Assembly (NCBI GenBank): GCA_030704615.1
Contig: CM060733.1
Coordinates: 33,790,001-33,854,000 of the forward strand
Direction of reading: 5' to 3'
DNA from: Takakia lepidozioides
Taxonomy: Eukaryota; Plantae; Bryophyta
Length of the DNA stretch: 64,000 nt
Shown here: positions 1 to 64,000 of the stretch, piece by piece
How the letters are laid out: every line of letters begins with the position of its first letter
Numbering within the stretch: position 1 is the first letter of the stretch
Made by a program: the position numbers and the translations under genes
The notes under the pieces: generated by a model
Seen by the model: only the letters and a program-made list of their open reading frames with translations
Told to the model about the DNA's origin: nothing
The model's database searches: none

Positions 1-85
1 CTGAATCTATCAATAATCTAAATTGGGGTCAAGGTCCATGGTTCTAGCGCTAGCCCACAGTAAAATGTTGCCTGAAGCCTCAAAA

Positions 86-3000
86 TTAGTCTTCAATGAA
101 ACTCGTGTGGATTTTCCAGATGTGGAAACCATAACCTAATCGAACAAGAATGAGCTCAAACAGCATGTGGAAGATGCTGAAGAGTCGAACTTTGGAGCCT
201 GGAATCTCCGTCCAAGTTACAGACACTTCATGCACTGGAATGCGCAATCTCCTACAAAGATACACTAGCTCCACGTCAAAACACCACCTGCAAGTAACCC
301 CAACCCGAATCAAGGCCTGCAGTAGTGTCCTACCCCTGCATCTCTGGATTCCAGAGCACACTAGATGCCTGATGCAAAAGAAGTATAGTTTGCAGACTGC
401 GTACAGGGGAAAGACCACATTAAACACTGTGCGATAGCCCAACACTTGATTATACAGAAGGGAGCTCTTGAGCAGGAAAGCTACCTCTTCAGCCGCTGGT
501 TAAGAAACAGTTGTTGGGCGGCAGCACGAGTAAACATCTTGAAGCCACACTGTGCAAAGCACCCAGCCCCGCAAATCAGTCAGTCCTCTCCGGACATTGG
601 ATCCTTAGGAAGGCAATTTATCAGTAATTCCCAGGCTCAATGCAGCTCCTCCGGAGCCCAGGGAATTTCCATTTCAAAGGAAAAACCAGGGTGATGGATG
701 GAAATGTCCCCATTGAACTATGTAGCCTTTCAATATTGACCACTTACTATTAGGAGGTAATAACCCTAATGAGTGAAGCAGACACTAAATGTTCTGCCAT
801 CACTCTATTTCCTCCAGCTTCCTGCGGATACTGCCATTCACTGGTGACTTGAGGTTAAATTCGATTTCGAGTGGAAAACTTCTTAACAAATGGATCTAAC
901 CACAACAAGATGATTGATCTCAAGGGGTGACTATGGAAAGGTACCTGTGTGTCGCGAATCCCACCGCCAGCAACCAGAAGCACGCAGAGGTGGAAGCCCT
1001 TCATCAGCAGATTGCGATACCACTTGCGCTGCAGCAAACCACCCAAGTATGCACCAACTTATATCGCCTGCCACACCCATGCTAAGCTAGATGATTTTGC
1101 ACACCATTTACTGTTCTGAGCCCAATCCACTACAAATTAATACACGTAATGGCACACAAGGGTTCTCTGCTCTTCAGAGAAACAAATTGACATTCACAGG
1201 AGGTCTGCCTAGTCCAAGCTAGGGGAACGGGCCCAATTTGGGACATGGAGCCTCCCAAATTGCACAACATTGCAACGTGATGCTAGTGTGTGGCTGAAAA
1301 TAATGGCCTATTGTTTGGATCCTGGAAACATTTTCCTGCAAGAAACCCCGTAAAGTGTACTTTCAAACATCTCCAGAAGAGAAAGAGAGAGAGAGACAGA
1401 GAGAGCACCGTGGCCAAAGCCAGCTTTTCCAAGTGAGCTCGAGAACCAAATGCAGCTATGGCAACATCAGCCACCTGATTGTGAGGTGAGCTCTGCTTCG
1501 AGGAATCTTCTTGCTGTGCTATGTTTTGTAGAATCTGCAAACAAATTTACATGCACCACGCCCAATTTAGACTTCTAACCTTGACATCAGTGATTTTGTC
1601 TTTGGAAGGACGCACTTGCTTTTCAATTCTTCTCTTATTATATATCTCAGGTTATTAGGATAACAGATAGTGCCTTCAAGCAAAAGGCTAATTTCTGAGC
1701 ACAGCCCCAGTATGAATGGGTGAGTGATATTATCAACAGCCCTCTAGTAGATATCCACAAGGATGGTTGAGGTAATCAAACTGTCACAACCAGAATGGCA
1801 GAACAAGGTGGCCCACAAGAGTTGTAATCTAGTTGATAGCCAAAAATCTGTGCTCCCTCCTGTCGACAATGGAGTAACCTAACACAAAACACGGAGAGAA
1901 AGGTAGGTTCATTCTGAGCCACTCACTTGGGTTTCTAGTTTTTGAAGGTCAGTGATCTTGGTAGCCCCATCAGAGTCCAGCATTAACAGCAGCTGCCCAC
2001 GTGAGCACAGCATCCCCTACATCCCTCCAAACCCTTTCCAATTTGAAAGATAACCTTTGCTTTTGCAGAACTTTCTGAACCTTGAAAACTTTGGGAGCAA
2101 CAGTCAAAAAAAGGGTTGGGTCCTGCCAAACAAGCATACTCACTTCACCCCAAAGGGCTACTGCCTTCTGTTTGGAAGGTGGACACCTTCAAGGAGCAGC
2201 ACTACAATATGGGACCTCTGCATGACCACTCCAGACAATTGAAACAGACTGGCATATAGCATGAAATGTCAACCAGGAACCCCATGGTTGAGAAACCCTG
2301 AAATTTACATAAGAGCTGATCTGGCAAGACGCTTACTGCATGACTACCTTTCGAACGGCTGCCCCTTTGCCATGGTTGGCACTTTGCTTCAGAATGCGCA
2401 CCACATCCAAACCATACTTTGTCACATACTCAAAGGCAATCTTCACTGTGCTGTCTTTACTGCCGTCGTCCACAATTATAATCTTCACCACCCACCAATA
2501 AATAATCATCCCATTTAGAGTTATATCCCACCACCAAGTGCATGTGATATAATATTCTCAAAAAATTTATCAATTATGATGCTGCAGTCCCTTGTTCATC
2601 CCACATCAGACTTCGTAACTGCAAGCCCCAATCCGCTTTGACACCCCGAAATGTATGTTGATATTTGCAAGGCCATGGCAATCCAGAAACGTTAGCATCA
2701 TTCATGGAGTCATCAACCCTTGCACATTGACTTATTTGCTGGAAGACAACGGTACCTCATATGTAAATGCCTTGTCTTTCTTGGCACGCTCCTGAAGGTA
2801 ACTGCATGCATGAAAATGACACAAGAGGTGATAATCCCATCATCTCTCTAAGTGTACATCCAAATCAAACTGGGATTTTTTGTGACAAATTTCAAGATAT
2901 TGCAGAAGTGAAGCTATGGGAACATTGTGCTCGCTGAAGAAGAACCTGCAGCCATACTCCAATAAAATTGCAGCTTGGCTGCAGTGCTGTACCGATGTCA

Positions 3001-4731
3001 TGGTCCAGAAAAAAAGGCCTAGGCACCAGATCGTGCTGCGCGTGTTCCCATTGGAACCAATTGCCAAACTTGTTCCAAGTTCTCATGTGCTTTTCCAACA
3101 TTAGGTCAGGCCTAATTCCTAAGCACATGAAATGCCTGGTATATGATGGGACGTGCATATTCTCCAAGATCACAGAAACCCAGGAGACTAATATCTAGTT
3201 AGACAGTCCATAATGCAAAACGATTCCTCTTTCAATTGACATGCAGTGCCTAGCAGAGATTAGGGTAATGGCATTCATCTACTGTCCAGTTTTCAGCCTT
3301 CGGTGTAAAATTAAGCTTCCACGCAGTGGCTTAAACTAAGTCCCACCCTTGACTGTCTTATGTGTGAAGTCAATCTTACACAACTATGTGAAGTCGCATT
3401 TCCTGGAGCCACAACAAACCAAACTAATCAGCAAGTTAAGGATAGAGCCACACCTCAAAGTCTCATCAAGAGTGCTGCGGATTCTGGCCTCCTCGTTATA
3501 CGCAGGCATTATAAGCGAGAGGTATTTTCCAGTTGGTCCAAACACTGATGGAAATTGAACCTGCAATAACCCATTCCATCTGTGAACTTCACAAACAGGC
3601 CAGATTAGCTGTCAAAAGCTTGGTCACACCTGCACTGGACTAGACAATTGCTTAAGCCTTTAGAAATAAGACGTATACTAGAAGAAACACAGTGACAAGG
3701 TGGGAGAAACTCAAAAAACAGAGTGAACGGGGAGTCGGGCCATCCCTGGCCCCTTGACACACTCATGAAAATACTACATATACAATTGACATCTTAGACA
3801 GTCTTGATGATTTTCAACTTACCCTTTCAAGTGACGACGGATCCTCCAAAAATGGGAGCGCCCCTACATTGCTGAAACAAATAACAATCATGTTTCCCTC
3901 AACCACAAGCCTTTGTTGTTCCAACAATGGGCGGCACAAAGCATGCCAAGCATCAATGGAACACTTCTTTTATTTAAAACTACCAGAATTGTTTCTCTCT
4001 TTCAAATCACATAGCCAAGGAAATCTACCTGAAGCTGCTCGGAGGAACGAGGATCCACGCTTACGTGAATCATGCCTAATAGACCACCAGAGAATGCAGC
4101 TTCAAGAGATAGCTAACAATCAAATAACGCGTCGTTACCTGGCTCCTAGCTCCAGCTCATGCAACCAGTCCATCACATAGCTTAGCATCCAAATACTCGT
4201 GGCAGACACCTGCACATTGTGGCGCACGTGTAGACCTCAAATTTTAGAATCTCTGTCAGCCGCAATTCGTTCCACAATGTTAAGTAGAATTCACGATCAC
4301 AGGATAAAAACAACAGTAAGAGTGATTACGTCAACAATCGATTTCCACTAGAGGACTACTACAAACCCACACAGCCATTCCACATCATTGCTCCGTTATA
4401 GGATCTACAATCCAGCGGTTCACGCACTTTTCGAGTAAAAGTGAGTTTCCTCTGCAACTTCACATTGGAAGAGATTCCTCCGCAACTTAACACTGCCGAT
4501 GCCCATATGAAGATCGCTTGCTCTAGCACTCAAGTAGCACCCGAAGAGTGAAGAAAGACAGGAGGTTGAGAGCCCCCAACACTTTCACGTGGAAACTGTC
4601 AATCAATGCAGCAAACAAAGTGCCACAGCAAGAAACAGAACACGATGCAAAAGCTCAGAATCACACACCAGCACAAGCACTACAAGGAGCAGGGGAGGCA
4701 GATCCGCGAGCGGAGCTGGGAGGAACGCCAT
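86..4731 (-). CDS. ALG5: Dolichyl-phosphate beta-glucosyltransferase (GT2 family), 11 exons, ~345 aa
   Basis: Exons read from sequence: 4669-4731, 4139-4209, 3823-3871, 3454-3560, 2756-2801, 2348-2482, 1927-2016, 1409-1534, 945-1028, 485-549, 86-287. All introns GT-AG and in phase (1038 nt). Motifs LSLIMPAYNEE, IIVDDGSKD, NHGKGAAVRKGM, LDSDGAT, FGSRAHL, RDTQCGFKMFTR, RWCFDVELVY; N-terminal hydrophobic anchor. Confidence 0.95.
2143..2191 (-). repeat. Internal fragment of the tRNA-like SINE family (in an ALG5 intron)
   Basis: cttcaccccaaagggctactgccttc...ggtggacaccttca matches the SINE body at 37346-37386. Confidence 0.5.
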
Positions 4732-5798
4732 GGCAAGACGGGCAAGCAGCTTCACACCATCGCTAATTCAACGCCCAGCAGAGCCTTGACCCTCCTGCTT
4801 CTTCTTGTTGCCCTCTGCTTTCCGTCGACGATAACCACCCTTCGTTCAACGATCCGTCCGAGCTCCCCCAAACATTTGATCACAGGTTTTGGAGTTATCT
4901 GTCTTGTATGTTCAGTCTTCTCCTCCACTGGGATGGTCTGTAGTCTGTACTGATGCATTCTTCTTATAAGACATTCTTCTTAAGTAGTCGATGCATTTGA
5001 GAGTTGCAAGAAGATCATCTCAGACATTTTGTATACTATGCCCTCCTCAGTTGAAGCTTTGCTGCTTTCATTTTCCCTTTTGGGGAGGAGGCCAGAGGCT
5101 GAAAGATGACTACCATGATCAAACATCACACTAGTATGACATTTTGTCACTCATAGTCCACCGGCATTTTGTTCATAATACTCATCCTCATATAATGTCT
5201 CACACCCATCATCTAATTTTTCTTACCATTCTAGACAGAAAAGACGCCAGCCGAAACCAACTCAACTAAGAGCCACTTCTCTTTGGCCCTCTCTTGGCGA
5301 GCTGAGGTATTGCCCATGGTTGGCACAAAAGAATGTACAATTGATCAACTCATAAGCAATGAGCAACACTAGAAGATAAGACTTGATTTTCTCTCTTTTC
5401 TAGAGCATGACATGGCACTTGCAAGCTGTTGGAGCATACTGCAGAGTGGCACACCATGCTAAATATAAAAGTAAGCTGTGGTTACTTCCCCAAAGACCCT
5501 TTAACAGGGTGTGTCAAGGGAGGCAGGCTGTGTAACTACTATATTAATTGGAGAACTGATAACTTTGGGAAGAGCAAGGGCCAAGATTTGACGTGCTAAG
5601 AGGCTGAACCTTGTAAACCAGTCCAGCTCTTCCCTTTGCCCAGTGGGCATCAAACTCTACATTCCAGGTGGCATTAGCCTATTGTTCAGCAGGATGTAGC
5701 TGTCAGGGTTACTATTTGAAAAACAGGCTGTCATCCTTGTCACTCCCTCCTGCCGTAAGACAGTGAGCAGGAGATATGCGGCAGGAAATGGACATGAT

Positions 5799-8700
5799 TT
5801 AGTGTCTCTTCAAGCTTTCCACTGCAGCCAATAGTGTGGAGTCCCCCTCGCATGCATTCAGTAACAAGCCCACTCTTTTCCCCAGCTGTTCACTGTTAAG
5901 AGCTGCACTCTGCATGGCACCACCCTTTGTTGGTACTGGAAATGGGTACTCCAGAAGCATCGTCAGCATTCCCTACACAAATGCCACAGATTTCATCAGA
6001 CCATGTATTCTGTGGTTGAGAGAGACGACGGAAAGCAATGGAGACAGAAAGAAGGAGAAGAAGAAAAGTGTCCAGCAAAAGGCCCAGAGGCCAATGGGAG
6101 AGAATAAACAGTACAATGCCCACCAAGAGCACTAAATGTGACAGAGTGTCTCATGCAGGTAGGCTGCCAGATGGGGCGGGGGGAGAGAGATTGTACTCAT
6201 AAGACGTTGTTTGCCGTAGCCTTGTGGCCATTGACCCCGCGCCCAGTTTGAGCGGGAACAAAAGGGACAGAACCTACCTCTGTCAGGGGCTGACGTTGGT
6301 AGTAAGACTTACCTCCATATATAGAATTAATCCCGGTTTTCCAGATATCCTCTAGAAATCCCTTCACACAAGCATCAATCTGCTGTGTGTGATTTGCCCA
6401 AAAACTAGGCCTCAGGAGGGCCTGGGCTTTTGGCTCAGCCTCGAGACTTTCAAAGTTGGTAAACAGGGGTACAGGCACAATACCCTTATTAGATTTGAAG
6501 AGAGCGTCTCTTTGGTGAGAGAACCCCGGACAGTGTATCAGAAAATGAATACTGTCTTCAGATTGCCCACACAATGGGCAATTGCACTCTCCCTTTCCTC
6601 TCTGCTTCTGTTTGCTGTTCAAAGGTAGGCAGGCTTCCTGCCCTGAGTTTAAATTTCAGTCGAGTGCCGAGAGTGGGTAGACCCTTGAGGTCATCCAAGA
6701 TGTCCTCCCCCATGTCACAGACTGGAAACAAGTTCAGGGAACTTCATTTTCATCAGACAATCTCATGACATGGCTGAGGACACTACAGCCTCTAAGTCAG
6801 ATTTATCCAGCAGGGTCAAGACTTGCGGATCCAGGTCCAGGTCCTTGAGGATCTCTTCTACTCTCTTCTGCCAGGACTTAGCCTGTTTGACAGGGCGGTC
6901 CTGTTTCCAAGATATAGAGTCGATTAACTTAGGATATCTGGTGTTGGGCATATGTTGCAGCTGACCCCACCATCTGACCTTGAATTCATCTCGTCGGGAG
7001 CTTAAGGACGGAATGCCAAACTCACCCCGAACAGCCACATTGGCTGTTTTGGAGCATGCTGACATACACTCCTTAAGCACCCCCACTTGAATGGATTCTA
7101 GAGACTTAGCCTGGTTGGAGTTATCATCCCATATAGCAGATCCGTACTCCAAGGCAGGTCTAATAACGCGACAAAGCATGGTTTTCTTATCGTCAGAGTT
7201 GACCCCTCTGCAGTGGAAAAATTTAGTGAGCCCCAGAGCTTTGCCCTTGCCAGTTTGAACAACTTTCCGGATATGTGCATCCCAATTACAATTGGAGAAC
7301 TCAACGCCCAGGTAAGTGTAGGAAGGGAGGACCGGGATCTCTTGGCTACCCCACTGCCACTTAAGATCACTTCCTCCCTCTCCTCTGTCGTTGAATGCTA
7401 CCACTGCACATTTGCTGACATTAGCCTCTAGCCCCCAAAGATCAAAGTATCTCTTCGCGCAATCAATCAACTCCTGGAGATTGGTTGGAGTCTCCCCTAT
7501 GCCTGCGAAGTCATCCGCAAACATAAGGGCTGGTATGGTGGTATCACCCACCCTTAACCCAAATCCCTCACTTTCCACATCCTCGAGGAGTTGATTGATG
7601 AAAACATTGAAGAGCAGAGGGGAGAGAGTACATCCTTGAGCTACACCTTGGTCTATGTCAAAGAAGTTGGACTTCTGTCCGTTAACAGTGACACAGCTTT
7701 TGGTGTGAGCATACAAGTTGTGGACAACTCTCCACATCTTTCCCTTGATCCCACAAGACCAGAGGCGGAACCATAGGCCATCTCTCCACACTGTGTCATA
7801 AGCCTTTTTGACATCCAGGAAAAAGACATAAGTGGGTTTCCCTTCTTTTTTCCTTCCCTGGATAATCTGGCTTAGAGTGAAGATATGATCCACACAGCCC
7901 CTGTTTCGCCGAAAGCCAGCTTGGCCTTCGTGGAAACAACCTCTAGACTCCAGATCAACCTCGAGACGAGTACTTATAACTCTGCAGAATGTCTTGCCAA
8001 CAGCATTGAGGAGCGTGATGCCACGGTAGTTCCCCGGTTCTTCTCTGTCACCCTTCTTGTATAGATTGACAATGACCCCCTGTCGCCAGCGAAAGGGGAT
8101 CATTTCAGTCTTCCAGATAAGGTTAAAGAGGAGAACTAGGGCCTCTATCATGGGATCGCCACCGTGCTTGATAAGCTCGTTGACAATACCATAGGTCCAC
8201 CAGCTTTATATCCATTTAAATGTTCAATTGCTTCCACAATCTCAGAAGAACTAATGGGAGCATTATAAGCCATTGAAATATACTCCAGTTCATCAGGGCT
8301 GTTTTGAATCATAGGAACAGTTTTTCCAACTGTGTACCTCCATTCAGCAGATGACCCCTCACTGTTAGACCTAGAAGTTCTGCCAAGGATACTGTAGTGA
8401 GTTTCAAAGGTTTTGACAATGTCAACTGATGAAGTCACCACTGCACCTTTAGTAGTCTTCAGCGCTTGTACTTGCTGACCGTTTTTCGGCTTGTACAAAC
8501 GTTGAAGGGCCAACCAGAATTTCTTGTCATTACCACCATGGTGGTTTGAGTTTATTTCACTGTATAACTTGTCCCAGTATAATTTCTTCTGAGACCTAAC
8601 AAGCTGATTGATATCTTTACGGAGCTGGGGGAGAGAGAGAGAGACAGAGACATCCATTGACTTGTCCAACTGATTTTCCCATGCAGGGTTGGTCCCAGCA

Positions 8701-11700
8701 GAATAACAACCTCCTATGGCCCGTCTTCACCCACCAGGGTATGAGCGCAACCCTAAATTCCTTAGTGTCCATGCAACTACAGAGACCATTACCAGCAATA
8801 TGAAAGGTGGAGGAGATGACATACCTGCTGCTGCGATCTTCGCACAGAACTTCGAACCAGAGTTCGGGCCAACTTTTTGATCGCGAGCTTATCCCTCATA
8901 ATGTCCCCTCCTCCAAAAAGAAAGGCAGCAATGTGATGCAAGGCCAGAGAAAATGACATTGAACCTTGGGCATCTGCAGTATCGAATGCACCCGATACCC
9001 ACACAGACACGTATGCCTCCAAAATCTCGTCATTCCTCTGCAAGACCGAGTTCAAATATTATTCTTTGTAGTAAAAACCCCATAGAAGTAAGAAGAGAAG
9101 ATGCCTAAAGGGGGGATAAAAAAGAAGTACTTGCACAGACCAGTGGAGTAAACCTAAGCTATTTTTGTGATGGTCAGTATTGGCCGATGCAAGATATTGA
9201 ACTCGAGAATCTCACAACAGTAATTAACCAATGGGGGGATGGTACAAGCAAACTGGCTGCGTTTGATGTGTAGCAGCTCATGACAGCACAGGTCTGCTTT
9301 TCATGACTCCTTCGCAAGGGGTTGACACAGACCTTGTACTGTAACACTCTTTCTTGGCTGCTGTCTCGCACATAAATATATCATCGTTCAATTTGCAGGG
9401 ACAGAAAGCTTTAGCAAGCCTCCATTCCTGACCAGGCAGATTCCAAGGTGACATGTGACAATGGGAAGTTGTTTGACTATGCAGCCTTGCAACACCCATT
9501 GGAGTTGTCTGACTGAATTGGAAGGGAGAGCTGCCATCACATACTCACAACTAACCATGACACTCCACCAGACTCCTAGTTCCACAAGGAACCATACTGT
9601 ACCTCAAAAGGGTAGAGATAGCCCCATAGTCCACCATAGCACTGATCCAAAGGAGGAAGTAACTTCAGAACTTGGGCGTCAGCTAGAACACGCCATACAG
9701 GGAGCCGTACAGCATCAGGCACACCCTGCCGCAAATAAATGGCCATCTGACGAGAAAATGCTGAGTCGCCAAATGAAGCGGAACCAAAATGCTCAGCTAG
9801 ACTTTCCGCAAATGTGGAGTAGCTGCCATCAATACCACCTTCAAAATCCAGAGACCACCCACCACCATCCTGACAAGCTCTTGACACCATGCTATTTTCT
9901 AGCAGCCGCGATACGGCTGCGGCTGAGTCAGTGTCATCCTTTATTTCCTGGAGCTCAAGAGCATTCGCATTGTTGACAGCTGTGGAAGCATCAAGCAGGC
10001 ACCCATAGAACTCCTGCAAAGGTCTGATTCGATCCCTGACTTCCCCATGTAAGAACACATCACCCCCTAGAACAAATACGGTTGATAATGAGTGCACCTT
10101 TCTGTCCAACGGTAAAGTTGCAACTGAGTTGCGGAAGCTCTCTAACATTGCGTGACTCAGGGTTTCCAAACCCAAGAGCCATGAAAGCCCAGCTTTGATA
10201 ACATCTTCCATCTCCAATCTCCTTCGATCTTCACCAACATTTGCAATATCTCCAACAGCTGCTCCTTCAGATTGGCAACTAAGTGTAGAGATGTTGGTGG
10301 CCATGGGACTAAGTAGCCAATGTGATGGCAATGGCAGCCGCTGCCCTGCCCACTCTTTTACCAGACCGCTCACTCCATTAGCATGACCGACTCCCTCTTC
10401 TGACCCAGATATCTCCTCTCGCACTGTTTCAAGGGTGGAAGACCCCAGACCTGGTCTCTTCCCTTTGGACACCCCTGTTGAGCTGAGATCCTTTCTACTT
10501 TTTAGGGCTTTTTGCTGTTTGTCCCAAAGCCATATGCTCTTGTAATGCTCTAACAGAACTTTGCGCACCTCTTCAGGAACAACTATGCAATTCTTGCTGC
10601 AAATGCCAAATCCAGCACTGCCATCTTGCCCGTCACCTCCATTCAATGTAGATTCCATTCTCTTGAACAAAATTGCCAACGTGCCAGACTGCAGCAAGAC
10701 TTCAGACAATGCTCGCTCTACAAGATCAACATCCCTAGGACCAGCAGCTGCTGAGATTCCCAACCCACAGCTAATTCTCCACATAAGATCTGAGGCCATC
10801 TTCTTGCTCCTATCCACCCTTTCTCCCTCTTGTTGCACCTCGAGAGGCCGACTTTCATTGCCATGTTCTGATGGGTACCTTTCTGGTTTTGTTGGTATGA
10901 TTTCCAGCAACTCTTGGGCCAGCCGAGCACTAGCCTGGGAGAAAAGGACACCTTTTGACCAAGAACCCCCACCCATGCAGCCCCAACCTAGCCCTAAACC
11001 AGGGGCAGGCCCGCCCCTGCCGTTTGCCTCATAGGTCTGTAGAGCCGGTGAATTTGCTATCACTTCGTTCCCCACAGTGGCCAACAAGCCTGTCAACTCA
11101 TTCTCAGCGGAGACTACTAATCCACGATCCAGAATCCGGTGCCCTTCAGATTTATCCATATTAGACATTGTTGGTGGACCGTTACTCACTCTTGCGATCC
11201 GAATTGTTTTATCCACCATGCGGAGCAGTCGCACCAGAGCATGCAGGCAGCTAGTAGCTGTCAATGAAGTTTCGTCGTCTACTTTATGTCTGATCGAACA
11301 CAAGCTTTCAAAGAGCGTAGACTTCCTATCTAAGTGCACACCCTCTGTTGTACTGCGTGTGCTTACAAAGCTGAGAAATCCATTAGTGGCTAGTAGGAGG
11401 CCCAGACGAGGCACGAATGTCGGTAAAAATACCTTTTGAGAATGGTTCTTGTTCTCATCCTCCAAGAGGTTCTCTACATCCTCAACCACTGACATTCTCT
11501 CGCAAACTGTAGCAAGGAAATGGAGAACGGACGCCATCGTTCCAGCCAACTTCATCTGGCTGCCATCATTTGCGGCTTCGTTGGTAGTAACAGCTGTGTT
11601 TTCTATAAAAGCAGAGATGCGCTCAGGGGACAACCACCCAAGTGCTGTCTCAACCAAGGGAATGGCAACATTCCAGGTCCAGTGTGCATGGATAAATTCC

Positions 11701-14700
11701 TCCGTGCTACTGTCAGCAACCCTCCCCTTTTGCGGGTGCAGCCTTGGAAGAGTCCTGGCAAGCCTTTCAAGTAGACAGTAGGATTCCTGCGCTAGGCGCA
11801 ATGCGTCATCCTTATTGTTCCCAGCTATCTCCGCTAAAGACAAGGGGGAGAGCCAGAAGCAGAGGGCAGGATAGATGTCCGAAAACAGGGCGATGCCAAT
11901 CTGATGGTGTATGCAAACACGCCATAGACGGAGTGATTCGATCAATGTAACACAAATACCCTTGAAAGCTACCTGGCCAATTCTTGGATGCGATGGCAAT
12001 GGGTATCCCTGGTTATAAAGTTCATACTGTGTCACTTGCAGAGCTCCTGATTCTGCGAACCGGATGCAGTTGTCCCTACTTGCCTGCGATAAAGTCTGCA
12101 CAAAAATCATACTGTGAGTGTGTTGCAAGTATGCAAGTGCAAGACGAAGTCCTGATGTTGCAAGGGATGCTTGGCTGGATGAATGCAACAAATGAATGTG
12201 GATATGATATTTGTATGATAGTGAATAGAACATCTGCTTCAAAAATATACTGGTTCTCAAGCATGTCAACAGTGTCACTCTTATCACGCCTCTACATGCT
12301 CCTCAAGTAGGCTTTCTCTAGCACACTAAAGTTAGCTGAACAAGAATATGCTGCACCTTAATAAGTTGGATGGTCTTGGTGTTGGCAGGACGAACACCAA
12401 GATCCAAATTCTCATCCGTGAGGAGGAACCGCTGAATAATGGAATCCACGAGCCTCGGACAATTCATAACAGCCTTAGCACCAGCCGGAGAATGGTGGGC
12501 AAGTGCTTTGACTATACTCAACAATGGTTCATCTGCTGCAGACAACTGCTCCACCTGCATCAGTGCCCACACCTTTCATGTTCAAGTCCTTTGCAGATGT
12601 AAACTGTGACACAGTGGAAGAGATGGGATCTCCCAACAGATGAGAGCACTAAAGCCAGAAATATGGATTCAGCCGACTATGATGGAGGATTTGGGGCATA
12701 AGCCGAATGTTTAAATTGCAAGCAGAGCAATGCACCCTGACAAGATACCAGATTAAACAATATTAGCACTAGCTGGAAATCCACCATTTAAGGTTCACGG
12801 ATCAACCTAAAGTTCAGTTATTACTGCCACACTGTCAAGCACATTGCAGAGAAAGGAAGGGACGTACCTCAAGGATGAACCGAATCCTGGGCAGTATGCC
12901 CATGCGGATGAGACCGGCAGCAACATCTTTGCTGGCAACAGTTGCATCATCTCCAACGGTCTCTTTGCCTTCACCATCCTTTCCTTGAGAATTCACATTT
13001 GTAGCGAATGGAAACAACTCGCTGGGTTTCACATTATATTTCCAGCGACCACTTCCTATGAAGCCCTCATCTTGTTTTGTAGGTTTGCGGAAGATGGGTG
13101 CTGTGAACGCAGAGTAAGTGCCTGGCCAAAGTGCCTGTGAGACAATATCTCAAAGTAAACCAGACTGCTGGCATCAGTTTAATGCATTTTAACAAACAAT
13201 TTTTCAGAACTTCTAAACACTCTGCGTTTTCGTCACAACCCTAGAACAGTGGCTAACCTTCTACCTAGAATGAGTGATCAGAAAAGAATAACATTCCAAT
13301 CGGCGAAGATTTAAGATAGAGCTACAATTCATCTGTCCCACTCAGTCTGAAATGTCACACACACGCGGTTAGCCTACAGAAGTCATGAGCTACCAGCAAC
13401 AAGTATACCCTCCACTATCCAGAACTGAGGCAACTTCTGCAACAGAACTTTTCGGGAATGGTGTCATGTGGGTGACCTCGTGGAGATCAAAAATGCCTTG
13501 GTTGGCGGAACAGCTTAGAAGTGCATAAAGCGCCTTAGAACATGCAGCCACCACGGTCGCATGAGTGTCATCCAAAGCGAGTCTGTAAACGTAGAATTCA
13601 CCCAGTACATGACTTCAAAATCCGGGAAACAACAAGACTGGAAGTTGGAGGAACTGAATATCAAAATTTCATGGTCATTTATGTTCCACAACCCATCTTG
13701 AGAAGAAGGAATTACAAGTAGGAAAATATCAGAAATGCACCTGAGAGTTAAAGGTAACTCTGGCTCGGGACCCAGTGCATATGCCCACACTGCTTGCCAA
13801 TCCACATCCTCGCCTTTTACAATTGATGATGAGGATGGATAGGACAGCTCCTGGGTTTGGAGGCCCAACATAGCCCTGTCAAGCACTGCTGCTATTAGCT
13901 GTAAAGCCACTGCTCTATGGCCTGGAACCTGCAGCACAGGCAGACCTTGTCCATTGTCAGTCTGATAACAGACATCTACTCAACTAAATCAAAGTCATAT
14001 GAAAAGACCACAAATAACATGAAATAGAGTTCACATACCGTGCTACGAACAAGAGCAGTTGCTTCCTTCAAACTATAGCCTGCTGCAGCAGGATCCCCCT
14101 CTGAGCGCAGGTAGTCACGTTCCACACTGCTTAATATTTGAGGGTTGGAAGTCCCATCTGCCAAACCCAACCGATAGTTTGTGTTACTCCTAGGCAGAGG
14201 GCATCATAGTCCCCTACAAGTTGAGGAGACAAAATTGGCAACAAGACTCTGAAACCACTTCAATTGGAAGCAAACAGAGAGAAAAGGACATGTGACAGCT
14301 GCCGTTGCACAGGATCATTACTAGTTTGTCAGCAAATTGCTTTCGAGTGCATAGCAAACAACATCTTTTGACCTGGAAAAATGCTTTGACAAGCATAGCG
14401 GTACAGCACGTATTCAAGGCAAATCCTCAAAACTATATCCCCGTAAAATAAGACACCAACGAGCTCACTGAATAGAGAGATACCAGGGGTAATTGCTTCC
14501 CCTGCCTTTTCAAAAGTCACAACGTTGCCCTCCAGATCAAATCTGTACAGCCTCACACCCTCCACTCTCTCGGTCCATGTCTTGACCATGTCAGAGCCCA
14601 CAACAGTCTGTTCTTTCTTCTTGCGTTTAGGCTCGTCTCCCCTTCCTGAATCACCCTCCTTTGTAGCCTGCTCTTGTGTTCCAGATCCCTGACTCGTTTT

Positions 14701-16386
14701 GTCAGTATCTATGGCAATGCTGGATGGAACACTTTTGGTTACTTGAGGCTCCAAGCCAGGCGAACCACTTGTCAGCTCTGCACAATCTTCAATCTTGGCT
14801 TCATCTACTTGTGTTGATGTGCCGCTGCTGACCGTACCTTGATGCTCATCACCTCCTTTATCTTCTCTGTGCCACTGCTTGTCTTTCTTGAGTCCCCTCT
14901 TTCTTAGCATGTCCAACACGTCGGGTTTCAGGCGCTCCAATAACTCTGCCTGGGCTTCTGCAACCTCAGCAGCTGACATGCCAGATATGGCTGCCCGATT
15001 TTCTGCATCAATGGTCTCAGGATTGACTCCGGACCTTGTGGTCTCTTCTCTCACTCCCTGATGGTATGGGTCTGACTCTCTGCCACTAGCAGTGGCACCT
15101 GTTTTGCTTCGTGATTGAGCTACCGATGCATAATCCAGAGATTTGCTGGAAGGTGTCACATCCTCAACAGGATCATTATGATTGGCCAATGGAGATGTCT
15201 CTTGCAATCCAATTTCACTTCGTTGAGAGCTACTTTGGTTCTCTTTAGCAATCATTTCTGTCCCTCTATCAACAGCATTTTGGTCATCTAGTCCAGAAGA
15301 ATGGCTTTCCTTTAGGTCCCCTTCCAAAGACTGAGCAGTACTTGTAGTTGACGGGGCACCAGCTTCCACAGGTCCCCCATGCTCTTCGTCATCACCAGGG
15401 CTGCGCTCAGTCTTCCATCTACTAAGCCGTAAGCCTGCTCTCTGCTTTCTTGGCAGTGGCTGTGCCAGAGCGGCCAGAGAGTCGCCGCCGAAATCTTCCT
15501 TGTGATCCACTGCTGGAGAAGAATCCTCTTTCTTTAAAGGTGCCCAATACTACAAAAAACCACAGCAGAGCCATTTAATGACACAAAATTGCATATCCTT
15601 GTCAACTCCAAAAGGATGATCCTTGGAAACAATACCGTAAGCCTACTACATGTTCCAGCCACTAACAAAATGGGACGGGTAAGAGACTCTAGAATTCTTG
15701 GAATTCGACACTAAAACAAACCAAAGCAGGTGTGTCAAAGCGAAGTAAATGAGTTGGGCCTGACCCTAGACTACATTCCGCTGACGCCAATGCAATTCTT
15801 CTCTGCAATTCCTAGTGTCATAGTGTGAAGCGGGGTTCCACAGCTCTTAGTATAAGGTTGAAATCTACAAATGACAAGAAAGATGCAACTTTTGACCCCA
15901 ATTTTGTTGTGAAGGAGAAGAGACAGAAACGCACTCATTCGCAGCCAACAGCCTGCACAATCTAAGCAATGAGACACTCCAAACGAAAACTCTTTTGCTG
16001 AATAAGTTGAATTTGGCTGCACATCAGTCGGTCGAAAATGCAGCCCCAATTTTCAAAAGCTACAAACTAGGGTTGACGAAGGGGGAGATAGACAGGCAGA
16101 GTGATTAAGACAGAGTCAGTCAGTGTGCGAGACATACAGGACCCTCTGAACGATGCCGAGCCACGGGAAACGGGATCGCAGTGGGATTGGGGAGGGACAC
16201 TTTGGTAGGTTCCTCCGATGAAAATCCCTTCTCCTTGATGATCCCCATGACCGGAAGAGGCTCATAACCTTCACCTTGCTTCCCTGCAGGAGCTCCTTTG
16301 AGTGGCGACTGCGAATGCGAAGAGCCCCCTGCCAGCCGTACCACTTTGGGATGCGTCGGCAGACCTTCATCCTTCCGAGCAGACAT
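5799..16386 (-). CDS. IYO: RNA polymerase II-associated protein 1 / MINIYO homologue, 10 exons, ~1690 aa
   Basis: Exons 16138-16386, 14484-15549, 14039-14157, 13741-13928, 13477-13582, 12868-13134, 12357-12554, 9603-12095, 8825-9037, 5799-5972; GT-AG, in phase (5073 nt). RPAP1_N (IDAENRAAISGMSAAEVAEAQAELL), RPAP1_C (ERDYLRSEGDPAAAGYSLKEATALVRSTVPGHR), GRGGPAPGLGLGWG, WAGQRLPLPSHWLLSP, C-terminal LNACEGDSTLL. Start codon less certain. Confidence 0.92.
6191..8626 (-). mobile_element. 5'-truncated non-LTR retrotransposon (RTE/RTEX-like LINE) in the last intron of IYO
   Basis: RT ORF 6763-8151 (PGNYRGITLL, FFLDVKKAYD, GVAQGCTLSP, MFADD, YTYLGV, ALEYGSAIW). C-terminal CCHC knuckle CPLC...HFLIHC in 6197-6622. 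Flanked by 12-bp direct repeat gggggagagaga (6179-6190, 8627-8638). Two frameshifts. Confidence 0.9.
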
Positions 16387-17408
16387 TCTGGCGACTCTGG
16401 AGGCAAGCAAGCTTCTTCGTTTCCTATTTACTCCCGGAGCTCTATCCGCCTCCCAAAACCACCATAGTCCGCTCTTCTCAGAATCTCCGCTCCACTTCCC
16501 TCAATCCAGCTCTTTACAGAAAGCTCCTCACCCCATCTCTTCAAACACTGCTTCCTTCCTCACTCAGAAGCTCTGTAAAGATTGCAGAGGAGGAATTACC
16601 AAGAAAGGAACTCGCATTTGACATCTGACTTGTTTCCAAGGCTCTCTTGTTCCCCCGCGTCTTCTTCATCCCGCAACACCTTCACATGCACTCGAGGCTG
16701 TGACGCAAGACGGACATCTGTCGATTCCTCACTCATACCTAATGGATTTTGCTGCTGATTTGGAAACAGAACCCTTCGGCCGCCCTGCCGACTGGACTGT
16801 TCCACGCCCTGTTCCGGCTCTACGACCAATCACAAACTGGCTGCACTGCCTCTTGTTACCCACACCTGCGGGTCCGGCCGGACCACGTGTCCGTTTCTTG
16901 AGCGTTCAGACCAAGAGCCCTGCTATTTCTCCGTTACTTAGCGAAACCCCATGTCGGTAGCAATAACGGAACTCGATGCATGCGCTCTCAGGGTCGAGAC
17001 TCGTCCACGTGGTGAGACCAAGATTCACCACCTACGGTCTGGCTGGTACATGTACGGTCGCCGTCCGGTTATCACACGGGTGAAAAGTGAAAACCTTTCT
17101 TCCCGGGGAAGAAAATTTCCCGCCAAGGTTGAGGCACCAGTCTCAAATCCCTGAGAGAGAAAAAGAAATACAATATGGCGGCTGGCTGACCGCATGGAGT
17201 AATACGCTATGTACATAATCGGCACCGTATACAGACCGTATATATGGTTCAATAAGACACAGGTGCTACTAATGTTAGAGAAGGAGTTGAAAGAAGACAT
17301 TTATTCTGGCCTTTAATCTACTCTAACAAGCATTGTACACTATGCCGCGTCCAGCCCACAAATAGACACCTGGCCCTACCTTCTTCTCCACTCTACCCAC
17401 CCCCTACA

Positions 17409-17990
17409 GGAAGATAATAGAAATGAGGTAAGATCTGAATGAACACGTGCAACCTCTGACAGGATCGTCGGTCGGTTTCTGGCATGTCAAATCTTCCCCA
17501 CCCTCTCTTGAGAGTGACATGGAACTGAAGGAGTCAGGGTTATGCTACGTTACACCGCAGGGAGTGTAATTCCACTTGGGGTTACACTGGGTTACACGAT
17601 GGGGTGTGTAACTCCACTCGGGGTTATAGTGTAACTCCACTCGGTGTAAGCCACACTTGGTCTCGAAATTTGACTGTCCAAATTTGGCTAAGTATAAAAT
17701 GGACTACAAAGAGTTACACAAGAGACTGGGGTTACAAAGGGTTACGCCAATTGGGATACCCCGTACCGGGGTTACACGTCAGTCAAAAATCAAACCGAAA
17801 TCTCGCCGCCTGCCGTTCAATCACCTTACCAACAGGCTACCCACCACAGCATGGAACCCTTTTGGATTATTAAGTATTTAATAGTGAAACGGAGGTAAGA
17901 GGGGGTGGGGATGATTTGACAAGGGCCCTGCCCAGACGCCCAGGCTGCCCAAATCCGGCGAAAGTACCGTCAGATGGCACAAGTGCATTA
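17409..17990. mobile_element. MITE-like element with inverted ends and internal GTTACAC/GTGTAAC motif cluster
   Basis: Inverted repeat tgtcaaatcttccccaccctctctt (17485-17509) / aagagggggtggggatgatttgaca (17897-17921). The end motif ggaagataatag(a/g)aatgaggtaaga recurs at ~59502 and inverted at 18449-18473. About 10 gttac/gtaac motifs in 17538-17780. No TSD found. Confidence 0.5.
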
Positions 17991-18022
17991 AGGACTAGGT
18001 AGCATTCGAGAGGAGCCCTGCT

Positions 18023-18329
18023 ACCACCGGATATAGCAGGAGCCAGGACCTACCGGCATTAGCGGTGATATGTCATGGCGACCTGCTATATCCGATAGCA
18101 GGGGCTCCTCGGACATAACCGGTTTTTAGGGCAGCGAACCATTGGGTTTACACTGGTACGTACCTATCACCACCGGATATAGCAGGAGCCAGGACCTACC
18201 GGCATTAGCGTTGTGATGTCATGGCGACCTGCTATATCCGATAGCAGGGGCTCCTCGGACATAACCGGTTTTTAGGGCAGCGAACCATTGGGTTTACACT
18301 GGTACGTACCTATCACCACCGGATATAGC
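18023..18329. repeat. Tandem repeat, 146-bp unit x ~2.1, each unit with an internal hairpin
   Basis: Unit starts accaccggatatagc at 18023, 18169 and 18315; units near-identical; cggatatagcagg pairs with cctgctatatccg. Confidence 0.9.
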
Positions 18330-19606
18330 TACCGAGCCGCGTAGGTAGTTAAAATCTAGTAGGTCGTAGAATACCACATACAGCACCCCTCCTCAAATCC
18401 AGTAGAAACATGCCACGTCAGCGAGTCTGCTCTAAAAATCGGTTATGTTCTCACCTCGTTCCTATTATCTGCCCCCCCATACAGTCTACCTGGATAAATG
18501 TTTCCTCTATGAACGTTAAACTACCATAAATATTAACAAATATGATTGGCTCCTTTTTATTCTAAAGAAGAATTTGTGTCAAAAATGGCTAAAGCCCCTG
18601 TTGTGCCTTCCCTAAGTGTGACCTCTCCTTTGTTCAAAAATAGTTTCATGATGTACCTTCTCCAAGTACCACCTCCCTCGTCCCTAAGGTAATATTTATG
18701 TTATTTTTATTTTCTTAAATAAAAGGAAAACACCTGGGATATCTCTGTTATTGAACAATTGAAAAAAATGGTTGAATTTTATTAGTTTATTATGGATGAA
18801 AGTAGATTCTACTATTCACAAGAGGAGCCATACATGGCTAGCCACTTATTCCCCTACTTGTGCACACTAGCAAATGTTAAGTGTTATTTGTGAACAAATG
18901 TTTACCGGTATTTCCCTCTTCATTGAGTTGCCCTTAATAAATGTTAAGTGCACCATAAAGGCTATGACATACGCTCAATCTAGCTTCAGGATAAGCTCCA
19001 TAATTAAGCTCTAAATAAGATAAGATCACATCCTAAAACATAACCAATCATAGGATTATAAGGTAACACTAACGTGTTGTCGGCCTTCAGTTGTCCCATA
19101 TCCCCGAGGTCGCCCGGCAATCGCCCCACCGCCAGCAGCCGCCCGGCGTACCAAATTGGTGAGTAAAGACAATTTAGACATGGTTGCCTTGAGGTTAGTT
19201 AACAGACAAGCCCCCTGGACGTAAATTCTCTTGAAGGCCCCATTTTGTACCAAGAATAAGTCCTCTGAACAATCATCTAATTTATGGATCATAGGAAAAC
19301 AACGACATGATTTCAAACAGCAAGGAAGTACAAGTTTGGAAGTAAATTGTTATAACATAGTCTTTACAACACAACTACAATTAAGCATCTGGAAAATTAA
19401 AAGCTGATTACAAGTTCACTTCAAAGTGCATGATGAAATTAGAGGATTTATATGAGAGAAGGCACGTTGAGAATGTGAGGAGGTACTGTTTCTGGTTTTC
19501 TGTACATGTATTATGTCTTCTCACGAGACATAGTTTTGTTTGCCTAATGAGTACATTCCAATTTCATTGTGGACTGTTGTGTTCGTGTCTTCAAATTGGT
19601 TAGTAC

Positions 19607-19780
19607 CAGTGTTGTGCGGGTACCCGCTTAGGCGGGTTGGAACCGGAACCGGAACCGGGGGAGCAAGGACGAGCCGGTTCCAAAACCGGACCCGGCGGGT
19701 ATGGGTTTTTCCAGGAACCGGCTGGGAACTGGAACCAGGGGGTCAGTTGCGGTTCCGGATCCGGTACACGCACTAGGGTT
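19607..19780. mobile_element. Orphan left end of a hAT-like MITE
   Basis: Begins cagtgttgtgcgggtac, like the TIRs at 36381/37001 and 52977/53753, and is followed by repeated aaccgg subterminal motifs. Partner end not found; gypsy insertion follows at 19895. Confidence 0.5.
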
Positions 19781-19894
19781 TTTTTTTTTTTTGTTTTTTT
19801 TCCCGTGATCTGTCGTCTCTCACCTCCAATCTGCTGCAGTAGCGCGACTTCAGTGCGGGGGAGGGAGCACGAGCACTCGGTGTTTCAGAGTTAC

Positions 19895-20692
19895 TGTCAA
19901 ACTCTTACTAAACAAATGACTGCCATATCATTGCAGCTTGTGAAGCCTTAAAACAAGCCTGAAGCATATACTCCTTTCATCTCAAGAAGTGAAGTTGCAC
20001 AACAAAGGGGCGAGCGGAAAGAGCAAGCAGCACGCGAGAGGAGGATCCAACACACGAATCAGACACTAAGCAGCTCTCATCCAAAAAATTGTACACCAAA
20101 ATCACATATACAACAACACCCGAGTACACCGCCCTGACCTTGTGTCAAGGCGCCGTCTTTATACAAAAGCCCTAACCCCCGTGCCCGCCGCGACGGTGCT
20201 GCCTTGCAGCCCTAGATCTAATGAAGGACCAGGATCAAGCCACCGGCCTAAACTAACCCTAACCTAAACATCATTGTAACGGATTAACGGCTTTATACGC
20301 CAAAAATATACTATGAATGTGTATCGCCGTTTTGGATGAAACGGGTCATTTCCAGGCGTAAGCAAGTATGGGGCTTTACATCTGTGAAGCCTACCCCCCA
20401 CGAAAAATCCTGAGCTCCGCGAAGGAAAACAAATAATGAAAAATATAGCACCCTCCACTGCTGGGTGAAAAACCTACCAAGGGAAACCTGGCACCAGCAA
20501 GTTGGGCCGAGGACAAAACCCTTGGCTAGGAAAACCGTGCACGGAGTACAAATGGTGAGATGTCATAAAATGTTCTAAGTCCTAGAGAGGTCAAGTCCGA
20601 GTACCCCAAGAGGCATCAGCCGCAAACTAAGATTAAGCTGCTGAAAAGAGAGGTGAAGTAAGTTGAAGTAGATCGCTCAGAAGATCAAGACA
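19895..20692 (-). repeat. Probable 3' LTR of gypsy element 1
   Basis: TGTC...GACA termini. On the minus strand it is directly preceded by a purine-rich tract (gtggaggggcgcacggtgaggtga) at the integrase stop. No second LTR in the window. Confidence 0.6.
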
Positions 20693-23600
20693 TCACCTCA
20701 CCGTGCGCCCCTCCACATTGATACACGTGAGATCAAAAACTAGTTTGGAGTGCACCAAGTCCGTCAAGGAAACAGGTTCATCCCGTACTTCAGTGTTAGA
20801 ACCTTGGGGAAGAAGAAGAGCACGTCGCCTAGGTAAAATCTGATAGATCAAGTATGGTCCGTCGATCTTGAGCTTAGATTTGCATGCATGCTTGCCATGC
20901 TGTAATCGAACGTACACGGTCTGTCCCACCTGAAACAGATTAGAATACTTGACACACTTGTTAAAATTACGGGCTTGGGTGAGTTGAGCCTTACCAATGT
21001 TCGTCTTGGCATCATGGATAGTCACCGCATGGTGAGCATGAAGATCTTCAATAAATGTCTCAAGATCAACCAAATCAGCAACAGTAGAGATAAGAGGGGT
21101 AGAATGCAAAGGAGAAACACACTTGCGACCATACAACAACTCAAAATGAGTCTTCTTGGTGCTAGCATGCATGGTGGTGCGATAAGCAAAGAGAATAGGG
21201 GGAAGAAAGGTATCCCACTCCCTGGTAAGTGCGCCATTCTTCTCCAACATTTGGCAAAGAGTTTGGTTGAAGCGTTACGTAAGGTCATTGGTCTGGGGAT
21301 GGTATGGAGCGGTGGTGGAATGCTTGACACCAAAGTTGAAACAAACCACCGTGAGGAGCTGGTTACAAAACTCCTTGCCCTGATCCATTAGTATCTCCCG
21401 AGGACACCCATGCCGCATAAGGATCTCATTGAAGAAGAACTGAGCTACAACATCACTAGCCTTAGAACGCAAAGGTCGGACTTCTACCCACTTAGTCAAG
21501 TAGTCGGTAGCAACACAAATGTAGCTTCGACCTTTTGATGTGAGTGCGAAGGGTCCTACCAAGTCAATGCCAACACGAACAAAAGCATGGGTGACAGGCA
21601 AAGGCTGTAGCTCATACAAGATCCGGGCCCTGGGGAGAGCAATGTTAGCACGACAACCTTCACATGTAGAGATGAACTCGGTGACGTCTCGGTGAATTCC
21701 CAGCCAATAGTACACCTCTTGGATGCGAGCCACAGTTTTCTTGATAGCAAGGTGACCTGCATACAAGGAACAATGGAAACGCTCCAATAAAGCATTCAGC
21801 TGGCTCCGTGGTGGGCACCTCCCAAGTAACATGGCACTCCTCCTCTAGTGAGCTCTTTGAAAAGCTTATCACCCATAAAACGGTGAGTAGACACATGATA
21901 GAGAATTTGTTTACGCAAGGACTCGGAAAGGCCAGCTGGCGACACCCCGGATGGCATCGCTGGAGTAGCGCAACATGTAGCTGATCATCCATGACTGCAC
22001 TGCACATAAGAGGTAGACAATGGGTTTTAGATAAGGTGGCCTGGAGTGCCTGTACCTATGATCTCCAGCCAAGGATACCTCCACCTCATTTGTTACTACT
22101 CATGGCCAGCCGAATCAGGCCTTGAGGCTCAAGCCAATAGTCACCCAGGAGTGCAGCAGCCGGAACCACAACAAACTCGGGGGCCTACGAAAGAGATGGA
22201 CTAAAACACAACATGGAACTTCCACCCAAACTTGTCCGAATTCTCACGAAGCGATAGATCCACACACATGCTAACACACGAATAAATCAGCCAGGATCAT
22301 CCAATAGGTGGACCAGCCCAAGCAGACAATATGCTATGGGAATCCAGGGCCAAGGGTTGCTGATCTGCACAAAGAAGGTTGAGAAGAGGGCAGCATCAGG
22401 GAGCAACCAGGTCAACCCAAGGTGAGCTAGGCCTGCTGACAGGAGGATCAACCTGTTTGAGTGCCTCAGCATTAGTGGTTTCTTGCCCCTCTTGTAGATT
22501 ATATTCATGTCAAATTCCTGTAGGTACAAACAAATCAAACAAACTCCTGCCACTAGGTGCGACACAGACGCGATCAGGATAACACCCTACATGCAAATTG
22601 CCATGAAGTTCCTAGGCTAACAAGAGCTTTTGGTTAGAAGATGATCAGTCTCTATTACAACCGGTGCCATGCAAATCTTTGCCGAAAATGCTTCACACAA
22701 AGACCAGGGCGCGAACCCTCCTTATCAAATATGGAAATTCCTTTCATGACGATCGAGACGACGGGATGCATAAGCTATGACCATGCTCCTGCCTTCTACT
22801 ACTTGACATAAGATTGCAGAGATGGCAACATCAGATACATCAGTCTTAAGCAGAAAGGTAACTCAAAGTTGGAACATCAGGATGGGAGCTGAGCACAAAG
22901 CCTTGTGAAGGGGGTCAAAGGCAGCCTGCTGGGAGAAGATCCTGGCATCTTTACACAACACCTTGGTCAGAGGGTGAGCAAGCTTAGCAAAGTTCTTTAT
23001 GAAGCGCCGGTAATAAGAAGTCAGACAGGAAGGATTTGATACAATGTTTATCCTGGGGATATGAAAGCCCCAAAAGACTCAAGCTTGGCAGGATAGAAAG
23101 CAAACCATCTTTTGACAGAATATGGCCAACGAAGTGGAGCTCAGGCATGAATAGTTTACATTTCTGGGCTTTAACTTTAAGGATGCAGTGCGCAATGTGC
23201 TGAAGACACGGTGACAGATCAGCTAGTGAGCATCAAAGCTGGCTGAGAAAAACATTGATATCATCAACATAAATTAGAGCACACTCCCAGCGAAGATTCC
23301 AAGACACTGTCATGAGGTTGGAAAGTAAAGGTGGCCATTGCACAAACCAAAAGGCATGGTCTCATATTGGTACTTACCCATGCGACACACAAAGGAGGTC
23401 TTTTCTTGGGCTGCTTCAGTAAGAGGAACTTGCCAAAAGCCAGCTGCAAGATCAAGAGAGGAGGAAAATTGTAGCACCATATAGTTGATCCAAGGTTTCG
23501 TTAATCTTGGGTAGAGGGTAGGAACATTTTTTGGTGATGTCTTCAGCATTCTGAAGTCAACACAAGAAGCGGGTTGTGCCATCTTTCTTTCCAACCGGAC

Positions 23601-24786
23601 AATTGGAGTAGCCAAGAGAGACTTGAAAGGTTTAATCACACCGCATCAAGCATCTTCTGGACTTCTTCTTGGATTATGGCACGTTCCTGGACACTCTCTC
23701 GGTAAGCAAATTGTTTAATAGGAGCCCATTCAGTGACAATGTCATGTTGAAGAATAGGAGGTGACCTAGGGGTGGACCCAACTGAAAATATCTAGCTTTC
23801 TTTGCAAATAAGCCATTTCCACCTTCCTCTTTGTCCAGAGGAGAGAGTTGTGCCCAACTTGATTTCAAACAAACTTTGGTGAGGGCCTTCTTACCTCCTC
23901 GGCTGAGATCAGGAATAGTGGTGGTGTAAATGCACAAAAGGAACAACCGTATCTAAGGGGCCATGTTGGATGCCAATGGCCTCAAGACCAAAACCAGCCT
24001 GCCACCTCTTGTAGTCCGCAATGGGAAGAGCAGTGATGCGAGCCAGAACCTGCCCCTTTTTTAATATTCACAGGGAAGCGCTCAGGATTAACAATCAGGA
24101 TCTGGACCTCCTGTCTATATCCTCTATCACAGAACACCAGTGGCCACCCGGCAGTCTTAAGGGAGTCAATCTCCCGCCTCGCTTTCTAGAAATTGAGGGT
24201 TGTAGGGATTGAATGCCCTAAGCACGCCTGGTGGCCACTGGATGGTTCTGTTGATAGAGGATTATAACAGAAGTCAAATCCCTGATTGGTAATCCTGAGA
24301 CGCTCCTTGATATTAAAAAGGGGCAGGTTCTTGGCTCGATCACGCTGTCCCATTGCTGACATACAGAGGTGCAGGATGTTTTGGTCTTGAGGCCATTGGA
24401 TCCAACATGGCCCCATTAGATAGGTGTTGCCTTTTACCAGGGCGTGGACTCTCGACAAATTGGCTGTAGCAAACCCAGCCTTGATCTTCACGGCTTTCAA
24501 GGGAACCACTACTTCATGCCCTACTCCATTGGTAAAGCGAAGGGAGTAGTCTGCTAGGCTAATGGTGGCACCAGCTCCGGTCATCCAGTCAAGGCCTAGA
24601 AAGAATTGATCTCCAATTGTGACTATACAGGTAACCACAACCTCCTTGTTATGAATTCTGATTGGAACAGTGACTAGTCTTAAGGGCTCATACCTGAATC
24701 CATCTATAATAAGTACCTCAATACCTGTGGCAGGGCATAGTTTAAGACCTAGAACTCTCACAACACTCAAATGTATGGCAAATATA
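19895..24786 (-). mobile_element. Degenerate Ty3/gypsy LTR retrotransposon 1 (PR-RT-RH-IN, no chromodomain), 5' part lost
   Basis: Protease-like 24186-24770 (FFLGLDWM); RT 23310-23639 (LDLAAGFWQVP, MPFGLCN); RNase H fragments ~22500-22900; integrase 20693-21832 (HHCC, GIDLVGP, DYLTKWVE, DQGKEF, TAPYHPQT, GPY). Many frameshifts. Interrupted within the protease by element 2. Confidence 0.9.
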
Positions 24787-25479
24787 TGTCGTGCGCATAC
24801 ATATCGCTACACAACTACATCGCTGTCCAAAACCACACAACACATGTGCACACCACACACTAGTATACCACTAGTCCACCACTAGTCCAGCCACTAGTCC
24901 AACCACTAGGCTACAACTAGTCAGTCACTAGGCTGCCACTATGCTGCCCACTATGGCAGTCACTAGTCCACACAATGATAAAGAAGAAGAATACAAGCAC
25001 GAGCTCACAAATCTGAAGCATAAACTCATGCATATATAACCTCATCACTCAAATACAAGTCAAGCCAAGTGCACCCCACGCCATGGGGAATCCACACTAC
25101 GGCGCCATAGCTAGGCGCGGTGAGGCTCAACTCGAGAAAGATGAGCCTTCCGCGCTTGCCGTGAAGATAACCACTCCAGGGCCTAAATCTGCCTTGACCC
25201 CTGGATTGACACTTGGGCCAATCCCAAATGTCAATATGTAAAAGCTAGCTATTTCCTAGCTAGTTTCACACTAGTGGTAAAATAACTTGACAGCTGTCGT
25301 GCGCATACATATCGCTACACAACTACATTGCTGTCCAAAACACAACACATGTGCACACCACACACTAGTATACCACTAGTCCACCACTAGTCCGCCACTA
25401 GTCCAACCACTAGGCTACAACTAGTCAGTCACTAGGCTGCCACTATGCTGCCCACTATGGCAGTCACTAGTCCACACAA
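24787..25479 (-). repeat. A-B-A terminal repeat block (LTR plus duplicated ~187-bp segment)
   Basis: A copies at 24787-24975 and 25295-25479 are near-identical (tgtcgtgcgcatacatatcgc...ccacacaa). B = 24976-25292. Junctions on the minus strand are GACA-GC-TGTC and TATCA-T-TGTG. Confidence 0.9.
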
Positions 25480-25738
25480 TCGCCCCCCTAGCTGGTGCTT
25501 AGGTCCCTCTAAGTCCAGGTAGTCACAAGATGTGATAGTGACCATAGCCTCACTAAGTCCTCCACCACTATCCCTACTACACTCAAACTCGATACATCAA
25601 GAGGCCGGGTGCAAGAGTTGCCCCATCGTTAGTCGCCGTCTTGCAACCTGTGAACTTGAGTTTGGGATCTCATGTATTGACTCCTATGAGCTTGGCCTCC
25701 CATGTCTTGTTAGCTGCCTCCAGTCATGTCCACTGCCA

Positions 25739-25882
25739 CTATCCCAAGCAGTGTGGACACAACCAATCTCCGTCAGGAACCTTCTCAAGAGGTGGTGTCA
25801 AGCATCCCATATGCCAACCCCTTGAGCATCGATCACACACCAGCATGGTGGCTGCCCCTTTGGCAGACCCACAAGCATGCAC
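25739..25882 (-). other. PHD finger (C4HC3) coding segment at the integrase C-terminus
   Basis: ...CGSAKGAATMLVCDRCSRGWHMGCLTPPLEKVPDGDWLCPHC*. Restoring two single-base homopolymer deletions gives integrase-VVPAGLRCMLCGS in frame. Confidence 0.88.
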
Positions 25883-28800
25883 CTCAACCTGCAGGTACCA
25901 CTGCCAAGTTTGGGTCAACTCTGCCATCGACATTGGGAAGGTGACATGGCGCACAATTACGCACATGGTCCTTCCAAGTCATGCCATCCCGACCCTCCAA
26001 GATCAGGACCCCTGAGGGCAACACCTCTCGAACTCTCAGAATAACACGCCCTGCAGTAACATCCAGAGTCGTAGGAGCAGTCTGCTGCAAATAAATATAG
26101 TCACCAGGGCTAAACCTCCGAACCCCAGGACGATATCCTCCACCACGTATTATGGCATACCTCAACGTATCACGGTGCTGTGCAATGGCAAGGTTCTCAA
26201 AAGCCATGGGCATGACTTTCTTGAACAACTCTGCACGCTGATCATATGCACGTACCCACACGTCCGGATCGTCAAGATTAAGGACTTGAGCAGTGTCCCT
26301 ACGAATGGCTGCAGGCAAATCCGGCTCTCGGCCAAAGAGAAGGAAATATGGTGAGAAGGAGGCAAGTGATGCTTGTTTGCTGAACCTGTAGCCCATGGCT
26401 AACCAAGGAACCTGAAGATCCCAATCTCCTAAGTGTCCCTTCTGCAAGCCATACTTGCGCAAACCCCTCTTCACCGTCTGAACAACTCTCTCTGCTAAGC
26501 CATCGGCCTCAGGATGATCCCGAGAAGTGGTGCAGTGGTTTATCAAGGCTTTATCACACAAAGCCTGAAACTCCCCCAAGAACTCTCTCCCTTGGTCCGT
26601 GAGTACCTCAGCTGGAGCACCAAATCGGCTAAGCACACGATCCAAAAATGCATACGCAGCCCCCTCACTAGCCTTGTCAGGCAATGGAACCAACTCAATC
26701 CACTTGGAGAAGTGCTCCACCATCACCAACACATATCTGTGGTGGCGCATAGTCAGTGGCAACGGTCGTGCGAAGACAAGACTCCACCTGTAGCCCAATC
26801 CCATGATTGGTAAAGGATGCAACTGTGGTGTAGGGGCGTTGAATGAAGCATGCACCCTGTCACACACCATGCACCTAGCCACGAACTGTTGCACCTCTGT
26901 ATGCATACCACGCCACCAATACTGCCCCTGCAGTAAACTGTGAGTGCGTCGCACTCCAAATGCCCCAACTCCTCATGGGCATGCCGCACTAACCGTGCAC
27001 GCTGTGTGGGGTGATGCACAATCCTCACCCGACCATCCTCCCACACTCGAAGTAGGTGTATCCCCTCCCACTTGAACCTCTTGGCTCGTTGCAGGATCCG
27101 ATCCCTCTCCCTGGCAGTCACAGTGGCTGCCGTGTCTCCCGTGCGGAGAAAGTCCAACACAGCCGAATCCTCATGTATATCTCTGGCACCACCTGGCTCA
27201 TCACTAGCCTCGGGGTCCTCAGACACTCCGTCTACAGTCATCCCTGTTGCAGGTCCAACCTGACCTCCCGATGCTAAGATACACAAAAATGCAGATGCGT
27301 GTCATCCCGACACCATCTCCTCGTCCGTCTCACCATGCCACCGAGCTCCAGTGTCATCCGCTGGCTCATGCATGGATTGCGACTCAATCCATCCGCATCC
27401 CGATTGACCAAACCCGGTCGATGCACAACCTGAAAGTCATACTCCTGGAGTATAAGTGCCCACCGTGCAAGCTTCCCCGTAAGCTTGTCTGACTCCATCA
27501 AACCACTTGAGTGGCTGGTGATCCGTGACAAGGGTGAAAAGATTGCCGTATAGATAGCACCTGAAGTGTGCCACGGCCCACACTGCAGCTAAGCACTCTC
27601 CTCATATGAGCTGTACTTAGCCTCTGCAGCGTTGTTCGAGCGGCTAGCGTAAGCCACTACGAACTCTCTTCCCTCATCATCCACCTGTGTGAGCACCGCT
27701 CCAAGCCCTAGCATGCTCCAATCCGTATGCAGCTGAAAGGGACGCCCCCTGATAGGTCGTCTCAAGATAGGCGCCGAGGTCAACCTCGCCTTGAGCTCTT
27801 GAAAAGCTCGTTCCTGCTCATCTTCCCACTGCCACTCCTGGTCCACCTTGGTCAGCTTGGTTAGAGCCTTTGCAATGGTACTAAATCCCTTGACAAACCG
27901 TCTATAATAGTTTGCCAACCCCATGAAAGCTCGAACTCGGCTCACATCCGTGGGGCGTGGAATTTGTGCAATGGCCTCTACCTTAGTCTGCTGTACCCCC
28001 AATCCTCCAGGACATATCATGTGACCCAGATACTCAATCTGGTTGTGGAAAAACTTGCACTTCCCCGGATGCAACTTCAATCCGTGCGCTCTCAAGCGCT
28101 CCAATACCACCTGAAGGTGTCTCTCATGCTCATCCATCGTAATACTAAAGATGATGATGTCATCTATGTAGCACCGAGCAAAGTCCACCCCTGCTAGAAT
28201 CCTATCCATGACTCTCTGAAACTCTGCAGGAGCATTCTTAAGCCCAAATGGTAAGAACCGCCACTGATATAGGCAATCCTTGTCGTGCTCATTGATCCCC
28301 CAGAATGTCGTCTTCTGCTTGTCCGCCTCCTTGATTGACAACTAGTGATATCCGGATCGTAAATCCAAAGTGTTAAAGGCTTTAGCATGCCCGATGGCAT
28401 CAAAGATCTCCTCTGGTGTTGGCATGACATACTTATCGGACTTGGTCTGACGATTTACATGCCGGTAATCACCGCACATACGTCTCTCCGTCCAATTGCC
28501 ATAGACATCCTTCTTGGCTGGCATCACTGTGGCTGAAGCATACTCTCCACCAGAGAGCTCCACCAAACCTGCCTCCCAGAGATCTTGAGTCCTCATCTGA
28601 ATCAAAGACCTCTCCATGTCACTGTATCTATAGGGTCTCCGAAAGATTGGCGTGTCTGTGGCCAACTCAATACGGATCTCTTGACCCTTCAGTGCTCCCA
28701 AGTATTTCAAATTGAAGGCAAAGCAATTCCTGTAAGCCCTCAGGAACCGCCGTATACGTCGTCTCTCTCCTCCGGTGACAATGGGTCCAATGTCAGGCTC

Positions 28801-29399
28801 CCAATTGTCCTCCGTAACTGCAACCTTAAGTCCAGTGGGCTTAGAGGTAGAGGACGCGTCCAGTGGTTGCTATGTTGCAACCTCTTGAGCAGTACTCCCT
28901 GCCTGCTCAGTCAATGACAAGGCCTCATCCTGCCCCATCATCTCATCCTTGAGGACCTCCTCAACCCGAGAAGAATCCCCAACCTCATCCATCACAGCCG
29001 CCTTGGCTGCCAACTCCCTCTGAACCTCGAGCACCTCCCACGTGTGCCATGGATGCATGCACCCCGTGGTCCTCACATGCTCGCCCCCACTCACTGCCTG
29101 TACCGTCTCGGTAGGCAAAGAGACCATTGAAGGAAGTGTACTCCGCATTCTGCGTTGCTCAGCCAGACGTTCAGGCATTATGAGTATGGGGCTTTACAAG
29201 CTTCTCACAATCTCGGTACGCAGATTGTCTACCAAAGATTCCAACCAGCTTTCAATCATTCTTTGTAGATCACATGACATGGCCTAGTAACGAAGCACAG
29301 AAAGAATTTATGTGGAGCACTCGAGAACAATTTAACATAACTATGTGTATTGTTATATATCTAAATGGCTCGACTCTCCGCATGGTATTTCCAATCAAT

Positions 29400-29990
29400 T
29401 TTGGTAATCAAACAACCGCTAGGATTTCAATATGGACAATATATACAAAACTAAAGACATGATTTGTTTTGGCCTTTACTATATCATAATAAACATTGTA
29501 TGTTATACTACATCGAGTAAGCACCTCAAACTTCATGGAGTCCACACTACTCGCCATAGCAAGAGAATTTGACAAGCTCTTCTCTTGCACCCTAAATCAA
29601 GATGGTTTAACCTTTTTAATGCAGACACGTGCCAAAGTAGGCCGCCATATCACAGGGTACCCCCATGGTTATTACCATGCATTTACATCGAATAACCATG
29701 CAACTGTTAGGACGACTATGTCATTATATTGTACTAGTCCAGAGGCTCCCAATCTTGTCGGGAATGCCACTATGACCATTTCTCTCCCTCATGATTCATG
29801 TCATAGAATTTGCATTTTGCCATGATAGATACATAGACAAGTCGATCATGAATAAATTCATAAAATACAAACCAATCATCCTAGCTCTTTGTCAACATGG
29901 ATGGCACATCAGCTCCACCTTGAGAGTTATCACTCTTGGTGTCAAAGGGGGGAGGCATTGTCATAACAACAAAATCCTAAGAGAAAACCC
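29400..29990 (+). mobile_element. Degraded 3' fragment of a restriction-like-endonuclease (RLE) LINE, Dualen/RandI-like
   Basis: Frame from 29513: KHLKLHGVHTTRHSK..ALLLHPKSRWFNLFNADT..RVPPWLLPC. ORF 29791: HVIEFAFCHDRY..NKFIKYKPIILAL.QHGWHI...VITLGVKG. These give the RH, PxW, E, KxxKY and GxxG pattern of RLE domains. Confidence 0.6.
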
Positions 29991-31465
29991 CAAGGTACTC
30001 TTAAAAGTACATCATCTTCCCGTCTGCACATCATGTCTATCAGATCACTCACAACTTTGATAAAAGAGAGATTGAAAGTGTCAAGTTGCCACGACATATG
30101 ATAGAGCCCACTTATGACAAGGATAACTACTTGACAAGGGGAAGAGGCTCTTAGGACATGAGCAGCAATGGCTCACTAAACTGCCGCTCCATCATCGCTA
30201 TGCCGAGGCGTATGGTGAGGCATGCAAGCTAGATAGCACGTGGACTGGCAAGAGCCAGAGTGGCAATCCACCATATCCATAGTAGAGTAATGGCGCCAGG
30301 CTGAGGTGACCCTGGGCCTCACCATCTGCCACTTGTCATTACATGTGAGGTTGAGTGGTAGCATATCCCGTGGCAGTGCAGGAGAATGTGCTGGAGTGGG
30401 ACGAAATTTGGTGAAGTGCAAGAATGTGCTGTTGGGGACAAGAATCTTGTTCGACAAACGCCCAAAAATACCCGCCTGGTGGGCATGCTCTTATATTTAT
30501 GCTACATTCAGCTGTCATATATGTATATGTATATTGAAGTACTAAATTGAGGGTTGGCATGGAGCAGATGTTGTGTGGCTTGGTGCTAGCAGACCTCACT
30601 ATTCTAGCTTGCTAGGGGGAAGTATCTCTTCCAGTCACTGATTTCAGCCAGAAAAAAGGAAGAGTTTCGAAGAATGGTCCAAGATACTGGACAACAATGG
30701 ACATTGTTGCCCACAGCTCGAGGAAAATCAAACATCACAACTTTAAAGTACCAACAGTATAGTATTTTAGTGCTTTAGTTTTTAGTTATCAACAGAATAG
30801 TCTAGGGCCACTCTTTCATTTTCATGCTCTCTACCCTAATTAAATTTTACCGTCCCATACTCTTTTCACTGTGGAACCTTTTCAAAACTTTCTTCAATAC
30901 TTCAAAACTACGTAGAAACAACAGTGGGTTGATAATGTCTACACAAAACTTTGGGAGTCTTCATTACTATCTCTTCGTAACATCACCGACAATACATTCA
31001 TACTGTTTAATGGTTAAGGCTACAGTCTCTAAAATTTAGCACAGACCTGCAGAGTTGTGGTAAACTCTGATGAAGGACAGAAGCTGGAGACAACAAGCAC
31101 TAATCAAAACTCTACATTTCCTTATGTTGGAGATACTTGAGAGCACTATCCTTTTCCACATGAAAGAAAATTGACAATAGCAGAACAAGCCCAAAGATAT
31201 CCTGGACATAAGCCCTACCATAACTTCTTATCGATATGTATATACAAAATTTGACAATCACTGTCCAGAACCAATACTGGAAATCCAGTTGCATTACTAC
31301 TATCATTCTTGCTATGTCAAGCAGCCCAGTGGACTTGCAAATGATCCTGTATAATTGCAGCAGCTAGCAAATACTAGGAAGAACTCTAGTTTGTCATACC
31401 AGGATGTGCCCACGAGCTTAGCATTGATGATTGCCCAATCCAACCCTCTTATGATCTGGATACTC

Positions 31466-34400
31466 TCATCTTCGAACAGAGAATGAGCTTGAGCCAGACC
31501 TTGCTTTTGTGTTACCAGCTGGCTTGCTTCTCCTGGCTGCAAGCATTCTTGCTTCGTTACTGCATAACCAACAGATGCACCCACCATAAAGGACACATAG
31601 ATATGATACTTACTACTAGATAGGAATGCTATTCAGCTCTTGATATCCCCAACAAATGCACCACCATAAGCAAGGAGAATCAGGGTTCAAATAATGTATG
31701 GCAAGCTTCCTAAAGTCTTGATAAGCCAGGCATGAAGCACACAACCAAACCGAACCTAACAGTACAACATCTTGCATGCCTTCTTGATTGAGGCTTGTAC
31801 CATGTGTGTAGACAATTCTGTATTTAACTACATCGAGACAACTGACAAATACATGGGTGGAAACTGGAAGTTGCAAGCCTTGACAAAACTTCCTATGACA
31901 GTGACCAAATGAAAACTTCGAAGTTCATCAACATTTCTGGTAATCATGCATACTACTACTACTTGCCCTATATCTTCATTTCTCCCCCAAAAGGAATACA
32001 CCCAGGATGGCCTAGGGTTTACCTGTTAACATACTCCATCCTGGCCTTTTTCATCAGTCGACCTTTGCAATTTGCAACTCGACCTGCTGGGCCACTAGCT
32101 GTTGTCATGACAATCGATGTCAAAAATATACTCGTAGGAAGATCAATTTCAACCCCAAATGGTTCTTTCATTGAGAATTCATGCTTATGAAGATGGTGAA
32201 CTAGCTAGCCTAGGCTCTTTTAGGGCTCTCTACAGAATCAGATAATGTAAGTGACTAGAGCAGAGGCAACAACCCTTAACAGGACTCAGCCCTCTTTCCA
32301 ACTCAAGAGTATAACACTGCAACATTGCTATCCACACCATCATCAAGAGAACATTGACGAAGACTAGAAACAGACCCATCCTGCAACATTTCTAACTCTC
32401 ATAGACAACACCCAATTAAATCCCATGTCCCAGTATCAAATTTGCAGTCTTTGCTATCAATGAAGCTGGTTCAGTAAGTCAACCAGGCAATTGCTGTGTA
32501 ACCCCCAATGGAACGTAATGCAACTTCCTGAGGTCATTATAGAGGTAGACAGCTCTTCATTTCAATCGCAAATGTGATTTAACTGTGCATAAGCATTCAC
32601 TTGGATGTACCTCCAGGGGCTGCCTTCCTTCTCTTGCTCTCTGGTGGAGTTACAGAACAAATCTGGGTTTGCCGGTTCTGTTTTTCTGAACCATAAGAAA
32701 GGCAATACAAGAGTATTACATCAATATACTAATAGAATCATCTGCAGAACTTAGACCACACTCAGAGTATTCAAACACATCATCGAAATATTAGTATCCT
32801 CTAGAGTACCTCTGGCTGCATGAGGACTTATTTGTCCCATTTGAGCTAAGTTGCTACTCATTAGCCTGAACAGATGTGAGACCCATGTTGGATCTAGAGC
32901 ATACATTGGACCCATATAACTCACAACAACTGATGACAAAAAGATGAAACACATAGAAACTTACGAGTATTGGCTTCCTTATATAACTCCTTCAGACGCT
33001 TCACACCTTTCTTCTGCACTTCCTCTTGCTCTCTGATCTTGGCCTGAGAAATGCAAGTTGAGAACCAAATGTCAGCATAAGTTACACAAACAGCAGTTGA
33101 CAACTATCTGCAAGATATTTTGCAAGGATTACAAACACCGTTTGCCTCTAGACCCCTACAGACTTTGGCTATGCACTGCCTGCTGCATGACATTTTTTAT
33201 GGCTTAATCCATTGCTTGAACCCCCTTCCATTTAAACGCAGGCCTTGGCTCCGAGATCCAGTTTTGTTTACAGGATTTTGATCCCAAGAGTCAGCAGAGC
33301 TGGGAACTCCTGCAGATACCACTAAAACCCTAGTATCAGATATGAGAAACCGTTCAAGGGCAGAAGCCGCCAAACAGATACAGACATGATGAGTCAAGCG
33401 GTAATCAGATCTAGGTCAACGCTATCTTCCTCCCAAGAGGTGAGCACCTTACACCTGATACAATGATTTCCACTTGAATTTGCATCCACGCTTCCTCATG
33501 CGTTCCTTGACAGTGTCCACATTCTCATTTCCAAACCTGCGAGCGTAGCACTTGCGCCATAATTCATCTGTTACTGAACTTAGGTCTCTGCCCTGCAAGT
33601 AAACCACCCGAGTGTAAGGCCTCAAATCTCACGCTCCTCCTCTACTATAGCCACCACATCGTTAGTCCAGCCAGTAAACTACAGGCCTTGTAGGTCAGAT
33701 AATGTGCGCGTGCATAGCCTGGTCGTCCTGAAGCTACCTAAGGGGGTATCAGTGTACCATAACGTCTGTGCTGGATTTCGAGTTGAAGTTCACAGTCCCG
33801 GGGTATGGCGTCAAATTAGTCGCCCCCTTCGGAAAGTGCCTACATCCTGCTGTTGAGCTTTACGAGCTTAGCATGAGCACTGCAGCATGTTCTCACATAG
33901 ATCCGATCAGGGTTTTCAACTTGCACCAGGATTCTATCCCACGATCTACTTCAAAAAAGTTCCCTAGCAGCAATCTCTCGGATACAGCACCAGACAGCTT
34001 GTGTGAATTCTCCTTTATTCCAAATAACATCGATAAGTACCTCTCCAATTTCATTCACCTAATATCCATTCACAATTCGACTAAGAAAAAAATACAGGAC
34101 GTCTACGGATTCGCATCCTTTACCATCAAATAGGACGTCATCTTCCGATATCCAAAAGGCCCTAAAGGTTCAAGCCTGCGCTACTCACAAACACAGCATG
34201 AAGCAAACCGACAGCAGTACACAACAGACATGCATGCCACCTCATAGATGAGACCCTAACCTAGCACACCAATCTGCACCACAAACACAGGAATCGATAA
34301 CGGCCAGGTACCGACCTGTGTGGCCGTTTCAATGTGAAGTAGCTGGTCTGCATTGCAATGCGGCAGGATGATCTTCAAGAGGCTGAGATCCGTGTGCCCT

Positions 34401-34468
34401 ACATCGCCAAGATGTGTCAAATTGTCTATTGCACTCCGCACACAGAGGTCCAACAGCGACACCGCCAT
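31466..34468 (-). CDS. Elongin A (RNA Pol II transcription factor SIII subunit A) domain protein, 6 exons, ~204 aa
   Basis: Exons 34316-34468, 33455-33592, 32965-33043, 32611-32685, 32023-32098, 31466-31559 (615 nt, in phase). BC-box SLLDLCVRSAIDN, LGDVG, ILPHCNADQLLHIE, TDELWRKCYARRFG, FKWKSLYQAK, GRLMKKARME. Confidence 0.9.
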
Positions 34469-35979
34469 GATACCTGCCTCCTTCAAATCATCACCTCAAA
34501 CAAACTTCGGGAGATCGATCATCTACAAATGAACTGCCAAAGACCCCCCAAAAGCCTACACCCCTCTGAAAATTTCCAACTCGTGCAGTGGCAGAACTTC
34601 CGCCTCCTTCAAATCGAAATCTAAGGAGCATCTTCCCTCGTCTGTCAAATCTACAAAGCAAAGATCCAGCACATCCAGAGCTCACAATTCCTGCCTTCTG
34701 GACGGCAGGGTAGCCGACTTTTATATTCTCTCATGCCATCAACCAGGGTCAAGTACTAACGCTGGTTCTGTGACTGTGGGTCAAGTAGCTAGCATCGCAC
34801 TCCAGACGTCTGCAGCTCAAATCTCATTGTCAACGAGCTTCATGTTTTAACCGTGTAAAATATGACCGTACTTTCAAGACTACTGCCCATGCGTTCCAAT
34901 GGCCAGGAACAATGAGGAACAATGTTGTCCAATGCTGTACTACTGTCTTTCAATTTTTACGCCCTAATTAAGAGTAAAAAACCATTAACTACCGTCCGTC
35001 TGTCCTTGAAAGCTTTTCTACACGCCTTCTTCTGCAAGGGTATTTTTTTCCTTGCCTTTTAATAGGATATTTGAATTTTGGCTTCTGTCTTTAAGAAAAA
35101 AAAATCTATCACGCCAATTAGTCTCCAACATACTTTTTTTTAAAGAGAAAAAGAAAGGGAACGAACTTAGGCCCTTTTAATCAAATTAATAAAGAAGAGT
35201 CACAAAAAGGTGGAATAAAAGATACTAAATAACACTGGTTAAAAGAAGAATAAATGCATGGAATTTATGCAAGCCCTGCCGTATAGTAATTATGAATAGG
35301 TAGTAGAAATCTGGAAGATCACATAATTAGTCTATTAATAAATATCAAGGTAACAGGATTTGAGCCCTGAATCACTCAGGTGGCACGCATGGTAATTTAT
35401 GGCAGTTGAACGGATGTCATTCATTAAAAAACAGAATATACTCTTGACAACTGTCTCGATCGAATTAGAAGTCTAATCGAAAGTATGGGTGCTAAAGCTT
35501 TGCGTAGTCCTGCCTTAGGAAGGCAGGGCCAACAAAACAAAACCGCACTGTACATTCAACTAAATATTTGTAACAATTGTTAGAGCACAAGGTCGCTAGA
35601 CAAATGGTCGTGGGTTCAAAGCTACATTGGAAACATATTGGATGAAATCGTCATGGTCCCATTATCAAGTACTCATCTAATATGTAAGTACTTGGGGAAT
35701 TTTAAGTCCTTTTGGAGGGATGTTGTTAGGACGCCATAAATTACATGGGCGGCATCCTGAAATAATGGGAAATCAGCACCCGGTAGACAGTTTATTGTTG
35801 GCTCCTCCCTCAAATAGAAGACCAATGCATCACTGATGAAAAGAGCCAAGATCCTGATGTACCTACACCAGAAAATACCTACAACAGTAATCACCTAAAC
35901 CAGCAAACACCCAAATTCGGTATTTCACTAATCCAATACCTTATTTCAAACATAGAACAAGACGCTCAAATGAGACAAT

Positions 35980-36057
35980 GTGAAGAGACACCATAAGTTA
36001 CGCTCCCTTGTAATTAATTCCCTCGTGGTGAAGAGACACCATAAGTTACACTCCCTT
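35980..36057 (+). repeat. Two tandem 3' fragments of the SINE family
   Basis: gtgaagagacaccataagttac(g/a)ctccctt occurs twice (35980-36009, 36028-36057); it is the reverse complement of 37323-37352. Confidence 0.65.
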
Positions 36058-36380
36058 TTTATAGGAAAACATAATTTGAAACTAGTGGAACAAAACTTAT
36101 AATAGATGGATTCTAGAATGGTATGATATTCAATGATAGGCATGGATTTGATGGTATAGAGCAATGATCTTGGGATAAAAAAACTTGGGATCGAACCTTT
36201 GCATGGCCCAAAATTTGTTCGTTTTTACAGAAATTAGGAGAAAAAACATGAGTACCATATAGGAAAACACAATTTGAAATTAGTGGAACAAAAATTATAA
36301 TTTATATTTATATTTATTCACTTTTGCAGAAATTAGTGTCTTTATTGTCAAAGTTCAATTAAAATGAAAAAGGTGGCAAT

Positions 36381-37001
36381 CAGTGTTGGGCAGGTATGTC
36401 ACTAAAAACATGACCTACGACCCCGGGCTTGTCAATATAAAATCCCATTAGAAGCCGCCCGAGCTTGTGAGGATTTTAAGATTTATGTTGTCCAACGGAT
36501 ATGCATAATCTATGCTCATTTTTTCGTTGTCGGTCATGGATATAAAGGGTTTGTTGTTATAGAAGCCCCTCGGTCGTGTGTAAGGGCAGGTCATGAACTT
36601 TATTTAAAATATTTAATATTTAAATGACTCCAACTTCTCTAAGAATGATTTGGCACCACCCTCATTTATAAATCATCAATTGATGAAGTACCTCAGTCAT
36701 GATCTCCCCCCATTTCATTAACTATCACTAGTCATTACCAACTTGGGCCCACCTCTTCACATGCCCTAGTTCTCCACACTCCACAAGCCCAGCCCGCCCC
36801 TCCCATACCTCTAACCCACATAGGCAGGGCTTTTGGCGGGCCTCCTAGAGCTATAACCTACCTATACAGGTCTTGGGGCGGGCCAGGGAGAGCCCAGGTC
36901 TTGGGCCGGGTAAGACGTGGGGATGGGCCGGCGGTCAGGGCTGGACATAGTGCATACCCTGGTATATATCCGGCTCTGACCTGTGTACCCGCCCAACACT
37001 G
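36381..37001. mobile_element. hAT-like MITE (older copy)
   Basis: TIRs cagtgttgggcaggta / tacccgcccaacactg; flanks gtggcaat / ggggcaac (6/8 match, decayed 8-bp TSD). Confidence 0.7.
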
Positions 37002-37304
37002 GGGGCAACGGAGGATGAAATATAAAAGTGTGACAGAAACGACCCAAAACAAAGGTCTTTTTTTCTTAGGTCTTTCATTTAGGTCACATTTATTCGGTTC
37101 GGTTTTGCATAAATTAATGGTCCAAAACAAAAGTCTTTCATTTTAGGTCTTTTTCTTTTTCTTTTTCTTTTTCTTTTTTTTTCTCGGCGGTTTCTTGGAT
37201 GTGAAATACTATTGGACCCGCTTCTCCGGAAGCTGGTCAATGTAGAATATAGAATATAGAAATATTTTTATATTACTACACTAAAAGCCATTCTCTATTC
37301 TATA

Positions 37305-37460
37305 AAAGTTTGATGCCTCCCGAAGGGAGCGTAACTTATGGTGTCTCTTCACCACAAGGGCTACTGCCTTCCGGTGGACACCTTCATGACACACGAGACC
37401 GTGGTTTGAACCCACAACCACATCCAACATGGTAAGTGCCCATTACCACTGGGCTATATT
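37305..37460 (-). mobile_element. tRNA-derived SINE
   Basis: Minus strand has A-box TAGCCCAGTGG and B-box GGTTCAAACC, then a non-tRNA body (gtgtccacc..gaaggca.tagc...gacaccataa.ttacgct). Homologous to 57130-57310 and absent from the opposite arm of the palindrome. Confidence 0.75.
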
Positions 37461-37809
37461 ATCTATTTTATATAAAATAGAGGAGGTCTGAAGCACAAAT
37501 TGTTTAGCTATTGTTTCTTTCCTTTGTCTTCATTGCTTTCAGGTAATCTTCTATTTCGCATAGTGTAATGGCTGTGAGACGCAACCGACCTCTTTGGATT
37601 GTAGATGATCTTGATTACAGTGTGAGAGATGCAACTTTCATGCTGATGTGATAGAGAAATATGGCATCCGGATTGTCACAATCACTTAACAACCTTGTGA
37701 AGAGTCATGAAGAGTGTTTTATTAAAGAGGCAGCATTGAGGATTGAGAACTTTGGCTTGCGCCCTAAACAGAAGTGGGAGAATGGGGATAGCGAGGTGAC
37801 AATACCTCA

Positions 37810-38172
37810 CCAGCTGTGGCCGAGCTGCTCTTTATTGCCACCTCGTTATCCCCCTTCTCCCACTTTTGTTTAGGACGCAAGCTGAAGTTCTCAATCATCA
37901 ATACTACCCCTTTAACAAAACACTCTTCATGATTCTTCATAAGGCTGCCACTGATGGTGATTGTGACAGTCTGGATGTCATATTTCTCTATCACATTAGC
38001 ATGAAGGTAAGAAAATAAAGAAGACTTTATGCTAGTCTTCTCAAAGTTTCCATACCTACTCAAAACGATACACTCAAAGGTTGCATCTCTCACATTGTAA
38101 TCAAGATCATCTACAGTCCAAAGAGGTCGGTTGCGTCTCACAACTATTACACTATGCAAAATAGAAGATTGC
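37810..38172 (-). pseudogene. RPA-like OB-fold exon fragment (inverted copy on + strand at ~37543-37810)
   Basis: After a ttttcag acceptor: ATFECIVLSRYGNFEK..FSYLHANVIEKYDIQTVTITISGSLMKNHEECFVKGVVLMIENFSLRPKQKWEKGDNEVAI. This strand-strand-strand-helix-G-strand-NF pattern resembles RPA70/DUF223 OB folds (recognised by eye). Confidence 0.5.
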
Positions 38173-38477
38173 CTGAAAACAATGAAGACAAAGGAAAGAA
38201 ACAATAGCTAAACAATTTGTGCTTCAGACCTCTTCTATTTTATATAGAATAGAGAATGGCTTTTAGTGTAGTAATATAAAGATATCTATTTTATATATAT
38301 AGAATAGAGAATGGCTTTTAGTGTAGTAATATAAAGATATTAATATATTTATATAAAATAGATAATGGCTTTGAATGTAGTAATATAAAAATATTTATAT
38401 ATTTATATATTTATATTTCTATATTCTACATTCTTAAAGGGACCAGCTTCGAGAGAAGGGGGTCCAATAGTATTTAA

Positions 38478-39492
38478 CCCTTAAGTGTCCAGGCCCATTT
38501 TCACGACATGATGTGAAAAAATGACCCTGGCCCACTAAATCTTTTTTATCTCCCAAATTTCTAAGTCCCTATAAAAGTGACCGTTGAAGTTATTACCCAT
38601 CTACCCAAAATATGACCTCAAAAAATTGCAGCTGTATCCAATTGCCAAATTAGAAGATTATAATATGCAGATGTGCCCCAAACAGAATCTTTCCTAAAAA
38701 TGAAGAGCGTAAAAAACCAAGAAATTTACCAAAATTGGGAAATGTTTTCCTTGGATGATATGAGAGTCTTGGGAATTGTGTACCTCACTTGATGTCACAC
38801 CTTCCCTGAAATTTTTGTTTGTTTCTGACTTTGTTTTGTGTGGGCTGCTTTGTACTCACAAATTGAGGGCTCTCAAAACCCAATTTGAAGCGGGCAGACC
38901 AAAATTTGAGCTTCAAAAATTAGCTAGGACACATCTACAGTCCAATTCTTAATCGCTCTGGTCCATGTCATCATTGCATGCAAATGTTGTTGTAGAAAAA
39001 AATTCAATCCAAGTGGGAAATGTTTTAGGCTATTTTCGGGCCCTGCCCGGTAATTCCCAGCCCAACCTACATTTTGGCCTGCAGCCCTACCGTATTTCCT
39101 ACTGTAGCCCTTATACCTAGTGGGTTGTGAGACCATTTCACCACTCCTTTGCCTCCGGTGGCTGTCGCACATTCATGGGGCTTTGGGATGTGTGTGGGCC
39201 CGCCGTTCTTAGGGTGGAAACCCTTCCCCTAGTCTGACTGTGGTTGCCATGTAAGCCACTCGGGTAAGATGATTCAGCAAAAATATGTCAAAAGAGCTGA
39301 GTTAGCCCCAAATTGGGGGGTCTTACTCCATGTATATATATTTTTTTGAAGTTTAGGCAATACCATTATGTGTAAGAGTTTTTTTCCTGTCTAATGAGCC
39401 TAATTTGACTCAAATCAGAGTTAACCCCAATAAGAACTGGATGGCTAAAGAAACCTAACCAACCCAAAACGGGTCGGTTTGACACTTAAGGG
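38478..39492. mobile_element. piggyBac-like non-autonomous element (family 1)
   Basis: TTAA at 38474-38477 and 39493-39496; perfect 12-bp TIR CCCTTAAGTGTC. Removing the element restores the match to the other palindrome arm (empty site tagtat-ttaa-catc vs tagtat-ttca-catc). Confidence 0.88.
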
Positions 39493-41803
39493 TTAACATC
39501 TGAAAAACCGCCGAGAAGGAAAAAAAGAAAGACCTAAAATGAAAGACTTTTGTTTTGGACCATTGATATTCGGCAAAGTGTGGAGCAATCTTATGAAACC
39601 TCATGCACCCACAGCAGAAATAGGCATGGGCCGGCCATAACTTCAGTGAGGAAAACTGAAAGTCTATTTGGGCTAAGTAGCATTTGGCTTAAAAATAAAG
39701 CAACAAATGCATGGAATACTTGAATGTCCTATTCTATTGTAATTACTTGTAAAGTGATTAACATAATCTATAAGTTTAAATGCTAAGTAAATAGGTTTGA
39801 AATACTCAAGAGAGAGAGTCATCGTGAGTTCTGCTGGTTCTGATAAAGAGTCACCAAGGGATGATGGAAGTGGAATGATCTAGTTTGCAGCCTCACCAGT
39901 GCGAGCCCTTGCCTTTGACAAATGTGATTAATACATAGCATGAGGTTGGGTAGCAAGTAAGCAAGCTCATGCTTCCGTGCGCGTGCTCAGTGACCACAAG
40001 CCACGCAAAGGTGGGGCATAAGGAATTTCCCGTTAGCGCCATCTCCATCAACATTTTTCGTTGATTAATAATTCCATGTTTAATCATGTGCAAGTGACAC
40101 TCGTAGCAATTAGTAATATGCGAAACTAGACACAATTTATTCTGTTTCGCCCGCGAAAGCGTGGGTATGACCTACTGCAATAAACACGTAACAATTCGGT
40201 AGCGCAATAAAACAACCTCATGTCGTCCGAAAGATTTTAAATCTTTAAATCCTTAAAGCTCTAGCCTGGAGGATTTTTGGGATCCCAAATTTGGGCCCCA
40301 ACCGTCAAGTTGACTGTCAACCTGGCAGATAATGTACTCAATGCAAAGTGGGCCGTGTGCTAGCCTAAAAATCTTGCCAAAAAGTCCACCGGTTTCAGGC
40401 AAGATTTATTTTCAACATAAATGATGATCTACACTTGTTGTTTGCTTGAACCTCATAAATTTCTAGGAGCATGATCAGCAGTAGGGTTTTTTGACATTCT
40501 ATTTTCAAAATAGCGCGGCCGCCAATTTCGGACGGATCGCCTGTCCCCAGCAGTGCATTCTCATACTTCAAAATAGTGACCCTCACCAGAGTTCGTCCCA
40601 CTTCCACACTATCTACGACACACGCTTGGAGAGTGACATTCTCCATCACAACAGGATCCGCTGCCCATGACAACAACTCCGAAATGGACGGGGAGTCTCT
40701 TCTTGAACGGCCTGAGTTGGCGGGGCCCGCAGTCAGCAATCTGCCACCTCAACCTCGCGCCTCACCATATGCCTCACTAAAATAGTGATAAAATGTCAGT
40801 TTAGTGAGCGACTGTTGGTCATGGTCTAAGCACCTCCCTTTTTATGCCACGGAGTTGCAAAGATCTCACCAAAGGCATTTCCAAAATTGACAAATTTTAT
40901 GTGTTTTGTGTGCATGGAGGTCTCCATTTTCAAGCTTTCAGCTATGGAGTCTTCCTTTGCCCTGTGAGCAGGGGGGCCCCGCGCATCCAAAAAGTGCTTG
41001 GATCCTCCACTGCCATCTTCACACTTGTCCACTGCTTACACGCAGTCCCACATTCTCATTGACTGTTGCACCATTCACTCTTTAATTTGTATGAACTTTA
41101 GAGACGGCCTTTCTCTAGAGAGGTAAGCAAGCGCGGTCAAATATGTTCGACATATTTCCCATAATGTTTGCACCGGTTTTCATGTGAATGAATGGCCTTG
41201 GTCGGGCCACGGGTGTGCCAGACATATGGACGGTACGAGGTGGCTTCGCTTGCCCGTGTTTTGGATTACTGGGACGGTTCGCGGATGTGCTCGATGTGCC
41301 ATGGCCTTCATCATTACGGGGAAATTGTTACTTGGCGCGATTCATTTTCAACCTATCAAATTGAAAAGCCGTGGAAAAAATATCTCTGGAGCTGCTGCGA
41401 AGTTCTTGGTAGGAATGCTACAAATGCTGCAGATTTGAACAGCATTTGTCAGGGGAATGTGTGCTTTGAGGTCTCCAACTCGTATCTTGCAAGCTTTGAA
41501 ATCAAGTGTTCATGTGTATTAGAATACGATTTGTAGTTGATATTTTTTGTGTACTGAAGCTTATTTGGAACAACGAGTGACCGGAAGGAGTGCTTCCATG
41601 TATTAGAGAGTGATTGTTATCTGGCCAATTCTTGTTTGCAGCATCTGGGAAAGCGTTGCACGTGCGTTTTCGCAATCTCCACATTCGAACCTCGGTTTAC
41701 CGAACTCGATTGTTAATTTCTTTTTCTGCAAATAGAGCAGTTCAAACGGTGTTGGTAAAAGATTCGTACTGAGTACACTCTTGGACTCTATATAGCGGCG
41801 GTC

Positions 41804-43292
41804 ATGACGAAGGTGCTGGATGACAACTATTTGGCCATCACTGCCATAGTCACTGTATGTTGTACTCCCCCGCCTAGATCTTTACATTTTTTCTTGATCT
41901 TTTTATCGCTCGCGAGCAATGCAGATGCTGTTTCCGAGTTGAAGAGCGACACTGGGGTTGGACGAATTTTGGTGTACATGCACGTAGATGGCTTAGTGAA
42001 CAGACTTTGAGCTGAGGCTTTCTGTGTATGGGTGGACTAAATTGCTTCTGGTTTGCTTATCCCAAGGGGGCCATTCGAACGTAAAATTTGGAAGAAAGAT
42101 AGGAGTAAAGCTTAGTCTTTGATGACGTTATAGCTCTAGTAATTTGGCGTCAAGAAATCAAAGTGTTTAACGTGGCGTAATCTTGCAAGTATCTCGGCAA
42201 ATAAGCCCGATGCCATGTGGAAGTCCAATGTGCATAAAGACTTTGTAATATGTAAACATTTTCTTGTGCCAAAAGATTTGGCGCATTAATTTTGATTTAG
42301 TTATGTGAACTCAAACTGCTATAATGAGCCCGATGTGCAATGCACCCCACATTGCTGCTACTTGTATTCTATGCCTGTCATTCGGGTGTGGTTGTTAGGC
42401 ACAGTGGCAATGAGCCCTGCATTACAGCACAATGTGTAGTCCTATTCATTTTTTCTGTGTGGGATTGTGTTGTGATTGGGTTGGTTTGTTTTTTATTTGG
42501 AAGCTTTCATCATGATATGATTGTGAATGGATGTAGCTGACCTGGGGCTGTGATGGATTGCAGCTGCTGTACCAGTTCACTTTCTTCATTATTGCTGCCA
42601 CATGCCGGTTTGACAAGGTTACCGATTTTGCAGGTAAGTTTTGCTGTTGCCTCAGTGCTTCTTTGCCTGACTTTGACCTTCATTTTGAAGTTCAGGTGGA
42701 ATCTTACCACCTAATCATATAGCGGAATATCTAATCAGGGTAAACCAAAGATTAAGATGCTTCTGCAGTTGAAGATGTTCTTCACAAGTGTGGGTAACAA
42801 GACTGGTGCCTGGGGGGGGCAGGTGGCACTAACTTCGTGATTCTTGCATTGCTCACATTCCTCCTCAAAGGCTCCTGGCACTTCCGTCAAGTACATTACT
42901 CTTACCTCCTATAGAACTCAGTTTTTCATCTCTTTGACCTCTACTTGGGATGTTTTCATTCTATTCCTCTTCTTCTCTTGTCTTCTCAAAGGTTGCTTCT
43001 TGTTTCACCCTATATTCTCTTTGCTTGGAATGTGTTTTTTTGCCCAAAGCTTCCTGCGGATGTTGTAAGGTTTCTCTCCTTTCTTCTTCTCTCTTCTTTA
43101 ATTGAAAATGATGAATCTAGAGAGATATTGCAGCCATTTGTTGGCACAACATCTCAAACCTGAAACGGTCAAAATGATCACCTCCACTTGCTGGATATGA
43201 AGGAAAGGCTGTGTGTTGTTTGCAGATAGTGCTCACCACATTTGTGATCGTGTGGGGGATTCGTTTGGCCATCTTCCTGCTCCTTAGGTACA

Positions 43293-43324
<32 letters not shown>

Positions 43325-46019
43325 GACATGAGAAAGTTATTTTCCCCAGGGCCCTGGTGGCCCTCTGTGGACGTTATAAAGCTACATTGTTTCTTATTTC
43401 TTTTTCTCCCTCTCTCTTGCAAACAAGTCTGTTTCGCCCAAACTGGGCATGGGGTCTATGAGTACATCTCTTGCGAGCAAGCTTACTTCTCTAAAACTTT
43501 TGCTTTTGTAGCGCTTATTTTGATGAATTTTTGTGTCTTATAGACCAGTAGTAATACATCTGCTAAAGGGATAATGAATACATTGTTGAGACATGAGTCT
43601 ATTTATTTTGTATCATATGTGGAAATGAGAGTATTTAAATAATTAATTGGAGCAGATGTGGGACAGAAATCGTTACAGCAGTAGTGTTACCCCACAAGAT
43701 GTTTTGTAGTACAAGCTCCAATTTTCTCACAACTTGGCCAATAGGCATTCCTCTCACGTCTTCAAGCACAGGTAAACGATTAATTGTAATCATAATGCAA
43801 GTGTGTGTATTCTGAAGGAATGTGGTGTGCTGCCAAAAGCAGGATACTGGCATGGGGTGAAGACAAGCGCTTCGATGACAAGCGAGACAATCTGGTGAAG
43901 TTTGCAGCATTTTGGCTCATACAGGTGTGTGCTATTTCTTCTTATCCTCCCATTTGTCTCTATTCCAGAAGTGGTGATAGGTGATGTACCTCCTTCTGAG
44001 GTATACGTCAGAGATCAGCTGGGCCCAAGTCATGACTGGATTCCATGTTGTTTGAAAGACAAGTTCCAAATTGAAACAGGGGAGTATGTAGTATCTTGAG
44101 TACTACCCGTATCATTAGCCATCTTCTAAGATGACTACTGTAACAACTCATGCACATACGTCAAGGCGAATGCATCAATCTGTAGTTGGTAATTATTTCT
44201 CTGACTAACCAACTCTTTCCATATTTGAGTTGTCAAGAAAAGGAAGTAACTATGGGTAAGGGGATCTTCATGCATACAGTACACTTGCTCATTGTGCATT
44301 GATGACGGTAGCTCGCACATGAGGTCGTTATGATTGACTCACATGATGGTGTCATTTCAGATGTGATATTGTTGTGATCAAAATCTGCTTGATGTTGGCT
44401 GATGTAGGCAGTGTGGGTTTGGACTGTCAGCCTGCCTGTGACAGTAGCTAATGCCAGCAATCACCAGCCGGGTGTACGAGTGGCGGATGTAGTGGGCTGG
44501 GTTCTGTGGGCAATGGGTTTGTCCATTGAAGCTATTGCAGATCAGCAGAAGCTTAACACGAAGAAAGATCCGAGAACCAAGAGCCGATGGTGTGATGTCG
44601 GTGTGTGGAATTGGTCAAGGCATCCTAATTATTTTGGGGAGGTAAAGTTCACGGACCCACAGGATTTATCGTTGCCTCAAAGGAGAGGCATCTTGACTCT
44701 GTTGAATATTCTAGTTCCATTGCCGGTGACCAGTTGCAGGTTTTAATGTTGTCAATAAAGTGGTGATGTGAATATCTCCTTTTTTCAGATTTTCTGATCT
44801 GTCATGAAAACAAGTCTGTGGACCACAATCTAAATGCATTATAGCTTTGTCAGCACACAATCACCCCACACCATTTGGTTTTTGATGTGGCTGAGAGCAC
44901 TTTGAGGGCAAATCCTCTGCAAACTCAGAAGTTTGACACAACACCCGTGCTGTTAACAGTACGTTCTTGGATGATACCTAGGCATGCATCATCTGGTGGC
45001 ATTTGCAGTATTGGAAAGTTTGCTGATTTCGTAGAAACATGCATCAGGCAAGTAAACATGAACATGTTCATGCCTGGCAGATTTTATTATGGTGGGGAGT
45101 ATTTGTCGCTGCCACGCCGGCCCTACAAGGTGGTCAGTGGGCTGTCATCGCTGGCCCCATCTTTATCACAGTGCTTCTCCTTTTTGTCAGTGGAATGCCC
45201 TTGCTTGAGGTATCACTGCCCTTCCTCCGTCCACTTCCCCCTCTCCACATTAGAGACTCAGTAGAGGTTTAGAGAGTATGTTGTTTGTGCTGGGGCTGGT
45301 TGTGGGGACCTGTGTGTTGTGTTATCTGCTACTGACAAGCACTCTCAACTTCCTGTGGACATTATAACGTGTCGTAGTTGCATTTTTCTTTCTCTTACCA
45401 TGCACACACCCACATAAACTCTTTGCAATTGGGCATCCACACGCTATCAGGCCTGAATGATTCAAATTTTCTTTACGTGTGTACCCTCACATGCAAGTAG
45501 GTGAATGTCCTTATTTTGGTTTCCTTGATAGTGATGGCTCATGTCTGGGATGCAGGCATCTGCTGATAAAAAACATGGTAGCAACTTGGAGTATCGAAAT
45601 TACAAGAACAGAACAAGGTAATAGATCAGCCCATGCTTTAATGTGTCTTGCTTGCCTTATCCCAACGGACTGAAGGACCTTTTCTTAGTTGGGAAACCTT
45701 GTTTTCTCTCTCCAGAATTAATTCACAAGACAGTGGGTGTACCTTTCTCTGGTTGCTTATGAAATGTACTTATAAGACTTTGTTGGCCGTAGCCTCTGGT
45801 TGCTTGTGTGATAGCAATAACTACAAAGTATTAGTTTTTCACATGTTGTCAGCATTGTACATTGTGTGCAGCCCTTTGATCCCTCTGCCTCCTGCCTTGT
45901 ATGGGAGCCTACCAAGTTGGGTGAAGTTAGCATTCCTGTTCGAGTTGCCCTTGTACAACACGACACAGGGCGCTGGTGAGCAGCAGTTGCATCCTCAAGA
46001 CTCATCTGAGAGTGTCTGA
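41804..46019 (+). CDS. DUF1295 family membrane protein (3-oxo-5-alpha-steroid 4-dehydrogenase-like), 9 exons, ~301 aa
   Basis: Exons 41804-41854, 42564-42633, 42823-42890, 43226-43287, 43843-43924, 44408-44641, 45081-45209, 45556-45617, 45872-46019 (906 nt). Motifs FDKVTDFAGGTNF, WGIRLAIFLL, WGEDKRFD, EAIADQQK, WNWSRHPNYFGEILLWWG, SGMPLLE, TSPLIPLPP. Confidence 0.94.
43293..43320. repeat. (CT)14 microsatellite
   Basis: Seen directly, 5 nt after the intron-4 donor of the DUF1295 gene. Confidence 0.95.
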
Positions 46020-47888
46020 CCATCATGCTCATTTAGTCATTGCAGACTACGGCATGAAACTCAATCTACGTCTTTTCTTACTCACTTCATTCAATCTTTG
46101 ATTCAATTTATATAGTACAGCGTGTGCCCATTCAGTTTTTTCCATCTGCTGACTGATGTGAGACTGAATCTGACTAGAGCCCTTCTTGTTGCCATGAGCG
46201 GTCATCTTTGCAAGTGGCTAGGCTCTTGGCCTTATAATAAAGCAGAATTTGACTTGGCAGGTTAATGCAGGAGGTTGTCTGATGAAGCCCTCGATCCTCA
46301 TCATGGTTGCTCCAAGTGAGATAATGTTGATGGTGACCCCTCAATGTGTGAATGTGTGCACTTCTGTATGTAATCAGCATTTTCTTGTCATAACGAGTAT
46401 CCCGTCCAAGTGGAAAGCAGAACATCAAGTATAGGGGGGAGCTGTTATTCCATCCCCCCATATTAGTAAGACAAGTTGCCAACCAGCATGATTGCTCTAC
46501 ACTCATGACAGCTAGCAAAGTAGAGCATACATGGGTAATACACTGTTCTCTTCTTCATTTCAGGCAGATGGTTTCATGACCTGGTTATAACTGTGCATCT
46601 GCAAGCGGTTGACTGGCATCCGTCATCAATCCGCAGTTGAGGGGGCTGTCTGACTGGCCAGGAGAGTATCGTGCCTCCACTCAAGGTTGAACATTCAGGC
46701 CAGCGCAGATGGGAACCATAGCCACCCACCGCAAACAACACCACTACCTTCACTGCAAGAATTCCAAAGCTGCCTCTCTGCCTGAATTCATCATCCTCTC
46801 AAGGTCTTCCTTTTCATAAACTCCTGTTCGAGGCGAGTTTGGCATAGCACGGAGCTCTCGACGTAAGTGGGATGGTGGGGTCAGTTGTATCGCATCGTGA
46901 TACCGGTCTATTTCTAGGAAGCAAGAATATTGTGCAGACAGGTAAGGCGATGTCGGCACGCAAAATGTCCCGACAAAACGAAGCTAAACACAAAACTTAC
47001 CTGAACTTGTTTGCAGTGGGTGAGGCCGTGAGGACCTCTGAAGGACGCCTCTGAATTTTACGACGTGGCCACACAAAACTCAGAGGTCAGCACTATACTT
47101 AAATGTAAGCTGTCGGCAGGGAGTATACCTTTGAACACATGCAAGAGAAACAACGTCTCATTAGTACATTCTCTTGGGGACCATTGGCTTGCTTAGTACT
47201 AAGACAACTGGCTTGCTTAGTTGTAAGATTGGATGGAGTATGGGTGGATATGAGTGTCTCTATCCGGAATGTAACGCCAGATAGGGAATCAGCTTCAATG
47301 GAGTGGTATACCTGTCTCTCTAGTCAAAGTTAAGGGTCATTTACAAGTAGCATTGAGACATTCAATTTTGGTTTCAGTTTTGTTTAACTCTCTCCCTTCT
47401 TGCCGATGGTTTGTAGGTTAGTAAATCCACTAACTCTCCAGTGTTTTTCCAATAAAATCAGCTGCCATTGTCATTGCCCACCCACCCACTGGAAACCTCT
47501 AGATCATCTGCACACACACAGAAACAGAGGTGGACGAATGCAGAAAAAAATGGTTGAACAACAGAATGTTGTGTTTTACAGAAACTATCTCAAATATACC
47601 GGGACCAATGTGTGATATAAAGTGTACCCCCCTGCAATCTAAGCCTGCACTTCTACTAGAGTGCATGGCTTATGTTCTGAGGTATCTCTTGACCTTCCTC
47701 AATTCAATTATCGCTTACAATATGACCTCGTCGTCGTAACAGCACCCACTCGTGCTGTTGCCTCATCCAAGAATGTCTCCACTCAATGTACAAATGTCTG
47801 CTAAGCAGATCATTGGAATAATGTATAGACCTCAAAATAATGGGCTCAACTGTTCTTGATAACTACACAAACTACAGAAAGTAAACTT

Positions 47889-50800
47889 TCAAAGACCCAG
47901 AGGAGAATTGGAAGGTTGTGAATCTGTGGATAGATCGATGATGTTGGTGGTGACAGAAATCACGCTTGACAACACAGCCAATATCACCATCACCCATGCC
48001 TCCCACTTATCTCTTGAGGATGCCATACCTGGGTTATCTCTGCACCCACACAGACAGATCATTGTTAGTCCCCTACCCATGAGCAGTCAAATTGTGGGGA
48101 GAAGGAGATGGAATAGAAGATAAATTCACAGCCACCTAGCGCTTACACAGCGGCCAGTGCTCCAGCGTTGCAGAATTCTTGTAGTCTGATATCAGGCGCT
48201 CAAAGAATGCACAGTTTGCCAAAGCAGTGCGATTACCTGAGAACTATCATTGCAGGGAAGATGAAGCCAAGGCAGACGGTGGCAGTAGCTCCCGTGAATT
48301 GGAAAGCAGCCCAGATGTTGGGCACCAGTGTTGAGCCAAAGAAAATGACTCCCACCAGGACCCCTGTGATGAGGAGGAAACGCTGCGTGTCTTGCGCTAG
48401 TGGTGGGAATCTTGGGAAAAGGAGGGCATCCAAATTCAGGCGCAATGAGAAATGTAAGAGTGGGAACACCAACATAATGTGCACTGCGTAGCTGATCCGT
48501 ATTATGATGGTGAGCACGTGAGAATAGGGCACTCCCAGATCGACATCAAAGTTGGAAAGGATATCATCGCTGATGGTATCACCAAAGAGAAGGTAACCAA
48601 AAAAAGCGGTGCACAGATATATGGAGCTGCATAGTACCAAGGAAGAGCGCACTACTCGCAGCATCTTGGCCTCGGAGGTCTCAGAAGGTCCCTCCAACTC
48701 GTTGGCAATAGGATGCACTGCAGCCCACAATTTTCCGATTTTGATTTAAGTTGTGACCAGCATTGTTATGAAGCAAACCTATCAGCTACACACAAGTTTG
48801 CCTGTCTCTTCACAGCTTGAGGACACGGTAAGCATTTGCAGAATCCAAGCAGACACCCTGCATGTTGCCTTACATCATGACAATTACAGTCTCTAAAGGG
48901 ATACCCTGAGACAGGTATTTGTTGAAACAAAAAAATCTCTCTTTCTCTCTGGCACTTGCTCACTCCAGTAAAATTCTGTGCATGTAGGCTATGACCCTCT
49001 TTCCGAAAAAAGAATCGCTGCAACTACCCCCAACTGGACCACATACAGCAGAAGACCCCCACATGCATCAAAGCCTATATGACTTTTGAGTGGCCAACTA
49101 CATGCAGACTGGACCAACCAACTAAAGAGCTCAAAATAGAATTGACATTTCCTGCAAATGGTGCATGTGACATACTCCCTGAGCCGGTTTTGGAATTTCA
49201 GCGCACCAGGGTGTGTGTGGGTGTGAGAGAAAGAGGATATACTCGAGAAGGTGTTTGAAGTTTTCTTCTTATTGTTGTTTCCATGCTTTGCTTTTGGCTG
49301 TTGGCCATCTCGAATGTTGAAGCTTGGGCATTTCCGAGGCCTTTGCCGTTTTTTGTTGCCCTCACAGCTTATAGCCCTTTGTAGCTTGCCTAGGCTTGTG
49401 AAGGGGTTCCAATCAGCTTGGTAAAGTGTTATATGAAGAGGTTTTCAAATGAAGTTGATCTGGGGTCTGTCGGCGAGCCAGGGACAGAAATAGAAAGGGT
49501 ACAAGGGACAGAAATAGCCCAACAAGGAAATATAGGAGGACGGGAAGATACTTCACAATGAGAGAGACAGAAAGAGACCATTGTGCTGACAGATGTAGGC
49601 TGTCACCATGACAGGGATCACAGTGAAGAGGCGCCAAAAGGACCCTCCATCATGGACGTCTGGAGTCAGCCTGGGCATTGGTATTTGTCCAGCAAACAAT
49701 TTCTGAAGGGTCACCCCCACAGTGATCACCACAAATACCACAGCCAAAGCCACTGACAATGCTGATGTCCATTTCAATGAATCTGTCCCAATGCCAGCCA
49801 ACATACCACTTTCAACCATATCAACAATCTGCACGGAAGCACACATGAGCCTTGGCTAGTCAGATTTGATGGACATTCCTCCAGTGAACGGTTGGATGTT
49901 TGGCTCTATCATAGGTTTTCCTGGTTATTAGTATTATTTGGATTAGTAGATGTATCAACCCAACAATGCTCAAACTGACGAAGAGGTGGAGACATTCCTA
50001 GAACAGTTTGCTCATGTACCAACGCAAGATCAACATTCTAGAGGTAGGCAGACACACTGCCTTCATTCCCAACCACCTGTTTACTATGGGTTCCTCAATT
50101 TCAGCCATAAGTTCATCGTCCACAACAGATCTGTAGGATTGTCTTATTCAGGCAGCAGTTGAAGTTGACCATTTAGGTCCATTGTCCACATGGCCGCATA
50201 GTAGAGAAAGAGGAAAGAAATGTGTTACATCCCTGGAGGCCCAAATGACCTAGAACTACTTTGGCACACTGATAGAATAGAATCAAAGGACCACAGTGAG
50301 AGAGAGAGAGAGAGAGAGAGACATTCTACCACATTTAAGAAGGGATATAAAGAAGGCTTACCAACATGCCTAAATAGCACGAGGGGGAGGAGGATGAAGA
50401 AAGTGGTGGCAAACAGAACGACAACGCGATGGTTCCACCAGGTTGGACCGCCTGCCCATTCCTCAAAGACACCCGTGTGATGGGCCTCTGCCCCCCCACT
50501 TCCTGATAGCACATCACCTGCCAAATTCACCAACAGATTTCCTTACAAGGAAGATATGTCCTCTTAGAAAAAATTAGCAATCCCCTACGATATATAAGGA
50601 AGACTCAAGTTGGCTCTATCTTCAATTGGAGGACAATAACATGTCACATAGCAAGCTAAGAAAGAATTAACCAGGTAATTACTGTCCATACAATCAGGTC
50701 AACCAACTTGGTACAAATCTTAGAAACATCTAGTGCGCCAAATCAAATCCTACATATTACCACAAGACCAGTCTTGTAAGAAGAAAATAGCAGGTGCTAC

Positions 50801-51811
50801 ATTCTTCTTAAGTACTTCTGAATGTAATGTTTTCTCAACTTTCCAAGTTCAACTCTCCTGCTGGAGTCCAATCCAACCTTTTCTTTGGAAATGATTTAAC
50901 ATTGCTCAAAGGCGCAGTTGGCCACCAGCACTCTAGCTTTAATACTGTTCCAAGTGAGAGCACTCCCCACAATGTCGTCTGTTAATCAATAAGTCTCTAA
51001 ATGGTAAAAGGAAGCTTAGGAACTCATATGAGCCCACATTACCAGATGAAGGATTATACTAGCTGCGCACAAGGTGAAGTAAAGAAAAATCGCGGTTTGG
51101 TTTTCAATCTTCCAGTATCCAAGAGAAGCCAACCGCAAGGAATGTTCTGATCTAATGCAGAATGCCAATACTTAGATTTTCAGAAAGGAGGAGGTATGGG
51201 GAATAAACCGAGCAATCACATTGGACAAAACTGGGCCCTAATCAATACCCATCAAGGAAAAATATGTACTCTGGCAACCATCCATCTTTGCCTTCCCTGC
51301 CTTCATTTATCCATCAGCCTGACACACAAATCTGTGCAACAAGTACCAATATGTACTGAGTGTTACCAATGATGATCATGTAGACAATAAGAACGCCGAA
51401 ATTATTGATGATGATGCAGAGCTGGAGCACCATGCGGCCCACCTCGCCGAATGCGTCAGCCATCAACCCACCATAGGATCGGGCCTTGCATGGTCTCGAA
51501 TACCTCAAAAGAATCTGGATGGAATTTTCACTGAGGAAGCCAATGACCACGATTGTAAGTAGACCTAGGGGCAAACCAAGCAACTTCATGGTGGCCGGTA
51601 AGGCCATGATGCCGGCACCCACGATGGTTGTCGACAGATTGAACACTGCACTCGGCACGGACGCCCCATGGTAATCCTCGTAGGCTTCTTCCAAATCCTG
51701 CCGCTTGGTCGGTAGCAGGGGCGTTCGATCATTCTGCGTTTCTGGTGACTCCAAACTACCTGAGGGCACCTGGTGTAGTTGCTCGTGCAGAGGCTCCAGC
51801 ACTGCTGCCAT
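47889..51811 (-). CDS. AVT6: Amino acid transporter, AAAP/Aa_trans family (AVT6-like), 5 exons, ~478 aa
   Basis: Exons 51367-51811, 50362-50517, 49579-49782, 48237-48717, 47889-48039 (1437 nt). Motifs AVFNLSTTIVGAGIMALPA, YMIIIGDVLSG, DSLKWTSALSV, VTAYICQHNVHPI, FGYLLFGD, FQFTGATA. Confidence 0.94.
50298..50321. repeat. (GA)12 microsatellite
   Basis: Seen directly in AVT6 intron 2. Confidence 0.95.
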
Positions 51812-52853
51812 CCCTACCCCAAGGCTAAGATTGCTCTTTTGCGTCTGATCCGGCTTATGGGTTGTGCATGTTTCTGCCCTTGTCTGTTCGCTTGCGTCTA
51901 ATCTGGGTTATGGGTTGCGTGTAGAGAGACAACAAGACGTCCCCTGTGGAGAAAGAAGCTGTTGCAAAGAGAAAGGAAACGAGGGACACAGAGCAGATCT
52001 TAATAGAGAGGTGCCGTATCTCGTCCCACAAAACAAAAAGTAAAAGCACTCTTTTTCCACCTGCCACTCACAGTCCTCTCTTACCCCACCCACCCCACTT
52101 ACTTACGGCTCCTCCACTGATTTTATTGAAGGTTTGCAGCCATGGCGGTGCAAACTGAGGAGACAAGTGCCAGGAGAGCAGCTAGTCGTATGAGAGCTCA
52201 GATCCTTCTCCTCATACGAGCACCTCGTGAGGAAAATCCTAGAGATTCTGCCATATTTTGACCCACCATACCTTCCAGCTTCTTTGGAACTGCCACCTCT
52301 ATTTGCACTGATGCAATTCGTCCATGCTAAGTATTGCTGTTTTTGGTTGGGACCCACCCAAATTGGTGGATTCCATTTCCACGAGATTCTCTCACAAAAC
52401 CTGCTGATTGACACGTTTTTTGAATATTTTTGGAAGGAAGGAAGGAAAGAGAAGGGGACAGCACTGTTCACGAAGCAGACATGTGCTACGTAGTGTGAAT
52501 GACTGGCAAGCGGCACGCCATTGACACACGATTGTGTCAACGTCACACACCACCGCATGCTTGTCCATTTATATCATCCCATATTTGGCGAATTCATCCA
52601 CTATTTATTTATTTTTTGGAGAATTTTGGCGATTTCATCCATGAAAAAACGGGGAATTTATGACAGAAATTCCGTTTTTATTAAAGGTCGAAAACTGGCG
52701 ATAAATCGCCAATAAACAGACACGCTTCTATCCAACTACATACTACCATTTTTGTTTTGTTTTTGAGAACAAGGGGACATTTTAATTTGACTAATAGATG
52801 TCCCATTCATTTAAAAAATAGTCATGAAAAACTAAAATATGTGTTCATTTTAA

Positions 52854-54439
52854 CCCTTAACTTCCTGCATGGTTCATTTTTTGACACCTAACAATTACTA
52901 CCCATGCTCAGTAAAATGAGGCTAACTACCTATCAGAAATCATCCAGAAAAATGGACCTTACACATAGGTACGCACCAATGTTGGGCGGTTATTTAATCT
53001 CGTCTCTAGTAACAGTTGGTTATCTATCCGGTTATATATATATATAACCGCAGGAGATGAAAATTTGAAATAACCGATCCCGTTAGGAACCGACAGAGTG
53101 TAGGCATACAAATAACCGGTCCCAATAGTAACCGGCAGAGACCAAAATTTTAAAAATTGATGTAGACAACCAGTTGGGTATTTTTTAAGTGCACGGTTAT
53201 GAAAAATTAAAATTAAAAAATGAGTGGTCTAATATATGAATATATATATGGGGTCTAATAACCTAAGGTTATGAGTGGTGGTTCTCAGGTGTGAGTCCTT
53301 GGCTAAATTTGTGAATGAGCTTGCCAGGCTTCATATTTTGAAGCACATTGAAACATTATGATGGGACATTGTATTTTGAAATCCCCATTGATGAGCCCCA
53401 TTCATTTAGTAATTTTAGATGCATGTGTATATCTAAAATATATCTACAGGCCTGCTCTATTGTACTAATGCAGGCTTGAAAATATATTTATGATTGATAC
53501 AAATTTCAGCTATAATTCTATATTACTTTTTAAGTAAATAAATAAATATACATAACCAGTTGTATAACCCTCAGTTATAGCAAAAATGTAACCGGATTTA
53601 TGGATACCCGGCCAAAAACACATGTCACTCTTAACCGCAACCGGAAGGTTATTAGAAAGTCAACAAACTGAAAGAACCGGCCTACTAGGTTATTTCAATA
53701 TTGAGTTCCAATGTAACCGCAATCTGAAAAATATAAATAACCGCCCAACACTGGTACGCACCTGGCGCCTGCATGCACTGAACTTGTTTCACCGTCAAAT
53801 ACGGTAGAGTATATGGTTTTAGAGAGGACGGATTATTTGTTTCTGTTTTTGAAAACATGGTTTTTTAGCCTTGACCAACTAATTTGAGAGGCTTTTAGAT
53901 TTTTGTGGAGTGTTTATTTTATTCCACAGATTCCTAATCTTTGGTAGGAATGCCATGTCCATGCAAAAAATGAGGGGCAAAAGTCAGGTTTAGTATGGGG
54001 GTGCTTTGTATGTGTTTATGGGGGGGTTCAAATTACCTTCATTACAAAGATTTGGCCTCCACAAGATGTTATGAAATATTGCTCAAATTCAAAATCCAGT
54101 GACTCTCTTCATACCTACACCTTGGTCCAAATTATGCCCACATCCAATGGTAGAAATTGACCCCCCAAGTGGCCTGAAATGTTGTCCAATCATCATTGGC
54201 CATGTACAAATCAACTCTGCGCGGCCTCCCTCCATGCAAGAGCATTTCTGACCCGCTGGGTTTTGCAAATTTGTGGACATGGAAGACTTTCTCCAAATGG
54301 CATGCTGCCAATTGGAGATGATTTGCCATGTTGTTAGGTCATTTATTGCTGAAGAAACGACCTAAAAATATTAAGATCTATAAAAGTTACGTTAATATGT
54401 TTTATGAAACCCGAAACGGGTTTCATAGGAAGTTAAGGG
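52854..54439. mobile_element. piggyBac-like non-autonomous element (family 2), carrying a nested hAT MITE
   Basis: TTAA at 52850-52853 and 54440-54443; perfect 13-bp TIR CCCTTAACTTCCT; subterminal palindrome cccgaaacggg at 54410-54420. Confidence 0.85.
52977..53753. mobile_element. hAT-type MITE, 777 bp
   Basis: TIRs caatgttgggcggttattta / taaataaccgcccaacactg; perfect 8-bp TSD gtacgcac (52969-52976, 53754-53761); many internal taaccg/cggtta subterminal motifs. Confidence 0.92.
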
Positions 54440-55005
54440 TTAAGTTACCAGTCATTTTGTGTTTGTTTAATGATGTTGCGTCGCTTTATGGTTTGTGTGG
54501 AAGGGTTATTTTTCCCTGTCACCTTTTAATTTGATCAACAAGGCGTCCGTCCCCTTTTATTATTTTAACTAAAAAGTCCTTCAAATAAAAATTCCTCCAA
54601 CTGGAAAAGAAAAGTTTATATTAAAGTTTGTTGGTCCTGCCCTTCACGTAGGGACTATGCATGAACTTGGAGTGCTACTTGACGTGGGTTGTTCCGTATT
54701 GAAACTTCTTGGGAACATATAGTTTGATTAAGATTCCCGTTTATTATTGGTTTTCTGTTCTTTATATACATTTGTTCTTGTATTTCGAAGAATGACATCT
54801 TAAATCATGGCTTATAAAAAAGATTGAAGTTGTAACACGTTGGAGAGTAAAATCATATAGATACAAAATCTTTATCCACGGGGTACATGTTCTCCTCGAT
54901 GCAACGTCGAAATCGAGTAAACCCAAATGCATCGTGGAAGTAATTTGGAGGTGCATAAAAATCACGTCGAATGAACACAGCACAACCAATGTCACATTAA
55001 ATTCT

Positions 55006-55032
<27 letters not shown>
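55006..55032. repeat. (TG)13 microsatellite
   Basis: Seen directly. Confidence 0.95.
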
Positions 55033-55039
<7 letters not shown>

Positions 55040-57129
55040 GTTGTTGTAGATATAGGGCCCACCCCTGAAAGGGGTTGTAGCCGCAAGGAGAAATGGCTCC
55101 TAGTTACGCCAGCTCTAACCGGGGTCTTCTCTCTCTTGTTGTAGACCCTTTACACCCTCCTCTTCATTGTAGCACTGTTGGATAGGGATCCCTGAACCCT
55201 CCCGTTGCATAGCTGTCGCAAGACATCTCTCTTGCACTCTATCTTGGCTATGCCTCTCTCTTGCTAACTCTCTTATCTAACTGCCACCAGCCAATGCCTC
55301 CAACTCCCCCACCCTCACACCCTGTAGCGTCATGACATTCTAGAAGATTTGTCACGTTAGCACTTGCATGCAGCCGCCATATGCAATTGTCACTTTTTAC
55401 TAGGCATGCAACAGCCATGTGGGGCCCGCATGCAATAGCCACCCTTTGGAGCGAAGTCGGAGAGCCCTCTTAGAAGTCCACCATGCTTTGGCTGTTTTGA
55501 TTTTTTGAACGACTTGGGGTACATTTGTTTCATAGAGACTTACTGGTACAATCGTCCGTGGGTACGAATGCCTTTGGAGGATCTGTTGTCCCAACCCTAA
55601 GACCCTACCTCTACAAACAACATAGTATATGCAATTAAGATAGTGACATTTCATTAGAGAGAACCCAATCTCGCTTGTCATGTCCAGAGCTACCATCCCC
55701 TCTTCATGCTCTTCCCATTCTCTCCTCCCATGACCCATTATTCAAAGGGGTTACTTGAGGATGTCAAATGAAATGATTTCATCATCTAGTGTTTTGCTAC
55801 ATTCTTATTCAAGAGATTATCCTAAGGTGTTACAATATATCCTAGACCTTATCATCTTAAAGGCCACAAACCGAAGACCGAGAAGTATTTGCTGGATTCT
55901 TGGTGGCAACATCTAGATCACTTAATGGAGGTACCAATTGCCTACCAAGACTGAAGGCAGGTAGGTGTAATGAATTTACAGATTGTCAAGAGAATTAGCT
56001 TGCATGATACTACACTTGGTAAAGTTCACGTAAACAAAGACTTGATAGGGTAGTCTATGATATACCCTCGAGGTCATAGTCCCTGTTCACTACAAATTGC
56101 CTGGATCCACTACAAGTATATCCGAAGCATAGCTAACGATTTCTAAGGACTCATGCTCAAGCAACAAAATCTAATTACAAGATGACATTGATAATAAACA
56201 AGAAGAATAAAATACACAAATGAACAATGAGAGAGGAAGTAAAAGGGGTGGAATACCTGATCCTTGGACATTATGCTACTCATGAAACCGGAAAACACGG
56301 TGCAAGCTTGGTTTAACGAAGCTTGGCAATTCATTAGTGCCCCCAAAGTGCCTGGGTCTCCCACCCAACACAGTTCACCACCGGGCTCATTAGGACCCTC
56401 CAATCCCACATTTGTTTCAACTTCAACTCTTACAGCAGAAGTTAAAACATCCATATTACACACCTAAATCACCGACCCTGCTCCAATATACCTCACGTTA
56501 GTACACACATGCATTATTTAAACCTCACCTACTGCCACTTTTTTGCGCAAATGGCACAAAAATCTAACCCAAGCATTAAGAACCTTAAAGACAAAACTAA
56601 CGGCACCCCTCTCCCAAAAAAATATCTACAAGCGCCATATCCATCCATCTTCCCTACCTTATCATAAACATCAATTCACATTAGTGCATACTCCATCAAA
56701 AATAGCTGCCGCCAGAGTCATTGTCCCAACATTCGATACAAGAGCTCCAGCTCAGCCAACAAAATCACACATGCATCATACACATCACCGAAGGCCACTC
56801 ATCTGGATAACTTATAATGAGTCACCCCTCTATATTGCAACTCCAAAAACTTCTACATGCAACTCAACACCAATAACTTGGAAATCGTGCTTGAACCAAT
56901 CACTCCACCACCAGGCTTTTCAAACGATCACAATGTCGGAGTCGTAGTCCTTGGCATTCAAGAACAACATGGATGCACTCCTACTTAGTGACTCGCTCCC
57001 CAAGGATACCGCGCAATCTCTGTCAGCCAAGTGCAAGATCACCTTATGTTTGTGAGTGCAAAGTGTAAGGATTAGTTTTGCACTTGTATGTGCCCATTAC
57101 CACTGGGCTACATGCTGGTTGTTGTACTT

Positions 57130-57310
57130 TAGCGACATCTAGCCCAGTGGTAAGGGCAAAAACCGCTTCACAAGTAAGTGGTTGTGGGTTCAACCCAGAT
57201 GTTGGATGTCATAAAGGTGTCCACCTTCCACCGAAAGGCACTAGCACTTTGGGGTCAAGTGACACCATAATTTACGCTGCTTCGGCAATGCGTCCACATT
57301 TATTTGTACT
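57130..57310 (+). mobile_element. tRNA-derived SINE (same family as 37305-37460)
   Basis: A-box tagcccagtgg at 57140, B-box ggttcaaccc at ~57187, shared body. An inverted 5' fragment (gtgcccattaccactgggcta) lies just upstream at ~57090-57110. Confidence 0.72.
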
Positions 57311-57955
57311 TAGCAAAGTAGAATGGGGCTTTGTTATGTAGCTTAAATTTTGTAGATACTTACTTGGAGCTACAGGGTGCTATCTGCACTAATTTTTAGG
57401 GTTTGGATGGTCAGAGTAAGTACTTGACAATCAAGAATTTTCAACTAGTGTTGTGCAATATTGATAACATGGCTCTTTATGGCTGTGATCTTTAGCATGC
57501 AGTCCCTTGAACATCCCCACTCTGGTGAAATCTTTACGACGCTCTCAACGTAAGAAGAGTTCCTGAGCATGCCATCCCAGCTTCTGCAAAGTTTTCCCAT
57601 ACAATGTCCCCACTGAACACACAGGCTCGAGCAACGAAAACGTGAGGGGTAGGGGAAATCCAGAGCTTCCTTTAATGCTGGCCCGCACTATAAGCAACAG
57701 CACGATTAGATATTTAAGTTACAAAATGAAGGGTTTGAGAAGGCTCCAAGGCGTTCCGTGATAGAAAGACTACAACAGCAGTATCCACGTAGTCTAGTTT
57801 CTAATGCTCTCGAAGCGAGTCTGGTTGTAAACTTCGTACAACTGTGGTAGGAGGATGGCCTTTGAGCTATCAGTATATCAACTACTAGGAATGAATAAAT
57901 TGTCTTAGTAAGCATCGTCCAGATCTTGGATGGATATGTAGGAAGTTTGTGATGG

Positions 57956-58718
57956 TTAGTGAGAGGCCGCAGTTTCAAGGTGCTTGAGATTTGCCCTATA
58001 GAAGTTGCTCATGAAAGTGGTTAGCTCCTCGTAAGTGGCGTTAGCGACTGGATTCACCTCGTATGACCAGTTCACCAGTGTGTTGCCTTCCCCTCCGTCT
58101 CGCATCTGTACACAGCATGTCGTTAAAGGGAAGGAGACTAGTTGAATATCTTCTACATTTACAGCATTTTAGTAGAAATACTACCGACAAGGTAGCTCAG
58201 TAGATGGAGCACAGAGCACACAAGCATACAGTGGAATTTATTCTACCTGCAGATGCATTCGTGATAATGTTAATCATAACTTCCAGGGGAAACGAAAAGC
58301 ATCTGTAACATATGCTATGAATGACAGACCTTCATAGAACCATTCAACAATTCGCCAAAAACTTGAAGTTAAGAGGAGGTTAAGAGGAGTCTGAAATTAC
58401 CTCGACATGGGAAATGTAGCCATGCAAACCCTGTTCGAACGCAAAGTGGTTATCCTCCATGGCGTATGACATGCAATGCCTCTCATTGTCGATGGTCAGC
58501 AGCCTTTCATACACCCAAAACTCTTGACTTTCAGCGAAGCGCAACAACCCTGGGCGACCATCCTCACCTCTCACCTTCTCACATTTAGTTACCCCTGGAG
58601 CCCACTTCTTTAAGCCGCAAAAATCAGACTGTATGGCCCATACTCTACTAAGGGGAGCAGCAAGATATTCCTGGACCGAGCCACGCCACTTGGCAGGTGG
58701 AGAAACCAACTCTGCCAT
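57956..58718 (-). CDS. Polyketide cyclase/dehydrase and lipid transport (SRPBCC, Polyketide_cyc2; lachrymatory-factor-synthase-like) protein, 2 exons, ~155 aa
   Basis: Exons 58401-58718 and 57956-58105. Motifs KWRGSV, APLSRVWAIQSDFCGLKKWAPGV, GEDGRPGLLR, WVYERLLTID, CMSY, TLVNWSYEVNPV and a C-terminal helix. Confidence 0.9.
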
Positions 58719-59385
58719 TGCTTAAATTCCTGCAAAGCTCCTTGCTTGTTTGCACTCGGACAAGATTATAACAGTCGAACAGCTCAGAATATGTAGCTGC
58801 GATACCCAGCACAGGATATGAATCTGAAATTAGAGTTGGTGCAATTTGTACGCAAAACAATGGCCTTACTTATAGTCTATGAATAATTTCTCCACAATAA
58901 CAGAAAGTCCTGGAGAAGCGAAGCCGAGATTGCAAACATCTGCTGCTGAAGGCCAGTGGCATCGCACGATGGACGAGACAAGAGACAAGACGATGGTGAA
59001 GCAGAAAGGGGAAAATAAACAACTTCTGAGGCAAAGGAGGCGAGTCAACCTGACGTCATTGACACTAGCAGTGCGCTAGATGTGGACCAACCCAGGATTG
59101 ACTGTGCACAGTCTAGTTTTGGGTGTGGGGTCCTTCCACAGAAAATCCATGAGATCTGCCTCTGTATGTACTATGTACCATCCAGCCTTTGACCCAAAAA
59201 CGCATGCAATTTTGACCTTGGATTCCGCCTCGCTCCTTCCGTCGCTGCTTCCCCACCAAGACAAGACGGAGAGACAATACTTAAGGGGACCAAAATATCT
59301 CCTCTCTACACAATGTCCCAATAAGTTTACCATATGTGAGGCCTAAATGTGAGCCTGGTCTCTGCCCTAGCGAGGAATCCTCTGC

Positions 59386-59419
59386 AATTTCCTTAGAAAC
59401 GGAAGTTTCTAAGGAAATT
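59386..59419. repeat. Perfect 15-bp inverted repeat with 4-nt loop
   Basis: aatttccttagaaac-ggaa-gtttctaaggaaatt. Confidence 0.9.
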
Positions 59420-59562
59420 CTGGCATGTCAGATCAAGCTCTGTACGCTTGGAAATGGGTCCCGCTGTTGGTGACAGGACCACAGGACCACATTCATTAGA
59501 GGGAAGATAATAGGAATGAGGTAAGAACTAAGAACTTAATGCACTCCTGCCACCTTGATACA

Positions 59563-62500
59563 ATTTTTATTTTTATTTATCTATTTAAATAAAGAAGAAC
59601 GGAGGCCTCTTAGCTTTATATATTAGGACATAGAACGTCAGAGAAGTACAAGAGGAAAAAATAACCTCTACCAGGAAGACAATGCTTCGTGACCAAGTTT
59701 AACCCTTAAACGCCCAGTAGCCCGTTTCGGGCTTTTGGGTTTAAGAAAATCTGAATAACTTTTTGCATTCTCCATGGAATTGTGTGAAAAAAAAATATAG
59801 TGTTCTTGGGCACCTGGCACACCAAGATTCATTGCCCGATTGCCTCGGATCTGCCAAGTTGCAAAGAGGTCTCATCACGCAAAGGGGGGTTTCACGATTT
59901 TATAAAGGTAATTCTAGTTGTTTCATTCTTCACACGTGTGTGAGAGAGGGAGAGAAACATGGGATTTTCCCATGTTTGACCAAGTGGCAACATCACATGC
60001 ATTGACCAAATTGGATACTTTTTGGCTTGTTGGATGAGGGATCTCAAGAGGATGAAACCCTGCTAATTTCGCCTCAATCCCATTTGATCCCGTCACTCAA
60101 ATCTTAAAAAATTACCAAAAATGGATATGTTTCTCAAAAGGGCTCCATTAATGGGGCCCACATTCAACGGTGGCATTTTGTGGATCTGGGGCTGATTGGC
60201 CTCAAATTCGGCAGGTGGATGCAGGAGGAAGGTATGCACCTAATGTGCGGTCAAGTTCTTTAAAAAGTTAATTTTCTGAAAGATACACCTTTTTTTCACT
60301 TAAGGGGTCATGTTTTCTGAAAAAGTCAAACTATGGCACTGGGCGTTTAAGGGTTAAGAGAAGGGGGAGAAGAGAGGTCTTAGATCAAGGATAATCCAAA
60401 AACCAGGAGCCATAAACCAGTAAGAGTAGAGCCTGACAGCAGTGCCCCCAACCATCAAGATGCTTGAAGAGCCCTAGTGTGAGGCCCTCCCTTGGCCACT
60501 ACAAAACTGGAGAGCAGCTGAGCAGCTGGGCAAGGCCCAAACATCTCCTTATATCTACTATGCAGCAGCGTCAAGCAAAACCATGAGAACAACGAGGAAA
60601 TACCACAGAGAGCCACTCAGCAGACCTGCTGACCAATTTAGGCTACCAAAAGAGAGCGCCTTCGCTTTGCCCATCTTAAAAGATTTACGGTGCCTCCAAT
60701 TGACTTCTGGCTCATCCCCACCAAGGGGGGAGCGCATGGAGCTAAGAGACTCCTCCGGGAAGTTGTCATTCCATTAAACCCTCGATTCTGATAATTTGGT
60801 GCAGATCTTTCCTTGTTTGCCCCAAGATTGATCAAACTCTTGGAGGAGTTTATTACGCCTCCTCTCCCCACATCTGGAAAGAGCTGAACCCAGCACACCG
60901 CAAGCTTTCCGAGCCTCAGTCATGATGTCTGAATGAGTCATAAACAGTACAGACCTTACTGAGAACGGCTTACCTGAAAAAATCAGATCACATCTGGCCT
61001 TCCACACCCAAACCGGACATTTGGACCACAAATGACTTCCCTGAAAATTTAAAAGCAAAACAGCTATATCATTCCGAGGCACAAGGCTCCAAAGAGAGTA
61101 GAAAGTAGTCACAAAATGCCAAGCATGGCTGGCCCTTGGGCAAGAAACAAAGCAATGCTCCATGGATTCTGTATCTCCCCACGAATAAGAGGCACAGACT
61201 GGGGAAGAGTCAGGAAAGCAAGTTTTCAGAGGAAGGATCCGATTCACTAGAAACTTTGGCTGCACGGTCTTTACGCCAAACATCATTCCAAACACATTTC
61301 CAAGTAGATGGGCAGGATTGCAGGTGTCTCCACTTCGCTGTCCATTTAAGATCCATGGAAACCATCGGATTTAGCATAGAGTAACCCAACTTTATAGTAT
61401 AAGCAAAAAAAAAAGATCTAAGCCTATCCTTCCACCTCCACTCCCCGGGGTCGAATTGTAACAAGGCCAAAGGAGCCTGCAAGAACCACAAGAAGAACGG
61501 ATTTGTATGACAACCATTATCAGCGGAAGGATTCGCAACACCTTTGGCCATGCAAATGACCCGAATTGCAAAGCAAGCATCCTCTAAGACCAGGGCAGGT
61601 CTTGGAGAGTGAAGAATGCCTGAGTCCAAAACCCGGAAACACCAACCAGAACGGGATAATGCAAAGAAGGCTGCTGTAGAAGAACCGTTATCAAAGGATA
61701 ACCAGGCTGGGAGACCCCTTCTGTTGGCCGGGAAGGATGCAAAAGAAACCCAAGAAGATGGGAGATTTGCAGTCACTACATCCCATCCAGCCCTGATTCT
61801 TCTACGAGAGAGGGAGTCTTCAGCCACCTCCGCATGGATAAGAGAACCATTTTCCCATAAATGGAAAAAACTAGAGATACCCACCGCATCCCAAGCAGCC
61901 CACCTGGCTGAGCACTTAATCAACGTCTCTGACTCTCGATTGCCATTCCCAAACAGCAGTTGTCTGAGCACCTCCTCTGTAATGGTAGGTTTGGATTGCG
62001 TAAGATGACCCCTCATAGAGAACCAAGCCTGCCATATTGATCTCCAAGCTTGTGAGCCCGAAAGAGGCACGGAGTTTGAGGAGCCTCCCTGCACAACCCA
62101 TCTCAGGGAAGGAGGTCAAATTGAGGAAGGAGCTGGACGAGCCTTGAGGAGATGACCAAACCAGGAGACTCCATGGTGAAAGAGAATGAGTGAACACCGT
62201 TGGGATCCACTTGGCTAGAATGGCCGCAATCTGTGATTTAGGGTCTATAATACCAAGGCCACCATTACTTTTTTTTTGGGTCAACTGCTTCCAGCTCACA
62301 TGCGCTCTACGAGTCTGGCTAGGAGAGGAGGCCCCCCAAATGAAGTTCCGCATCATAGCTTTCATCTTTTTTATGAAGGCCTCGCTTGGCAACCAAACTG
62401 AAGAGCCAAACCAGCTAGAAGCCAACACAACTTGGTTAACAATAATAGCTTTGCCCACTATAGAGAGGTGTGCCGAGCACCGGTAGGCTAGCTTCTTCTT

Positions 62501-64000
62501 GAGGCTTGCCAGGATACCTTCAGCACGCAGAGCGTCAGAAAGGTCATGCCCAACCAAATGACCCAAGAGAACATGCGATTGGCCTTCCTGCAACCAAGAA
62601 AGACCGAGGGCTCCCCCCCAGGGGGCTGTATGGGCAGCCATCGTGGAGTCCTTTATCTTGGATAAAATCCCTTTAGACTTACTCCAGTTTATATTCAGAC
62701 CCGAAGCAGCACAAAATTGTGACAGAGCGAGCAGGGCCCGATCCACATTAGCCATAGTGTTGTTATCAATTAACAAGGAAGTATCATCAGCATATAGTGA
62801 GGATTTTATACTGTAATTTGGGATAGATAGGTGCTGGATTTTAAGCCCCACCACATCTGGCCTGATGTGTAGGAGATGGCTGAGGCCATCTGCAACAATA
62901 ATAAACAGAAAGGGAGATAGCGGGTACCCCTGTCTCACCGAGCGGAAAAGAGGGAAGGACCTTGAGATGGATCCATTAACCAACACCTTACTAGATGCTG
63001 ATTGAAGAAGAATGGTAATCCATTTGAGGAAGTTGCACGTTATACCACAATTTTGAATCGCCCCCAGCAGATAGGACCACTCAATATCGAAGGCTTTCTC
63101 GAAATCCAGAATTAGCATCGCTAATGGCTGGTTAGCTTCGAAAGCAGAGTGAAGAGCTTCATGAGCAAGCAAGGTGTTATCCAATATCATACGGTCCTTT
63201 AAGAACATTGTCTGCTCAGGTCTGATGAGCTTGTAGAGAAGCAGTTGAATCCTTAGGGCCAAGGCCTTAGCTATAATTTTGTAGACTGCATTTAGCAAGG
63301 TTATCGGTCTATAGTTGGAGATGGAATCACGGTCCCCCTTTTTGTGTATAAGAGTAATCACCCCTTGGCTAATCTGAGAAGGCATAATGCCTTTGAGAAG
63401 AATGTCTTCAGCAAAAGCTGTAAAATCATCCCCACACACTGACCAGATTGCCTGGAAAAGCTCCACTGGTAACCCATCTAACCCCGGCGATTTATACGAG
63501 GCGAGCTTTGACAACGCATCTGAGAGCTCGTTTGATGTGAAAGGGGCCGACTATCTCACCAGCTCTGATTCAGACACAATTGGAATGTAAGAAGAAAGCA
63601 CAGAGCTTCGGGAAGCCAAATCCTGCGGGGATGCAGTACGTGCTCCAAACAAGGCAGTGAAATGCCAGGCAACCAGGGAGGACATCTGCTTTGGGTTGGT
63701 GACCAGCAGCCCCTGGGCATTATTCAGGGATGCAATGGATGTAGCATCACGGCGTTGCCTAGCTTTAAGAAAAAAATATCTTGACATTTTCTCACCCTTC
63801 ATAGACCAATTGATGCCTGCTTCCTTCTCAAGTTCTCCTCCTTTGCATGAAGCAACTCTGCCAAGTTCCTTTTGGCTAAGTGAAAGGAGTCCCAGGTTTG
63901 GTTGTAGGCCCATCCCAACTCAATCACTTTCTGACACTGAGCTAGGCATTTGGTGAGAGCCTTTTCTTGCCTATTCCTTCCCATAGCATGTTGTTTCGAG
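59563..64000 (-). mobile_element. L1-clade LINE (ORF2, frameshifted), running off the window end
   Basis: KSPGLDGLP, NYRPITLLN, LDFEKAFD, VRQGYPLSP, LYADD in 61916-63514; zf-RVT-like C-terminus (ESMEHCFVSC, WVWKARC) in 60774-61295; A-rich tail at ~59563-59590. Confidence 0.92.
59703..60353. mobile_element. piggyBac-like non-autonomous element (family 3) inserted in the L1 3' region
   Basis: TTAA at 59699-59702 and 60354-60357; perfect 16-bp TIR CCCTTAAACGCCCAGT; subterminal cccgtttcggg at ~59721. Confidence 0.88.

Follow-up and report, generated by a model that had tools for sequence, protein, structure and literature searches.

Three elements, designated E1, E2 and E3, were identified in the window, i.e. 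the whole stretch of 64,000 nucleotides analysed here, and they very probably represent three families of non-autonomous piggyBac-type cut-and-paste DNA transposons on a chromosome of a land plant of the moss lineage. The structural diagnosis made in the initial annotation, namely TTAA-specific, CCC-ended, end-asymmetric and non-autonomous elements of the piggyBac type, holds with respect to the flanks, the TIRs, the subterminal palindromes and the empty site of E1. The coordinates of all features are given in Table 1.

Table 1. Positions of E1, E2 and E3, their flanking duplications and their terminal features in the window (bp offsets are counted from the respective tip).
Feature	Position	Strand	Description
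E1 left TTAA target-site duplication	38474..38477	.	
E1	38478..39492	-	1015 bp, non-coding; 12-bp perfect TIR CCCTTAAGTGTC; left (palindrome) end at 39492
E1 right TTAA target-site duplication	39493..39496	.	
E1 left-end palindrome	39457..39479	-	bp 14-36, centre bp 25; 9-bp stem (one G-T pair), core CCCGTTTTGGG
E1 right-end motif	38515..38527	+	GAAAAAATGACCC; bp 38-50
Paralogous empty site for E1, other palindrome arm	37170..37265	-	TTCA (37202-37205, reverse strand) opposite TTAA-E1-TTAA of the filled arm
E2 left TTAA target-site duplication	52850..52853	.	
E2	52854..54439	-	1586 bp, non-coding; 13-bp perfect TIR CCCTTAACTTCCT; left end at 54439
E2 right TTAA target-site duplication	54440..54443	.	
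E2 left-end palindrome	54403..54427	-	bp 13-37, centre bp 25; perfect 11-bp stem, 3-nt loop: TATGAAACCCG TTT CGGGTTTCATA; z -5.44
E2 weaker right-end motif copy	52871..52883	-	CAAAAAATGAACC, 11/13; inverted orientation, bp 18-30
Nested TIR element within E2	52978-53752	.	775 bp; 10-bp duplication GGTACGCACC at 52968-52977 and 53753-53762
E3 left TTAA target-site duplication	59699..59702	.	
E3	59703..60353	+	651 bp, non-coding; 16-bp perfect TIR CCCTTAAACGCCCAGT; left end at 59703
E3 right TTAA target-site duplication	60354..60357	.	
E3 left-end palindrome	59719..59733	+	bp 17-31, centre bp 24; AGCCCG TTT CGGGCT; z -3.39
E3 right-end motif	60305..60317	-	GAAAACATGACCC; bp 37-49

Ends and interiors of the three elements

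The 11-mer TTAACCCTTAA occurs exactly six times in the window, forming three inward-facing pairs at 38474/39496, 52850/54443 and 59699/60357. When up to one mismatch was allowed, seven occurrences were observed in the window compared with a chance expectation of 1.19, and none of 100 shuffles reached this number. TTAA is exact at all six flanks. The TIRs of E1, E2 and E3 (12, 13 and 16 bp) have CCCTTAA in common and diverge beyond it, the opposite end reading TTAAGGG. The interiors showed no alignment to one another, the ORFs inside them gave no Pfam match and no coding remnants, and extra copies or fragments of E1-E3 were not detected in the window, where each family is represented by one copy. 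These results bear out the initial annotation, which had described three TTAA-flanked elements with perfect TIRs that share CCCTTAA and then diverge, and with non-coding interiors for which no alignment was obvious.

The 775-bp insert in E2 is a Mutator-like element that arrived later and is not part of the piggyBac-type element; before this nested insertion E2 had a length of approximately 801 bp. MITEs are, as a descriptive class, small and non-coding, possess TIRs and a target-site duplication, and reach a high copy number. The label MITE, previously given to E1-E3, is loose: all three are non-coding and have both TIRs and a duplication, their sizes are 651, 801 and 1015 bp (with E2 taken at its length before the insertion), and each is present once in the window.

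The two ends of each element differ. Each element has a single copy of the motif CCC(G/A)AAACGGG, which makes three in the window (39463, 54410 and, on the reverse strand, 59721, the coordinates given in the initial annotation); it starts at bp 19-20 from one tip only. Read as CCCGTTTYGGG, this one-sided motif turned out to be the core of a palindrome, centred 25, 25 and 24 bp from the tip in E1, E2 and E3, respectively. The predicted fold of E3 adds outer pairs to the palindrome, reaching bp 3-43. No copy of the palindrome was found at the right end of E1, E2 or E3. Instead, the right ends carry a distinct A-rich motif ending in ATGACCC, of which 12 of 13 positions are common to E1 and E3 at the same offset, a match equalled by 2 of 5000 shuffles. 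Of the first 35 bp of the left ends, the families have in common only the initial 7 bp and the core of the palindrome; bp 8-18 differ. Because conservation is limited to these two islands, they are the likely sites of contact with the transposase.

Empty site and duplication length of E1

An extended palindrome (37113-39567) carries E1 in one of its arms and a paralogous empty site in the other. The empty and the filled arm could be aligned without gaps only when exactly one TTAA was kept (score 165, compared with 156 for two TTAA and 152 for none), and a single 99-bp BLAST match between the arms with 86% identity spans the E1 junction. The paralogous empty site thus shows that the target-site duplication of E1 is 4 bp. 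Failure of empty sites to collapse to a single TTAA had been named beforehand as an outcome that would refute the initial annotation; E1 passed this test, its empty site in the palindrome arm collapsing to one 4-bp site. The empty arm fits either absence of insertion or precise excision. For E2 and E3, no paralogous empty sites were found in the window.

The empty site of E1 rules out an element boundary at the inner TTAA (bp 4-7) as well as a duplication of TA or of 3 bp. PIF/Harbinger elements, including the Tourist MITEs, generate a 3-bp TWA duplication. This superfamily was rejected, as the duplication here is 4 bp and a 3-bp reading would leave the two flanks unequal (TTA and TAA). Tc1/mariner elements, including the Stowaway MITEs, duplicate TA; they were likewise rejected, the best alignment score being obtained with a 4-bp duplication and the outer T and A being present in all three elements.

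Probable assignment to piggyBac and proposed mode of transposition

Published piggyBac TIRs are 12-19 bp in length (mean 14 ± 2), and their first six bases read C[C/A/T][C/A/T][T/G/A][T/A/G][T/G/A] (PMC5381638). The TIRs of E1-E3, with 12, 13 and 16 bp and CCCTTA as their first bases in every case, lie within these limits. In the piggyBac element of T. ni the subterminal repeats are asymmetric, and a palindromic internal repeat adjoins the left TIR at bp 17-33 (PMC7351741). In E1-E3, palindromes occupy bp 14-36, 13-37 and 17-31 at one end only, and a different motif is found at the other end. The TTAA duplication typical of piggyBac is seen in the six exact flanks and in the single 4-bp site of the E1 empty arm.

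Among the window ORFs scanned against Pfam, which included part of those under 100 aa, none encoded a transposase of the DDE_Tnp_1_7 type (PF13843; DDD plus cysteine-rich domain) associated with E1-E3 ends. The three elements would be acted on in trans by a piggyBac transposase whose gene lies elsewhere in the genome. Its catalytic dimer would grip both CCC tips together with the flanking TTAA, and, by analogy with the transpososome of insect piggyBac, a dimer of its C-terminal cysteine-rich domains would occupy the palindrome at the left end. Excision would proceed through TTAA hairpins, restoring a single TTAA, and the element would then be inserted at another TTAA. A single transposase lineage could mobilise all three families. 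Each family has a single copy in the window, so that its mobility as a family is putative.

Could the ends resemble piggyBac and the elements nevertheless belong to another TTAA-targeting superfamily, such as Kolobok, a Sola group or an undescribed one? Kolobok likewise makes TTAA-specific 4-bp duplications (PMC9587614), and no transposase linked to the ends of E1-E3 emerged from the window ORFs scanned. We nevertheless consider this very unlikely. Kolobok termini are 5'-RR and YY-3' (PMC9587614), whereas E1-E3 terminate in CCC...GGG, a boundary established by the empty site of E1, and Kolobok was rejected by this terminus criterion; moreover, the TIR length, the first six bases and the palindrome at bp 25 all fit piggyBac. 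Sola was set aside as well, on weak grounds. Mutator elements produce duplications of 8-11 bp and CACTA elements of 3 bp. The duplication of E1 is exactly 4 bp and lies at TTAA, which makes mobilisation of elements with piggyBac-like ends by a Mutator-type or CACTA-type transposase very improbable. Large elements carrying foreign transposase genes between such ends would be explained more simply by nested insertion, of which the Mutator-like insert in E2 is an example.

We also consider it very unlikely that the three pairs are old relics that no longer move, or inverted repeats that arose by chance, and that they lack a present transposition system. The single copy of each family in the window and the later insertion into E2 could be taken in this sense; chance, however, is excluded by the shuffles (0 of 100), and the perfect state in which the six TTAA and the three TIRs have been preserved speaks against great age. 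Relic status would alter only whether the elements still move, not their identity as piggyBac-type transposons. The three families within 22 kb, from which the initial annotation had deduced a large, diversified piggyBac radiation in the genome, may reflect such a radiation. More tentatively, and with somewhat more doubt than confidence, we propose that the moss lineage may harbour a recently active, diversified piggyBac radiation. Its non-autonomous families might keep only the CCCTTAA tip and the bp-25 palindrome as contact islands, the insect transpososome geometry might have been conserved between hosts that diverged roughly a billion years ago, and the whole might constitute a plant-native, footprint-free TTAA system with defined minimal ends.

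Host and distribution

An RPAP1 exon in the window showed 46% identity to Ceratodon and 40% to Physcomitrium, with lower values for seed plants and Selaginella, and a protein search with this exon retrieved moss matches at 40-53% identity. By these identities, the land-plant host assumed in the initial annotation could be confirmed and assigned to the moss lineage. The sole match in a protein search with a START-domain exon was a lycophyte protein (39% identity). E2 and E3 precede, by approximately 1 kb, the start codons of two genes, one for an amino-acid transporter and one for a START-fold protein; insertions upstream of genes may also influence gene regulation.

A survey of 2017 recorded piggyBac in protozoa, red algae, fungi and metazoans only (PMC5381638). 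The premise of the initial annotation that piggyBac is absent from or very rare in land plants is outdated, since a 2025 survey lists land plants (PMC13461360). E1-E3 are thus a solid find, though one with precedent, as reports of piggyBac in land plants date back to 2025. Searches of the literature on piggyBac in bryophytes and on the CCCTTAA tip yielded nothing specific. Three related bryophyte loci (L090-L092, 67 kb) contained neither a TTAAC...GTTAA TIR pair nor a piggyBac gene. In metagenome contigs, the strict signature (TTAACCCTTAA, 9-14 nt, CCCGTTTYGGG) gave no match, and a relaxed signature gave 18 that were attributed to chance, each of them bacterial-looking and lacking a partner end. 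The signature scan of viral contigs gave one match, likewise attributed to chance, which is not preceded by TTAA. Prokaryotic genome contigs gave 88 matches, which were read as chance because of the size of the collection; the one inspected, on a 333-bp low-coverage contig, was bacterial-looking, without flanking TTAA or a partner end.

Although piggyBac serves as the main footprint-free transposon tool, its natural range in plants is barely described. Plant-adapted material for insertional mutagenesis and removable transgenes would become available from native elements whose ends are short and well defined. The conserved 7-bp tip and the palindrome at bp 24-25 predict which bases are contacted by the transposase, and suggest that the left-end architecture seen by cryo-EM for the insect element may be general.

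Comparison with known systems

Animal genomes contain piggyBac-derived MITEs such as human MER85/MER75 and the piggyBac MITEs of insects, and insect MITE surveys list piggyBac-type MITEs. E1-E3 resemble them in being short and non-coding, in their TTAA flanks and CCC...GGG ends and, as we infer, in depending on a transposase in trans; they differ in residing in a plant and in that only the tips and subterminal motifs are common to the three families. Kolobok shares the TTAA-specific 4-bp duplication (PMC9587614) and differs in its terminal dinucleotides. The only published piggyBac group including land plants that we found is 'group 4' of a 2025 mining study, which comprises fungi, land plants and algae (PMC13461360) and is the likely home of the putative partner transposase.

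The closest correspondence is with piggyBac itself (IFP2 of Trichoplusia ni) and piggyBac-like elements (PBLE), with which E1-E3 have in common the 4-bp TTAA duplication, short TIRs (12-16 bp) that begin with CCC, and differentiated left and right ends (PMC7351741, PMC5381638). As in the insect element, a palindromic internal repeat lies inside the left TIR near bp 25, and at the matching position the insect left end is bound by the cysteine-rich domain of the transposase (PMC7351741). Unlike E1-E3, which have the palindrome at one end and another motif opposite, insect piggyBac carries its internal repeat at both ends, and its sequence is unrelated to the CCCGTTTYGGG core. E1-E3 further differ from the insect element in being non-coding, in their moss-lineage host and in a second TTAA within the tip at bp 4-7.

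Structure and boundaries of the three elements

The non-coding elements E1, E2 and E3 show a common layout on direct reading of the three stretches, TTAA-CCCTTAA...TTAAGGG-TTAA. The 11-mer TTAACCCTTAA occurs at exactly six sites in the 64-kb window, which form three inward-facing pairs. Allowing up to one mismatch gave seven sites (the extra one being unrelated) against a chance expectation of 1.19, and none of 100 shuffles reached seven. A generic pair finder for TTAAC...GTTAA with a perfect terminal inverted repeat (TIR) of at least 9 bp returned only E1, E2 and E3 from the window, with TIRs of 12, 13 and 16 bp, respectively. All six tips (38474-38484 and five others) read TTAA-CCC-TTAA, with the second TTAA at element bp 4-7; the empty site of E1 described below shows that insertion used the outer TTAA. 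The motif CCCRAAACGGG is present at three sites in the window, one in each element. Low-stringency BLAST detected no mutual similarity between the interiors, the sole positionally consistent matches among the elements being 14-mers at bp 19-32 (bp 20-33 in E2) of one end, and a Pfam scan of the ORFs inside the elements gave no match at E ≤ 0.1. The initial annotation had described TTAA flanks, TIRs of these lengths sharing CCCTTAA, a one-ended CCC(G/A)AAACGGG motif once per element and non-coding interiors without obvious alignment; this description proved accurate.

Positions of elements, palindromes and surrounding features (bp counted from the element tip; left end, the end carrying the motif)
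Feature	Position	Strand	Remarks
E1	38478-39492		1015 bp; left end at 39492
E2	52854-54439		1586 bp; left end at 54439
E3	59703-60353		651 bp; left end at 59703
E1 left-end palindrome	bp 14-36		stem 9 bp, one G-T; centre bp 25; fold z -2.15
E2 left-end palindrome	bp 13-37		stem 11 bp, perfect; centre bp 25; fold z -5.44
E3 left-end palindrome	bp 17-31		stem 6 bp, perfect, plus outer pairing; centre bp 24; fold z -3.39
TIR element nested in E2	52978-53752		775 bp
RPAP1/MINIYO gene	9579-15549	reverse	908-codon exon
DUF1295 gene	about 43-45 kb	forward	
Amino-acid transporter gene	48.2-51.9 kb	reverse	ATG 51811
START/Polyketide_cyc2 gene	first exon 58383-58718	reverse	ATG 58718
Gypsy-type integrase, reverse-transcriptase and RNase H ORFs	20693-28710 and 24787-25480	reverse	
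Two further reverse-transcriptase ORFs	6763-8151 and 61916-63514	reverse	RVT_1 only; 462 and 532 aa

Since TTAA is palindromic, the flanks by themselves are compatible with duplication of TTAA or of TA and with a longer TIR alike. E1 is located in the right arm of an inverted repeat of approximately 2.4 kb (37113-39567), whose arms are 80-95% complementary and whose left arm is uninterrupted. When the left arm (reverse complement of 37100-37260) was aligned with the joined E1 flanks, a gapless junction was obtained only with exactly one TTAA (score 165, compared with 156 with both copies and 152 with none), and in BLAST this junction was covered by one match (99 bp, 86% identity). The empty arm reads TTCA at the E1 site (37202-37205, reverse strand), one substitution away from TTAA, the arms being 80-91% alike elsewhere. 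Thus, E1 together with one TTAA is an insertion with the boundary CCC...GGG. The initial annotation had named collapse of empty sites to a single TTAA as a test, and one element of the three, E1, passes it; BLAST revealed no paralogous empty site for E2 or E3 within the 64-kb window. The inverted repeat also contains internal 54-bp tandem units at 38232-38394.

Conserved islands at the element ends

The one-sided motif forms the core of a palindrome at the left end of all three elements. The right ends carry no copy of it, and no second copy within two mismatches was found near either end of any element. The right ends of E1 (bp 38-50) and E3 (bp 37-49) have GAAAA(A/C)ATGACCC in common, identical at 12 of 13 positions, a likeness equalled in only 2 of 5000 shuffles. 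For E2 the evidence is weaker, as its right-end copy matches at 11 of 13 positions and lies inverted at bp 18-30. None of the elements carries the motif anywhere else. When the families are compared over their first 35 bp, bp 1-7 and the core of the palindrome prove conserved, while bp 8-18 are wholly different. Such islands amid unalignable DNA point to a constraint exerted by a putative binding protein and not to shared descent alone.

Genomic surroundings

Identity of the large RPAP1 exon was 50-53% to ENA and JGI proteins, 46% to Ceratodon purpureus and 40% to Physcomitrium patens, compared with 33% for Taxus and 28% each for Trapa and Selaginella. These values indicate a moss-side land plant distant from the sequenced model mosses; with mosses as the best named relatives (40-46%), the host is, as judged from this protein, a deep-branching member of the moss lineage. 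E2 and E3 lie 1043 bp and 985 bp upstream of the start codons of the amino-acid transporter and START genes, respectively. Their position about 1 kb upstream of reverse-strand gene starts might reflect a promoter-proximal insertion preference or have a regulatory effect.

The element nested in E2 has the TIR A[A/G]TGTTGGGCGGTTATTTA and is surrounded by a perfect 10-bp direct duplication, GGTACGCACC (span 52968-53762), by whose length it is classified as Mutator-like. Its interior is packed with AACCG-type short repeats. The gypsy-type region contains LTR-like direct repeats about 505 bp apart, rich in CCACTAGTCC units, and the RVT_1-only ORFs probably represent non-LTR retroelements. At 18023-18314, a 146-bp unit is present in two tandem copies (98% identical).

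Assignment to a transposon superfamily

Several superfamilies were considered as the source of the elements. Kolobok likewise generates a TTAA duplication, but its 5'-RR/YY-3' termini (PMC9587614) are not those of E1-E3. The empty-site alignment of E1 excludes Harbinger, with its 3-bp duplication, and Tc1/mariner, with its TA duplication. A Mutator- or CACTA-type transposase as partner is argued against by the 4-bp duplication, which speaks against both enzymes, and a Sola origin was set aside solely because all testable features fit piggyBac. Taken together, we consider it likely that E1, E2 and E3 are piggyBac-type elements.

Searches for the end signatures in contigs of metagenomic, viral and prokaryotic origin gave either nothing or matches that resembled chance, either when inspected or, with the 88 prokaryotic contigs, because of how many there were. 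Three related bryophyte loci (67 kb) contained no such element. A survey of 2017 recorded piggyBac in protozoa, red algae, fungi and metazoans (PMC5381638). The premise of the initial annotation that piggyBac is generally held to be absent or very rare in land plants has been overtaken, as its presence in a land plant is recent knowledge and not new. The contribution of the window lies in a clean empty-site proof for E1 from within the sequence itself and in the conserved two-island architecture of the ends.

Comparison with known piggyBac elements

Among 157 piggyBac-like elements surveyed, TTAA is duplicated, TIRs measure 12-19 bp (mean 14 ± 2), the first six bases follow C[C/A/T][C/A/T][T/G/A][T/A/G][T/G/A], and subterminal repeats are frequent and at times palindromic (PMC5381638). 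The CCCTTA starts and 12-16 bp TIRs of E1-E3 fit these ranges. The Trichoplusia ni element has a 13-bp TIR and, farther in, a 19-bp internal repeat, separated from the TIR by 3 bp on the left and 31 bp on the right (PMC5381638). Cryo-EM structures showed that this palindromic repeat, at bp 17-33, is occupied on one left end by a dimer of C-terminal cysteine-rich domains, and that the minor groove narrows near bp 25 (PMC7351741). The moss palindrome is equally far from the tip, although its sequence is unrelated, whereas the right end of the moss elements carries another motif instead of a displaced palindrome copy. Of the new arguments for a piggyBac identity, this spacing is the strongest, and it leads to the mechanistic prediction that the element tip and TTAA would be held by a catalytic dimer and the left-end palindrome by a dimer of cysteine-rich domains, as in the insect element.
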